In this document: positions 1 through 53,205 of the stretch, piece by piece
Layout of the letters: each line of letters opens with the position of its first letter
Numbering within the stretch: the first letter of the stretch is position 1
DNA from: a virus
Lineage: Duplodnaviria; Caudoviricetes
Length of the DNA stretch: 53,205 bases
Virus record (IMG/VR): IMGVR_UViG_3300032225_001888
Coordinates: 1 to 53,205 of that record
Direction: 5' to 3' (one strand)
Notes under the pieces: generated by a model
The model's database searches: none
What the model was told of the DNA's origin: nothing
What the model saw: only the letters and a program-made list of their open reading frames with translations
Translations under genes and position numbers: made by a program

Positions 1-123
1 AAACACCTCGCAAGCCTTTAGGCTGGAAGGACCCTAGGTTAATAATGTAGTAGCGTTGTATGCTGCCGAGCTGCCGAGCTGCCGAGCTGCCGAGCTGCCG
101 AGCTGCCGAGCTGCCGAGCTGCC
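1..123. repeat. 123-bp terminal direct repeat, left copy (probably circular assembly overlap)
   Basis: 1-123 is identical to 53083-53205. Confidence 0.95.
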
Positions 124-131
124 GAGCTGCC
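62..131 (+). repeat. Perfect octamer tandem repeat (GCTGCCGA)x8.75
   Basis: Eight full GCTGCCGA units plus GCTGCC read directly. Confidence 0.97.
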
Positions 132-144
132 AATGGCAAGCACT

Positions 145-169
145 AAAAGACCCCCTAAACTTAGGGGGC
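145..169 (-). terminator. Rho-independent terminator closing the early minus-strand unit
   Basis: CCCCCTAA/TTAGGGGG stem followed by TCTTTT on the minus strand, just after the stop at 188. Confidence 0.65.
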
Positions 170-187
170 TGTGAGTGTAGACTATGC

Positions 188-826
188 TCAGCCGCCGTAG
201 TATGGCTCAATAGGCTCGATTTTACAGAGGTAGGGTATACCCTTTATCCGGGCTAAATACCTGCCCTTGTGGTATGTGATAGGAGAGTCTATGTGATCCT
301 CAAGTTCACCGCAAGGGTACGAGGAGTAACCGCTGCTAAGTCTGTCATTCAATGAATCTAAGGCTGCCTGGCAGCCATTATCACGGACCGGACTCACCCA
401 AAATCCTACCGTAGTATCAAACAGACCCGATTCTGCTATGTTGTCGTTATCTTCCATGGCGTAGACTTTGTAGCAATCAATGACAACGAATGCCTCACTG
501 CTATAGAACGGGTCACCGGAGCGGTAGCCGTTCTCCCGGTAAAATATGTCAACTGCCATACTGAACTCCTCTAAATAGGTTGAATGTACAGCATAGTTGT
601 ACCCGCCATTGTGCACGTTGCGCGTCATAAGATTGAAGAGTGAGCACAAGTCGGCGGTCACACTGTCAATAGAGGATGCTGCCATTAGGGCATCATGTAG
701 CAACGGGGGCAAGCTGAACGGCTCACTGTTCATAGCGGCCTCAATGTGGAGTCCCGGCACGATGCGAACACAGTCAAGTGGGCCGCCGATGCCAGCAAGG
801 ACAGAACCGGGAGATGCGGTGGTCAT
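188..826 (-). CDS. Hypothetical acidic early protein (212 aa)
   Basis: ATG ORF co-oriented with neighbours, protein-like composition, terminator downstream. Confidence 0.75.
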   Translation of the reverse strand: MTTASPGSVLAGIGGPLDCVRIVPGLHIEAAMNSEPFSLPPLLHDALMAASSIDSVTADLCSLFNLMTRNVHNGGYNYAVHSTYLEEFSMAVDIFYRENGYRSGDPFYSSEAFVVIDCYKVYAMEDNDNIAESGLFDTTVGFWVSPVRDNGCQAALDSLNDRLSSGYSSYPCGELEDHIDSPITYHKGRYLARIKGIPYLCKIEPIEPYYGG

Positions 827-869
827 TAGATTAGCTACAGTGGTAAGGGGGAATTAAAGCTGAGTGCGC

Positions 870-1715
870 TCAATAGCGATAACCAATGGCAGCACACACT
901 GCCTGCCATAACTTGTGTGGCATGTTGTCGGGGCGATGTACAGACACACTGGCGCCGATTGCGCAGGGTGTGGCGGCTGCGAACCGCCATGGCGACTGCC
1001 AGCTAGGCAAACCATCATCGGAGCCGCTGCTAATGGTGAGCCAACGTGGTTCCCCAGGGTAACAGGATGGGTAGGTGTCATACCACTTGAACGCCTGTAT
1101 AAGGTCTGCGAAACTCCATAAGCATTCGGACGTTTGCTCACTCAGTAGTTTTACTCCATCCGGTTCTAGCCAGCCACACTCTGCATAATCTCCACACTCT
1201 GCGGATTCGTTCGTATGTGTTTCACCCGTAACGCTAAAAAGTGGCGCGTCGGCGAACGATTCTGCGTACAGTCCTATAGAGTCGATCGCCTGCAGGACGC
1301 CAACGATGGCAGCCGAATCATCAGGCAGGCTAAGCGTTTCGTCCAGTTCTGCTGCATCATCACTCAGCCAGAATCCGAAACACGCGCCGTCACCTTCACT
1401 GGAGCCAAAATACGTACCTAGTGGGGCGATAGTATTTAAGGCATCGCATAAAGTCTGACACAGAATCCACTGAAGCTTCTCAGCTGTAACGTTACTCATT
1501 GTCTCGCATCCGTAGCGGCTGCTAATCGCAGCGGCCACATTAAGCAACCGCTGATCTTCGATGCTTAGGTAAGTGTCTAAGGTTTCGCCTCTCATGCTGG
1601 CAATATTGGCTAAGGCATCGCTGAAGGCTACTGCGCAATCAGTAAGGCGTAGGGTCGCGGCACTGACAATCCAAGGGAAGCTAGAGAGCTGCGCCTGTGA
1701 GTAGGTAAAGGTCAT
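870..1715 (-). CDS. Hypothetical phage early protein (281 aa)
   Basis: ATG at 1715 downstream of a sigma70-type promoter; APxGxYFGxxxGDGAxFGFW motif typical of phage hypotheticals. Confidence 0.75.
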   Translation of the reverse strand: MTFTYSQAQLSSFPWIVSAATLRLTDCAVAFSDALANIASMRGETLDTYLSIEDQRLLNVAAAISSRYGCETMSNVTAEKLQWILCQTLCDALNTIAPLGTYFGSSEGDGACFGFWLSDDAAELDETLSLPDDSAAIVGVLQAIDSIGLYAESFADAPLFSVTGETHTNESAECGDYAECGWLEPDGVKLLSEQTSECLWSFADLIQAFKWYDTYPSCYPGEPRWLTISSGSDDGLPSWQSPWRFAAATPCAIGASVSVHRPDNMPHKLWQAVCAAIGYRY

Positions 1716-1757
1716 CAGGATTAATGGGTTAAGGGCGCCGGGTGATCCGGTAAGCAA

Positions 1758-1786
1758 ACAATAACGCCCTTAGGACGGGGTGTCTA
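1758..1786 (-). promoter_or_regulatory. Sigma70-type promoter (TAGACA-N17-TATTGT)
   Basis: Minus-strand -35 at 1781-1786, 17-bp spacer, -10 at 1758-1763. Confidence 0.65.
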
Positions 1787-1787
1787 G

Positions 1788-1801
1788 GGTGCAAATGTAC
1801 T
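1788..1801. promoter_or_regulatory. Cyanobacterial LexA-like box adjacent to the -35
   Basis: AGTACATTTGCACC (minus) is one mismatch from RGTACNNNDGTWCB. Confidence 0.6.
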
Positions 1802-1881
1802 ACTTTTTAGGGCCGCCACACTGCCAGGCCGGTAGCACGGCGGTGCCCCATACATCCCCACCGCTTCACACTTAGTTACCT

Positions 1882-1959
1882 AGTACGGATGCACTGGCGT
1901 ATGGTCGTACTAGAGATCGGGCGTACTACCGTACGGATATACTGGCGTATGAGCGTACT
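1882..1959. promoter_or_regulatory. Array of five 14-bp LexA-like boxes at 16-bp period
   Basis: Units at 1882, 1898, 1914, 1930 and 1946, each with a GTAC half-site and a degenerate second half. Confidence 0.6.
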
Positions 1960-2074
1960 AGCCCCTATTCCCCACTAACCCCATAGGGAATAGAGCCTAC
2001 GGGCCTACGGGCCGAGGCGCCTAGGCGGGCCAGGCGTCAGCTGCAGGGGGGTAAGTTGTGCCGCATAAGCCTTA

Positions 2075-2180
2075 GGGCGTGTAAGTAAAAAGGCTAAGAA
2101 AACCGACCCCCTGTAAGTCCTAAGTCTTTTGGGCGTGTAAGTAAAAAGGCTTAGAAAACCGGCACTCTACAAGTCCTAAG
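2075..2180. repeat. Two 50-bp direct repeats carrying AGAAAACCG-N9-AAGTCC
   Basis: 2075-2124 vs 2131-2180 share GGGCGTGTAAGTAAAAAGGCTWAGAAAACCG and AAGTCCTAAG. Confidence 0.9.
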
Positions 2181-2185
2181 CCCCC

Positions 2186-2216
2186 TTACCGCTTAGCGGG
2201 GAGAGGTAAGCGGTAA
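2186..2216. repeat. 10-bp inverted repeat, possible terminator hairpin
   Basis: TTACCGCTTA ... TAAGCGGTAA just downstream of the 2238 stop. Confidence 0.55.
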
Positions 2217-2237
2217 TCAGGAAGGGGTAGGCGGAAA

Positions 2238-2906
2238 TCAGTATGGCTTACACCGGCTAAGTATCCACCCCGTCACATGCTTAGGGAGGGGCCTAGGTGT
2301 ACCGGTTGTGCATGTTTCGCGTAGGCGTAGGTATTGCCAGCGGTTTTCCTCTGTATGCCAATAGGGGCTTAGGCGGTATTCTGTACCGCTTTTGTGGCGG
2401 GCGTAGAATACTAGGCAACCGCCATCACAACATGTAAGTTGGCGGGGGCTAAGTTGCTCGGCGGTTACGGTGTAGGGCTGCCGGGATGAATACATTACGC
2501 CCGCTTGCCATGCTCCCCTATCGTATTGCTTAGGGCGGGCGCTTAGCGACGCCGTAAGCTCCTGGCTAAGCGTGTAAAGTTGCTTAGCGATTGACTGTAG
2601 AACCTCCCCGTCACTTAGGCCCGCGCAACTTACACGCACACGGGTAAAGCGGTCGCTAATTAAGTTATCCTCCCTTACCCATTCAAAATTGGGAGCTAAC
2701 TCTGTGGGGCGTACTTCTGCGGATACCTCGCTAACTAAGGGGCGTGCCAACGTGTAGTGATTAGGATATTGTTCTGTCTGAATATAGAAGCACCCGGCAT
2801 AAGCGCTTAGGTCGCCATGCCTAGCGGTTACGTGGTAGAGGTTTCGGCAGCCTGAGGCGGTGAGGGGTGGGGCTAGGTGTAAGCGGGCGTCGGTTGGCAG
2901 GGCCAT
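2238..2906 (-). CDS. Hypothetical protein (222 aa)
   Basis: Long ATG ORF in the early operon orientation. Confidence 0.65.
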   Translation of the reverse strand: MALPTDARLHLAPPLTASGCRNLYHVTARHGDLSAYAGCFYIQTEQYPNHYTLARPLVSEVSAEVRPTELAPNFEWVREDNLISDRFTRVRVSCAGLSDGEVLQSIAKQLYTLSQELTASLSARPKQYDRGAWQAGVMYSSRQPYTVTAEQLSPRQLTCCDGGCLVFYARHKSGTEYRLSPYWHTEENRWQYLRLRETCTTGTPRPLPKHVTGWILSRCKPY

Positions 2907-2972
2907 AAGGGGGAGGGGGTAAGCGGGGAGGGGTAAGCGGGGAGGGGGACGGGCGGCGGGGGAGCTAGGGGG

Positions 2973-3713
2973 CTAAGGGGCGAGGGGGCCTAGTGGCGGC
3001 TCTAGCGGCTCCGGCTCAGCTCCGGGCCAGGGGTAGGGCTCGCGGCGCCATTCCTGATCGGGGTGCAGGAGGGGTAGGCCGGTTAGCTCGATTAGGTCAG
3101 CCATGGGAATATCCGCAGGCTTAGGCAGGCGGCAGTCAGGGAGGTAGTCGGAGTGCTCCCATTCGATCGTGCCAGCGGCGCACCAGTCCCAGAACAGGGC
3201 GCTTAGCTTGTCGTCGTGAAGCTCGGTGATTATGTCGTCGGCCCAGTACGGCGGGGCGTCGGCGGGGGCGTATGCTTCTAGGGCGTCAATAAGCAGGGCG
3301 GTAAAGTCGCTTGATACATAATAGATGTAGGCCCGTTCTTCATCTTCCCTCTCAAGATCTGACCAGTCATCTTCATCATACACGCAATAGTCGCTAAGCT
3401 TAGCGGCTATGTCGTCGGCCAGCATTAAACAGGCCTCGTCCGATCGATGGATTAAATACATTTCATACCAGCCGCAAGCCCAGTGGCCTATACGGACGAT
3501 GCCCGTATCTTCGTGCTGGCTCACTGCGTCTAAATCGGCACTAATGCGGCGCCAGTTGCTACGGCTTATGGCGTCGGCAGTGTCGCGGGTTTGATGGATC
3601 GGCGCTAGGTAGAAGGCGCTGAGGTCGGTGCCCACATAATTGGCGGCGCTATCCAAGGAAGAGGCGCCGGAGCCGGGTTGCCAGGCGTCTAAGTGAAAGG
3701 GGGTGTAAGGCAT
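2973..3713 (-). CDS. Conserved acidic phage hypothetical protein (246 aa)
   Basis: RD...SNW, HWACGWYE and DEDDWSDLE motifs typical of a recurrent phage early family. Confidence 0.8.
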   Translation of the reverse strand: MPYTPFHLDAWQPGSGASSLDSAANYVGTDLSAFYLAPIHQTRDTADAISRSNWRRISADLDAVSQHEDTGIVRIGHWACGWYEMYLIHRSDEACLMLADDIAAKLSDYCVYDEDDWSDLEREDEERAYIYYVSSDFTALLIDALEAYAPADAPPYWADDIITELHDDKLSALFWDWCAAGTIEWEHSDYLPDCRLPKPADIPMADLIELTGLPLLHPDQEWRREPYPWPGAEPEPLEPPLGPLAP

Positions 3714-3793
3714 GGCGGGGTAAGGGGCTTAGGGGGTAAGGGGGCTTAGGGGTAAGGGGGCGTAATGGTCATCGCCTCTGGTGGTGGTGGTGA

Positions 3794-4462
3794 TTAGTCG
3801 CGGACTTGCACAGGCATCAGCAGGAATTCAAGCCGGCCGGTGATGCCAGGGATTGCAGAATCGCAGGATGCGGCCACAGGATTGCGCGGGCCGTTAGTTT
3901 CAAACCTAAACACATTGTTAGGGCTGAGTGACTCGACCATCTTTAGAAAGGTGGTGAGATAGGTCGCATTCATTGAAATCGCCTCGCCGGGGGCATTCTT
4001 AAAGCTATGCGGCCACAGCCGGTCACACTCTGGGAAGTTATAGCAGTCTGCTGCATGTTTCCAGGGTTTCGCCTCAATCAGATCGGACGGGGGCAGGGCA
4101 TCGGCTGCGGCAGACTTTGCAACCTTGCCGCCGCGAATCTCAACCACACCGTCAGCACGGATAAAAGCATAGTGGGAGTAGGTAACTTTCTTCTTAAAGG
4201 CATCGGCTGACAGTAGTAGATCCTGGGATAGATAAAATCGCTCGGATTGCTCAAAGACAAACCGAAACAGCATATGACCGTTTGTAGAGTAGATGGCGAT
4301 CTTTGAGCCCTGCCGCTTGCAGGAGATCAGCTGTAATGCCTGCTTGTACTCGTCCCTAGAAACGCACTGCGCCGCGCAATGCAGGATGGCGGGGGGCAGA
4401 CAGGCCAGCAAGGTCGGGCCGTAGGCGTTGATCGTTGCGCTACTGAGTGTGGCGGGGTTCAT
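3794..4462 (-). CDS. DNA polymerase III beta-clamp-like protein, two domains only (222 aa)
   Basis: SxDExKxAL, STNGHML (cf. ATDGHRL), FPxxxRLxP, ISMNATYL and C-terminal LLMPVQVR mirror DnaN domains II-III. Confidence 0.7.
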   Translation of the reverse strand: MNPATLSSATINAYGPTLLACLPPAILHCAAQCVSRDEYKQALQLISCKRQGSKIAIYSTNGHMLFRFVFEQSERFYLSQDLLLSADAFKKKVTYSHYAFIRADGVVEIRGGKVAKSAAADALPPSDLIEAKPWKHAADCYNFPECDRLWPHSFKNAPGEAISMNATYLTTFLKMVESLSPNNVFRFETNGPRNPVAASCDSAIPGITGRLEFLLMPVQVRD

Positions 4463-4507
4463 GGACTTAGGGGGTAAGGGGGCTAAGGGGCGAGGTGGCC
4501 AAGCGGC

Positions 4508-4804
4508 CTAGCGAAACTTCAGATATAGGGCGTACCACGGCTCAAACGCTGGAGCGTTGTAGGCCAGGCAATCAAGTTTAGAGGCGACTATAGCGCGGGT
4601 TAGCTCTAGAAAATCCGCATTAGGCCCGCGCAAGATTAGGCGGCGGTTGCTGTAGTTCGCGCCGATTTTGTACGTTGTGCGTTTGTTTAGGTAACGGAGA
4701 AGGGGCGCATAGGCTAGGGGGTCGGATATAGCCGCCGCTTCAACACCGCCCAACAGAGTAGAGAATTGTTTTGAGTTTAGGTTGTAGTAGTTGGCGGGGA
4801 GCAT
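4508..4804 (-). CDS. Hypothetical protein (98 aa)
   Basis: ATG ORF filling an operon gap. Confidence 0.6.
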   Translation of the reverse strand: MLPANYYNLNSKQFSTLLGGVEAAAISDPLAYAPLLRYLNKRTTYKIGANYSNRRLILRGPNADFLELTRAIVASKLDCLAYNAPAFEPWYALYLKFR

Positions 4805-4878
4805 TGGCGGTTTAGGGATAGTGTAGCTTAGGCCGCTTAGGTGGGGCGGCCTAAGTTTGAAGCGGTAGGGCTTAGGGC

Positions 4879-5340
4879 TTAGGCGTGGGCGGTGCTGTCT
4901 GGTTGGCCGGATGCCTTAGCGATTGCGGCCCGCCTAATGGTAGGGCTATTCAGGGCTTCGATCCAAGAATCCCAAAGTTGCTCCCCGTCGCTGTCGTACC
5001 ATTCGCTTACACCCTGCTCGATAAGAACATATAGGCCAGCGGCGAATGGTCCGCGTGGCCAGTCACCGCTAAGGGACTCAGCGCCAAAATGATCTGTAAG
5101 GGCGGCCAGTGCGGCTTCATGGTGGAAGTAGGCCAGCTCATTAAGTACGGATGTCCAGATTGGCACAGTTATATCAATTAACTGATGGACGGAGCCGGAG
5201 TAGTCCAGATCATTACTAAGGCAGGGGAAATCCGTATCTTCGTTCTCAATAAACCAAACTTCAAGCAGGTCACGCACACCGTCGCAGGCACTTTCGATAA
5301 GTGCGGGGAGGGTGTCGGTAAGGGTTGTAGTGCGGGTCAT
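4879..5340 (-). CDS. Ocr (T7 gp0.3)-like acidic DNA-mimic protein
   Basis: Acidic and helical; VHQLIDITVPIW resembles Ocr IHMAADNAVPHY; ATG at 5340. Confidence 0.5.
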   Translation of the reverse strand: MTRTTTLTDTLPALIESACDGVRDLLEVWFIENEDTDFPCLSNDLDYSGSVHQLIDITVPIWTSVLNELAYFHHEAALAALTDHFGAESLSGDWPRGPFAAGLYVLIEQGVSEWYDSDGEQLWDSWIEALNSPTIRRAAIAKASGQPDSTAHA

Positions 5341-5431
5341 AAGTGATAGGCGGTAAAGGGGCCGGGGGCCTAGCGGACGGAGCGCCGCTTGATTGGAAGC
5401 ATACACGGGTCAGGCAGGCGGGGGCGTGGGC

Positions 5432-5525
5432 GCTTAGCACTTTGTAACACAAGGGCTAAGCGGCCACGCGACCTAGCACGCCCAGCCCCCTAAAGCGTGG
5501 GGGCTTAGCACTTTGTAACACAAGG
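5432..5525. repeat. Two perfect 23-bp direct repeats GCTTAGCACTTTGTAACACAAGG
   Basis: Copies at 5432-5454 and 5503-5525. Confidence 0.9.
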
Positions 5526-5821
5526 CCATGTGGCCAGGCGGCAGGGGCTGAGCGGTCGATTCTCAATAGCGCGGGCTTATTGAGATACGCTGGCGTTGTT
5601 GCTGCTGATTCTCATTAGCGCCTAGGCCCCGGCGGCGTACCACGGCAGGCCGATCGGCTTAGCGACTTATGGGCCAGGGGGCCTGGCCGGCTTAGCCCAC
5701 TTACCCCATCGACTTAGGGGGGTATGTGCTTGGGGGCGGGGCTTAGGGGTGTGGCGGCTACGTGGGGGCGTGCCAGCCCTAAGAGGGGAAGGGGTGTGTA
5801 TTTGGGGGTGTGAAAATGCTA

Positions 5822-5920
5822 AGAAAACCGGACCCTTGCAAGTCCCCAACCAATGTGGCGGCTAGGCGGGCAAGGGGCCAGGCGGCGTGATTGCCTAGAA
5901 AACCGAGTGTGTGCAAGTCC
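5822..5920. repeat. Second pair of AGAAAACCG-N9-AAGTCC motifs
   Basis: Copies at 5822-5845 and 5897-5920. Confidence 0.85.
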
Positions 5921-5969
5921 TAAGTGAGCGTGGCGCCTAGGCGGCTAGGCGGTGAGGTCGCCACGCTGC

Positions 5970-6299
5970 TTAGCTGCCCCACTGCTTAGCCATGGCGGCG
6001 GCGATGCGGTGAATTGGCGCATCTAGGCAGTGCTGCACAAAGGCCAGGGCATCCTCGGTGAGGGCAGGATCACGCTTACCGCGTGTCGTCCAGTGCATCC
6101 CGCTGCTGCTTAGGTAGGTACATGGTGGGTGGGCGATCAGCAAGTCCCAGCCTCCAGCTAGGTGGGGAATTAGGTCGCCTTGGATGTGCGGACCATGGGC
6201 AGAGGTAGGCAGGAGGTCACAGGAAACGGCATCGTGGCCTGCGGCGATGAACGCATCACGTACCACGCCGGAACTCTCGCAAGCAACAAGTACGCGCAT
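5970..6299 (-). pseudogene. Phage C5-cytosine DNA methyltransferase with in-frame internal deletion
   Basis: VLVACExSG, SCDLLP and catalytic HPPC are present; the sequence jumps from RIA to the terminal AMAxQWG and lacks the ENP motif and TRD. Confidence 0.75.
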
Positions 6300-6338
6300 A
6301 AGTTGGAAGGTGTAAGGGGAGGGAGGTGGCGTGGCAGT

Positions 6339-6488
6339 TTAGCTGCCACGTTGCTGCATCTGCTTACAGGCGTCGGCGTTGCCGGCTAAGCAGTCGTGGG
6401 TGGTCATTTTGTCGAGGGCGGCGCTTAGTGCGGCCATTGATAGGAAGGCGGTTGCAAGTAGTAGGAGGGCGGGTTTGATAAGGGGCAT
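6339..6488 (-). CDS. Small membrane protein (49 aa; not in ORF track)
   Basis: MPLIKPALLLLATAFLSMAALSAALDKMTTHDCLAGNADACKQ...; N-terminal hydrophobic helix and DCxAG..AC motif. Confidence 0.6.
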   Translation of the reverse strand: MPLIKPALLLLATAFLSMAALSAALDKMTTHDCLAGNADACKQMQQRGS

Positions 6489-6657
6489 TGGGGTAAGTGG
6501 GCGATGAGGTAAGTGGGCGATGTTGTTGTTGTTGTTGTGTGGTTGCCTAAGTGCCAGGCTGCTTAGCTACCACGCTGCTTAGGGATTCGATTGCCGCACG
6601 CAGGTACTTGTTGGCGGTGCTTACTACGGTGGGCTTGGGATGGCCTGGCGGATCGGA

Positions 6658-6984
6658 TCAGCCATCGCTGGCCTCCGGCTTAGCGGGGAGGGGGAGGGCC
6701 CAGTGGGGGAGCCAGTGGGTATCCCCTTCCAATGTTTCCAAATCAAAGGTCCAGCACGGGCGGATCTCGTGAGGCCCACAGGCTGGCGGCGAAAACCACC
6801 AACACTTCCCCTCCCCATTGCAATCCTCCGGCTGAGGCAGCCGCTCGCTCACTGGCACCGGCACCAGTGCTGGGGCAGGCACCGGCTGGGTGGCTGGTGC
6901 GCCTTCCTCGGCCAGGACCAAAGCCAGTTCAGTGCATAGGGCGCGGTAAATAGTCATACCCATTCCGGTGGTGAGGTTAATCAT
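6658..6984 (-). CDS. DUF551-like cyanophage small protein
   Basis: PVSERLP..EDC..EGKCWW...THWLPHWALP motif; ATGA-coupled to the upstream gene. Confidence 0.75.
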   Translation of the reverse strand: MINLTTGMGMTIYRALCTELALVLAEEGAPATQPVPAPALVPVPVSERLPQPEDCNGEGKCWWFSPPACGPHEIRPCWTFDLETLEGDTHWLPHWALPLPAKPEASDG

Positions 6985-7403
6985 TGGTCGCCCTCAAGCT
7001 CGGCGGCGAGTTCGTGCAAGAACTGACATCCAAAAGCAATTCCATCACGAAATCCAGTGGCGTAATTTTCACCACCCCAATTTTCCTTAGGTACGCAACC
7101 AGCAGCAGACCGCAGGGCGGCAACAAGCGGAGCATTTGTAAACCCAAGTTCCTTGGCAAGGGCAGAAGGCATCCCCACGTTTTTCCAGTAAACATCCAGC
7201 ACCGCCTGCGCGCAGGCGTAAGTCAACGTCAGCTTCTCATCCGTTGGCCCCTTCGGCTCCGGCTGGGCCAGTTCGGCATCAGCCTCGGCCAACAGATCGG
7301 CGCAGACGCCGTAGCGGCCGTACTGCGCACTCAGCGCGGTGGCGAGGCGACGGATCAGGTCGTGGTGCTCTTTATACGGATTGGCGCTGTCGCATTCAGC
7401 CAT
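6981..7403 (-). CDS. Modular cyanophage hypothetical protein
   Basis: LAQPEPKGPTDE, AQAVLD and LAAELEG modules; overlaps both neighbours. Confidence 0.75.
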   Translation of the reverse strand: MAECDSANPYKEHHDLIRRLATALSAQYGRYGVCADLLAEADAELAQPEPKGPTDEKLTLTYACAQAVLDVYWKNVGMPSALAKELGFTNAPLVAALRSAAGCVPKENWGGENYATGFRDGIAFGCQFLHELAAELEGDQ

Positions 7404-7842
7404 CAAACTCCCCCCCCAACTTGTTGATTACTTGCTGTAGCTTCGTGCTCAGATCGAACATAGGTTGTTGCGTTTCTTGTTTAAATACCTTGATAACTGT
7501 TGCAGTGATACCCTGCTCTACAACCCCTTGAATAGAGGCCCTTACTTCCTCTTGGTGCTCAGAAAGCCACTCCGTAATTGTAGTTCTAACCATAGGCTCA
7601 ATACACTCCTTGACAAGTTCTTCAAATCGTGATGGCAGCACTTTGTCGTATCCACTGAATCCACCAACGCGCACTGTTTGTTTCTGAAACAGGCTTTGCT
7701 CAATAGCTTTATCGACCAATGCTTTGGCTTCTTCCGGTGTTAGCAATTCCGATAGGGATTCGCGCACACGTTCAAACATGCGATCTTGAAATGTTGCTGT
7801 TGTAGTCAGGTCGGCCATGGTTGCAGAGTGGTAGGTGTTCAT
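7396..7842 (-). CDS. Hypothetical helical protein (148 aa)
   Basis: Probable start ATG at 7842 (MNTYHSAT), overlapping the stop of the upstream mini-ORF. Confidence 0.7.
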   Translation of the reverse strand: MNTYHSATMADLTTTATFQDRMFERVRESLSELLTPEEAKALVDKAIEQSLFQKQTVRVGGFSGYDKVLPSRFEELVKECIEPMVRTTITEWLSEHQEEVRASIQGVVEQGITATVIKVFKQETQQPMFDLSTKLQQVINKLGGEFDG

Positions 7843-7928
7843 TTTGTTATTCTCCAGATATACAAACAAGCAGGCAAAAGCCAGATCAACTGCATCGCAA
7901 CATCTGCCCATGTGGTGTGGTTGATCAT
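7839..7928 (-). CDS. 29-aa hydrophobic peptide
   Basis: MINHTTWADVAMQLIWLLPACLYIWRITK; ATGA overlaps at both ends. Confidence 0.5.
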   Translation of the reverse strand: MINHTTWADVAMQLIWLLPACLYIWRITK

Positions 7929-8125
7929 GTGGCCTCCAGCTCAGCAGCCAGGCGCTCCAGCTGCTCAGGCCGCACCGCGCTCCACCCGTGGACTGCTGCC
8001 AGGTGACGCAGGAGAGCGGCGATGCACAGCTCCTGCCAGTTGTCGTCAAAGGAACCGCAGTTCTCGTATCGATCATCAAATGCCGCGACCAGCGCCTGCG
8101 CGGCGGGGGAGAGTGACTGGCTCAC
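7925..8125 (-). CDS. Modular hypothetical protein (66 aa)
   Basis: GTG start; LSPAAQAL...LRHLAAVH...LERLAAELE. Confidence 0.65.
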   Translation of the reverse strand: MSQSLSPAAQALVAAFDDRYENCGSFDDNWQELCIAALLRHLAAVHGWSAVRPEQLERLAAELEAT

Positions 8126-8211
8126 TGCTCCACCTCCCGGCCCTCCAGCTCGGCGGCGGCTTCGACTGTGAAGGCGATCTGGCTGAACCGGCGCCAGTTG
8201 GGTTGGTTCAC
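8122..8211 (-). CDS. 29-aa peptide ending in the AAELEG module
   Basis: MNQPNWRRFSQIAFTVEAAAELEGREVEQ; GTGA overlaps at both ends. Confidence 0.5.
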   Translation of the reverse strand: MNQPNWRRFSQIAFTVEAAAELEGREVEQ

Positions 8212-8630
8212 GAGTGTTGGCCCGTGGCTTGACCATCGGCTCGTCCATGTAGAGCCGGATACCGTCCCTCAAGCTCGGCGGCCAGGCGCTCCAGCAGCAA
8301 GCAACTGTCAACTTTCCACACCGCCGCCAGATGCACCGCCGCCAGATGGCGCAGCACGGCGGGCAGTCCGCCCTCCTCCAGTTCGTCCAGCAGGCGCTGG
8401 GCCCGCTGGGTTGCCGGGGCAGGCTGGGCGGGTGGGGTGGGCTGCTCCATCGGCTCCCGGATCGCCCGGCGCAGGGTGTCCATCTCGGGCACCACCTGGA
8501 GCCGCTCCAGGGCTTCAACCCGGTAGTGCAGCTCCAGGATGCACGAGTCCCGGTGACAGTAGGCGTTGGGATCGGCGTGTAACTGAACGGCTTCCCACTC
8601 GTCCGGTGTGGCGCGGTGATTGGTGCTCAT
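8208..8630 (-). CDS. Modular hypothetical protein (140 aa)
   Basis: HRATPDEW...CILELxxRVEALE and LRHLAAVH...LERLAAELEG modules. Confidence 0.7.
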   Translation of the reverse strand: MSTNHRATPDEWEAVQLHADPNAYCHRDSCILELHYRVEALERLQVVPEMDTLRRAIREPMEQPTPPAQPAPATQRAQRLLDELEEGGLPAVLRHLAAVHLAAVWKVDSCLLLERLAAELEGRYPALHGRADGQATGQHS

Positions 8631-8716
8631 GGCGTTTCCATGGTGGTGGAGGTGGTATTGGGGGCGTGGTGTGGTGGTGTGGTGTGCCGGGATGGGCTCC
8701 CGGCGGGCCGTGAGGG

Positions 8717-8983
8717 TCAGGCGGGGTGCCGCATCGTGATGTCAGGGCCAGGGCCGCCGGGACGCTCCTGGACGGTCACACCTTCGATGCGGGTGACATC
8801 GAACCACTGGCTGTAGGGCATCCCGTTGGCGTCCCGTGCCGCCAACTGGAGTTGATCGCAGCCTGTCAGATAAGTAGCGCTGGCAACGGCCACGCCTTCG
8901 ATGCCGAGAACGGTATCGCGGTACTTCTGCCCCAAGGTGAACTGGGTGCCGTTAAGGAGGACAGTGCGGTGTTCAAGTGCCAT
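8717..8983 (-). CDS. Conserved small phage protein (88 aa)
   Basis: LGxxxxD...G..G...YLTGC...WFDxxR...GGP pattern. Confidence 0.75.
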   Translation of the reverse strand: MALEHRTVLLNGTQFTLGQKYRDTVLGIEGVAVASATYLTGCDQLQLAARDANGMPYSQWFDVTRIEGVTVQERPGGPGPDITMRHPA

Positions 8984-9016
8984 GAGAGGATTTAATTGCG
9001 TTGGAGCGTGTCCAGC

Positions 9017-9355
9017 TTAGCTCTTAGGGCTAAGCGTGTAGATGTAGTTACGAAGTGTGCTTACGTCTGAGCAGCTTACGGCGTCCATGGTACTGAGCTT
9101 GGAGGTCAAGCGATTGTCGGCCTGTTTAGCTTCGTCAAGGGTTGGGGGATCGGGTTCGATGGTGAAGAGGTTGTCCGCGATGTTGCTTAGGCGTTCCCAC
9201 GGACCAGCGCCGTGGATTGGTGGCAGGTTTCCCACTTTGCGATAGAGGGCTGGGAAGGCGGCGCTGCTTATGCCGTCGCGGGCCAGGGCCATGGCGGTGC
9301 GTAAGTAGGCGGCTTGGAAGCGGCGGCGTTCTTTGTAGGCAGCGTCGGTTTCCAT
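9017..9355 (-). CDS. Hypothetical protein (112 aa)
   Basis: ATG ORF in operon orientation; start uncertain. Confidence 0.6.
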   Translation of the reverse strand: METDAAYKERRRFQAAYLRTAMALARDGISSAAFPALYRKVGNLPPIHGAGPWERLSNIADNLFTIEPDPPTLDEAKQADNRLTSKLSTMDAVSCSDVSTLRNYIYTLSPKS

Positions 9356-9430
9356 AAGGCCGGAGTCGGGACCGTAGAGCCTTAGGAGGCCGGCGGATTC
9401 AGCTGAGAGGTAGGGGTAGGTCGCAGGGAT

Positions 9431-9526
9431 GCGTAAGTGCGTGGGTGCGTTGCGGCCTAGGGGCGTGGCAGCTTGGCGGCCAAGTCGCCAATTCGCCTAG
9501 CGGCCAAGTTGCTTAGCTGCCTAGCG
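9431..9526. repeat. Degenerate octamer array, 12 consecutive units starting with GC
   Basis: gcgtaagt gcgtgggt gcgttgcg gcctaggg gcgtggca gcttggcg gccaagtc gccaattc gcctagcg gccaagtt gcttagct gcctagcg. Confidence 0.85.
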
Positions 9527-9681
9527 ATTAGGCCGGCGGTGTAGAGGGCGGCGAGGGGGCGGGCCAGGCGGTAGGCGGTGGTGCGGAGGGGTACGGACCA
9601 GTCGGCGCGTAGGTGGCCAAGCAGTTGGGTAGATAGGTGGATAGGGGGGTTGGGGGTGTTGGTGGGTGGGAGGGTTGTCAT
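9457..9681 (-). CDS. Hypothetical protein (74 aa); C-terminus encoded by the octamer array
   Basis: ATG ORF with a C/A-rich leader. Confidence 0.5.
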   Translation of the reverse strand: MTTLPPTNTPNPPIHLSTQLLGHLRADWSVPLRTTAYRLARPLAALYTAGLIARQLSNLAARRIGDLAAKLPRP

Positions 9682-9875
9682 GGTTTGGAGTGTGCGTAGG
9701 TCGGTGTGGCTGTGTGGCTGCCTAGGTGCGCAGCGGCCTAGGGGGCAATGAGGCTTAGGAGGAGGTCGCGCAGGCGGCGAATGCTGACAGCATGGGGTGT
9801 GGATGAGCTACAGACGTTGGCGGCGGCGTAGGCGGGAGCACGCTTGAGTGCTTAGGGGCCTAGTTGCGTTGCTGC

Positions 9876-10691
9876 TTAGCGTTTTATGGCCAGAAGGGCG
9901 TGGGGGGCGTAGGTGGAGGTGCCGAGTTGCTGCTGGTCGGCGAGGTACGCGGCGCGGAGGACGATGCCATCGGTGGGCCACTGGGGGAAGAGGTCGTTGG
10001 CGTACCAGCGGAGGTAGAGGGTGGCGATCTGGTCGAGTTGGGTGGCCAGGAGGGAGTCGGCGAGGTCGAAGCCCCAGCGGTCGAGGTAGTGGTGGGTGTC
10101 GAACTCGGATTCAGCATCGTCGGGGATGCCGGAAGTAAGGGAGTAGGCGGTAAAGGTGAGGCCCTCGGCGTTGGGGACTTTGCGGCGCAGGGCGGCGGCG
10201 GGCGTGGCCTGCTTATGGTCGGCGGACCACAACTCGCCCCGCACTTCCGTAGGGCAAAGCTGACTGATGGTCGAGGGGATCGAGGGGACGAGTTCCGCGA
10301 GGGCTAAGGCGCAGCGGCCGGAGCGGGTGTGGGCGGCGATGAGGCGGCCGTTGTCGTAGTGGCAGGCCAGAGCCACGCCGTCAATCTTGGGCTGCACAAC
10401 GATGCCGGAATTAGGCAGCGTGGCCAGCCACCCCCTTACCGCTTGACGGGGAAACGGCTTAGCGCGGTCCTCGGGGCGGGCGTTGAACAGGCTGAGCATG
10501 GGCACGGGGGAAGGTGCGGGGGTGTTGGGTTGCGTGCCACCCGGAGCGTGGAGTTCGGGGGCGTGGGGGGCCACGCTGCGGAGTTCGTCAATGAGCGCGT
10601 CGAAGGCGTCGTCGGGCATGAGGGGGCGGCCAGCGCGGTAGGCGGCGTCGGCTTTGCGCACCTGGGCGCGGAGAGCAGCGATAGAGGTCAT
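9876..10691 (-). CDS. ligA: NAD-dependent DNA ligase, domain Ia plus adenylation domain only
   Basis: AY..G.P.M.D..FD, PMLSL, KIDG, TR, EVRGE, DGIV and AIK motifs; ends at motif V. Confidence 0.85.
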   Translation of the reverse strand: MTSIAALRAQVRKADAAYRAGRPLMPDDAFDALIDELRSVAPHAPELHAPGGTQPNTPAPSPVPMLSLFNARPEDRAKPFPRQAVRGWLATLPNSGIVVQPKIDGVALACHYDNGRLIAAHTRSGRCALALAELVPSIPSTISQLCPTEVRGELWSADHKQATPAAALRRKVPNAEGLTFTAYSLTSGIPDDAESEFDTHHYLDRWGFDLADSLLATQLDQIATLYLRWYANDLFPQWPTDGIVLRAAYLADQQQLGTSTYAPHALLAIKR

Positions 10692-10816
10692 GGGTAAGCG
10701 GCGTTGTGGTGGGCAACGACGGAATACTACAGGCTAAGTCGGAGCAGGGCAACCAGGCCCGTAAGATTTCGCAACATTAGGGCTTACTGGTGTGGTGGCC
10801 TAGCTGCTAAGCCGGC

Positions 10817-11572
10817 CTAGCGGGTGGCGCGGTCGAGTTCCAGGCGCAGGAGGTTGGGGAGAAGGGCGTTGGACTGCTCGGTGATTAGGCCGTTCCAGTC
10901 GAAGATCGTGGGGACGATGGGCGGGCGGCGAGCGTAACCGAACAGGAACTGGAGGTCACGATTCTTTACGCGGTAGATGCCTGGCTGACGCTGTAGGGCA
11001 GCCCCTCCTCGGATGTTCGGCCCAACACTACGATCGGGAATACTGAAATACTGCCAACCCGATTGCTTAGTGCGTTTCTCGCCAGCGGCACCTTGGCGTC
11101 TGAGGCCGCGTAGTGTCTCGCGGTAGAAGCTACCAGGAATGTTGCCATAGGAGTTAGGGGCCGGTACGCCGCGCCCCTCTCGCCACGGTATGGGGAAGTA
11201 CGACTCGCCCACAATGCCTTCGTGACGCAAGCCGCGAGTAAATGTGGTTGGGTAGGCGGGTTTGCTGCCTGTTGTTCCTGACGTACTTACCGGGTATAGA
11301 TACCTAGCGGGGTCTTGGCCGGCGCTGCCGGTGCGCTCCTGACGAATGAACATGCGCAGCTCCAAGCCGTTGGCTGCGTAGCGGGGGGAGCTAAGGGTGA
11401 AGGGGACGGGATCGCGGAATGTAGCGGCCATAAGCTCGGTGGCCTTCTGTTTCAGCTCATAGCCGAGCCGCTGCAAGGCCTTAGCACCCGCATACTCTAC
11501 CTGCGTAAGTTCTACAGGACTTAGGTTTCCAATTAGACTCTCTACGTCAAACTCGATGGTTTTGTCGGCCAT
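10817..11572 (-). CDS. Lambda gpZ-like/neck-type protein (tentative)
   Basis: Basic 251-aa protein with FRDPVPFT (cf. FDRPTPFT), YGNIP and PGIY motifs. Confidence 0.5.
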   Translation of the reverse strand: MADKTIEFDVESLIGNLSPVELTQVEYAGAKALQRLGYELKQKATELMAATFRDPVPFTLSSPRYAANGLELRMFIRQERTGSAGQDPARYLYPVSTSGTTGSKPAYPTTFTRGLRHEGIVGESYFPIPWREGRGVPAPNSYGNIPGSFYRETLRGLRRQGAAGEKRTKQSGWQYFSIPDRSVGPNIRGGAALQRQPGIYRVKNRDLQFLFGYARRPPIVPTIFDWNGLITEQSNALLPNLLRLELDRATR

Positions 11573-11576
11573 AAGT

Positions 11577-12383
11577 TTAGGACGGTGTAGGGAGTGGCAG
11601 GTTGTCGAAGTAGTCGGTGCAGCGGTCTAGGAATCGGGCTTCGGCGCCGCGCAGTTCCAGGGCGCTTAGCTCGCGGATGTCTGGGGGGCCTACACGACGG
11701 GCAACCACGACAATCCCACCTTGCGGGCGTAGGCCGGTCAGATGGTGAAGACCTAGGGAGTAGGCGCCCAGCTGGTCGCAGTAGTCGGTGAGCAGGAGTT
11801 CGGAACGGCGGTTGAAGGAGGTTTTCCAGTCCACGATCAGCGGCCCCTTACCGCTGACGTTGCCTAGGAAGTCGGCTGTACCAGCGAAGCCGATGGGGTG
11901 ATGTACCGAAAACTCGATTGCGTGTATGCAGGTAACGTTAGTTTCAATCCAGCTGAGCAGACTGCGGCGATAGCCTGCTGCACTAAGCCCGACTTTGGGG
12001 GCGGATGGCATCACTTGTCGTAGTGCCCAGGCAGTGAGTGGAGCAGGAGTGCAGACAAGTCCTTCCTTGCTGGTGTACCCAGAACCTTTCTTCTTAGCCG
12101 TGGCTTCGGCCATCCGCTTAGCTGTGCGGAGGACGTATTCGGCGGCGTTGTGGGTGCGGGTGCCACGTTCGGCGGCCGTATCACGTTCTTGCGTGGCCTT
12201 ATCTACGCCTAGGCGGGCTACCCAAGCCTCTAGGGCGGCTTTGCTGTCGGAAGTCTCTTTAAGGATACGGGTTACGGAGTGGTAAATGTTCCCCTTAGTG
12301 TCTCGGTAAATGCGACCGTTTGGGTCGGAAACGTCGTCGCGCTCCAGGGTCCAAGTGGCGAGGTGACTTAGATCGAGCGACAC
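11577..12383 (-). CDS. PD-(D/E)XK exonuclease
   Basis: YxSVTxIL, RGTxxH, E...AGTAD, VDWKTS and QLGAY; start placed at the GTG after the terminator. Confidence 0.85.
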   Translation of the reverse strand: MSLDLSHLATWTLERDDVSDPNGRIYRDTKGNIYHSVTRILKETSDSKAALEAWVARLGVDKATQERDTAAERGTRTHNAAEYVLRTAKRMAEATAKKKGSGYTSKEGLVCTPAPLTAWALRQVMPSAPKVGLSAAGYRRSLLSWIETNVTCIHAIEFSVHHPIGFAGTADFLGNVSGKGPLIVDWKTSFNRRSELLLTDYCDQLGAYSLGLHHLTGLRPQGGIVVVARRVGPPDIRELSALELRGAEARFLDRCTDYFDNLPLPTPS

Positions 12384-12390
12384 GGCATCC

Positions 12391-12422
12391 AAAGAAGAAA
12401 AAGCCCCGGACAGCGCCGGGGC
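12391..12422 (-). terminator. Rho-independent terminator after the SSB gene
   Basis: GCCCCGG/CCGGGGC stem followed by TTTTTCTTCTTT on the minus strand. Confidence 0.75.
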
Positions 12423-12451
12423 ATGACCGGGGAGGGGACCGCTAAGACAGC

Positions 12452-13036
12452 TTAGGCGTCGGCCTTGAACGGATTGCCGCCGGTCATAAGCCGGGAGAGG
12501 TCGAATCCGGCTGCTTGGGCTTCTACCCAAGCGGCTTCGATTGTGGCTTGTGCGCCCTTTTTGCGGGGCACAGGAAGCAGCTTGTACTCCGTGTTTAGGC
12601 CGCTACCCTCCTTACCGAGAGTGAAGTCGGTAGCAAGAATGTCCTCGTAATCCTCGGTCTGAGAGATCGCGTCAAGTTCACGAATGACCGACTTCTGGGT
12701 AAGTGAGAGGATCTTGACTTCGCCAGAATCGAAGGCGTAGACAGGCAGGGCCATACCGAACTTGATGGGGTCCACGCCGGTGCCCTCGCGGTTCATGCGG
12801 CGGGTGTAATCGTCACCGAGTGCTGCAGCGATGTCGTCGGGGCTCGGTTCGGCGTCGAAGCGGAAAGGTTTGGCTTTCTGATCCGGGCCGTCAGCCCAAA
12901 GCTCGTAGTATTCCAGGGGCTCGTCGCTAAGAAGGGCAAAGCGGACGGCGGAACCGGAAGCGATTTTGGTGGGATTGAGGTAACCGCCGCCTGATCCGGC
13001 GACGGCATCCTGAGCGTTTTTGGAAAGGAGGGCCAT
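12452..13036 (-). CDS. Single-stranded DNA-binding protein (phage type)
   Basis: GGGYL..K...VRF, DFTLGKEGSGLNTEY and terminal GGNPF; adjacent to exonuclease and primase. Confidence 0.65.
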   Translation of the reverse strand: MALLSKNAQDAVAGSGGGYLNPTKIASGSAVRFALLSDEPLEYYELWADGPDQKAKPFRFDAEPSPDDIAAALGDDYTRRMNREGTGVDPIKFGMALPVYAFDSGEVKILSLTQKSVIRELDAISQTEDYEDILATDFTLGKEGSGLNTEYKLLPVPRKKGAQATIEAAWVEAQAAGFDLSRLMTGGNPFKADA

Positions 13037-13092
13037 AAGAGGTGATGTTTGGGGTGCGGTGGCGGTGCCTAGGGGCCTGCCGGTGCTGTGGA

Positions 13093-13165
13093 AGGGTAGG
13101 CGGTGGGCCTGCCCGTGTCAACAGTGTAGCACTTTGTTGACCGTGGCAGCCTGGTGGCCTAGGGT
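13093..13165. promoter_or_regulatory. Back-to-back divergent sigma70 promoters around an inverted repeat
   Basis: Minus TTGACA(13116-21)-N17-TACCCT; plus TTGACC(13137-42)-N17-TAGGGT; GTCAACA...TGTTGAC inverted repeat. Confidence 0.65.
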
Positions 13166-13233
13166 GGAAAACGCCCCCAGAACCCAAGCGGGAACTGGGG
13201 ACGACAACTCTCTCACCTCTTACAGGATAGCAC

Positions 13234-15969
13234 ATGGCTAAGTTGCCTGACCTTGTTTCGTTCGTTCGCTCCCTGCCTGTAGGCCCCGCCTACGCGCCCA
13301 TCTACGCCAAGGGGCAGGAGTTCGGTAAGCATGGGGATGTAAGTACGGGTAAGGCACCTTATGAAAGGTCGTTTTACCATAAGTTGAGTCCTGCGGATGT
13401 GGCGCTGTTGATTGAGCAGTCACCCGATAAGTTTAAGGCTGTTGGTGTGTATTCGGGCATCCGTAGCGATGGCTTAGTTATTCTTGATGTTGACATGAAC
13501 CTAACAACGCTTAGGAAGAAATGGGGCAGCAGCTTAGATGGAGCGCCGGAGATTCGTAGCACTAAGAAGAACGCGGCTAAGTTTTTGTTTCGTGTTCCTG
13601 AGGCGGAACGTAATCAAGTTAAAGGTATTACGGGTAGGCAGAGCGGTAAGGGGTATGAGGTGCTGTGGGGGATGCAGGCTGTCATTGCGGGCGAGTACGC
13701 AGGAAGCAGCGACGGCACGGCCGAACCCGGCATGTACTCGCTAATTAGTGGCTCCTTTGATTGTGTGCCAGCGGCGCCGGAGTGGCTGCTGGCGGAAATG
13801 CGGGCACGCAAGGCCCAGGACACACCCGAGGAGGTAAAGGGACTTGTTAAGAATCGTAAGGGGCTTGACTTCACAGGGCGTACTGAGGACGAGCTTGTAG
13901 AGATTGTGCGGGACTGCCTAACGGTACTGCCGCATCTGGGTAGGGGCAGCGAAGACTACTGGTGGCAGGTTGGCGCCATGATCGCCGAGGTACTACCTAC
14001 TGATGCGGGCCTATGTTTATGGGCTGAGTGGTCGGCGGCTGATCCAGCGTTTGATGAAGACTGGAACAAGGGAAATCCCTGTGAGGCCAAGTGGAGGCAC
14101 ATCCTCGCAAGGACTGGACGCCCCGGCAATGCAGGGCTTGGAAGCCTCATTAAGGAGGCTGACAGGTTTGATCCTAAGAGGGAGCGATTCCAGGACTCCA
14201 GCAGGAATACGCTTAAGGAGGTCGAGGAGACGCAGGTACAGCAGATAAGTATTCAGCGGTTGTCTTTTGACGATGTTGTGGTGCGTGCCAGGGAGATTCT
14301 GGACATCGACAACCCGGCGGAAATGAACTACCGCCTTCATGCCCTAGCAGTTGAAGCCGGTTACAGAGACAAGGAAGCCCTGGAACGCCTGCTTATTGAC
14401 CAACTCTCTTACGAGTCCCAGACCGACACCATGTCGCTTAAGGAGTTGTTGGAGCAGAAGCTGGAGAGGCGGTACATCATTCCCGACTTGTTGCCTAAGC
14501 CGGCGGTGGTTTTGTTGTATGGGGCTGGTGGGGATGGTAAGTCGATGTCGGCGTGGACGTTGGCTAAGCACATTGCTACGGGCAAGCCGTTCGTGGTGAG
14601 GGGGAAGCGGGTGCCTGTGGAGCAGGGGCCGGTGCTGCTGCTGAACGGCGATCAGTCTCTGGTGCAGCTGCAGGAGCAGCTGGAGGAGGTTGAGTTTCCG
14701 GCGGACGCACCAGTGGTGATCCGCACCGACTGGGCGCTCCAGCGCTACGCGCAGTTCGTGAAGCTAATGCAGCAGGTACAACCCCAGCTTGTTGTGATCG
14801 ACTCGCTTATTGGGTGTAGTGGTGGTAGGGCGTTTGACGAGAACAAGTCGGATTTTGCTACGCCTCTTTACTGGCTTAGTCGGAATAATGGCGTGCTGTT
14901 TCCTATGACGAGCATTGTGGTGATTCACCATGCAAACAAACAGGGCGGATTCAGGGGAACTTCCGCGATCAGGGACGCGGTGGACGAGGTTTGGGCACTT
15001 AGACAGCCCGCCGAGGAGGAGTCGGAACTTACGGGCCAGGCGGCTCGCATCATCACGATCGAGAAATCGCGCTCGGGCCGGAGCGGTACGCAGCTGCTCC
15101 TAAAGCAGGAGGGCGATCTGACGTTCTCACTGGCCGACTGGACGCCTGAGGTTGATCCGACCAATGCGGCGCCCAGTGGGGTGACAGATCGGGTGCTTCA
15201 GCGGCTGCGCATTGTCCATCCGGCGACACGTACCAGGCGTGATCTGGACGCCGATCCGCTTTGCGGCGGCTCAACCGGCGCAGTACGGAAATCGCTCCAG
15301 CGCCTGCTTAAGCGCGGCCTCATCGAGATTGCTACGCAGCAGCACACTGAAAAAGGCGGTAAACCAGAAAATGCCTACCGAGCGGTCATTAGCCCCCCAC
15401 ACGTACGCGCACGCGGTGTGATGCCTGCAGGTGTCCCATTGGGGCCAAACACCCCTAAACCACTGGAAAAACCTATGGGACAGCCCAATGGGACACATGG
15501 GGAGTGTCCCATTGCTCAGACGGGGGCTGGTACGTCCGAGGGCGTTTTGCCTGCCGCTGGTACGTCCCAAGCTCCCGAGGACGCCGAAGCGACGCTGAGC
15601 AATGGGACACTTTCCGATTCCGACCTAGGGTGTCCCATTGCAGATCCCTTGCAGCGCAAGGAAAGTGCCTCAATGGGACAGAATTTGCAAACTATACGCG
15701 CACGCGAGGGAGCTAAGCGGCGCGGCGGTGAGGCCGGCACTGGAGCTAAGCGGCGCGGCGGTGGGGCTGGTACGGGGGCTAGGCGGCGCGGCGGTGAGGC
15801 TGGTGCGGGGGCTAGGCGGCGTGGAAGTGCGGCTGTCGGTGTGCGGGGTCGTGTGGCCGCTGAGGACGCGCCAGGAGGGCCTCTGGAGGGCCTGGAGGGC
15901 TCTGGGGGTGTACGGCCCGACTCCGAGCTGGATGCCGCCTCCAGGGCCGCTATGCGGATGTGGGAATAA
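13234..15969 (+). CDS. Prim-Pol primase / PriCT-2 / AAA (RepA-like) helicase fusion
   Basis: VILDVD motif, WWQVG..WAEWS PriCT-2 segment, Walker A GAGGDGKS, Walker B VVIDS, IHHANK...RGTSA. Confidence 0.9.
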   Translation: MAKLPDLVSFVRSLPVGPAYAPIYAKGQEFGKHGDVSTGKAPYERSFYHKLSPADVALLIEQSPDKFKAVGVYSGIRSDGLVILDVDMNLTTLRKKWGSSLDGAPEIRSTKKNAAKFLFRVPEAERNQVKGITGRQSGKGYEVLWGMQAVIAGEYAGSSDGTAEPGMYSLISGSFDCVPAAPEWLLAEMRARKAQDTPEEVKGLVKNRKGLDFTGRTEDELVEIVRDCLTVLPHLGRGSEDYWWQVGAMIAEVLPTDAGLCLWAEWSAADPAFDEDWNKGNPCEAKWRHILARTGRPGNAGLGSLIKEADRFDPKRERFQDSSRNTLKEVEETQVQQISIQRLSFDDVVVRAREILDIDNPAEMNYRLHALAVEAGYRDKEALERLLIDQLSYESQTDTMSLKELLEQKLERRYIIPDLLPKPAVVLLYGAGGDGKSMSAWTLAKHIATGKPFVVRGKRVPVEQGPVLLLNGDQSLVQLQEQLEEVEFPADAPVVIRTDWALQRYAQFVKLMQQVQPQLVVIDSLIGCSGGRAFDENKSDFATPLYWLSRNNGVLFPMTSIVVIHHANKQGGFRGTSAIRDAVDEVWALRQPAEEESELTGQAARIITIEKSRSGRSGTQLLLKQEGDLTFSLADWTPEVDPTNAAPSGVTDRVLQRLRIVHPATRTRRDLDADPLCGGSTGAVRKSLQRLLKRGLIEIATQQHTEKGGKPENAYRAVISPPHVRARGVMPAGVPLGPNTPKPLEKPMGQPNGTHGECPIAQTGAGTSEGVLPAAGTSQAPEDAEATLSNGTLSDSDLGCPIADPLQRKESASMGQNLQTIRAREGAKRRGGEAGTGAKRRGGGAGTGARRRGGEAGAGARRRGSAAVGVRGRVAAEDAPGGPLEGLEGSGGVRPDSELDAASRAAMRMWE
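15404..15706. repeat. Iteron-like cluster, putative replication origin
   Basis: Seven TGTCCCAT/ATGGGACA copies in both orientations, flanked by TACGCGCACGCG direct repeats. Confidence 0.7.
15709..15840 (+). repeat. Four 33-bp tandem repeats encoding GA(K/R)RRGG
   Basis: Units start at 15709, 15742, 15775 and 15808. Confidence 0.9.
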
Positions 15970-15973
15970 GCGG

Positions 15974-16045
15974 GCGTGGCAGCTAGGCGGGATGGCACCT
16001 AGGCGCCACGGCAGCGTGGCGGCTTAGTTGCGTGGCGGCCTACGA
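15974..16045. repeat. Degenerate octamer array (9 units)
   Basis: gcgtggca gctaggcg ggatggca cctaggcg ccacggca gcgtggcg gcttagtt gcgtggcg gcctacga. Confidence 0.8.
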
Positions 16046-16107
16046 CGTACTTCAATGGCGGGGCGTGGCGGCCCCGCCGCCCCGTCCTGTCACTCACCTA
16101 CCCACTT

Positions 16108-17949
16108 ATGTTGCGTACTGTTGCCGACTTAGCTGTTTTTGATGATTCCCCGTGGTTGACCTTCGATACGGAAACCACCGGCCTTACCCCCGAGTTGGGC
16201 GGCCTGAGGCTTGTGCAGATCGGCGCACCAGGCTGCCCGGTCGTTGTTCTGGATTACTGGGAACTCGACGGTGCCGGTGTTGAGGTGCTTAGGGAGTTCT
16301 TCCGCAAGCCGGGGCGCACGTGGTATGCGCACAACGCCACGTTCGATCTGGGGTGGCTGCAGGAACACGCGATCTACCCCGAGGGCGACGTCTATTGCAC
16401 GATGCTCGCCTCGCGGTTGCTGGAAAACGGGATCCCCAACATGCGCAACGGCCTAGCTGTTGTGGTCGAGCGCTACCTAAATCGGAAGCTCGATAAGGAG
16501 GAACAACGCTCCGACTGGAGCCTACCGGCGCTCAGCGAGTCCCAGCTGGTCTATGCGGCTGAGGATGTACGAACGCTTGTTGATCTGGTTTCCGTGGTAC
16601 GCGAGCGCATTAGGCGTGCCCGACTGGACGCAGCCTGGGCATTGGAGTGTAAAGCCTTAGCTGGAATTGCCCACATGCAACGTATGGGTATGCCATTCAA
16701 CCGCACTAAGTTGCAGGAACTGGAGGCGTATTATATCGAGCAGATTGACACCTTAGGGGCTGCGTTTGTGGAGGGCTTAGATGCGGCGCTGCCACAAGAA
16801 CACAAGCTGCCTAGGGATGAAGATGGCAGCATTAACTTGCGTGCCAAGTCTGAGGGCAGTGTCCGCGCTGGCACTAAGCGTGCAGCGGGATTCAACCTTA
16901 ATTCGCCTAAGCAGATGGTGGACAAAATGACTGCGCTGCTTGGGGTTGTACCTGTTGGAGCTAATGGGAAGCCAAGTGCTGCTAAGGATGCGCTGCGGGC
17001 GTATGCAGCCGATAGTGCGGTTGTGCAGACCTACCTCAAGTGGAAGCAGGCTGAAAAGCGTAGGCAGATGGTCGTCGCGCTGCTTACGCACCAGGCAGAG
17101 GATGGGCGCATCAGGGCAAACTACATGCAACTTGGCGCCGATACCGGAAGAATGAGTTGCCGAGAGCCCAACCTGCAGCAAGTACCTAGGGATTCGGCAT
17201 TTCGTAAGGCGGCTGAGGCACCGGAGGGGTGGGTATTTGTATGCGCGGACTTTGCGCAGATGGAGTTGCGCCTAGCTGCCGCTGTAAGCGGGGATGCCCG
17301 CATGATCAAGGCGTTCAAGGACGACGACGATCTTCACACAATTACTGCTTCGGCCATCTACCCCGAACCAACAGAAGACGCTGCTGAGTTGAAGCGCAGG
17401 AGGCAAGTCGCTAAGTCGGCAAACTTCGGTCTGCTCTACGGCAGTGGTGCCAACGGCCTTCGCAATTATGCGGGTGCCTCCGGCATCCTAATGTCAGTCG
17501 AAGAGGCCGAAGAAATTAGGGCTACGTTCCACGGCACTTACTCTGGTGTAAGTATGTGGCAGCGAGAGGCTGCGATCACTTCAGATAGAACGTCACACGA
17601 TAAGTGGGCAGAGATTCGCATACCTGTAAGCGACATGCGTAGGTACTTGATTGGTGACAACAACCGGCTTACGGTGCGGTGCAATACACCTATTCAGGGG
17701 GCTGGTGCGGCCATCCTGAAGCTGGCGATCGGTAGGCTGTGGCCGCTGGTACGTGCCGCTGGCGAGGATGCCGTGCAGCTCGTCGCCGTCGTACATGACG
17801 AAGTGTTGCTACTCGTCCGTGAGGGCCTAGAGGCCGATTGGGCTAGACAGCTTAGTGAGGCGATGGAGAAGGCCGAGGCGCTGTGGCTTGGGGACGTACC
17901 AGCCAAGGCAGACGCAGCATGGGGGACTACGTGGCAGGATGCCAAGTAA
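16108..17949 (+). CDS. polA: Family A DNA polymerase with 3'-5' exonuclease
   Basis: DTETT, HNATFD and YAAED exonuclease motifs; DFAQMELR, KSANFGLLYG and VHDE polymerase motifs. Confidence 0.97.
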   Translation: MLRTVADLAVFDDSPWLTFDTETTGLTPELGGLRLVQIGAPGCPVVVLDYWELDGAGVEVLREFFRKPGRTWYAHNATFDLGWLQEHAIYPEGDVYCTMLASRLLENGIPNMRNGLAVVVERYLNRKLDKEEQRSDWSLPALSESQLVYAAEDVRTLVDLVSVVRERIRRARLDAAWALECKALAGIAHMQRMGMPFNRTKLQELEAYYIEQIDTLGAAFVEGLDAALPQEHKLPRDEDGSINLRAKSEGSVRAGTKRAAGFNLNSPKQMVDKMTALLGVVPVGANGKPSAAKDALRAYAADSAVVQTYLKWKQAEKRRQMVVALLTHQAEDGRIRANYMQLGADTGRMSCREPNLQQVPRDSAFRKAAEAPEGWVFVCADFAQMELRLAAAVSGDARMIKAFKDDDDLHTITASAIYPEPTEDAAELKRRRQVAKSANFGLLYGSGANGLRNYAGASGILMSVEEAEEIRATFHGTYSGVSMWQREAAITSDRTSHDKWAEIRIPVSDMRRYLIGDNNRLTVRCNTPIQGAGAAILKLAIGRLWPLVRAAGEDAVQLVAVVHDEVLLLVREGLEADWARQLSEAMEKAEALWLGDVPAKADAAWGTTWQDAK

Positions 17950-17963
17950 TCGGCGCGGCTTAG

Positions 17964-18167
17964 GTGGCTAGGACGGGGAGGCAGCTGGTTGTCGAGTGGT
18001 TGCACGCTGAGGTGATGCGGGCCAGCACGGCGGACATTCAGAGGGCTGCTGCCTTTCTGGAGTTCGCCAGGGAGGTCAGGGCGGGATGCGCCAAGGCCAG
18101 GCGGCAGTCCCGCTTCGCTCAGGGCCAAGCATGGTCTCGTAAGGATGGGAAGCCTGGTCACTGGTAA
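17964..18167 (+). CDS. Small basic hypothetical protein
   Basis: GTG ORF directly after polA. Confidence 0.65.
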   Translation: MARTGRQLVVEWLHAEVMRASTADIQRAAAFLEFAREVRAGCAKARRQSRFAQGQAWSRKDGKPGHW

Positions 18168-18185
18168 GTGGCGCGGCCCAGTCGC

Positions 18186-18214
18186 TTGCGCAACCATCGG
18201 CTTAGTAGTACAAT
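18186..18214 (+). promoter_or_regulatory. Sigma70-type promoter TTGCGC-N17-TACAAT
   Basis: Exact 17-bp spacing; same -35 as the promoter at 20065. Confidence 0.6.
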
Positions 18215-18243
18215 GGCCGAGTAACGCCGCTTCCCACCCGCTA

Positions 18244-18477
18244 ATGCTGCACGGACGGAAACGCTACCTGCAGATCCTCCTAGACCCGGCTCGCGCTGAG
18301 CTGCTCGATCGGGTTGCCGAGGAACGCCAGATGCGCTCCACCGCGCTCATTAGGCAGTGGGTTTACGACGCCCTGGAAGCATGGCTTCCAGCCTCCGTCT
18401 ACGCTGCCGCCGACGCTAAGGATGCCGCTACGCGAGCAGCCTCGGTACAGCGGCAGCTTGATGGGCGTCGTAAGTAG
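18244..18477 (+). CDS. Ribbon-helix-helix/CopG-like DNA-binding protein
   Basis: RYLQILLD..AELLD..A....STALIRQWV pattern. Confidence 0.6.
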   Translation: MLHGRKRYLQILLDPARAELLDRVAEERQMRSTALIRQWVYDALEAWLPASVYAAADAKDAATRAASVQRQLDGRRK

Positions 18478-18491
18478 GTGGTGCGTCCTTA

Positions 18492-18758
18492 GTGCAGATT
18501 GACTTATTTATGAGTACGTACGACCCCACCAATCCACTCAGCGAATCGCATAGGCTGCTGACTCTTTTGCATGGCGAGCTTATCCTGCAGAGCGAGTTCA
18601 GAGCTGCCGATATTGTTAATAGTATGCTTGTTGCGTTTACTAAGCAGGAGGCACTAGCAGCGCTTGACAGAGCAGCAGCCAACAACTATCAAATGACAGC
18701 GCGTGAACTGTTCGCACTGCGCCTTTACATTCTAGCATCCTCTATCCCTTCCAGCTAA
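18492..18758 (+). CDS. Hypothetical protein
   Basis: ORF with TAATG coupling to the next gene. Confidence 0.6.
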   Translation: MQIDLFMSTYDPTNPLSESHRLLTLLHGELILQSEFRAADIVNSMLVAFTKQEALAALDRAAANNYQMTARELFALRLYILASSIPSS

Positions 18759-18952
18759 TGACTTACAACGATTCTATTGATGCGCTGCATCTTAGCACTC
18801 GCGTCGTTAACATCCTTTTCCACTTGGGTATCATACGTGTATGTGACATTGCGCCACGAATGAGTGAGATTGAGCGTGCAAAGGGTATGGGGCCTACATC
18901 CGTGCGGCACCTAAAGTCAAGCCTGGCGGTCTACAACGCGAGGTCACGGTGA
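18758..18952 (+). CDS. RNA polymerase alpha-CTD-like protein 1
   Basis: SIDALHLSTRVVNILFHLGI..V.DI...KGMGPTS matches alpha-CTD IEELxLSVRxxNxL...GI..GxKS. Confidence 0.7.
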   Translation: MTYNDSIDALHLSTRVVNILFHLGIIRVCDIAPRMSEIERAKGMGPTSVRHLKSSLAVYNARSR

Positions 18953-19140
18953 CAGAGCTTAGAACCGGTACAGGAGACGAGCCCTTTGACATACCGCTTA
19001 CCCACAAACGCAACGGTGATTTTATGAGGCTGAAAGTTTACGCGGCGAGTGTTGACTACGCTCGCAAGGGTGCCGAGCACGCCTATCCAGATTGGTACGT
19101 CGGTATTCCAATTCCTGCTGAGTCCTATGTTGCGTACTGA
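18949..19140 (+). CDS. Small protein, T7 gp2-like pattern
   Basis: VYAASVDYARKGAEHAY vs gp2 IYAETLDEALELAEWQY; GTGA-coupled. Confidence 0.55.
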   Translation: MTELRTGTGDEPFDIPLTHKRNGDFMRLKVYAASVDYARKGAEHAYPDWYVGIPIPAESYVAY

Positions 19141-19339
19141 TACTGCTGGTGTACGTGTGTTGGGGTTGTCGCCGCGTGCCAGCGCGGTACTTAGCCGGAA
19201 TGGCATAAGCACAGTAGGCGAGTTGCGTACCAGGCTCAGTATTTTGCCGCTGCTTGACGGTATCGGCACACAAGTCCTGAGTGAGATACTTGACTCGCTT
19301 AGTGCTTGGGATCGCTGCACGCACGGAGACTTGCCGTGA
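19127..19339 (+). CDS. RNA polymerase alpha-CTD-like protein 2
   Basis: LGLSPRASAVLSRNGISTVGEL...GIGxxxLSEI. Confidence 0.7.
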   Translation: MLRTDTAGVRVLGLSPRASAVLSRNGISTVGELRTRLSILPLLDGIGTQVLSEILDSLSAWDRCTHGDLP

Positions 19340-19512
19340 CTCCGTTTATGTGGTTCATAGCAGCTGGCTACCTAGCGGGTTTCGGTGCCGGGTACGCCTG
19401 CGCCATCCTGCTTAGGAAGGAGCGGCGTAGGCGTGATCGGGCCTGGCGCGGGGATAACGTCGTTGGCTTTGAGGAGGCCAAACGACGGCTATATGGGGAC
19501 ATGGATCTATGA
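19336..19512 (+). CDS. Small membrane protein
   Basis: N-terminal hydrophobic helix then a basic stretch; GTGA/ATGA overlaps. Confidence 0.6.
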   Translation: MTPFMWFIAAGYLAGFGAGYACAILLRKERRRRDRAWRGDNVVGFEEAKRRLYGDMDL

Positions 19513-19856
19513 GGTGCCGTGAGTGTGGCGGTGTTACTCGCGTCGTCAATACGGAGCATCGGTTTGAGGAGACGTTCCGGTGGTTGCGCTGTACGGAGTG
19601 CCAGCAGCGTAGCCGTACGGTCGAGCGCTATTACGTCAGGAAGCCTGGTCCGCCCCGAGGGAAGCCGCGCCCCGGTAAGAAGGTGAAGGGGGAGGAGCAC
19701 CCTAATTCTGTGTTCACGACACAAGACATCCGCAACATACGAGCTAAGGTTGCGGATGGCACGGCCCTTAGGGCTGTGGCTGCTGAGTATGGTACGAGCG
19801 ACGGTTACGTTTCCCGTATTGTAAGGCGGCTTGCCTGGAAGCACGTTACCGACTAG
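19509..19856 (+). CDS. NrdR-like Zn-ribbon plus HTH protein
   Basis: MRCRECG..TRVVNT...R.LRCTEC...TVE; C-terminal LRAVAAEYGTS..YVSRIV HTH. Confidence 0.75.
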   Translation: MRCRECGGVTRVVNTEHRFEETFRWLRCTECQQRSRTVERYYVRKPGPPRGKPRPGKKVKGEEHPNSVFTTQDIRNIRAKVADGTALRAVAAEYGTSDGYVSRIVRRLAWKHVTD

Positions 19857-19913
19857 GCTGATTGCGTACCAGGACAAGCCGCTTGTCCCTACCACCTATC
19901 TCTCTTACTACCA

Positions 19914-20084
19914 ATGATGCAAGATCCTACGCAGCGTAAGTACGCTGTTTTGTTGCGGCTCAAGCCCTACGGCAACCTCACAACACATATCGTTATGGCG
20001 CCTAGTGCCTATGCCGCTGGGCAGGCAGCTATGGAGGCTGTGCCCGAAAGCTCCGTTGTTCGCATTGCGCTGGCGGACACGTAG
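19914..20084 (+). CDS. Small protein (56 aa; not in ORF track)
   Basis: KYAVLL...IVMAPSAYAAGQAAMEAVPESSV, same pattern as 18949 and 21220. Confidence 0.55.
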   Translation: MMQDPTQRKYAVLLRLKPYGNLTTHIVMAPSAYAAGQAAMEAVPESSVVRIALADT

Positions 20085-20093
20085 GGCTATACT
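20065..20093 (+). promoter_or_regulatory. Sigma70-type promoter TTGCGC-N17-TATACT
   Basis: Exact 17-bp spacing upstream of ATG 20124. Confidence 0.65.
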
Positions 20094-20123
20094 GTCGTGG
20101 TTGTTTCACTACACACGCTTTCA

Positions 20124-20522
20124 ATGACCAGCATCACGCCCGTTAGCGCGGCCGAAGCTCAGCAGCGTATTGCTAGGAAGTGCAAAACCTCCACACTCCG
20201 CGATGCGCTGCTGGAAATGGCTCCCGGCGACATCGTTTTTATTCCGTTCCTGCCCACTGAGAACGGCTACAAAGCCAGCACCGCCATCCAAGCAATCGGC
20301 ACCGTTAGCCGCGCCCATCCCACCAACCGCTTCTCTGTCCGTCGTGACACCGAGCGTACCGGGGCATTTGTGTTCTGCCTGGAACGTACCAGCGCAGACG
20401 AGGCCGATGAAGCCACCTTGCCTAAGGCCACAAAGCCCAAGGGCAGCAAGTCCTCAAAAGCCAAGCCCGCCGAGGCCGCCGAGGCCGCCGAAGCTGCCGC
20501 CGCGCCAGTCGAGGCAGGCTGA
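20124..20522 (+). CDS. Putative DNA-binding protein with Lys/Ala-rich tail
   Basis: LLEMAPGD...RFSVR core and PKATKPKGSKSSKAKPAEAAEAAEAAAA tail. Confidence 0.65.
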   Translation: MTSITPVSAAEAQQRIARKCKTSTLRDALLEMAPGDIVFIPFLPTENGYKASTAIQAIGTVSRAHPTNRFSVRRDTERTGAFVFCLERTSADEADEATLPKATKPKGSKSSKAKPAEAAEAAEAAAAPVEAG

Positions 20523-20584
20523 GCCGCCAGGGCTGCGTACCACCCCGGCTACGCAGCCTCCCACCTACACAAACCTACACACTT

Positions 20585-21001
20585 ATGGGCCTTACATTCC
20601 TTAGTACGTCGCAAAATAAGCGGCTTGATCTTGACTCTATTGGCGAGCTTACGCTTTCACAGCTGCGCGAGCTTCACGCCGAGCTGTCCATGGCCATTAT
20701 GTCGATGGACGACTGCATGGCTACCGCCACAACCGAAGCCTCAGCCGCTGGTACGGATCTGGACACCGACTGGCTGCATAAGGTCAGGAAAAAGCGACGA
20801 GTCTGTGTGGCGTTCCAAGCGCAGGTCCAGCAGCGCCTTGATACGGCTAATGATCCGCGCTTTGTATTCATGGGCATGTATGTCACGCACCTTGAGCGCC
20901 TAATTTCAGACGAGCTTGGGGAAACAATTTCCGCAGAGCTTAGGGATGAGGCACGGAGCCTAGCGCTTGAAGGTCAGAAAGCTCAAGTTCTAGGCGCATA
21001 A
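20585..21001 (+). CDS. Helical hypothetical protein (138 aa)
   Basis: ATG ORF with DxDWLHKV.KK motif. Confidence 0.7.
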   Translation: MGLTFLSTSQNKRLDLDSIGELTLSQLRELHAELSMAIMSMDDCMATATTEASAAGTDLDTDWLHKVRKKRRVCVAFQAQVQQRLDTANDPRFVFMGMYVTHLERLISDELGETISAELRDEARSLALEGQKAQVLGA

Positions 21002-21143
21002 TTTCCCATACGCTTTGTTGCAGCATTTCTCGGTAGAGGATACAGGTGCGGTATAGCATGGCTTCCCTAGGAGTCATGGATCGTGTCTCCACTTCTACCT
21101 GAAACTCTAGCTCAGGACTAAGCGAGTAGCTTCCCCAGTTCAT
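20940..21143 (-). CDS. Small convergent helical protein (67 aa)
   Basis: Occupies an otherwise empty gap; protein-like sequence. Confidence 0.5.
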   Translation of the reverse strand: MNWGSYSLSPELEFQVEVETRSMTPREAMLYRTCILYREMLQQSVWEIMRLELELSDLQALGSVPHP

Positions 21144-21219
21144 GCGTAGCCGTGCTGTTGCGTACCAGCCTAGCTAGGCTTCCACAACCACGCAAACACC
21201 CACACAACACAACAAACTT

Positions 21220-21462
21220 ATGGCTGACGGCAACAACGAAAACTACATGATGCCCCACAGGGACGACGACTTCTACAAGGCGCGTCTTGGGGATGGAGTA
21301 AGCCGGCCTATGCCTGGTGCGGATATACGGATGGTTGCCGTCCGCGTTATTCAGCCTGGTACGCTTCCCATGCGGGTTGTGCTATCAGCCGAATCTCCTA
21401 CCAAAGCTGTGGCCTACGCCCGTGCTCGCTGGCCATCCGCCCACGTAAGTCTGTGCGACTAG
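21220..21462 (+). CDS. Small cyanophage hypothetical protein
   Basis: RLGDGVSRP...PMRVVLSAESPTKAVAYARARWP. Confidence 0.7.
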   Translation: MADGNNENYMMPHRDDDFYKARLGDGVSRPMPGADIRMVAVRVIQPGTLPMRVVLSAESPTKAVAYARARWPSAHVSLCD

Positions 21463-21508
21463 GCTGCTTGGCTTAACCGTAATTGCCTACTTACCTACCC
21501 GCGTACTT

Positions 21509-23149
21509 ATGGACCCCCGCTTCCGAGTTGAGCTAATTACCGCCACCCCGAATCCCCAGCAGTGCGTGTACGCCGGCATGCACCAAGATTATTCGGAGGG
21601 TTTTGTGGCCGCCGACCGGGCGGACTGGCCGGATGAACGCCGGGCCGGTGAAATCTGTGTGAAGCGGCTGCTGGCCGGCGAGCGGGGCCACTACGGCCCC
21701 CTGGAACACGCGCAGATCGTGCTGAACGTGGGCTGGTTTCCCCACTCCGTGATGCAGCAGGCGCGCACCCATCGGGTGGGATGCTGCCTATCCGGTGACA
21801 CCCAAGTAGAGTTCGGGCACTCCAGTATCTCTGATGGTCAGGTCTACTACCGCAAAACGATCAAAGAGCTTTCTACTTTGTGGCATCGCGGCCGAAGTCA
21901 TCAAAGCACTGGCAACGATGCCTTGTATATGCAAAGGCAGATTTCAAGCAGAAAACTGCTTCAGGTAAACGAATCAACCGAACTCGTTCAGCACACTTCA
22001 ATTACAAACATCTACGAAAACGGTCCCAAAGAAATTTGGTTGATTAGCTTTTCTGGAGGACAGCAGGTCAAGGCTACAAAGGATCATAAAGTTTTAACCC
22101 CAGACGGATGGAGACATTTTGGCGAACTTGTTATCGGCGATTTTGTCATGGCTGCAGAATCTCGCGCAAGAAAGTCTATTGCGCACGAGCCAGACTTGCT
22201 TGATGACTTGAGCAGCGAACAGTGGAAGCCTGTCCCCGGTTTTGACTGGCATGAAATCTCTTCCCTAGGAAGACTGCGCTCGTGGGCCCCTCGCAAGCAT
22301 CGTGGCAAACCTGTGTCGCCAAGTAAGCCTCACCTTAAAAAACTAAGCAAGGGTGCGTCTGGGAACTACTTGTACGCTTCTTTGTCCACCGGGAATGGAA
22401 CTTATGTTCGACGCAATATCCATTCCCTTGTTTTAGAGACTTTCGTGTCTTTGAAGCCCGAAGGGGCTGTCGCCCGACACATCAATGGTAATTCGTTTGA
22501 CAATCGAATCGCTAATCTTGCTTGGGGTTCGCAGCAGGAAAACGCTAGTGATAGGTCTTTGCATGGAGTAACCTCTTTGAATAAAGCCTTGCCAGTTTCT
22601 ATTGTATCGTTTGAGCGAATCGGGATCGAAGAAACGTATGACATCGAAGTAAAGGGCCCGTTTCACAACTTTATTGCAAACGGAATTGTTGTTCACAATT
22701 CCTTCGATGTGCAGTCTATGCGTTACACGGGTAGGCGTGTATGTGACGTTGCGGACGGAGATGTTGATTGGGAGGGTGTCTTTTATCTTAGGCCGGTGGG
22801 CGATTATCGAGATAGGCAGGGCAAGCATTACACATATAGCGCCTCGCAACGCCAAGCAGATGCGGCGATGTGTTGCCTCGCTGCAGTCCGCTACAGGGAC
22901 GCACTTTTAGCTGGACTGGCTGAAGAGCAAGCCAGGGGTATGCTGCCGTTTGATTTTAGGCAGCACTTTGTTGTTAGCTTCACGCTCAGGAGTATGTTGC
23001 ACTTTATGGACTTACGGGCCAAACTGGATGCGCAGGATGAAATCCGTGCGTTGTGTGAACTTATGTGGCCGCATGTGCGGGAGTGGGTGCCTGAGATTGC
23101 GACCTGGTACGAGGCCAATCGGATGCGTAAAGCGAGGTTGGCGCCATGA
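21509..23149 (+). CDS. thyX: Flavin-dependent thymidylate synthase ThyX, intein-containing
   Basis: GHYGPLEH; RTHRVGC|SFDVQSMRY signature split by the intein; EQARGMLP; HFMDLR..AQDEIR. Confidence 0.95.
   Translation: MDPRFRVELITATPNPQQCVYAGMHQDYSEGFVAADRADWPDERRAGEICVKRLLAGERGHYGPLEHAQIVLNVGWFPHSVMQQARTHRVGCCLSGDTQVEFGHSSISDGQVYYRKTIKELSTLWHRGRSHQSTGNDALYMQRQISSRKLLQVNESTELVQHTSITNIYENGPKEIWLISFSGGQQVKATKDHKVLTPDGWRHFGELVIGDFVMAAESRARKSIAHEPDLLDDLSSEQWKPVPGFDWHEISSLGRLRSWAPRKHRGKPVSPSKPHLKKLSKGASGNYLYASLSTGNGTYVRRNIHSLVLETFVSLKPEGAVARHINGNSFDNRIANLAWGSQQENASDRSLHGVTSLNKALPVSIVSFERIGIEETYDIEVKGPFHNFIANGIVVHNSFDVQSMRYTGRRVCDVADGDVDWEGVFYLRPVGDYRDRQGKHYTYSASQRQADAAMCCLAAVRYRDALLAGLAEEQARGMLPFDFRQHFVVSFTLRSMLHFMDLRAKLDAQDEIRALCELMWPHVREWVPEIATWYEANRMRKARLAP
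21785..22699 (+). mobile_element. 305-aa intein with NUMOD4-HNH homing endonuclease
   Basis: CLSGDT start, ATKDHKVLT block B, TYDIEV..HNFIANGIVVHN end with Ser+1; EQWKPVPGF and RHINGNSFDNRIANLAW internal motifs. Confidence 0.93.
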
Positions 23150-23472
23150 TTAAGAGAAGGGGCCAGATTCCTGAGGCGTACCTGCTACCTACGCATCCGC
23201 GTAAGTACAGCTGTGGCTATCCGGTACATACGTGTCCTCAATGTGGTTGTGTGAGTAGTGCGCTTGGCTTGTGTTACGAGTGCGTACGCCGCACTGAGCA
23301 GGGGAAGCGTGAGCTTGCCACTTATATGCGTATGCGTAAGTACATGGCTACTGAGGATGGCGGACCTTGTGCCGGCTGTCTTCACTGGCTAAGTAATAAG
23401 TGTGGCTTAGAGATTCCCGAGGGAGGTTCTAGGTTTGCTAAGCATTGTTCTGTTTTTGTTCCACGTAAGTAG
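23146..23472 (+). CDS. Cys-rich (Zn-binding) protein
   Basis: Three CxxC pairs plus CGLEIPE...AKHC. Confidence 0.7.
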   Translation: MIKRRGQIPEAYLLPTHPRKYSCGYPVHTCPQCGCVSSALGLCYECVRRTEQGKRELATYMRMRKYMATEDGGPCAGCLHWLSNKCGLEIPEGGSRFAKHCSVFVPRK

Positions 23473-23474
23473 GT

Positions 23475-23738
23475 ATGCCCGTGCATCCATTTTTGAACTG
23501 GTTTGAAGCCCTCGTAATTAGGCAGCTTATTAAGTCCCCTCGTATTGGCGCGATCTGCGTTAAGCAGTATGGACGCGAGGCTCACTGGCTGCTTAGGGAT
23601 AGCAGCGAAGGTCTTAGGCAGCCCAGCTCCCGTTATGACGATCCCTGCTTAGGGACTCCGTGGGAGGATGGAGAGCCCGAACCAGCGTCAATGCTGCTGG
23701 AGCGGCTCTATCACATGCCAGATGCGGAGGAGCGCTAA
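23475..23738 (+). CDS. Hypothetical protein
   Basis: Packed ORF ending LERLYHMPDA. Confidence 0.7.
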   Translation: MPVHPFLNWFEALVIRQLIKSPRIGAICVKQYGREAHWLLRDSSEGLRQPSSRYDDPCLGTPWEDGEPEPASMLLERLYHMPDAEER

Positions 23739-23959
23739 TGGGAGACGTTGCGAAGTGTGAAGTTGTGTTGCGCCACTCCTATACGGCTGATGTATGCGCT
23801 GGTGCGTTTGGTGTGCATCCTGTCCAATGGCGCAACTGCACGTACTTTGCACCGTGGTTCTTTACAGGCAAGACCGTCTATTGGATGTCGCCCCACCCGT
23901 CGATGGATCGGGCGCACCAAGCCGCTAAGGAAATGGCGGCCAGGCTCCATACCACTTAG
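23738..23959 (+). CDS. Hypothetical protein
   Basis: TAATG coupling to the previous gene. Confidence 0.6.
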   Translation: MGDVAKCEVVLRHSYTADVCAGAFGVHPVQWRNCTYFAPWFFTGKTVYWMSPHPSMDRAHQAAKEMAARLHTT

Positions 23960-24002
23960 CCCCCTCACCGTTTCACACGTACCACCCATCCACTTACACA
24001 CC

Positions 24003-24554
24003 ATGACCTCCCAGATTCCTCAGCTTATTGGTTTGTATAGTCCTGCCGCACAATCTGGTAAGACTACTGTTGCCACGACGCTTGGCTACACTCATGGGTA
24101 CACGATTGTATCGTTTGCCTCGCCTATTAAGTATGTAATTGCTAATTTTTTGTGCCAGTTGGGCTATGCTGCGAACCAGGCGACTTACTTGACGACGGTG
24201 GATAAGGAGGCAATGATTCCTGAGCTTGGCGTTAGCGCCCGTCACCTTATGCGTACTTTGGGTACGGAATGGGGTAGAGAGTGCGTGTGCCCCGATGTGT
24301 GGCTTAAGTGTTGGGAAGTGCAGTGCCGTAAGGTCAATGGACCTATTGTTGTGGATGATGTACGCTTCCCTAATGAGTTTGATCTGGTCAAGAAATTAGG
24401 TGGGCGTATGTGGAGGATTGAGCGCCCTGGCGTACAAAGGCTTACGTATCACGCCAGTGAAGGCGGTTTGGATAAGTACGCCTTCGATGCCACACTGGTT
24501 AATGCGGGTACTGTGGACGATCTTGACTCAACGCTTAGACTCATGCTGATGTAA
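24003..24554 (+). CDS. Deoxynucleoside monophosphate kinase
   Basis: IGL..AQSGKTT P-loop, SFASPIK, RxLMxxLGTEWGR, DDVRFPNE and HASE. Confidence 0.92.
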   Translation: MTSQIPQLIGLYSPAAQSGKTTVATTLGYTHGYTIVSFASPIKYVIANFLCQLGYAANQATYLTTVDKEAMIPELGVSARHLMRTLGTEWGRECVCPDVWLKCWEVQCRKVNGPIVVDDVRFPNEFDLVKKLGGRMWRIERPGVQRLTYHASEGGLDKYAFDATLVNAGTVDDLDSTLRLMLM

Positions 24555-24567
24555 ACCTACACGTTTA

Positions 24568-24894
24568 GTGACTAGCGGCTCACTTAGGTATCACGCGGGA
24601 AGGATGGTGCTGTATCGCGCTGGTGCGGACTGGCGCGTACGCATCAAGGGGAGGACCGAACGACTGGACCTGCCCCTGGAGGCTACGGAGCTGGAGGGAG
24701 CGCTGCTTGAGGCCGAGCAGCTGTATGCCGATGCCCGTACCCTGTCCTCCCGGCTGCCCCGCTGCTACCAGTGCATCCACTGGGAACCTAAGCCTGCCGA
24801 GTGCGGGCTAGGCTTTCCTGAGGGACGTGCCAGCGGCGGATCGTATGCAAAGGATTGTTGCGCCTTCTGGCACACCGACTCAGCTAAGCTCTAG
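24568..24894 (+). CDS. Hypothetical protein with C-terminal Cys4 motif
   Basis: CYQCIHW...CGLGFPE...AKDC. Confidence 0.7.
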   Translation: MTSGSLRYHAGRMVLYRAGADWRVRIKGRTERLDLPLEATELEGALLEAEQLYADARTLSSRLPRCYQCIHWEPKPAECGLGFPEGRASGGSYAKDCCAFWHTDSAKL

Positions 24895-25051
24895 GGCGGA
24901 AGACTTTGTTATTGAAGTTGGTGTGGAGCCTTGTGGAGAGACTAGGTACGCTGCTAAGGGGCCTGGTGGTCAATGCCGTTATTGTAATGACTTATGGCAA
25001 GCAGAAATATACTTAACACTTATGCGGAAAGCGGCAGGCATAGCCAGCTAG
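24827..25051 (+). CDS. Small hypothetical protein (start uncertain)
   Basis: CRYCNDLWQAEIYL motif. Confidence 0.5.
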   Translation: MPAADRMQRIVAPSGTPTQLSSRAEDFVIEVGVEPCGETRYAAKGPGGQCRYCNDLWQAEIYLTLMRKAAGIAS

Positions 25052-25553
25052 GCATTACGTGGGGTTGGTTGTTGTAGTGGCCTACAACGCCGTAATCCAG
25101 CGTAGGGGCACATTCCATAGGTAGGAAGACCATTTGGCCAATGAGTAGACCGGGGTAAAGGGGTATGGTGTGATACTGCCTATTGTTTACAAGTTCTAGG
25201 GTGAGTCTGCTTCCGGTCCAGCCGCAGTCGGCGAAGCCTGCGTGTGCGTGCTCGTAGCCCTCCCTGGCACGACTCGACTTAAGCACGAAGACACCGCAGA
25301 TAGTAGGCGGCATCTTGAACACCTCCAACGTAGCCGCTAAGACAAATTGCTTAGGGGCTAGGTCGTAGGGGTGCTTGGCTGTGTATCCAGCAATGCTAAT
25401 CTTGCGCATAGCCTTAGTATGTCGCTGCTCTACAAGCAGTTCATCACTAAGCCTTAGGTCAATGGATGCCGGGTTTACTAATGATTCGTCGTAGGGGTGA
25501 ACAAGGGCGTTTTCTTCGCAGAGACGACGAATCTCGGCATCGTGCAGGATCAT
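25020..25553 (-). CDS. dcd: dCTP deaminase
   Basis: NPASIDLRL, TLE, KSSRAREG, AGFADCGWTG.LTLEL, IGQMVF and Y...G.Y..Q. Confidence 0.93.
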   Translation of the reverse strand: MILHDAEIRRLCEENALVHPYDESLVNPASIDLRLSDELLVEQRHTKAMRKISIAGYTAKHPYDLAPKQFVLAATLEVFKMPPTICGVFVLKSSRAREGYEHAHAGFADCGWTGSRLTLELVNNRQYHTIPLYPGLLIGQMVFLPMECAPTLDYGVVGHYNNQPHVMPSWLCLPLSA

Positions 25554-25589
25554 AGGTTTGGATGTGGTAAGTCGGTGTGGTGGCGCGGC

Positions 25590-26348
25590 TTAGGGGCTTA
25601 CGGCAAGTGCCCAGCCATGGCCGACGCCTTCTGGAGACCAGCGGCGATCCCAGTTCTTGCGGCTATAGGCGATGCGGTAGCCGTTGTTGTGGTTGACATA
25701 GCCCCCGTTGACGAGATCAGCCTCGCCGTTGGGATCGTTGAGAATCCAATGCGTAGGGGTGAAGCCGGTGATTACGGACCAGTGGCCGCCGCCGGTTGGT
25801 TCGGTTACGGATCCTTTGTGCAGCCAGCCCACGGGCACGGGGCGCCCAGCACGAATCTCGCTCTCCAGGAAGCCTGGTGCGCAGGTTGTAAGTAGGCGGG
25901 CAGTAAGTCCGAGGCTGCGGAGGGCTTGAATCTGAGCCTGAGCGTCGGTGGAGTCCCCGTAACGGGCGCGGATGGCGTTGTAGGCGTCATCGTTGGCCAC
26001 TTTGCCGTAGAAGCGGGCCACCATGGCGCAGCTTGACGAGAAGCACTCGCGGTAACCCGTTCCGCTAAGGTTGTTGTTTTGATTTTCGTAGGGTACCTGG
26101 AGGCGAACCTCCTTAGGGCGGTCGCTAGGTGCGGTGGGCGCACCAGCGCTCGGCTTAGCTGGCTTAGCTGGCTTAGTCTCTACGGCGGCAAGCCATATGT
26201 CGCGCAGGTCGCCGCCTGGCTGGAGCGCCTTGGGGTCGAGGGTGTTGAGACGTTCCAGCGCGGCAGAGAGGAACGCTACGTGGTGCGACCGGGTGGGGTC
26301 GAACGCCAGCACGTAGTTATGGACGGGGATGGGAGTGCCGTCGTTCAT
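25590..26348 (-). CDS. Endolysin, peptidase C39-like
   Basis: VPYENQ, RECFSSSCAM, GGGHW and NDP catalytic pattern; next to holin-like genes. Confidence 0.85.
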   Translation of the reverse strand: MNDGTPIPVHNYVLAFDPTRSHHVAFLSAALERLNTLDPKALQPGGDLRDIWLAAVETKPAKPAKPSAGAPTAPSDRPKEVRLQVPYENQNNNLSGTGYRECFSSSCAMVARFYGKVANDDAYNAIRARYGDSTDAQAQIQALRSLGLTARLLTTCAPGFLESEIRAGRPVPVGWLHKGSVTEPTGGGHWSVITGFTPTHWILNDPNGEADLVNGGYVNHNNGYRIAYSRKNWDRRWSPEGVGHGWALAVSP

Positions 26349-26524
26349 CGCCTGTTACGGTTGGTCTGCTTAGCGTTAATCATGTCGGTGATAAGCGCTA
26401 CGATTAGCTGGCTTACACCGTTCTGCTTTACGGTTTTTGATGCTCCAAGGATGTCTGAGGCAATGCCCCACGACAGTCCGACTACTGCCCAGAACTCTGG
26501 GTGTTCAAGGATCTGCTTAATCAC
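26345..26524 (-). CDS. Holin-like small membrane protein (59 aa; not in ORF track)
   Basis: FWAVVGLSWGIASDILG...KQNGVSQLIV; ATGA overlap with the endolysin. Confidence 0.6.
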   Translation of the reverse strand: MIKQILEHPEFWAVVGLSWGIASDILGASKTVKQNGVSQLIVALITDMINAKQTNRNRR

Positions 26525-26559
26525 TGGTTGAGTAGCGATGGAGTGTTGTCACACGCAGC

Positions 26560-26871
26560 CTAGCGCGAGCCGCTTGGTTCTTCAGTGGTAACGGCCGGAA
26601 TCTGTAGTTTGATGTGCATAGCAGATCCCACTACAGGAATCATAATGGCGACAATGGCGCCAACTATGATAACTTGTGCCATACGCCGTGACAGGGCTGC
26701 GGTTTCTGTTTCCAAAGTACGCTGGCGGGTAAATAGGGCATCAAGATCCTTACTAAGACGCACAACATCTTCTTTACGCTCGCCAACCATACTAAGCAGC
26801 GATTTTACATCGCCGCCAAGCTCGGCAAGGCGTACGTAGATGTCGCGGTGCGACACTTCGTCCGGGGGCAT
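26560..26871 (-). CDS. Coiled-coil plus single TM protein (XhlA/holin-like)
   Basis: Heptad helix then VIIVGAIVAIMIPVV. Confidence 0.65.
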   Translation of the reverse strand: MPPDEVSHRDIYVRLAELGGDVKSLLSMVGERKEDVVRLSKDLDALFTRQRTLETETAALSRRMAQVIIVGAIVAIMIPVVGSAMHIKLQIPAVTTEEPSGSR

Positions 26872-26957
26872 AGCTCTGCTGCAATCTGCTGCAGTCTAGG
26901 TCGGCGCTATGCGTAGGCGCTATACACGCCATCGCAGCACTGCCCGAGGTTTCCCGC

Positions 26958-27401
26958 TCAGGCTGTAGGTTGCAGCGCTGCGACAAACGGCGCCGGCAGA
27001 TTGCAGACCGTGGCCCTGCCAACGATCTCCGCCAGGTCGGCCTGGGGCAGGCCGGAGGCGGCGAGGAACAGGGCCCACGACAGCGCGAACGGTTGATAGT
27101 GCTGGCGCAGCCGGGCCTCGTCCATTGCCGCCGGCAGGCCGGTCGTGGCGGGCTCGCCCTGGGGGTCGGCGCTGGCGCGGGCTGAGGTCATGGCGGCTGC
27201 CATCGGGGCGAACTGATAAAGCCACCCGGCAAAGCCAAGCCAGTCGGGGGAGGGCTCCGGCGGGGCGGGGGGCTCCGGCGGGGCGGGGGTGTATGGCGTC
27301 CACTGATCGGCCTTGGGGTTGCCAGCTGCAATCCAGGCGGCCATCAGGCCATCATCAATGTCGCGCACCTCGCCGGTGGCGATGTTCTGAAAGAGGCTCA
27401 T
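26958..27401 (-). CDS. Tail-fibre-associated hypothetical protein
   Basis: ATGA-coupled to the LamG gene; PAPPEP repeat linker. Confidence 0.7.
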   Translation of the reverse strand: MSLFQNIATGEVRDIDDGLMAAWIAAGNPKADQWTPYTPAPPEPPAPPEPSPDWLGFAGWLYQFAPMAAAMTSARASADPQGEPATTGLPAAMDEARLRQHYQPFALSWALFLAASGLPQADLAEIVGRATVCNLPAPFVAALQPTA

Positions 27402-28048
27402 TGGATGATACGCGGATGGGTAGACACGCCAGCGCCGCCGACGTTGGTGATCGTGCGACCTAGCCGCAGATCGGCCAGGTTGCGGATCAGCGGGGCGTAG
27501 AACTGGAGCGATTGCGGGCGGATCTGATCCGGAGTGAAGCCAGCGGCGAGGGAGGCAATTTCGGCTGCGGTCAGCTCTACGTTCCAGATGGCAGTTTCTG
27601 CTATTGATCCAGCAACGTATGCGGTCGGCAATTGCCGATCAAGAGAAGCGATAGAAGTTCTTGCAAAGCCTGACGGGAAGCTGGTAACTAAATTGGAAGA
27701 GCTACCAACATTAGAGCCATTGAAAAATACATCTACTTTTGAAGATGTAAAAGTCGCAGCAATCCAGAACTGTGTGCCGATCGCAAAGGTGTTTGAGGGC
27801 GAGTTTACGGCGGTAAAAACAGTTCCAGAAGCATCAATAAGGCCTGCCGCTACTATGCCATTGTTTCTATGGCCCATGTGGATGTAAGGCTCGTTTGCGC
27901 TTGCTCCTGGGTTGATTGCAACAATCGCTTGAAACGTAGACGCTACAGACGAGACATTGCAGGTCGCCGCAATTGTGAACGGATACGCCGAAACGATGCC
28001 TGATTCGACCCTTAGCGTTTGATTTGTGCCGTTGAACGTATAGGCCAT
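27398..28048 (-). CDS. LamG/concanavalin A-like lectin domain protein
   Basis: FNGTNQ, PFTI, VFFNG and GSIAETAIWNVELTAAEI. Confidence 0.8.
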   Translation of the reverse strand: MAYTFNGTNQTLRVESGIVSAYPFTIAATCNVSSVASTFQAIVAINPGASANEPYIHMGHRNNGIVAAGLIDASGTVFTAVNSPSNTFAIGTQFWIAATFTSSKVDVFFNGSNVGSSSNLVTSFPSGFARTSIASLDRQLPTAYVAGSIAETAIWNVELTAAEIASLAAGFTPDQIRPQSLQFYAPLIRNLADLRLGRTITNVGGAGVSTHPRIIQ

Positions 28049-30051
28049 CACGCCACCTGCCTGACTTCAACCGCCGTCAGCTGCGCATCGCCGCTCATGG
28101 TGTCGTTGGTGGCGTCGGCTGCGATCCTTGAAATCCTCAGCCGGTAGCGGTCGCCGGCCACCAGGGAGTCGATGGCGGTGCAGGCAATTTCGGCCACGGT
28201 CTCGATTCCGCTGGTGCCATTGGCGGCGCTGGTTACCTCGGTCACGGAGTCAAACGAGTCGGCATCCAGGTCCGTGCCAGTGCGCTCAAACGATGCGCCC
28301 CAGCGGACGTTGCCGGAGGTGGCCGTGTCGCCCATCCACCAGATCCGCACCAGCAGGCCAGAGGTCAGCGTTGCACCCTCGGGGATGACGCCGACAAAGG
28401 CCACCGCCTCTTGGGTTGCTGCATCAAATTCCAGGACCGCCACACTATTGCGGGTGTCGATCGTTGCAAAATTGGCGGCCGGCGGCTGGTTGTCGCGGGG
28501 CGCGAACCGCTGCAGGGTCTTGGTGCCGCCACCGCCGGCCGCGTCCAGCGTCGTGCCCGTGATGCTCAGGTTTGTGCCGAGCGACAGATGGCGCAGCCTG
28601 CCCTCGCTGTCATCCCAGAACAGGATGCGATCCGCGCCGGGGTCATCGGCTGCCAGCACCTGGCCGCTGAGGTCCAGCACATCCGTAACGCTGGCCGCCA
28701 GGGTCACCGCATCATGGAACCGGGCATCGTTGCCCTGCGCGAACGTGCCCGATGTGGTGCCGAAGCTGCCAGCCTCCAGCACGCCGCTGGTCCCGGTCTT
28801 CACAGGCAGCCCTGATGTGGAGCCGATCGCGCCCGCGTTCGTGATGTTGCCGTGAACGTGGCCCGAGGTGGCCGCGCCCACATCCGCCGCGCTCGGCATC
28901 GCGTGAACGTGATCAGCCCGCGCCAGGGTGGTGCCGGTCCCCACCGCTGCAGTCCCGAGCGCCGCCGGCATTGAGCTGCTGTAAATCGTGCGGTTCTTCC
29001 AGAGCCCGTCACTGGCCCTCACCAACGCCTGATCTGTGGCGGCGCCGGAGATCAGAACGTCGTGGAGTTCATTCAGCTCAAGGCCGTTGTCTACTTTGAC
29101 GTAGAGGATTCCAGACGTACCGGGGGATTGCTTGACGCAATAGCCCATCACAACGCCGTGCGCGGGTTGCGTAGGCCGGGTTGTCGTAAGCTGCCCAGCT
29201 GTCTCGCTTAGCCAGACGATCTGGCCTTCGGCAAGGGTTGAGGTGTCGATGCCATCGAGGAGGCCAACGGCAACGACGTAGCCGGTGGTGTTATTGGCGA
29301 TGGCTTCCTGCGTGATGCCTAAGGTCTGGCCGGCGGTGGCCTCTAGGCTGGCGTCGGCTAGGGCGACGGTGAGCGTGGTGCCACTACTGCCGGTTTGATA
29401 GACAGCCGAGCCCTTGGGGATAGAGGAGCCGGTGTTGTTGCGTACCAGCTTCCGCACCACCGTCGCAGAATCGGCCGTGATTGAGTCGAGTTTGGCTTTG
29501 TCAGTGGCCGACATGGAGCCGGCCGCCGCGCTCGTTGCAGGGGCGATGCTTACTGAGGGCGTTGTCGTGCTGTTTGCAACGCTGATGGGAGCTACGCCAC
29601 TGACGGACATAACCGTGCCACCGCCAGATGGAGAGTTACTGGACGCGAGGGTTATGCGCCCCTTGGCGTCAACGGTGATGGATGCGTAGGTGTAGGCGCC
29701 AGGCGTTACAGCGGTATCGGGCAGGTCGGCGCTGACTAGGGAACGGAAGGTGGGCGCGGCGCTGCTACCTGTAGTCGGGCCAGCGAAGACGCGATTGGCT
29801 GCTTGGACCGCTAAGGCGGCCTCTAAGGTGCCAGAAGTCGTTACTGTGGGCGTAACAAGTGTGAACAGATTAGGCAGTGCCAGGCTTACGCTCGTGACTG
29901 TGCCGGAGCCTGCAGGCGGCGGCACAAGTTTGTAGAGGTACGGCGTAGCTCCGTCCTTTACGACGTACTTATCGGCATCGGCAGCACCGCTAGGTAGACC
30001 GACGCCCGGTGGCCCGTTACCGATAATGCGGACAACAACGACATCGCTCAT
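28048..30051 (-). CDS. Tail fibre protein (667 aa)
   Basis: GTVTSV, ITVDAKGRIT, GSMSATDKAKLD, LNELHDV and ARADHVH fibre motifs. Confidence 0.85.
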   Translation of the reverse strand: MSDVVVVRIIGNGPPGVGLPSGAADADKYVVKDGATPYLYKLVPPPAGSGTVTSVSLALPNLFTLVTPTVTTSGTLEAALAVQAANRVFAGPTTGSSAAPTFRSLVSADLPDTAVTPGAYTYASITVDAKGRITLASSNSPSGGGTVMSVSGVAPISVANSTTTPSVSIAPATSAAAGSMSATDKAKLDSITADSATVVRKLVRNNTGSSIPKGSAVYQTGSSGTTLTVALADASLEATAGQTLGITQEAIANNTTGYVVAVGLLDGIDTSTLAEGQIVWLSETAGQLTTTRPTQPAHGVVMGYCVKQSPGTSGILYVKVDNGLELNELHDVLISGAATDQALVRASDGLWKNRTIYSSSMPAALGTAAVGTGTTLARADHVHAMPSAADVGAATSGHVHGNITNAGAIGSTSGLPVKTGTSGVLEAGSFGTTSGTFAQGNDARFHDAVTLAASVTDVLDLSGQVLAADDPGADRILFWDDSEGRLRHLSLGTNLSITGTTLDAAGGGGTKTLQRFAPRDNQPPAANFATIDTRNSVAVLEFDAATQEAVAFVGVIPEGATLTSGLLVRIWWMGDTATSGNVRWGASFERTGTDLDADSFDSVTEVTSAANGTSGIETVAEIACTAIDSLVAGDRYRLRISRIAADATNDTMSGDAQLTAVEVRQVA

Positions 30052-30383
30052 GTGCTGTACCCCTCAGACACTGTAATGTGGCCCTCTAAGTAGTATTCTC
30101 CTAGGCCGGCTTGATTAGTGAGTCGTACGTCGTAATATGCCTCGCTAGGAAACCATACAGTTTGTGTATGGCTTAGCAGTAAGTCCACGTATCCGCCGAC
30201 GCGATCTGGGTAACTTACGGCGAATTGGGCGTACTCAGTGGTGCGGTCGAAGTTCCAGACGGCGGCGGTTACAGTCCAGCCGGTCAGGTTGAGCGGGGTG
30301 TCGTTGACAAGGATCTGCAGCGATAGGGGGTAGTCCGCCCGTCGCTGCAGGGTGAAGTCGTGCTGGCCGGGGGAGATCGCCAT
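30048..30383 (-). CDS. BppU-like fibre adaptor protein
   Basis: PLNLTGW, YYDVRLT and YYLEG.ITV. Confidence 0.7.
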   Translation of the reverse strand: MAISPGQHDFTLQRRADYPLSLQILVNDTPLNLTGWTVTAAVWNFDRTTEYAQFAVSYPDRVGGYVDLLLSHTQTVWFPSEAYYDVRLTNQAGLGEYYLEGHITVSEGYST

Positions 30384-30605
30384 ATACGCAGCTTAGCGAC
30401 CTTGGCCGATACGCTTTTTGCGCCCGTGGTTGGGGAGGCTATGGCGACCCTGCCCCTGGTGCGTCCGCTTAGGGGAGCCTGGTACGTGCTCGACACGCGC
30501 CACGCCAGTTTTCGCCTTGCCTGTCATAGGGTTGGGGGCTATGAGCCCAATGGTAGGAGAGGGCGTAAGGCGGTGAGGGGCCTGGTTGCGTAGCCCCTCC
30601 GTTGC

Positions 30606-31046
30606 TTAGGCGCTGACGCTGACCTGTAGGGTGCCGTTGGTCTGATCGAGATCAATGGTGTAGGTCTGCGTGGCGGCTACGCTAATGGAACTGCCGTGGT
30701 CTACGTACAAGATTATGTCGCCGTTGGTGGCGGTGGAGTTGCGCAGGATGGCGTAACGGAAGGGACCGAAGCCGCTACCCGTACCAGTCCAGACGGTGGG
30801 ATCCGCCAAGATCAGCTTGGCAACGCCGAGAGTCTGCGTAAACCCGCTTACCGTTGAGGTAGCTCCACCATTGGTGTAGCCGCCGCCCGTGGCTAGTTCG
30901 CCCGTGATATCTGCTGTTACGGACCAGGCACGACTAGGCGCGTTGTTAGTCAACACCCACTTAAGCGTGTCGGTGCTTAGGTCGTGTTTCTTAGAGCCCA
31001 GTGCAACTACGAATGGATAGAAGATTACGGGAGTTACTACGGCCAT
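30606..31046 (-). CDS. Virion structural protein (146 aa)
   Basis: DLSTDTLK, GGYTNGG and GPFRYAILxN pattern; follows gpJ. Confidence 0.75.
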   Translation of the reverse strand: MAVVTPVIFYPFVVALGSKKHDLSTDTLKWVLTNNAPSRAWSVTADITGELATGGGYTNGGATSTVSGFTQTLGVAKLILADPTVWTGTGSGFGPFRYAILRNSTATNGDIILYVDHGSSISVAATQTYTIDLDQTNGTLQVSVSA

Positions 31047-31052
31047 GGTCGA

Positions 31053-33230
31053 TTAGGTGAGCGTTGCGGGGCTTGCCGTAAGCATGATAGCTGCCCTGCC
31101 TACGGGGGTGTACTTAGTTTGAGAATAGGAGGAGGCTACGTCGGATAGCGAGGTGGTGAGATAGGCTGTAAGGACTTGAGTTGTAAGTTGTTGGGAATAT
31201 GCGGAGTTGATAGTCGAGGATGCTACACTAAGCCTAGATGTGCCTACTGTTACGTACTGAGCCTGGGAGTACGCGCTGCTTATCTGCTTAGGCTGTAGAG
31301 CTACAGTACAAGTCCCGACTTGTGTAGCGTACTGCACCTTAGTGCCGATGGTGTATTCACCTAAGGGGATGTAGCGATCTACGCTGGCGTAGCGCGACTC
31401 GTTGTATTGAAGTGCGGTTATTTCGTAGGTTGTGGCCCCGGAATCTTTAACGCTAAGTACGCGCCACTTGCTTAGGGTGTCATTGTAGATGTATGCACCG
31501 CCCGGCAGCGGAAGTGCCGGCAGGTTGGAGGACAGTGTGAGAGTGGATCCCGACGTGCTGCTTACGGTGCGACTGGCGACAGTGCCGTTAACCATGGCCA
31601 CAAGCACGGTGGGCGTGGATATTGACGGCAGGGATGCGGTAGTTACGTCAAGCGTGACAGTGCCTAGCGTCCCACTTACGATGCGTCCCGCATAGCGAGC
31701 ACCAGAGCTACGAACGGTATCCTCAATGGCGATGATCGCACCAGGGCGGACCAGGGCACCGGAGTCCAGACCTACGGAGAATGTCACAACATCGGTTTCG
31801 TAGCGCTCAGTGGCCAGGATGGTCAGGCCGATGCGTCGGGCCTGGCTACGTGAGCTGCAGGCAAAGCCATCTACGTCAATTTTCTGTACGCCGTAACGGG
31901 CAATGCCGTCTCGATCTTCTACGAACTCATAGCTAAGTTCTTGGCGGTCGCGGTCTAGCCATGACACCGATGCAACTGTGTGTCGTTGCGTCTTGCTGGA
32001 TGAGGAATAGGAAAACTCACCATTTACAATGTTGGACTGTGTAAATATGGCGACTACATCGCCCGGTTTGTCCTGCACAAGGGTGATTCCCCCTGCTGAC
32101 CAGTAGGGCATACACCTGCATACGCTGGCTAAGTCGTTGACCAGTTTGTACGCGCCGTTGAGGGAGTTTATGTTGGCGTGACAACTGAAGCGGGGTTCGG
32201 TAGCGTCGCCTACGCCTGTCGGGACACGCTGATTGGCGTAGACACTGGCTGTGTATGTTGCCCACTTGTCTACGTCGGACGTAGAGATGTGATCACCTAA
32301 GCCGTAACGGCGACTTGTGACTAGGTCATAGAGGATCCAAGTTGGGTCAGTTGTCCATCTAGCTGCCTGGAACGTACCATTCCATACGCCGCTGTATGTG
32401 ATGCTGCCATCAGTATAGTTTACAGTTGCGTTACTTGGGATACTTACTTTTATTCCGCGTACTCGGTAGGAGCGTACAGGTAAGGAGCTAAATGTAGACG
32501 CGGGGGTACGCAGCGCAACTACGGCACGGTAGGGATAGCTTAGGTTAGCGTAAACAATTTCAGTGTAGGATGACCATGTAAATGCGTTCTGTATTTTGTT
32601 GTCAGAGGGCGTAAGATTACCGCCGTTAACTCGTACGTCTACAGGGAAGGCACCATTCAGAGGAATTACGGCGTAACGCTGGAAGGGGTTGCCGCTTCGG
32701 CCTGTGAGATCCTCAATAAATACGACAGAGAATGGTCCTCCGTTGTAACTAATCAGGACTTCCCAATAAACTCTGTGGTCAAGGGTGTCGCCTTTGTCGG
32801 TATAACGTTCCAGGCGTTGCCAGTTGAGAGTTACACGAACTGCGTTTGTATTTGAGTCTGTAATCGTGCGCGTTACAGGCGTATTGTTTTCTGTAAAGTC
32901 TACGCCTACGGAGTTTTCACGCTCCACGGAAGAGAACCCCGGAATTGGCGGCTGTGAGCCAGTGCCGTAGTTTACAGAGATACCTATATCTGGAAAGTTG
33001 TAGTCAGCTGCGGTAAGTGCAGCCACATTTGCGGATGACCGCATAATGGGGGTTCCATCTAAGTAGATGCTTTTGTAGGGGTGATCGGTAGGGAAGCCCT
33101 CTATTTCCCCCTCACTTATTAGGTCGATACACTGGAGGTATTGCGTACTGTCGAGCGTATCCTTAGCTGTAGTCGGCTTGTATTTCTTGGGCGATCTGCC
33201 ACCGGAGCCAGAGATTGGTGAGTACGTCAT
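31053..33230 (-). CDS. Lambda gpJ-like tail tip (host specificity) protein, short form
   Basis: DLISEGEIEG, WNGTF...WTxDPxWILYD, EPRF and CSSRSQARR. Confidence 0.9.
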   Translation of the reverse strand: MTYSPISGSGGRSPKKYKPTTAKDTLDSTQYLQCIDLISEGEIEGFPTDHPYKSIYLDGTPIMRSSANVAALTAADYNFPDIGISVNYGTGSQPPIPGFSSVERENSVGVDFTENNTPVTRTITDSNTNAVRVTLNWQRLERYTDKGDTLDHRVYWEVLISYNGGPFSVVFIEDLTGRSGNPFQRYAVIPLNGAFPVDVRVNGGNLTPSDNKIQNAFTWSSYTEIVYANLSYPYRAVVALRTPASTFSSLPVRSYRVRGIKVSIPSNATVNYTDGSITYSGVWNGTFQAARWTTDPTWILYDLVTSRRYGLGDHISTSDVDKWATYTASVYANQRVPTGVGDATEPRFSCHANINSLNGAYKLVNDLASVCRCMPYWSAGGITLVQDKPGDVVAIFTQSNIVNGEFSYSSSSKTQRHTVASVSWLDRDRQELSYEFVEDRDGIARYGVQKIDVDGFACSSRSQARRIGLTILATERYETDVVTFSVGLDSGALVRPGAIIAIEDTVRSSGARYAGRIVSGTLGTVTLDVTTASLPSISTPTVLVAMVNGTVASRTVSSTSGSTLTLSSNLPALPLPGGAYIYNDTLSKWRVLSVKDSGATTYEITALQYNESRYASVDRYIPLGEYTIGTKVQYATQVGTCTVALQPKQISSAYSQAQYVTVGTSRLSVASSTINSAYSQQLTTQVLTAYLTTSLSDVASSYSQTKYTPVGRAAIMLTASPATLT

Positions 33231-33237
33231 AGCTCGC

Positions 33238-33828
33238 TTACCATAGGTTTGTGCTGGCATCGACGGAGAGTCCAGCGGAAATGACTACAGAGCCGCAGAT
33301 GGGTTCGCCGTAGATGATGGGCACTGGTACGCCCTGGCGCGTCACGTTGACAATCTGACTAAATGTGTAGGCGTCTCCAGCTGCAGCGTTACCGTCTAGG
33401 TCGGTGTTGGTACGTGGTATCGGTGTGAGCAGCTGACTTACGCCACCCAGGACAAGGGAGGCGCCGATTCCGAATACGACGGGCTTGAGGGCTATGCCGA
33501 ATAGAGCGGCGCCCCCTGTTAGGAATGACAACGCCACTAAGCCTACGCCGATGGCGATTCGCCCTATGGCGGATCCGCCAGCACCTTGTACCGCTGGAAC
33601 GATGCTAATTACATCCCCATTGCCTACTGGATAGTGCAATTCTTTATTAGGCTCTACAGCTTCCCCGCCAACACTTACTTGGTAGTAGCGCGTAGCCATG
33701 TGTGCCTCCGCCATGGGGAAGTTCGTGATTAGAAAGCGGATGGCTTCGGCTGCGCTATGTACGTCGATTGTGAAAACCCGACGTCCAACTAGGCGTGCCA
33801 GCGCTCCGTAAAGGCGTAGGGTCTTCAC
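33238..33828 (-). CDS. Lambda gpI-like tail assembly protein
   Basis: LYGAL, AEAIR and QGVPVPIIYGE..GSVVISAG. Confidence 0.9.
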   Translation of the reverse strand: MKTLRLYGALARLVGRRVFTIDVHSAAEAIRFLITNFPMAEAHMATRYYQVSVGGEAVEPNKELHYPVGNGDVISIVPAVQGAGGSAIGRIAIGVGLVALSFLTGGAALFGIALKPVVFGIGASLVLGGVSQLLTPIPRTNTDLDGNAAAGDAYTFSQIVNVTRQGVPVPIIYGEPICGSVVISAGLSVDASTNLW

Positions 33829-34541
33829 GCGCTTAGCTCCGGGTGACGTAGTACACGCTCAGTACACTTTTGGAGCCATTCGGTATAAGGCTCACGGCCG
33901 CTGATGCAGCCCCGTGCATGGTGAAGCAGGAGGCCATCATCCACAATTACACCAACGTGATTCCCTGCCTTACCGCGCATGTTCATAAGGATCATGTCGC
34001 CGTAACGGACCTCGCTTAGGCGAACTTCGACAAAACCGGCCTCGGGCCAGTGGGCGTCGAAGATGGGGCAGTCCTCAAAGGCTTCGGGAGTGTCGGGATG
34101 CGCAAAGCGGGGTAGGTCTAGGCCCTGTTCGGCGTACCAGTCGTGAACGAGGGTCCAGCAATCTGTGGCACCCCATACCCATGGGCGGCCGGCTAATGGA
34201 AGTGGGCCGTCTTGGGGCTCAATGTGGGACCATGTACCCTGGGCGGCTTGGACGACGTACCACGGTAGGCCATGGGCGTGGCACGATGCGACGTCACAGG
34301 GGCTGGGGTCTACGGGCTGCGTGGTGTGGGAGTGGACGATGCCCACGATGTCTCCGGCATCCTCGGCAGCCCTGTAGGCGGCGGGGTCGAGGATGAAATC
34401 CTCGGTAGGCTCGGCTGCAATGTTGTCGGCAGGCCAGTAGGTAAGTTTGCGCTTTATTACTACGACAAGGCCACACGCCTCCTTAGGATACTCTCGCTTA
34501 GCGTGATCGAGGGCGTCTTGTTTTACACGCTCGTTAATCAT
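33825..34541 (-). CDS. Lambda gpK-like tail protein (JAB plus NlpC/P60)
   Basis: PKEACG, HSH...SxxD, DCWTLV and NHVG...LLHH. Confidence 0.9.
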   Translation of the reverse strand: MINERVKQDALDHAKREYPKEACGLVVVIKRKLTYWPADNIAAEPTEDFILDPAAYRAAEDAGDIVGIVHSHTTQPVDPSPCDVASCHAHGLPWYVVQAAQGTWSHIEPQDGPLPLAGRPWVWGATDCWTLVHDWYAEQGLDLPRFAHPDTPEAFEDCPIFDAHWPEAGFVEVRLSEVRYGDMILMNMRGKAGNHVGVIVDDGLLLHHARGCISGREPYTEWLQKCTERVLRHPELSA

Positions 34542-34563
34542 ACGGAATTGAGTGTGGGCAGGC

Positions 34564-35337
34564 TTAGAAACTGGTGCCTGCTCCGGGGAAGGCTCCGAAC
34601 GGCAGTGTAGCTCCACCGAAGCGAGTACGGCAGCTGGACAAGCGTTTTCCGCATACGTCTTGGGCTGGCGTACCAACGCTCTGGTCGGTCTCACTGAAGT
34701 ATGAGCCGCCTGTGTAGGGACAGTCAACGCCATTGTAGTCAAAGCCTGCGCCGTTCCAGCGCCTGTATTGCCACTGGCATAAGTTGTTTATGACTACGCC
34801 TTTGGGGATGTTTACGCCTGCTAAGTCGAAGACGCTTGCTAGCTCAAACTCTATGATTTCTCCGGTTTCGGCGCTTTTACGGTCTACGTAATAGATTTCG
34901 CGGGGTAATTCGGCTGTGGGATCAGGCGTTCCGTAGGGGTTTGTGTTGCCTGGGAAGTTGCCTGCGTCGATGAACTTTGCCAGGGTGCGGATGCGCGTGA
35001 AGCGGGCGCCGGTCAGATCGCCGCCGTTGGTGGCAGCTGCGATGTCTAGGAGTAGGAGGCTGATCTGGCCATCGATGTTGCTAATACGTACTTGGGGGCG
35101 GGGGAGTTGGCCCTTTGTTTCGTAGTCAAAGCCGCGTGCTTCGATGGGCCAAGGGGCGTAAGGGTAGCCTGCCCAGATGATAGGGCCAACGAGAGCGCTA
35201 GCGTTCGTACCAGCGTGAAAGCGGTAGATTGTGTTGCTTCCGTGTAGGGACTCGGTTAGTTGCAGCTGGTACAGTTCGATGATCGCGGAGGGGGTTAGCT
35301 GAGCTAGCTCGGTGCGTACGCTGTCGGAATAGGTCAT
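34564..35337 (-). CDS. Lambda gpL-like minor tail protein
   Basis: RIRTLAKFID, EFELAS, CQWQYR, DVCGKRLSSC and FGAFPG. Confidence 0.92.
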   Translation of the reverse strand: MTYSDSVRTELAQLTPSAIIELYQLQLTESLHGSNTIYRFHAGTNASALVGPIIWAGYPYAPWPIEARGFDYETKGQLPRPQVRISNIDGQISLLLLDIAAATNGGDLTGARFTRIRTLAKFIDAGNFPGNTNPYGTPDPTAELPREIYYVDRKSAETGEIIEFELASVFDLAGVNIPKGVVINNLCQWQYRRWNGAGFDYNGVDCPYTGGSYFSETDQSVGTPAQDVCGKRLSSCRTRFGGATLPFGAFPGAGTSF

Positions 35338-37385
35338 GGGATGTAAGTGGAGTCGGATGCGCGATAGAACCAGCTGAAGTCAGTGGTGGCGTCTGTTACG
35401 GGCATACTACTTGTTACGTCTGTTACGGTAAAGCTGCCAGCAGTTAGAGATGCAGTTGGGCTTGATACTGTTGGTGCGCTAGTTGCGCTGAATGTGTAGG
35501 GTAGACCTGTAAGCGGGGTGCTAGTAATTGTGGTATATTCAGCTGGTACTGATATGGTAGTTGCGGGGGAAGCCATATTGAATGTTACAATAATGTCCCG
35601 GCCGGCAATGGCATACATATCTTTTCCTGGTAACTTACTGATGCTGCGATACGGAGCGTAGATAACACTGCCTGTAGATGGGTCCGCGGTAATGCGCTCG
35701 GCAGCGGAAACTACTCCTGTAGCGTCAAACCTAGAAATCTGAATACCTGCGGGTGTAATGGCAAGGACACACACGTACGTACTATCACACGTTACGGCAA
35801 ATGGGCTGTTGAAGTAACCATAACCACTAGATGAGTCAATATATGCCGCAGACACAGCCAAAGTAGTTGTGTCTATAAACACTACTATACTTCCCTGAAT
35901 AAGCACAATATCAGTGCCTGTACATTGCATTATGCCCAGCGAGGGTATAAACAATGAAGACGGTGTACCGTATGCCATTGTAGTTAGTATGCTTAGGTCT
36001 GGAGCAATTTTTGTTATTTGTATGCCGTATGCCGCACCGGAGCTACCCACTCCGGCTCCAATGTAGTTCACTGCGTATGTGTTGCCCCTATTATCGAATA
36101 CTATATTGGGACTGGCTTCGTAGAAGTAGCTTCCTCCGCTGTAGCTGTACTGCATCAGCGGCACGCCATCTGGGGATAGCACACGCACGCGACCGTTAGA
36201 AAAACCATCTTCTTGTATAAATAGATTACCTGTAATGGTATTTACACGTATGCGGGCGGTCTGTATGTAATCCAGCGTAGGCATGTTTACTCGCTTTGAC
36301 CATACGAGTACGCCATCGAACCTAAGTTTATGGATGTGGTAGTATGTGCCGTAGTATGGATCGGAGAACGCGATAAGCATGTATATGCCCGCATCTTGAG
36401 GTGCCAAAGCCGTGGTATAGACCGTGTACGGGCCACTAAACTGCTTTATACCTAATCCGATATGCTTACACCACTGCAGTTCTCCTGCCGCCGATCGCTT
36501 TGTAACTACCAGTGTATTATCTCCAACGGAGCCTGAAGGCGCTAAGTAATCTGTGCAGTAATACGTGTTACCTGCTGAGTCTATATGGCAACTAGGGGTC
36601 TGTCCAACATAATAATCGTAATGCGGAACCTTCGTATAGGCAATACTGAGTATAGGAGCGACTATGGGCAAAAGTTCCCTACGTAGTGGTTCGATGGTAC
36701 GAGTAAGCTGCAACTGAACGTCATTATTATTGAAGCCGTTGTAGCTTATTGTCCAGTCGGTGCAAGTGTAGTAGCCGAGGGCGCCTGTTTGTGGGTCGGT
36801 CCACTGGAAGGTAGTTACGCCTCGGGCGCCGCGTAGGAAGGTGCGAATGGCATCACGTTCGGCGTTACTCCGTTTGCTCAGCTGGACCGACCACACTTCC
36901 CGCTGAGGGTTTAGGCCGAATCTGTAGCGCTGTATGTAGCCGTCGCCATACTCAACCGGCTTTACTCGTGTGTCGTACTCCTTGCGGGCAGCGTAATCGA
37001 CAATCCAGGTGAACGCGGTTGTGGGGGCGGCCTGTGTGACGGGGTTGGTGCCTCCTGGCACGTAGGCAAGCTCGAATGTTGCTTCAACTGTTGAGAAGCG
37101 GCACGAATCTAAGGTTGTCGTCCATTTTGTGCAGACGAACTGGGCTGTTTCGCCAAAAGGAGGTGTCCATGTGAATGTCTCTACGCCTTTGCGTGCATCT
37201 AAGAAGTTGTATATGGCGGCGGTATCGCTTACGCTCCTGCTACTGAAGCGTAAGGACCATGTGTCCCTGTAGGGGTTGATCCCGTAGGCGGGTCGCTGCC
37301 TGTAACCCCCCAGTTCCACGGAACTTACGCGGGGAGCAGAGCTTTCGCTGGCCGGTACGTCGGGAACCCAAGTGAAGGTCGGCAT
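35334..37385 (-). CDS. Tandem gpM-like domains fused to a beta-rich domain
   Basis: Two FTW...G.NP...W...FL..xxG...FxWTxP repeats, then ~450 aa Tyr/Thr-rich region. Confidence 0.8.
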   Translation of the reverse strand: MPTFTWVPDVPASESSAPRVSSVELGGYRQRPAYGINPYRDTWSLRFSSRSVSDTAAIYNFLDARKGVETFTWTPPFGETAQFVCTKWTTTLDSCRFSTVEATFELAYVPGGTNPVTQAAPTTAFTWIVDYAARKEYDTRVKPVEYGDGYIQRYRFGLNPQREVWSVQLSKRSNAERDAIRTFLRGARGVTTFQWTDPQTGALGYYTCTDWTISYNGFNNNDVQLQLTRTIEPLRRELLPIVAPILSIAYTKVPHYDYYVGQTPSCHIDSAGNTYYCTDYLAPSGSVGDNTLVVTKRSAAGELQWCKHIGLGIKQFSGPYTVYTTALAPQDAGIYMLIAFSDPYYGTYYHIHKLRFDGVLVWSKRVNMPTLDYIQTARIRVNTITGNLFIQEDGFSNGRVRVLSPDGVPLMQYSYSGGSYFYEASPNIVFDNRGNTYAVNYIGAGVGSSGAAYGIQITKIAPDLSILTTMAYGTPSSLFIPSLGIMQCTGTDIVLIQGSIVVFIDTTTLAVSAAYIDSSSGYGYFNSPFAVTCDSTYVCVLAITPAGIQISRFDATGVVSAAERITADPSTGSVIYAPYRSISKLPGKDMYAIAGRDIIVTFNMASPATTISVPAEYTTITSTPLTGLPYTFSATSAPTVSSPTASLTAGSFTVTDVTSSMPVTDATTDFSWFYRASDSTYIP

Positions 37386-37388
37386 GAC

Positions 37389-40300
37389 TCAGCTTAGGAG
37401 GCCGCCTGGGCGTTTCTGCCTCAGGAGTTCGGCTTGTACGGCCGATGCTACTGCCTTACCGAGTTGGGCGCTGGTGTCGGCGTTACCTTGGGTGCTGGTC
37501 GTGCCATCGCTGGAGACGTTGACGGTGATATTGGTGGTGCCCCCGCCCCCGGCGACGCCGAGTTTGCCGTCCGCACCACGGCGGAGGGGCATGATCGCCT
37601 CGGGGCCGGCTTCGCCCATCAGGCCCGCACCAGGCACGCCGCCGTTGGCGTAGGCGAACATCGTGGGGCGACGTACCACCCCGCCCATGGCGAAGGGCTG
37701 GATGCCGTTCGTTGCGAAGATGCCGCCTTTGGCCATAGGCGTGCCGCCGAAGAACGGAATGCCCTGCAAACTCGGGGCCAGAGCAGGCATACCAGCACTG
37801 AATGCAGGCAAGCTGGATGTGCCGCTACCACCAAGCATACCCAGCATCGAGCTAATTGGGTTGCCTAGGTTGGCTAAGGGGGCCATGATTGTGCGCAGAA
37901 TAAACTGCTGCGTAATCATGCGGATTGTGTCCTTAATGATGCTGTTGGCCAGTTCGCGGAAGTTGATAGACCCGGTGGTGGCTAGCGACACAAGCTGGTC
38001 CTCTAGGCCCTTGATGGCGTTGGTTGTTAGGTCGGTGGTGGCGGCTTTTAGGGTGCCAATGGATTCCACGTACTTGCGGGTGCCTTCGTAGAAGCCGCCA
38101 GCAACGTCAGTGTCCTGCCGCAGGCGCAGAAGGTCGTTCTGTTTGGCCAGTTCCACAGTCAGCAGAGTGCTGTTGAGGTACTGAGACTTAGCCAACTCTA
38201 CTGCATTTTCATACCCGGCTATATTATCTTCTAATAAAATATTGGCGTCCGCTTGATTAGCCAGTTTCTTAGCTTCTATATCTGCACTTTCTTTTGTTCT
38301 AGCCGCTTTGGCAATCTCCAACCTGTACGTGTCTTCTAAGGTAATAAGTTGCTTAGCTAGACCTTCGCTTACGCCGAGGTCAGTTAGTTTGCGCGTCTCG
38401 TAGAAATCCTTGACGCCTTTCTCCAGATCGGCTAGGCCCTGCGTACTGGCGGCTACAGACTCCTTGAACGCCAACACGGACTGCTCAGCGAGATTGGTGC
38501 GTGCGGAAGCGTCGGTCTGGGCCAGCTGCTGCTGTCGTGCCGAACTAACCCCTGCAGCTGCGCCCGCCAAGGTGGGCATTGGCGCCGACCTAACGGGAGC
38601 GACGGCTGCGGAGGGAGCAGTAGGTAGGGAGGTAGGCGCTGCCGCTAGGAGTCTTTCTAGCTGCTGTATGCGTGCATTCAGTTTTTTGGCTCTAGTTATT
38701 TGTTTTTTGACCTCCATATCTGCGGCTTCCTGACTTACAGTTACTTGCCCTGTTTGTATGTCTCTAACATACGTGCGGTTAGCTTCTTGCTCAGCTAAGA
38801 GCTGATTACGCCTTACTGTAAGTTCTCCTGCATAGGCTAGGCGTTGAGCAGCATCTTTTGTACCCTTGCTTATGGCTTCGGCGCTGCGTACGGCGTAGTC
38901 GTGTTGGATTTCGCCTACACGACGGGCGTAGGCGAGGTTGGTTTTGTTGATTGCGTCGGCTACGCCCTTTTGGTAGTCGGCGAGGGTGCGGGCTTGGGTG
39001 CGCTCGTCGTCGGCGATCTGTTGTTCAAGGGTGAGGCGCTCGTCACGGGCTGTACGGCCGATCTCAATAAACTTACGGCTGATGTCGAGGAGGGCTGAGT
39101 CCTCTCCCTGCGCCCTGCGGACGGCTAGGGCTGTGTCCTCGGCGCGGTCGGAGGCTTTCTGGCGGATGGCTGCGATGTTGCGCTCGATCTGCAGGCGCGT
39201 GTCGGCGAACTGCAGTTCGATGCGTTTGGCGTCCTCTGCGGCACGCAGGCGGATGTCGGCGAGTTGTTCTTCGCGCTGTACGCGAGCGTCGAACAGGGCC
39301 TTGTCCCGCGTATCGATCGCCGTGAGCAGGGCTTTTGCGCGTTTTTCCTGTTCCTTGGCGGCCTCGGCTGCCTTGGAGTCCGTGCCAGTCTTTAGATCGG
39401 CTTGTTTTTTGGAGTCTGTACGGCGCCGTATTGCATCAAGGGTACTTACAGCCGCGTTCAGTGTGTCAAACTTAGCTTGATCGAACTTGACACTTACTTT
39501 GGATGTATAAGCAGCTTGTCTTTCTTCGGCTGCGGTTCGCGGTCCAACGAAGGCGTCGGAGCGCACACGTGCGCGTGTAGCTTCGCGTTCTTTGAAGCCC
39601 TGCGGGGACGCCTCGTTGCGCATGGCACGCAAATCCTTAAGGCTTAGGCGGCCCTCCTCTACTTGAGACACGTAGTAGCCCGCGCCTGGTTTGATGGCGC
39701 CTGTCTGCATCAGTTTCTCTACTACGGCGTTGAGTTGCGCAAGGGCGCGGGTGGCGAAGTCTTGGATTGCGGCACCTGTGGGGCCGAAGGCATCGCCGAT
39801 GGCCTTGGCTGTTTTCTCCCACTGACGGGCCATCCGCTCGCCGGCCATTTCTGTTGACTTGGCCAGAATCTCGGCGTCTTTCGCGTAGCGTTTGTAGGCG
39901 TAGGCGAGGAACTTAACGAAGTCGTCCGTGCTGACTTTGCCTTCCTCAAACGCCTTGTCGAGTTCCTGCGGTGTTTTGTTCAAGCTGGCGGCGAACAGGG
40001 CCAGCGCACCAGGCAGACGCTCGCCAAGTTGGCCTCGGATTTCTTCGGCGGTGGCCTTGCCCTTGGAGAAGACTTGGGAGACGGCGGTAAGCGCCGCATC
40101 GACGCCTTCGACACTGCCGGTGGTGGCGAGGATGGAGGCGGTGACAGCCTCATAGGCCAGCTTGGCGTCTTGGATCGAGCGCCCAGACCCAACAACCGCA
40201 GCAGAGAGCCTAGTGAACTGCTTAGCGCCTTCCAGTACGGGAACGTTAAAGCGTTCGGATGCGCCTGTAACGGTACTGATGGCGGTCTGGTAGTCGCCAA

Positions 40301-41729
40301 AGCTGCTTACGATGCCCTGGAGCGCGGTGCGTGTCTGACGGATCTGGGCGGCGTACTCGGCCATCTGGCCGATCTGCTGCCTGATCATGCCGACTTGGGC
40401 GCCGATGGCTGCACCAGCGAAGGCACCTTCTACGCCTCCCAGCGCCGCACCAGCCACGCCGCCTAGGAAGCCCTCTGGGCCGCCGTAGATGCCGCCCGCG
40501 ATTGCCGCACCAGCGGCTTGGGTTACGCCCGCTGCCCCTAAGCGGCGACGGCCTGAGGATCTTTCAATTTGGGCGTCGAGTTTATTTATTTCCCTATTCG
40601 CGTCTCTGTACTCTTTAGATGTGGCGCGTACGCCATCGCGAAGTGAAAGCCAGACTTCCCTCTGTGAACGGAGGCTGCGTACACTGCCGTCAGACGTAGA
40701 TGCGACTTCACGCAGAGTGGCTGCAACCTGCTTGTAGCTACGGCCCATTAGCTGGGCATTATTAGCTGCAGATTGTCCCTGTAGCGCTGCGATTCCTTGG
40801 AACAGTTCGCTGGCCTCGGCTGGTCCTTGCATTGCGCCGCTGCGGGCAGCTGCCTGACGTTCCAGCCTTCGCTCATTGCGAGCAATGGACTTCTGAACAG
40901 GGTCGTTTATGCCTTGTGACCACGTTCCGAAACCGGTCTGATTTTGCCTAGCTGCCTCTAAGCGAGCTTGTGTCCTAGCGATAGGAGTATTAGCTAATTC
41001 TCTATTTAGGTCTTGTTGCGACTTGAGTAGACGACGTTCTTCCTTATCGATAGATATAATTACTTCGCGCCAGCGCTTACCGCCCAGCTCCACGTTCTGC
41101 AGCTCAGCACGAAGTTCAGCAAGGCCCTGGCTCACGCCTGCCGATGTATTCGGCAGTTGGGGCATTTTTGTTGCAGCATTAGCCAGTTCGGGACCAAGAC
41201 GGTATGCGGCTTCGGCAGCGATTACGTTTTGACGACCTTGCGCCAAGTTGTACGGAAGTTCTCTGCGCTTTATGGCCGTAAGCTTGGACTCGTAATCCTT
41301 AGAGTAGACGGAAAGCTCGGCCAGATCCTTTTTCAGTACGGCTATCTGAGCGCCGAATGTGCTGCCTTTAGCGCCTACTTTTTGTGCCCGTAGTTGCGCA
41401 TCTGAAAACTGCTTTACGCCTGTAGCGGCTTCCTTATATGCCGCATTAAGGGAGTCGATGTCCTTAGCAAGCTCTTTATATGTACCGCTATTAAGTTTTG
41501 CTTGACTCTGCAGTGCGGTAAGTACGCTGGTTTGACCGCGTAGAAGCTGTGCAGTTCTATCTGTAGCTGTGCCTAAATTTAGAATATTTACACGAAGTTT
41601 TCTAATCTCCTCGTCGGTGAGGCCCGTTACTTTACCTAAGTCTCTGAACGAGCCTTTGATCTTGTCTATGCCTTCAAAACCTTGCGTTTTTAGGCGTACG
41701 AAAATATCATTTACCTGCGGAGCAGCCAC
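37389..41729 (-). CDS. Tape measure protein (1446 aa)
   Basis: Long helical Ala-rich protein; SKGKATAEEIRGQLGERLPG; AMGG...GEAGPEAIMPL C-terminus. Confidence 0.95.
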   Translation of the reverse strand: MAAPQVNDIFVRLKTQGFEGIDKIKGSFRDLGKVTGLTDEEIRKLRVNILNLGTATDRTAQLLRGQTSVLTALQSQAKLNSGTYKELAKDIDSLNAAYKEAATGVKQFSDAQLRAQKVGAKGSTFGAQIAVLKKDLAELSVYSKDYESKLTAIKRRELPYNLAQGRQNVIAAEAAYRLGPELANAATKMPQLPNTSAGVSQGLAELRAELQNVELGGKRWREVIISIDKEERRLLKSQQDLNRELANTPIARTQARLEAARQNQTGFGTWSQGINDPVQKSIARNERRLERQAAARSGAMQGPAEASELFQGIAALQGQSAANNAQLMGRSYKQVAATLREVASTSDGSVRSLRSQREVWLSLRDGVRATSKEYRDANREINKLDAQIERSSGRRRLGAAGVTQAAGAAIAGGIYGGPEGFLGGVAGAALGGVEGAFAGAAIGAQVGMIRQQIGQMAEYAAQIRQTRTALQGIVSSFGDYQTAISTVTGASERFNVPVLEGAKQFTRLSAAVVGSGRSIQDAKLAYEAVTASILATTGSVEGVDAALTAVSQVFSKGKATAEEIRGQLGERLPGALALFAASLNKTPQELDKAFEEGKVSTDDFVKFLAYAYKRYAKDAEILAKSTEMAGERMARQWEKTAKAIGDAFGPTGAAIQDFATRALAQLNAVVEKLMQTGAIKPGAGYYVSQVEEGRLSLKDLRAMRNEASPQGFKEREATRARVRSDAFVGPRTAAEERQAAYTSKVSVKFDQAKFDTLNAAVSTLDAIRRRTDSKKQADLKTGTDSKAAEAAKEQEKRAKALLTAIDTRDKALFDARVQREEQLADIRLRAAEDAKRIELQFADTRLQIERNIAAIRQKASDRAEDTALAVRRAQGEDSALLDISRKFIEIGRTARDERLTLEQQIADDERTQARTLADYQKGVADAINKTNLAYARRVGEIQHDYAVRSAEAISKGTKDAAQRLAYAGELTVRRNQLLAEQEANRTYVRDIQTGQVTVSQEAADMEVKKQITRAKKLNARIQQLERLLAAAPTSLPTAPSAAVAPVRSAPMPTLAGAAAGVSSARQQQLAQTDASARTNLAEQSVLAFKESVAASTQGLADLEKGVKDFYETRKLTDLGVSEGLAKQLITLEDTYRLEIAKAARTKESADIEAKKLANQADANILLEDNIAGYENAVELAKSQYLNSTLLTVELAKQNDLLRLRQDTDVAGGFYEGTRKYVESIGTLKAATTDLTTNAIKGLEDQLVSLATTGSINFRELANSIIKDTIRMITQQFILRTIMAPLANLGNPISSMLGMLGGSGTSSLPAFSAGMPALAPSLQGIPFFGGTPMAKGGIFATNGIQPFAMGGVVRRPTMFAYANGGVPGAGLMGEAGPEAIMPLRRGADGKLGVAGGGGTTNITVNVSSDGTTSTQGNADTSAQLGKAVASAVQAELLRQKRPGGLLS

Positions 41730-42092
41730 TTAGTCTTCCTCCGACTTAGCGAAGACGCTGAGAGCGGCTGTCTCCATGATCTGCAGCCCCTCCAGCATCG
41801 AACGGCGGTCCTCTACGCAGTATAGGTCGAAAAGGCCACCAGCATGAAGTAGTACGTCGTAGCGTAGGCCGACGTAGCCCGCCATGGATACGGTCCACTG
41901 CGTCTGCATACGCAGAAACATCATCACCGTATCCCAGTTTTCGTCCCAGACAACAAAGTTGTCCGCATCGGGATCGGGTGGCGTTTCCGGCTTAGGCAGG
42001 ACGATGCCGAAGGCCCGCGCATCGTCCTGTGTCTGATCCTCTACTCGCTTACTGCCGCCTGCCCAGTAGATGGCGGCCTCTCTCAGTTTCCC
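41730..42092 (-). CDS. Tail assembly chaperone T segment (DUF1799-like), reached by -1 frameshift
   Basis: The -1 frame is open from GGGAAAC: ...VWDENWDTVMMFLRMQTQW...GLRY...LQIME. Confidence 0.8.
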   Translation of the reverse strand, partial: GKLREAAIYWAGGSKRVEDQTQDDARAFGIVLPKPETPPDPDADNFVVWDENWDTVMMFLRMQTQWTVSMAGYVGLRYDVLLHAGGLFDLYCVEDRRSMLEGLQIMETAALSVFAKSEED

Positions 42093-42409
42093 GCTCGGGC
42101 TCCATCAAAGGTGGAGGAGTAGGCACTGATCACGGCTCGCATCCAGTAGCCGTCGTCGCATTGGGCCTTGAGGTTTTCCTTGGTGAAGGGAACGGGTTTG
42201 CCGTCTTCGTCGTTGATGTCGGACCAGCCGAGCAGCAGCTTCTCGATCAGCGCGGCATCGCCCTTGTCGGCCAGGCCCGAAAACTCGGCACGGCCCATCC
42301 GCTTGAACGTAGCGGTGAAGGTCGATTCCTCAAAGTCGCCTCCGTCAACAGGATCTTTGACGATTACGGGCCACTTGAAAGAGGTGGGCTTCTTGCGGAC
42401 GTAGGCCAT
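42083..42409 (-). CDS. Tail assembly chaperone G
   Basis: FTATFKR, GWSDINDEDGKPVPF; ends GCG GGA AAC TGA. Confidence 0.85.
   Translation of the reverse strand: MAYVRKKPTSFKWPVIVKDPVDGGDFEESTFTATFKRMGRAEFSGLADKGDAALIEKLLLGWSDINDEDGKPVPFTKENLKAQCDDGYWMRAVISAYSSTFDGARAGN
42086..42092 (-). other. Programmed -1 frameshift slippery site G GGA AAC
   Basis: XXXYYYZ heptamer immediately before the G stop, between tail tube and tape measure. Confidence 0.85.
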
Positions 42410-42475
42410 TAGCTGGAAGACGTAATGCGTAAGTAGTATAGGTGTGACGTTGAGAAGCCGCCAAGCCTTTGTGGG

Positions 42476-42547
42476 GCATGGCGGCTAAGTGGCGGGGCAG
42501 TTAGGGGGCTAGGCAGCTAAGCGGCGAGGGGGCTTAGCTGCCACGCC
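42476..42547. repeat. Degenerate octamer array (9 units) overlapping a hairpin at 42456-42486
   Basis: gcatggcg gctaagtg gcggggca gttagggg gctaggca gctaagcg gcgagggg gcttagct gccacgcc. Confidence 0.8.
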
Positions 42548-42550
42548 AGC

Positions 42551-43483
42551 TTAGGTGTAGGCCAGGCTTACTTCGTCGTTGCCGGTGGAGCTGGGGACGG
42601 CGGTGTAGGGAAGGTTGAGCATGGCCACGCCGTCCTGATCGCCGTAAGAGGGATCGCCGAGGTCGGCGCGGGGGACGTTGAAGGTGACGCGGTTGTTGGC
42701 TGGGCCGTGCTGGAAGGTGAGGTTGCCGGTCGTGCCATCGGCCAGGGCGGCGGCGAAGTAGTCCTTCGTGGCGATGGTCGGCATTTCGATCATCGCGGTG
42801 CCGGTGGATGCCCGCTGCGTAATCAGCACCTCCCTAGAGCAGCCGACCAGTTCGCGGTAGACGGTAGTGTTGCCAACGTCGAAGCTGACGGATTGGAGAC
42901 AGCCCGCGTAGGAGAACAGTTGGAAGGCAGAAGTGTTGCCCTGTTTGAAGATGAGCGGGGTGGCTTGGTTGGAGTAGGTGACCGAGGGGGCAGCGGTGTC
43001 GGTGGGGGCGTTGTAGATGCCGACCAGGGTGAATTGGATGGTGGGGATCTGCCCGACTTCTGCGTTGAGGGTGAACGTGCCACGGGCACCCGTGACCTTA
43101 TGCAGAACGCCGTCGAGGTTGTAATAGATGGTTACGCTGGAGAAGCTCGCGCTTACGGGGGCGTAAGTGACTGAGGTAGAGGCGACGATGGTTTCGCTAA
43201 GGCCGCAGGCTTGGAGGGCTGCGCCGTAGCGGGGGGCCGTACCAGCGGTGCCGGAACCGGCGAGTTCCACGGTGAATTGGCACTCCACGCGGGTATTGGC
43301 CAGCAGCTGCTCGGAGGCGCCCAGGTAAGCGCGGACGAGATCGCGGCTCACCACATCTGACTGCATCGGCGTCACGCTCAGGTCACGCACCAGCACGGCA
43401 TCGGTGCCAGCGGGCGTGATGTCGGTGCCGTAGGTGGACTCCTTTTTGAGGAGAATGAGGCGCTTGCGAGTAAGGAGGGCCAT
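42551..43483 (-). CDS. Major tail tube protein
   Basis: ESTYGTD, ELAGSGTAGTAP..G..LxACG; position upstream of the chaperones. Confidence 0.88.
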   Translation of the reverse strand: MALLTRKRLILLKKESTYGTDITPAGTDAVLVRDLSVTPMQSDVVSRDLVRAYLGASEQLLANTRVECQFTVELAGSGTAGTAPRYGAALQACGLSETIVASTSVTYAPVSASFSSVTIYYNLDGVLHKVTGARGTFTLNAEVGQIPTIQFTLVGIYNAPTDTAAPSVTYSNQATPLIFKQGNTSAFQLFSYAGCLQSVSFDVGNTTVYRELVGCSREVLITQRASTGTAMIEMPTIATKDYFAAALADGTTGNLTFQHGPANNRVTFNVPRADLGDPSYGDQDGVAMLNLPYTAVPSSTGNDEVSLAYT

Positions 43484-43496
43484 GGGTGGTTACCTA

Positions 43497-43715
43497 TCAG
43501 GAGGTGGGGAGAGCAGGGGCTGTCTGTTCGATCAGGGTGCGTACCCCTGTCTCGGGATCGAGCAGGTAAGTTCCGCCTTGTCCGTGGTACGCATCCACCG
43601 TAGGCACTGAGGGGTTGGAGGACTCAGCCTCGTCGGTAGGTGGGGCTGGGGCCACGGGGGGCTGGGGAGCGGTGGGGGCTTCGTCGGGGGAAGCTGGGGA
43701 TGCTTGACGCGCCAT
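43497..43715 (-). CDS. Small hypothetical protein
   Basis: GQGGTYLLDPETGVRTLIEQT motif. Confidence 0.7.
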   Translation of the reverse strand: MARQASPASPDEAPTAPQPPVAPAPPTDEAESSNPSVPTVDAYHGQGGTYLLDPETGVRTLIEQTAPALPTS

Positions 43716-43718
43716 AAC

Positions 43719-44144
43719 TTAGGTGTCGAGTGAGCTTACGGTTGTGCGGTACTTGATGATGTACTCGCAGGTGATTACGCCAGCGGGAGTATCTGCCTCA
43801 ACGAATTCAAAGTCTACTGGGGCAGGCTGGACATCAATAACGAGGCCGCCAAGGGTGAGGTCGGCGACCAGTTTGGCGTGCATGGAGCTGATGGTTGGGT
43901 CGGCTGCCTGATCGGCGACGTTGGCGCGGCTCACTACGACAAAGCGGACGCGGAATGTCCAGTCGAGGAAGGGGAGGGAGGTGTTCTGGGCGGGGGTGTC
44001 CTTGAAGGGGACAATGACGATCGCGGGGGATTCTTCGCGGGGGAAGGGCTCAACCCTGTTGCGGTAGATGCGCGTACCAACGCCCGTCGTGCCGACTAGG
44101 GCGGTGGCAAAGGCCTGTAGGATGCGCTCGCGTTTGGTGCTCAT
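43719..44144 (-). CDS. Tail terminator/completion protein
   Basis: KRERIL..RIYRNR..ESPAI..DLTLGGL; synteny. Confidence 0.7.
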   Translation of the reverse strand: MSTKRERILQAFATALVGTTGVGTRIYRNRVEPFPREESPAIVIVPFKDTPAQNTSLPFLDWTFRVRFVVVSRANVADQAADPTISSMHAKLVADLTLGGLVIDVQPAPVDFEFVEADTPAGVITCEYIIKYRTTVSSLDT

Positions 44145-44284
44145 CGGCGTTTAGGGAACGGGCCAGGGTCGGACTTGTTTTCGGTAATGGCTACGGAGCG
44201 TTTGTAGATGTGGCAGTCTGTTTTGCCCGCTGCCTCAAGTGCTAGGCGGACCTTACCCCACTTGGCCTTAGTTTCGTAGTCCAT
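44141..44284 (-). CDS. Small cyanophage protein (47 aa; not in ORF track)
   Basis: MDYETKAKWGKVRLALEAAGKTDCHIYKRSVAI...DP; ATGA overlap. Confidence 0.65.
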   Translation of the reverse strand: MDYETKAKWGKVRLALEAAGKTDCHIYKRSVAITENKSDPGPFPKRR

Positions 44285-44288
44285 AAGC

Positions 44289-44567
44289 TCAGGTGCGTGT
44301 AAGCATGAGGGTGCAAAACTTTCCGTCGTCTAGGCGCATAGATTCCCTGACTGTATAGGCAACACCGTCTACGGTTACAGAATCGTTGTAGCTTAGGGTG
44401 CCGAAGATGGAAGCTAGGCAGGTGAGGGCGTAGTCGGTGGTGAGGACTACGCCATCGGCGACAATCTGGGATGGCATGTCGAGGATGCCTAGGCCGCGCT
44501 TTGAGCCGGAGGTTACGGGTACGCCAAAGTCGGCTAGGTAGATGTCGAGGTCTTCGTCGAAAGCCAT
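44289..44567 (-). CDS. Head-tail joining (gpFII-like) protein
   Basis: DFGV, GILD and VTVDGVAYTVRE..DDG. Confidence 0.75.
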   Translation of the reverse strand: MAFDEDLDIYLADFGVPVTSGSKRGLGILDMPSQIVADGVVLTTDYALTCLASIFGTLSYNDSVTVDGVAYTVRESMRLDDGKFCTLMLTRT

Positions 44568-44586
44568 GGCGGTGTCCAGCTATAGG

Positions 44587-44612
44587 AAAGCCCCAGACGG
44601 TGGGCCTGGGGC
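44587..44612 (-). terminator. Terminator after head genes
   Basis: GCCCCAG/CTGGGGC stem followed by TTT on the minus strand. Confidence 0.55.
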
Positions 44613-44638
44613 GGGGTGGCTTCGCTGAGCTAGGTAGC

Positions 44639-45049
44639 TCAGACGTACTTCTTAACGCCCACGGCGTTGATGCTGTAGGTGTGGGAGGAGGAGGAGGTGG
44701 TGCTGACCGCTTTGATCCACCGCTTGGCAGCGCCTTTGGGGAAGACGAGGAACTGCTTGGAGGCGGTGGTGCTGGCCTGCGCGAAGGCGACGGCGGCCGA
44801 TGCGACTTCCGCACCAGCGCGGAAGAAAGCGGTGGTGACGTCGGAGTAGGAGCCGCCAGAGGTGTCGGCGCTCTGGATTTTGACGTCGAGGGTGGAGGTG
44901 CCGCCGCTGGCAACATCCAGAATCACCACGATGTCGCCTTCGTAGTCGTTGAGGTCAACGGCGGTGCCGTCGAGGTTGGTGGTCCGCACAGCCGTGGGGG
45001 CCAGTGCGAAGTGCTGGAGTTTCTCCAGGCCGGTGGACAGGATGGACAT
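44639..45049 (-). CDS. Capsid decoration-like structural protein
   Basis: Beta-rich 136 aa: VDLNDY, LDVKIQSADT..YSDV, KRWIK. Confidence 0.65.
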   Translation of the reverse strand: MSILSTGLEKLQHFALAPTAVRTTNLDGTAVDLNDYEGDIVVILDVASGGTSTLDVKIQSADTSGGSYSDVTTAFFRAGAEVASAAVAFAQASTTASKQFLVFPKGAAKRWIKAVSTTSSSSHTYSINAVGVKKYV

Positions 45050-45105
45050 GGCTTAGCTCACAGGGTTTGCGTGGTACGAGGCTAGGCAGCGAGGGGGCTT
45101 AGCCC

Positions 45106-45339
45106 TTAGCTGGCGGGTTTGCGGACGGTGCGTACGGGTTTGGCCGGGGCGGCTTCCGGTTCGGGTTGGGGAGTCGTAGGCGGCGTGGGTTCGGCTTCGG
45201 GCGGCTGGGCCACTTCCGCCTTAGTGGCCTTGCCGATGCCGATTAGGAGGGTGGCGGTGTCGGCGGGAAGGTCGAGGGTGGAGCCGGCGTTAACCGGCTC
45301 TCCTGCGACCATCGTTTGCCTGAGCACTGTTACGAGCAT
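45106..45339 (-). CDS. Small head-associated protein
   Basis: G...AG...A..LI..GKA motif plus Pro-rich tail, right after the capsid gene. Confidence 0.7.
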   Translation of the reverse strand: MLVTVLRQTMVAGEPVNAGSTLDLPADTATLLIGIGKATKAEVAQPPEAEPTPPTTPQPEPEAAPAKPVRTVRKPAS

Positions 45340-45367
45340 GAGTCAGGGGCGATGGGACTGCTCAGGC

Positions 45368-48115
45368 TCAGGTGCCGTAGCAGAACGCACCAGGCTGTTT
45401 GACGGCCAGATCGACGTCCTGCAGAGCGATGATACGAACCGTACCAGCGGTGGCGCCGGCATAGGGGTCCACGGTCAGGTCGAGGCCAGACCACATGCCC
45501 ATGATCATCATGGAGAAGTCACCGAACAGAGCGTCGTTGCTCTGCAGTTGGTTGCTGACGATGGCGGGGTAGCCGTTGATTTCGTCGTTTTCGTAGACGA
45601 AACCGGCAGCGACGGCAGATGCCGACTTGGCGGTGAACTTGAGGGCGCCACGGGCAGATGCGTTGACGATGTAACGCATGGAGCCGGCGTCGGCGTTGGC
45701 CACGGCGACATCGGTTTCCATCCCGATGTACTCCTCAAAGGTGCCGTAGGTGGTGATGGTCTGGCTGCCGATGCCGGTGGTGTTGACCAGGCCGAGGGGC
45801 TGGTTGCTGCTGCCGGTGCCGTAGATGCCGACGCGATCTAGCTCCAGGGCAATGACGCGGGTGAGGTCGTTGCGGACCATCGCTTCGACGTCGATGCTGC
45901 TCTGCAGCAGCAGGCGGCGGGAGTAGTCAACGAAGGCGCCGATCGTTTTGGGGGTCATGTTGACCTGATCGATCGCCTGTTGCGATTCGGTGGGCGAGGC
46001 GTTTTCGCCGACCCAGTAGGCGGTGCTGGCCGAGGATTGCCGGGGGATGCTGATGTTGCCTTGGAGGCCGGTCAGCATGGTCACGCCAGCGTTGGCGAGG
46101 GCCAGGCGGTTGCGGAGCAGGTCGATGAAGGAGCCGCTCAGCAGTTGGTCGGCGACGAGGTTGCCGCCTGCGGAGGGCAGGCCAGCAGTCAGGTCACGGC
46201 GCAGCACCTCGTTGGGGACGACGATGCCGTTGCTGGAGCGTTCGTACTGCTTGGCGGCGGCGTTGCCGACTTCGATCTCAAAGTCGGCCGAGCGGCGGGC
46301 AGCGGCGTCGCCAGGATTGGCGAGGAAGTTGAGGGCGCGAACAAACGAGAACTGTTTGATTTCCTTGTCGCTGAGGCCGACGTCGTTGGAGGTCAGGTCA
46401 GCAGAGCGGGTAGTAGGCACGGCAGTAGCGCTGATTTTTTCAAGTACGGCGGCGCGGGCTTCATCGAGGCTGCGGTTGCCATCGATCAGTTCGCGGGCGA
46501 GGTCGGCGAGGCCATGGCGTTCGCCGAGGGCGGTGATTGAGGCAATCCGGGTGCGCTCAGCCTCAGCGGCCTTGGACCGGATCACCTCCAGATCAGGGGT
46601 GTTGTCCATCGATTCGGTGGGGGTAGATGCGGGGGTGACCGCTTGGCTTTGATCCCGCACAGCGGGGGATTCGTTCTCAATAGTAGGTGCTGGGGGTTGC
46701 ATAGGTTCGGTGAGTACGGGTAGGTTTTGTTGTTCGGCGGTAAGCAGGGAGCGGCCGATACCTACGGTGGGGTCGGCCGGAATTGAAACGACGCTAATTT
46801 CGTGCGGTGTCCATTTAGTGGCCACGAAGTCTTCGGCGCGTTGTTCCATTTTGTCGATGGAGTAGCCGAAGCTAATGCCCCTTAGGATCTCGTCTTTTAC
46901 GTCGGTTAGGACTTCGGTGGCGAAGGCGTTGCGGCTAAAGCGGACGCTTACGTGGCCGCGCTTGGTTTGTTCGTCAATCCAGGCGCGTTCCACCACACCT
47001 ACAACTTTGTCGGGGTTGTGGTTGAACAGGAGGGGAGCGCCACTGTTGAGGCGTGCCAGGTCGGCAGAATCGGCTTGGTGGCTAAGGACTTCGTTGCCGA
47101 AGTAACGGGCCACGGGGTACTCGGAGCTAAATGGGAAGGTGAATGAGCGGTCGGAGCTAGGGCTGAACGCCGTCACTTCGGTACGGGTGAGGTTGCTGAG
47201 TTCGGGGGTAGTTGGCATGGTCCTGTCTCCGGTGGCTTTCTCAAAAGCGATTGGCGTGTAGTCGTGGTCACTTAGCCACTTCCTGGCTTGCTCGGCGGTG
47301 TACTCGCTCAGGCGGAAGCGGATGGCTTGGAGGTCGGCGCCAGATTGGCCTGTTTTGATGCCGAAGATGAAGTCCACCCCCTTACCGGCGGCGTTGTTGC
47401 GGCGGCGGAAGGTGTCGTATTGGGAGGGATCGCGGAGGCGGGCGGCGTGTTCCTGGGGGAAGGGGCGGCCAGCTTCGGTTTCGGGGGATTCGGAGACGAG
47501 GCGTTCGGGGATGATCCAGAACTTGCACAGGCCGGCCGGATCGATGTCGCCTTCCACGATTTCGCAGGCGCGGGCACCCGCGTAGAAGGCACAGTTGGCG
47601 CAGACAAGGCCAGCTGAGGCGAATGGGCTATTGGGCATGTAGTGGGAGCCGTGGGCGCCGCTGCCCTGGTCGAAGGCGCCCAATTCGTCGGCCACCTCCT
47701 CGTAGGCTTCGTAGAGGGCGGCCTGGACAGCGGTGCTGTCGGCTGGCAGCTCCCGCAAGTCCGTGGGGGCAGGCGCCTGACGGTCGGATTCCTTAGCTGC
47801 TTCGTTGTCCATTTGCCTCACAATCGCATCACTCCATGTCTTACCGGGGTCGCCACCCCAGGCGGCCCAAGCGACGCGGCCGGGGGAGGGGTAGCCGTCT
47901 TCGCCGGGGCGGAAGCCGGTGGCACGCTTATCGACTTCGTGGCGAGCGAACCAGGCGCTCATTACACGTACCAGCGCTGGGCTGAGGGGGTCGCCGGAGA
48001 GGATCTGGGAGGCGCGGGTTGCGGCTACGTCGGTACCGCCGGCACGGCCCTCGCGTTTCCAGGCGCGGTAGCGCGTGGCTTCCGCCTGCATCGCCTCAGT
48101 GGGCTTTGTGTTCAT
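45368..48115 (-). CDS. Prohead protease-major capsid (HK97 fold) polyprotein with three extra N-terminal domains
   Basis: LLFNH, GISFGY and EISVVSIPAD protease motifs; GGNLV, WVGEN, GTGSSNQPLG and FGDFS capsid motifs. Confidence 0.92.
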   Translation of the reverse strand: MNTKPTEAMQAEATRYRAWKREGRAGGTDVAATRASQILSGDPLSPALVRVMSAWFARHEVDKRATGFRPGEDGYPSPGRVAWAAWGGDPGKTWSDAIVRQMDNEAAKESDRQAPAPTDLRELPADSTAVQAALYEAYEEVADELGAFDQGSGAHGSHYMPNSPFASAGLVCANCAFYAGARACEIVEGDIDPAGLCKFWIIPERLVSESPETEAGRPFPQEHAARLRDPSQYDTFRRRNNAAGKGVDFIFGIKTGQSGADLQAIRFRLSEYTAEQARKWLSDHDYTPIAFEKATGDRTMPTTPELSNLTRTEVTAFSPSSDRSFTFPFSSEYPVARYFGNEVLSHQADSADLARLNSGAPLLFNHNPDKVVGVVERAWIDEQTKRGHVSVRFSRNAFATEVLTDVKDEILRGISFGYSIDKMEQRAEDFVATKWTPHEISVVSIPADPTVGIGRSLLTAEQQNLPVLTEPMQPPAPTIENESPAVRDQSQAVTPASTPTESMDNTPDLEVIRSKAAEAERTRIASITALGERHGLADLARELIDGNRSLDEARAAVLEKISATAVPTTRSADLTSNDVGLSDKEIKQFSFVRALNFLANPGDAAARRSADFEIEVGNAAAKQYERSSNGIVVPNEVLRRDLTAGLPSAGGNLVADQLLSGSFIDLLRNRLALANAGVTMLTGLQGNISIPRQSSASTAYWVGENASPTESQQAIDQVNMTPKTIGAFVDYSRRLLLQSSIDVEAMVRNDLTRVIALELDRVGIYGTGSSNQPLGLVNTTGIGSQTITTYGTFEEYIGMETDVAVANADAGSMRYIVNASARGALKFTAKSASAVAAGFVYENDEINGYPAIVSNQLQSNDALFGDFSMMIMGMWSGLDLTVDPYAGATAGTVRIIALQDVDLAVKQPGAFCYGT

Positions 48116-49734
48116 TGATCCTCAGCGGATTGCTGTGCTTCGTCCATGTTGTCACGTTTGGGTTGTGATGCTTTGCGGCGGGTACGCCCCACGGGGGCGG
48201 TGTCTGTAGGTGGCGCCGTTTCGTTGGCTTGTGGGGGTGTGGGGGGCGTGCCAGCGGATAGGGCCATGGGGTCGATGATGTCGCGGTCGTAGACCACGCC
48301 GGCTTCGGCGGCGACCTGCTTTTCGCGTGCAGTTTCGGCTACGTTGGTGTCGTAATCGCCGCCGTTCATGGCGATGATTTGGGACTTTGTGATGTAGCCA
48401 GCTTGTTCGGCTTCTCGATAGGCTTTTACTTCTTTTAGGGGGTCAACCCAGGTCCAGCCGCGTGGTTGCCAGCGCGGGGAGTCGTAGCGCTCGGGCCGGA
48501 GTTCGTAGTCGGTAAAGGGCAGCTCGGATGCGAGGACGGCAAGGCTTAGCCATTCGCGGAAGACGCGGGAGACGAAGGCTTCGATTAGGTAGTCCTGAAT
48601 GACGCGCCAGTGCTCGCGGTCTTCGAGGGTGCTGGTGCGGGCGCTGGAATAGGAGGTGTCGGAGAAGTCGCGGCTGATGGTTTCATAGGAGCAGCCGAAG
48701 CCAGCGGCGAAGCGGCGCACTTTGTTGCGCACGAACATTTCAAACTGCTGGTCGGGGGCGTCGATGTTGGGTACGGTGACGTTCTCTCCGGGGCTTAGGT
48801 ACTTGAAGGTGCCGGGTTCAAACTCGCTGATGCGTTGGTTGTTTTCTACGGCGTCGGGGTGGAGTTCGCCGTCGTTGTTGGTGATGAAGCCCATGAGGGA
48901 CGCACCAGCGCGGGCGCGGACCACGGCGGCTTCCTCGTAGCCCTGCAGTTGGTGGGTGTCGGCCATGACGGGGTGGAACCATGGGACGCCCCTGTTCTGG
49001 CCGGGACGCTCGGGTAGGAAGATGTGGATGATGTCCTTGGCGGGCAGGAAGATGTGCTTTGTGGTGGCGGGGGCGGTGTTTTGGAACCAGGCATCGCCGG
49101 GGTGGCGGCTAAGGATTGCGTAGCGGAGGGGGCGGCCCCATTCGTCCACTTCGACGCCGTTGCGCCACTCGTTGCCTGCTGCGGAGACGGGACCGGCATA
49201 GGCTTCGTCAAGCTGATCGCTTTCGATCATCTGGAGGGCCATGGGGACTTTGGAGCCACCGAAGCTGCGACGGACGATGCGGAAGATGGCCTCGCCGGAT
49301 TCGGGGAGTGCGCCAGCGGTGAGCCAGAGGAATTGGTGGAAGTTGTAGCGGCCGGCTACGTCGCACGTACCACGCCGGCACCACAAGTCCCACTTGGCTT
49401 CGATGAGTTTGTTGATGCGCTCGTCGCGTTTGTTGCCGCGCAGCTGGAGGACTTGGCTCTGGAGTTGGATGCCGGGGCCGACGACGTTGATTTGGGTGGT
49501 GCGTTTGGCTTGTTTGGCGTAGGGATTGTTGCGGACGAGTTCGCGGGAGCGGTCGCGCAGTTTCGATAGGCTGGTGCGGATTTCGGCGTCGGCGCTGGCT
49601 TGGGTGGCGAGCCAGTCGGAGGTGAGGCGCGAGATCAGGGCGCCCTGGTATTGGCGGCGGGCCAGCGGCGGGGCGGCGGGGAGGGTGCGGGGCGCTAAGC
49701 CGATGGCACGTAGCAGGCGTGTGCGGATTCCCAT
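48112..49734 (-). CDS. Lambda-type portal protein
   Basis: LRDRSRELVRNN, NGVEVDEWGRP, RPGQNRG, SYSSAR and WVDPLKE. Confidence 0.93.
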   Translation of the reverse strand: MGIRTRLLRAIGLAPRTLPAAPPLARRQYQGALISRLTSDWLATQASADAEIRTSLSKLRDRSRELVRNNPYAKQAKRTTQINVVGPGIQLQSQVLQLRGNKRDERINKLIEAKWDLWCRRGTCDVAGRYNFHQFLWLTAGALPESGEAIFRIVRRSFGGSKVPMALQMIESDQLDEAYAGPVSAAGNEWRNGVEVDEWGRPLRYAILSRHPGDAWFQNTAPATTKHIFLPAKDIIHIFLPERPGQNRGVPWFHPVMADTHQLQGYEEAAVVRARAGASLMGFITNNDGELHPDAVENNQRISEFEPGTFKYLSPGENVTVPNIDAPDQQFEMFVRNKVRRFAAGFGCSYETISRDFSDTSYSSARTSTLEDREHWRVIQDYLIEAFVSRVFREWLSLAVLASELPFTDYELRPERYDSPRWQPRGWTWVDPLKEVKAYREAEQAGYITKSQIIAMNGGDYDTNVAETAREKQVAAEAGVVYDRDIIDPMALSAGTPPTPPQANETAPPTDTAPVGRTRRKASQPKRDNMDEAQQSAEDQ

Positions 49735-49737
49735 GGC

Positions 49738-50316
49738 TTAGTTGAAGCGTACGAACATGTTACGGGGGTTGCCTAAGCCGTTTGCTGATAGTTCAGCGGC
49801 TTGTTCCAACTTTACGTCGGCTTTGAGTTTGGCTTCAAGGGCGATTAGTTCGGCTAGGTCGTAGCGTTTGATGCTGCGTTGGCCGATGCGGTACTCCTTT
49901 ACGCTTCCGCCGTTAAGTAGGGTGCGGATTGCGAGTTGTACGGCTTCTAGGTCTTTTTGGGCTTGGCTGCGTCCGTCGTAGGCGGCGGCGTTTCCGGCGT
50001 AGGCAAGGGAGGCGCTGACGGTGATGCTGCCTCGGCCGAGTTCGGTTACGGAGGAGTCGCTAAGGGATGTGGCTAGGGCGCTGAAGTACCACGTACCGGC
50101 GTTCATGCCGGTGGATACGCCGGAGGTGAGGGTGGTACGCCAGGCGGAACCGGACGGCGTAGATGCTGCGGTTACGGCTTCAAATACTTCGTTGAAGCGT
50201 AAGTAGTAGGTAAGCGTGTGTGTGGTTGGTGCGATGGGGTTACCCAAGTTGTTGGTTGTGGGTAGGTCGTCCCATGTGACGGTCGTACCAGCCGTGATTG
50301 CGGAGGGAATGTTCAC
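49738..50316 (-). CDS. Head completion protein with gpW-like C-terminus
   Basis: EYRIGQRSIKRYDLAEL; between terminase and portal. Confidence 0.7.
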   Translation of the reverse strand: MNIPSAITAGTTVTWDDLPTTNNLGNPIAPTTHTLTYYLRFNEVFEAVTAASTPSGSAWRTTLTSGVSTGMNAGTWYFSALATSLSDSSVTELGRGSITVSASLAYAGNAAAYDGRSQAQKDLEAVQLAIRTLLNGGSVKEYRIGQRSIKRYDLAELIALEAKLKADVKLEQAAELSANGLGNPRNMFVRFN

Positions 50317-50357
50317 CGTCGTTGTAAGTGCTTTGGGCGTGTAGTAAGAGCCTAGCC

Positions 50358-50425
50358 GCTAGGCGGTAGGACGCTAAGCGGCTAGGCAGCTAGGCAGCGA
50401 GGGGGCGGGGGTGCGTAGGGGCTTA
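50358..50425. repeat. Degenerate octamer array
   Basis: gctaagcg gctaggca gctaggca gcgagggg gcgggggt gcgtaggg gctta, ending on the terL stop. Confidence 0.8.
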
Positions 50426-52297
50426 CCAGCGGTTGACGAAGTTGCGGCGGGCGGGGGTGGTGGGGGTAGGGGGTGTGGGTGCGACGGGGCTTAGGGGCGT
50501 GCCAGGGGTGGAGTGGGCGGCGCGTTCTAGTTGGTCCCAGATGGTGCGGCGGTCGTAGCGCTGATAGAGGCGGTGGAGGGCGGCGTAGGCGTAGTTGAGT
50601 TCGTCCAGGGCTTCGTTGCGGGATTGGCTTTTCTTTACCCAGATGCGTTCGGGGAAGCCGTTGCGGAAGCGAAGGATTTGTTTCTCGGCGGTCAGTTCTT
50701 CAAAGTATTCGGGGGTGACTGTGGGATAGAAGTGGAGGTAGCCGGGGCCGGGGTCGCTGTGCTTTAGGCGGCCGAAAAGGAGGGATTTTATGCCGTCTAC
50801 GCCTACGGGGAATAAGGAGGCGCCGCGTTTGAGGGCTTTGCCTTTGAAGTTGATGTCTACTTTGGTTGCTTTGCCTAAGGGGGGTTTGCCTTTTGTGTTG
50901 GCGCCTTTGATGGCGATTACGCCTAGGTGGGCGCGTTCGCGGGCGTATTGGTAGACCTCTTGGGTGTGGTGGCCGCCGGAGTCAATGGCGCAGCACAGCA
51001 CCTTGAGGGGCTCGTCGGCTTCGTTGGTGTAGGGCGTGGCCAGGATTTCGTCAAGTTGGGTCCAGACCTCAGAGCGACTGGGGCTGCCGTACAGCTTTAC
51101 GCGATCAATTAGCCAGCCTTCCTCGTCGCGGCCCCAGGCCCACACAGAGAGGCTTAGGTGGTCGTCCTGGGTGTCGCAGCCGATGGTTAGGGCTAGGGCG
51201 TCAGCTGGGGGCTTGTGCTGGGCGTAAGTCTCCTTACTGGCGCGTTCCAGCAGGAAGTCCGCACCAACCTTGGAGGCGTATTCGTCTTCCCATGTTTCGC
51301 CTAGGACGGTGTTGACGAATGTTTTTAGGGCTTCGGGGTTGGAGCGGGAGGCTAGGAATTCTTCGACGAGTTGGGGCCAGGAGGCGTTGGGGGAGTAGGA
51401 GTAGGCGGCCCAGATGTGGAAGCCGATGTGCTTGCCGTTGCCGGGGGCGGTGGCACGCCATTCGCCACGTTCCACCATCCATCGCTTTTTGGAGTGGGGG
51501 ACGAGGGTGGAGCAGCTTTCGCACTTGTAGGTGGCGGTGGCAGGATCGTTGTCGTGCCAGGTGATGTTTGGCCACCGTAGGTATTGGTAGTGGTTGCACT
51601 CGGGGCATGGCACGAAGTAGCGGCGTTGATCTGTCTCTAGGTAGAGGCGTTCTACGCGGCTGAAGTCCTTGACGGTGGGGGTGGAGCCGCTAACGATTTT
51701 GCGGTTCCAGTAGTATTCGGTTCGTCGGATACCGAGTTTGATTTGGTCGCCTTCCGGGCCAGCGGAGGTGGGGTAGCCGTCGATTTCGTCAAAGAGGACG
51801 ACACGGCGGCTTACGCGGCGGAAGCCTCGGGGTGAGTTGGCGCCGACCAGGCTGAGCGTGCCACCCGGAAACTGCTTTTGAAGGATGGTGTTGGCGCCGT
51901 CCTTGGCTTTGGCTTCGCTGACTAGGCCGCGCAGGCAGGGGGTGTCGCGCAGCATTGGCGCGATCTCCTCCTTGGAATGGCCCTGCGCGTCTTCAATGGT
52001 CGGCAGCACCACCATGATGGGTGCCGGATCTTGGTGGATATGGTACGCAACGCAATGGTTCAAGCATTTAGTGTAGCCAACACGCGCCGATTTCATTACG
52101 GTTACGTGTTCGATTTTGGGGTCGGTTAGGGCGTCGAGGATGCCCTTTTGGTAGGGGAGTGTTTTCCACGGACCAGCCTCGGCGCTGGATTCGGCACTAA
52201 GGAAGGCGTTTTCGTCGGCCCACTCGCTAAGGGTGATGTTGCGGAGGGGTTTGAACGCTAGGTAGGCGCTGGTTTTTAGGTCTAGGAGGGTGGGCAT
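50423..52297 (-). CDS. terL: Terminase large subunit, lambda GpA family
   Basis: KSARVGYT Walker A, FDEID, STPT, CPEC/CESC, DSGG and RNEALD. Confidence 0.96.
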   Translation of the reverse strand: MPTLLDLKTSAYLAFKPLRNITLSEWADENAFLSAESSAEAGPWKTLPYQKGILDALTDPKIEHVTVMKSARVGYTKCLNHCVAYHIHQDPAPIMVVLPTIEDAQGHSKEEIAPMLRDTPCLRGLVSEAKAKDGANTILQKQFPGGTLSLVGANSPRGFRRVSRRVVLFDEIDGYPTSAGPEGDQIKLGIRRTEYYWNRKIVSGSTPTVKDFSRVERLYLETDQRRYFVPCPECNHYQYLRWPNITWHDNDPATATYKCESCSTLVPHSKKRWMVERGEWRATAPGNGKHIGFHIWAAYSYSPNASWPQLVEEFLASRSNPEALKTFVNTVLGETWEDEYASKVGADFLLERASKETYAQHKPPADALALTIGCDTQDDHLSLSVWAWGRDEEGWLIDRVKLYGSPSRSEVWTQLDEILATPYTNEADEPLKVLCCAIDSGGHHTQEVYQYARERAHLGVIAIKGANTKGKPPLGKATKVDINFKGKALKRGASLFPVGVDGIKSLLFGRLKHSDPGPGYLHFYPTVTPEYFEELTAEKQILRFRNGFPERIWVKKSQSRNEALDELNYAYAALHRLYQRYDRRTIWDQLERAAHSTPGTPLSPVAPTPPTPTTPARRNFVNRW

Positions 52298-52337
52298 AAG
52301 TTTGCGTGGCAGCGTAGGAATGAGGTTGTTGGGGAGC

Positions 52338-52922
52338 TTAGCTTTCGTCGGGTGTGGGGGCCTCGCCACTTAGTTCTTCTAGGCACTCGCGCACGATGGA
52401 ATCAAGGATGCTTATGGCGTCTACGTCTAGGTCGGGGATTCGTTGCTTAGCTTTGGTGGGTATTCCCATGATTCGGGTACGGGCGCGTGTGATTATTTCG
52501 GTCCAGGTGGCTTCGACTTCGGCTGCGGATACGAGAGTTCCTTCTTTTTGGCGACGGTCTAGTTCAAGTAGCTCTGCTTTTAGGTATTCGGTGCGGGCGC
52601 GGCTTTCGTCGTAGTCGGGGATGCTTTCGGTGGTACGGCTAAGGCGCTCGGATCTGGCGGGTTGGGGGGCCATGCGTTCGGCAGCGGGGCGAAGGGGCGT
52701 ACCAGCGCTGCGGTTTTGTGGTGGCGGGTCAAGGCGCGGACCAACGCCGATGCGCCTTTGTGTGTTGCGGGACCACTCCTCACGCATTGTCGTGCTGTCT
52801 ACGCATACATCACCAACCGTATTGAGGACTGTGCCGAGGCGCCCTGCCTTGACCGCTGCGTAGACCGCTGCGCCCGTAACGCCTAAACAGCGTGCTGCTT
52901 CAGCTCGGGAAATAAGTGCCAT
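52338..52922 (-). CDS. terS: Terminase small subunit (Nu1-like)
   Basis: N-terminal HTH, ESRARxExLKAEL.EL..EGTLV; upstream of terL. Confidence 0.85.
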   Translation of the reverse strand: MALISRAEAARCLGVTGAAVYAAVKAGRLGTVLNTVGDVCVDSTTMREEWSRNTQRRIGVGPRLDPPPQNRSAGTPLRPAAERMAPQPARSERLSRTTESIPDYDESRARTEYLKAELLELDRRQKEGTLVSAAEVEATWTEIITRARTRIMGIPTKAKQRIPDLDVDAISILDSIVRECLEELSGEAPTPDES

Positions 52923-53082
52923 GTAGCGAGGTTAGCGCAATAAAACGATACTGTTTAGCCTAAGGCTTGACAATTTGTGGTATTATGTCCCGTTTTTGCC
53001 ATTTTCGGGGCTTAAGAGGCCGTATTGCTTTCTGTACTCAAAGTACTTTTTTTGGCTGTGCCTGGCCGAACGCTGCGATCTG

Positions 53083-53205
53083 AAACACCTCGCAAGCCTT
53101 TAGGCTGGAAGGACCCTAGGTTAATAATGTAGTAGCGTTGTATGCTGCCGAGCTGCCGAGCTGCCGAGCTGCCGAGCTGCCGAGCTGCCGAGCTGCCGAG
53201 CTGCC
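53083..53205. repeat. 123-bp terminal direct repeat, right copy
   Basis: Identical to 1-123. Confidence 0.95.

Follow-up and report, generated by a model that had tools for sequence, protein, structure and literature searches.

The pentamer CTWAG (CTAAG or CTTAG) is over-represented along the whole phage genome analysed here (the window, 53,205 nt), and this enrichment is a property of the five-letter word, not of TpA generally. The window holds 249 sites against 82.3 expected from base composition (order 0), or 3.0x, and Markov models of order 1, 2 and 3 predicted 100.0, 109.7 and 201.2 sites, respectively. With the maximal-order Markov model, CTAAG/CTTAG was the top over-represented pentamer (1.24x, z 6) and CTTA/TAAG the top over-represented tetramer. 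When synonymous codons were shuffled within each of 49 ORFs, which were obtained with a simple longest-ORF caller, 177 sites were observed against 62 expected (2.8x, z 16), and CTWAG was again the top pentamer. Both forms were alike on the coding strand (CTAAG 2.74x, CTTAG 2.92x), every stop-free frame was enriched (2.4-3.9x), and 42 of the 49 ORFs, including genes on both the + and - strands, lay above the codon-shuffle expectation. Compared with composition, 197 sites were found in ORFs (75.7 expected) and 26 in spacers without arrays (5.7 expected, 4.5x). Nor was the excess confined to octamer arrays, a possibility raised in the earlier note on this DNA, as 226 sites lie outside all arrays against 81.2 expected. 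These results show a pressure on the double-stranded DNA and not on translation, present in every gene and spacer. The flanks are also biased, with G at 61% and T at 7% of the -1 bases, G or C favoured at +1, and both T at -1 and A at +1 avoided, so the preferred form is G-CTWAG-S.

1-53205, no strand: genome-wide over-representation of CTWAG (249 against 82.3; codon shuffle z 16)

The earlier note described a strong TpA excess comprising CTWAG, CTAG and GTAC. The CTWAG part stands, but the other two words are not in excess: CTAG occurs 161 times against 196.8 expected (0.82x from composition, 1.01x under the codon shuffle) and GTAC 227 times against 196.8 (1.15x and 1.04x). GCTAG and CCTAGG, which had been called common, did not hold up either, with 51 GCTAG and 37 CTAGC (57.3 expected each) and 26 CCTAGG against 16.7 from composition yet 38.8 from its sub-words. 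CTAG, GTAC, GCTAG and CCTAGG are frequent only relative to sister phages; for example, the sister genome G008 has 77 CTAG against 223.8 expected. The TpA odds ratio of the window is 1.07, which means that the usual avoidance of TpA is absent. Under the codon shuffle, all one-letter variants of CTWAG fell within 0.86-1.31x, including CTSAG (1.02-1.04x), CCWAG/CTWGG (1.18x) and TTWAG/CTWAA (0.86x), and CCWGG was at 0.81x, against 2.8x for CTWAG itself.

Synonymous choice depends on whether nearby letters, as far as 3 nt off, would complete CTWAG. In NCN codons preceding lysine, the third base is T in 59 of 112 cases before AAG but in 6 of 50 before AAA (OR 8.2, p 6.5e-7). Similarly, the third base of CTN followed by A is W in 79 of 114 cases before AG, compared with 113 of 226 before other dinucleotides (OR 2.3), and TTA after a codon ending in C accounts for 36 of 209 cases before G and 13 of 356 otherwise (OR 5.5). 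The first two dependencies recur in G002, the other complete genome of the clade (OR 2.25 and 2.8), and none of the three is present in the sister-clade genomes G008 and G009.

The word is unevenly distributed along the window, and the regions concerned are as follows.

2041-3000, no strand: densest CTWAG stretch (TpA odds 1.78), containing the unannotated ORF 2238-2906 (- strand) and the array upstream of it
2906-2998, - strand: octamer-type array, immediately upstream of the ORF that starts at 2906
3717-3761, - strand: array immediately upstream of the start codon at 3713, with GGGGTAAG / GGGGCTTAG units when read in the + direction
4455-4515, - strand: array of similar type, upstream of the RusA-like gene, whose start codon is at 4462
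42484-42545, - strand: array of similar type, separating the tail-tube gene from the gene that follows downstream
50357-50419, - strand: array separating the terminase large-subunit gene from the head-tail joining gene, with GCTAGGCA / GCTAAGCG units
6690-9010, no strand: island without the signature (1 CTWAG, 3.4 expected; TpA odds 0.58), of sister-clade-like composition
21944-22699, + strand: intein (HNH and NUMOD4) in the ThyX gene, without the signature (1 CTWAG, 1.6 expected; TpA odds 0.53)
16108-17949, + strand: family A DNA polymerase gene (Pfam), fully enriched (11 CTWAG, 3.1 under the codon shuffle)

The count of 18 sites reported for 2041-3000 is correct (8 CTAAG and 10 CTTAG; local composition predicts 1.6), and ORF 2238-2906 alone has 11 against 4.0 under the codon shuffle. 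The repeat words quoted in the earlier note are likewise present at the coordinates given, with TGCAAGTCC at 5837 and 5912, TGTAAGTCC at 2112, TACAAGTCC at 2168, GGATGCACT at 1887 and GGATATACT at 1935. In the array at 2906-2998, which contains CTWAG/TAAG words, the mRNA strand is poor in G and the G-runs lie on the + strand. The CTWAG-poor stretches were confirmed as well: the island 6690-9010, in which no Pfam or PHROG family was found above the curated cut-off; the intein, where Pfam Intein_splicing spans residues 146-397 of ORF 21509-23149; 26960-29200 (1 site, 2.8 expected); and the capsid domain (0 sites, 1.0 expected from composition). Absolute counts are indeed low in the capsid and portal genes, but relative to their own codon usage both are still enriched (capsid 4 against 1.1, portal 4 against 0.9). 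Full enrichment of the + strand DNA polymerase gene shows that the word excess is independent of gene orientation.

A tree of the terminase large subunit (TerL), built with 40 of 78 rows, has a branch (support 99/96) that separates the 14 CTWAG-rich, C-skewed rows from the others. Loci of this clade have CTWAG at 1.5-3.6x the composition expectation, compared with 0.0-0.7x in the large sister group, and under the codon shuffle the complete genomes gave 2.12x (z 10.5) for G002, 0.60x for G008 and 0.80x for G009. The excess in G002 exists though its TpA is at 0.95x. Individual sites are not kept. The window and G002 have 9 of 62 CTWAG sites in common (15%, vs 12-35% for seven control words), and with third positions only 43% identical the density is maintained in both. 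In a quartet of close relatives, for which 790 private changes were polarised, 19.6% of the CTWAG sites (9 of 46) had been hit by a change, compared with 25.0% overall (p 0.5), so in neither comparison was conservation beyond that of control sequence found. Gains and losses in the quartet (8 and 11) did not differ significantly from a context-free expectation (6.6 and 14.9); a second count gave 9 gains, six of them C>T or G>A, and 7 losses. The enrichment is lineage-specific and the pressure behind it is still acting, with sites turning over and density persisting. A second, separate shift of the clade lies beneath the word excess, in which the + strand is rich in G and T regardless of the direction of the genes, and TpA and CTAG are no longer avoided; this shift looks mutational. 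One close match was obtained among genome contigs, a 1-kb contig of the sister type.

The drift of foreign DNA toward this signature could be followed in one gene.

28540-29571, - strand: tail-fibre-like ORF 28048-30051, central part (residues 161-504), acquired horizontally and similar to phage contigs L107 and L108

The segment shares 77-84% amino acid and 76-79% nucleotide identity with L107/L108, which have 65% GC, CTWAG at 0.1x and TpA odds of about 0.4. On the window branch, 101 derived changes were counted, which left the coding strand 32 G poorer on balance (losses by G>C 18, by G>A 17, by G>T 12). TA rose from 8-10 to 19, 7 of 13 new TpA being derived from TG or CA, and CTWAG from 0 to 2, each new site having needed two changes. 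The acquired segment is drifting toward the clade signature.

The explanation placed first here, tentatively and short of even confidence, is that weak positive selection keeps CTWAG dense, as a word that would mark or coat the DNA of the phage itself and be rare in host-like DNA. CTWAG, in its best form G-CTWAG-S, is a palindrome specific to the phage lineage, strand-symmetric and at 2-3x the expected density, best read as HIP-like and as maintained either by such selection or by site-directed biased repair. It would be recognised by a dimeric protein, encoded by phage or host, that binds or modifies DNA. The effect of each site would be small (odds about 2-8 at synonymous positions), which would be why sites are not individually conserved. 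The hint of rarity in host-like DNA is indirect and comes from phage contigs that also have the tail-fibre domain (L107-L110, L112 and L113; 7 CTWAG against about 72 expected, ~0.1x). That word-level selection works in this genome is indicated by many GC-rich 6-bp palindromes being almost eliminated, such as CCGCGG (1 against 25) and GCGCGC (2 against 21). Selection for a binding or anti-restriction word, the alternative offered by the earlier note, is compatible with all findings; site-directed biased repair is the alternative to it, and the source of the excess may also be a word bias imposed by the host.

Neutral replenishment, which we regard as only slightly less likely, would leave the word without function: a CTWAG-recognising enzyme would correct near-cognate mismatches to the cognate word during replication or phage recombination, or context-specific mutation would generate it. 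By the logic applied to HIP1 (PMC5861425), sites no more conserved than control words favour this explanation over per-site selection, and the turnover without positional conservation and the weak per-site effect agree with it, but the quartet gains are not significantly above expectation. The drift of the acquired tail-fibre DNA, where two changes produced each new CTWAG, also speaks for it, and the long window branches (0.43 in the TerL tree, 0.49 in the PolA tree) fit strong directional pressure. The phage has recombination genes of its own, namely a PD-(D/E)XK exonuclease, a RusA-like resolvase and a ligase. However, CTWAG is at 0.58-0.96x in phages that share this replication/recombination module, with identities of 68-69% for the exonuclease, 59% for the primase-helicase and 66-68% for PolA, so the module is not sufficient. 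Near-cognate classes are not clearly depleted, only TTWAG/CTWAA being below 1 (z -1.4) and the other variants at least 1, and there was no match to Vsr (PF03852) in the window and no intact methyltransferase in the clade genomes, the families PF00145, PF01555 and PF02086 being absent from both complete ones (the window and G002). A precedent is provided by the model proposed for cyanobacterial HIPs (PMC4390886).

It is improbable that CTWAG is a passive by-product, with strand skew, avoidance of GA/TC and AGA/TCT, C-ending codons and removal of GC-rich restriction palindromes funnelling synonymous choices into the word. No dinucleotide is more under-represented than GA/TC (0.85; shuffle z -10.5 and -8.4), and TC or GA lies inside both CTSAG variants, but CTSAG is not depleted. 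A tetramer-based expectation already accounts for 201 of the 249 sites; dinucleotide and trinucleotide models give only 100 and 110, and the pentamer drives the tetramer excess, not the reverse, since CTAA/TTAG falls to 138 against 134 once CTWAG is removed (arithmetic on the shuffle counts). Conserved Leu-Ser pairs of TerL are written as either CTC AGC or CTW AGC in the clade and as TTG/CTG AGC in the sister group, which favours funnelling, but dependence on a base 3 nt off (AAG vs AAA) is no nearest-neighbour effect.

The pattern is not the scar of RIP-like deamination of CpA to TpA. The earlier note had proposed such a process, in which CpA/TpG would be converted to TpA, possibly by a now-broken C5 methyltransferase of the phage or by a host enzyme; conversion of CCWGG to CTWAG was considered here as a variant. 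The depletion of CpA/TpG at synonymous junctions on which that reading depended was not seen: symmetrised odds are 1.04, and the codon shuffle gave CA 1.01, TG 1.05 and TA 1.06. Over the whole window TpA/ApT is 1.14 and (CpA+TpG)/(ApC+GpT) 1.09, and RIP-like values occur only in 2001-3000 (2.44 and 0.79). Among the polarised changes, C>T at CpA (58/1573, 3.69%) is not raised above CpC (73/2000, 3.65%) and is below CpG (5.00%) and CpT (5.89%). A slight gradient from CCWGG through CTWGG/CCWAG to CTWAG, the transitions among quartet gains, and the TG- or CA-derived TpA of the acquired segment point toward deamination. Nevertheless, CCWGG is barely depleted (126 against 155), the sister state at the Leu-Ser pairs is not the Pro-Gly CCWGG, the TpA-containing one-letter variants are not enriched, and G loss in the acquired segment includes G>C and G>T as well as transitions. 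As for the enzyme, one candidate gene exists.

5970-6299, - strand: small DNA methyltransferase gene, truncated to 109 aa, whose product matches a family of 181-192 aa proteins over its first ~100 residues

This gene, the only methyltransferase-like ORF in the window, matches phrog_757 over profile positions 15-124 of 247 (E 2e-25) and is 61% identical to Burkholderia phage Bcep1 gp12 (546 nt; the cyanophage homologue has 579 nt). A truncated methyltransferase is present as proposed, but it does not match PF00145, a family for which the window and five relatives gave no hit, and G002 keeps its word excess with only one weak 36-residue match to the fragment (E 3.5e-4). No active C5 methyltransferase or deaminase of the lineage was found among the phage genomes searched. 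With no CpA/TpG depletion, no CpA hotspot, an effect specific to CTWAG and a truncated methyltransferase, RIP-like deamination was rejected as very unlikely. RIP (repeat-induced point mutation) proper is a fungal process diagnosed with TpA/ApT and CpA/TpG indices at usual thresholds; the locally high TpA/ApT resembles it, but here the effect is not tied to duplicated DNA and concerns one word.

Further systems can be compared. In E. coli, Dcm/Vsr very-short-patch repair raises CCWGG and lowers CTWGG and CTAG. That word is also an N-N-W-N-N five-letter palindrome whose abundance is shifted by a strand-symmetric process at the DNA level, but the T/A-rich word is favoured here, no Vsr gene was found in the window and no single near-cognate class is depleted. 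Restriction-site avoidance in phages likewise acts on short palindromes through synonymous choices, and the window avoids many of 6 bp, but CTWAG has the opposite sign, being enriched and not removed. Chi, DNA uptake sequences and KOPS are functional over-represented bacterial words, asymmetric and strand-polar, with known readers. As with them, density would matter and not position, so that sites can turn over; CTWAG differs in being palindromic and in having only a putative reader.

The closest likeness is to HIP1 (GCGATCGC) and the alternate HIPs of cyanobacteria, palindromes over-represented 15-300x in the case of HIP1, for which conservation between related genomes (Xu et al.) and association with a cognate methyltransferase (Elhai) have been reported (PMC4390886, PMC5861425). 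The HIP1 octamer is absent from the window. CTWAG differs as a 5-mer with an A/T core (HIP1 is a GC-rich 8-mer), at 2-3x (3.0x composition, 2.8x codon shuffle), with unconserved sites, with no cognate methyltransferase found in the window or G002, and in a virus instead of a cell. Like the HIPs, it is a short palindrome in excess over Markov and codon-preserving nulls, within and between genes and in all frames, as the property of a lineage, and the same debate between selection and biased recognition-site-directed repair applies to both.

The pentamer CTWAG (CTAAG or CTTAG) occurs 249 times in the window against 82 expected, and the local density claimed in the earlier note, 18 sites in 2041-3000, was reproduced against an expectation of 1.6. 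Expectations rise to 100, 110 and 201 sites under first-, second- and third-order Markov models, so the excess arises with words of four and five letters. No pentamer of the window is more over-represented than CTWAG, and no tetramer more than CTTA/TAAG. The repeat words quoted in that note were all found at their positions, and the stretches it named as signature-poor are poor in CTWAG. CTAG and GTAC, which it also listed as being in excess, stand at 0.82x and 1.15x when compared with base composition, and a codon-preserving null puts both at 1.0x; they seem frequent because related phages avoid them. TpA avoidance is absent (TpA odds 1.07), and the supposed depletion of CpA/TpG was not found in the window.

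For the codon-preserving null, synonymous codons were shuffled ORF by ORF (49 ORFs, 44.9 kb), by which the protein and the codon usage of the gene are kept. The ORFs were called by a simple longest-ORF rule, so a few are possibly spurious. Under this null CTWAG was the strongest pentamer (177 vs 62 ± 7, z 16), with CTAAG and CTTAG, the two strand forms, similarly enriched. Every stop-free frame was enriched (CTA AG 2.5x, CT AAG 2.9x, CTT AG 2.4x, C TTA G 3.9x, spaces marking codon boundaries), and 42 of the 49 ORFs lay above expectation. The capsid and portal genes are CTWAG-poor in absolute counts, yet they also exceed the codon-shuffle expectation. The excess is not confined to the octamer arrays, since 226 sites against 81 expected were left after all tandem and dispersed arrays had been excluded, and array-free spacers alone hold 26 against 5.7. 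The arrays and related elements are as follows.

Repeat arrays, repeat elements and leader sites of the window
62-131: perfect tandem octamer array, unit GCTGCCGA, 8.8 copies, inside the direct terminal repeat
53144-53205: perfect tandem octamer array, unit GCTGCCGA, 7.8 copies, inside the direct terminal repeat at the other end
2072-2180, 5797-5849, 5890-5920: copies of a repeat element of ~53-56 bp (…AAGAAAACCG…CAAGTCCTAAG) in left-arm spacers
2906-2998, 3717-3761, 4455-4515, 9726-9770, 42484-42545, 50357-50419, plus most gene starts: G-poor leader sites

One-letter variants of the word are flat under the codon shuffle (CTSAG 1.04, CCWAG/CTWGG 1.18, TTWAG/CTWAA 0.86, GTWAG/CTWAC 1.17, ATWAG/CTWAT 1.31, CAWAG 0.98, CGWAG 1.01, and CTAG 1.01), and the pressure is on the word as a whole. 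By arithmetic on the codon-shuffle counts, CTAA/TTAG falls to 138 vs 134 once CTWAG is removed, so the pentamer drives the tetramer excess and not vice versa. Selection for off-frame stops ('ambush') was rejected on the same figure and on TGA words, which are not enriched (CTGA/TCAG 0.88). In the window, synonymous choice is influenced by word-completing letters two or three positions away. Of NCN codons before Lys, 59 of 112 have a third-base T if AAG follows and 6 of 50 if AAA follows (OR 8.2); the third base of CTN is A or T in 69% of cases before AG vs 50% before A[ACT]; and Leu after ..C is written TTA in 17% of cases before G vs 4% otherwise. The first two effects recur in G002, a complete relative with CTWAG enrichment, and none of the three is present in the sister-clade genomes G008 and G009. 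The position before the word (-1) favours G (61%) and avoids T, and the position after it (+1) favours G or C and avoids A. An extended motif built on GCTTAGG was rejected (44 occurrences without conserved flanks), as was regular spacing (inter-site CV 1.26); the only distances standing out, 15-17 bp and 23-24 bp, both come from arrays.

To place the enrichment among relatives, 80 loci related by large terminase (TerL) were kept from IMG/VR. Fifteen of them (L002-L012, L049, L050, L055, L060) combine CTWAG at 1.5-3.6x with a C-rich coding strand. In a large sister group the figures are 0.0-0.7x for CTWAG and ~0.57 for the TpA odds, and the coding strand is G-rich; a small group falls between the two. 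The TerL tree was based on 40 of 78 alignable rows after 38 near-duplicate sister rows had been dropped, L010, L060 and L061 being excluded from the alignment as 5'-truncated, and in it the 14 enriched rows are set apart from the rest by a branch with support 99/96. The sister genomes G008 and G009 have the structural module in common with the window and do not have the polymerase. The 15 loci nearest in polymerase have CTWAG at only 0.16-0.96x, and four of them share the entire replication module (identities: exonuclease 68-69%, primase-helicase 59%, PolA 66-68%); a polymerase error signature was thus rejected. As relatives through either module are without the enrichment, it tracks the clade and neither gene module, which makes the comparison unusually clean. 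In the PolA tree G002 and the window are weakly paired (83/88) on long branches. The window has the longest terminal branch for TerL (50423-52369; 0.43 vs a median of 0.018) and also for PolA (16108-17949; 0.49); its proteins have evolved faster than those of its relatives.

A search of genome contigs for the host gave 13 loci, of which the single close one (82%) was a 1-kb contig of sister-type composition. Scanning IMG/VR for three GCTTAG within ~70 bp gave at least 119 loci with a median CTWAG ratio of 0.97, and no second lineage at similar GC was seen among the matches listed. A HIP1-rich cyanobacterial host was rejected, as GCGATCGC has a count of 0 in the window. A literature search with the string 'CTWAG' only returned no relevant prior description among the matches listed.

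Individual sites turn over. In 18 orthologue pairs between the window and G002, 9 of 62 CTWAG sites (15%) are shared; seven control words share 12-35%, and only 43% of third positions are identical. The quartet L002, L005, L004 and L010, four of the enriched loci, is 93-97% identical over 13,010 aligned columns and holds 790 substitutions private to a single genome. Here 9 of 46 CTWAG sites (19.6%) carry a substitution, compared with 25.0% of pentamers overall (p 0.5). Gains of the word balance its losses (8 and 11, where context-free rates predict 6.6 and 14.9), and a separate tally gave 9 and 7. The density therefore outlives the sites in both lineages, by which a relic of a past burst is ruled out, and such behavior fits either weak selection on density or continual biased replenishment.

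The tail-fibre-like gene (28048-30051) is a mosaic. Its residues 161-504 (28540-29571) show 76-79% DNA identity to the phage contigs L107 and L108, which have 65% GC, TpA odds of ~0.4 and CTWAG at ~0.1x, and this central part derives from such GC-65% phages; the C-terminal part has 73-76% amino acid matches to other contigs. When the acquired segment was polarised with L109 as outgroup, 101 derived changes fell on the window branch and 24 on the ancestor of L107/L108. On the window branch the coding strand lost a net 32 G (G>C 18, G>A 17, G>T 12), TpA rose from 8-10 to 19, and CTWAG went from 0 to 2 with two changes per gain. The signature is thus imposed after DNA enters the lineage. The intein and the 6690-9010 block, both without the signature, are probably recent arrivals too.

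Removal of short palindromes is well known in phage genomes. In the window many GC-rich 6-bp palindromes are all but missing when measured by the codon shuffle (CCGCGG 1 vs 25, GCGCGC 2 vs 21, CGCGCG 0 vs 16), as is TTCGAA (0 vs 9), and a Markov model gives 0 vs 23-24 for each of GTCGAC, GAGCTC and ACGCGT. This is classic restriction avoidance, and it argues against a blanket protective base modification. Accumulated palindromes are, to our knowledge, rare among phage genomes; this clade both removes and accumulates them in the same genome.

The enrichment of CTWAG acts at the DNA level and is strand-symmetric, whole-word, clade-specific and ongoing, and we infer that a putative dimeric protein reads the word. 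Weak selection for site density is ranked first, tentatively, because all neighbours of the word are equally disfavoured, because word-level selection is effective here (as with CCGCGG and GCGCGC), and because CTWAG is rare in host-like DNA, that is, the phage contigs sharing the tail-fibre domain. If the word has a reader, the clade would be a compact system in which to study viruses marking or organising their DNA. Biased repair, a close second and possible without being favoured, has on its side that the sites are not conserved, following an argument made in PMC5861425; the model itself was proposed for HIP sequences (PMC4390886). Were there no reader, CTWAG would clearly illustrate that biased repair can write a word into a genome, the same question that is still debated for cyanobacterial HIP1. 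Lineage-specific word biases skew k-mer-based host prediction and the detection of horizontal transfer, and here the bias reveals recently acquired segments (the intein and the tail-fibre domain).

It is rather unlikely that CTWAG is a by-product of lower-order pressures. As a second, separate layer, the plus strand is G/T-rich over nearly the whole window independent of gene orientation, and the cumulative GC skew climbs almost monotonically. At third codon positions, minus-strand genes have a GC skew of -0.38 and plus-strand genes one of +0.11, so the asymmetry is a property of the DNA strand and not of the mRNA; relative to TerL its sign is opposite in the sister clade. The pattern suggests that replication runs in one direction or that one strand is exposed as single-stranded DNA. 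Taken with the long branches of the proteins and the weakened avoidance of TpA and CTAG, the asymmetry looks like a mutational shift, from which the strand-symmetric excess of CTWAG cannot be derived.

With low probability, CTWAG could be a viral 'self' word, ~30-fold denser in this clade than in host-like DNA, by which a putative phage reader separates phage from host DNA; it would then stand beside Chi, uptake sequences and HIP1 as their phage equivalent. Such a reader would coat or modify DNA or act in replication or packaging, with the family-less small ORFs beside the polymerase gene among the candidates, although their homologues also occur in CTWAG-poor polymerase relatives; the G-run/CTWAG arrays before genes would then serve as high-affinity loading sites.

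The RIP-like deamination proposed in the earlier note is very improbable as the cause, as there is neither CpA/TpG depletion nor an excess of C>T at CpA (private C>T rates in the quartet: CpA 3.69%, CpC 3.65%, CpG 5.00%, CpT 5.89%). TpA gains in the quartet do exceed losses (79 vs 38), but context-free rates predict 92 vs 42, and the surplus reflects the overall excess of GC-to-AT changes on the tip branches. Dcm-type sites deaminated twice (CCWGG to CTWAG) are not the source either, since CCWGG still stands at 126 vs 155, and the sister-clade state is Leu-Ser, not Pro-Gly; at conserved Leu-Ser pairs of TerL, CTC AGC and CTW AGC alternate in the clade and TTG/CTG AGC is used in the sister group. 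As for the suspected broken C5 methyltransferase, a fragment (ORF 5970-6299) exists, corresponding to the first ~100 residues of a methyltransferase family of 181-192 aa; it gives no PF00145 match. G002, with CTWAG at 2.12x and TpA at 0.95x, has one weak 36-residue match to it (E 3.5e-4). Methyltransferases of PF00145, PF01555 and PF02086 were found in neither complete genome, and Vsr was not found in the window.

Some further word biases were seen. TGGTACG, TGGCACG and TGGTGCG (TGGYRCG) and their complements reach ~3x the codon-shuffle expectation; with 62 on the plus and 75 on the minus strand the heptamer has no polarity and is therefore not Chi-like. GA/TC is the most under-represented dinucleotide of the window, and C>G in the quartet, a small sample, peaks at TCA (12/330) and TCC (8/351), the other 14 trinucleotide contexts ranging over 0.5-2.2%.

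The 53,205-bp record (58% GC) is complete, with direct terminal repeats, and belongs to a lambda-like siphovirus. Its gene products include a gpA-type large terminase, lambda-type portal, protease-capsid fusion, tail tube, tape-measure protein and gpL/gpJ-like tail proteins; for replication and recombination, a family A DNA polymerase, PriCT-2/AAA_25 primase-helicase, PD-(D/E)XK exonuclease, RusA-like resolvase and ligase-like protein; and, in addition, a dNMP kinase, a dCTP-deaminase-like protein and ThyX. An intein carrying HNH and NUMOD4 domains interrupts the ThyX gene (21509-23149), which has no match in G002; the kinase and deaminase-like genes lie near it and are common to the sister clade. 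Cultured phages are all distant: megablast gave no match, and the best TerL match has 46% identity. No tRNA genes were found in the window during the host search, and a general scan of 40 ORFs against Pfam gave no match to PurZ/Z-genome or deazaguanine families.

The left arm (188-5406) is a series of proteins of 175-295 aa each, which match no Pfam/PHROG family except the RusA-like resolvase and have no homologues in G002, G008 or G009. The differences between 'paralogous repeats' pointed out earlier fall within the left-arm copies of the ~53-56 bp element, which may be early promoters or operators. In front of most start codons lie leaders that lack a Shine-Dalgarno purine run and are G-poor and C/A/T-rich (CCCCTTACCCCTAAG... 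arrays, or ...CCTAC...ACTT ATG). On the opposite strand these arrays read as GGGG runs with 3-4 letters between, which could form G-quadruplexes.
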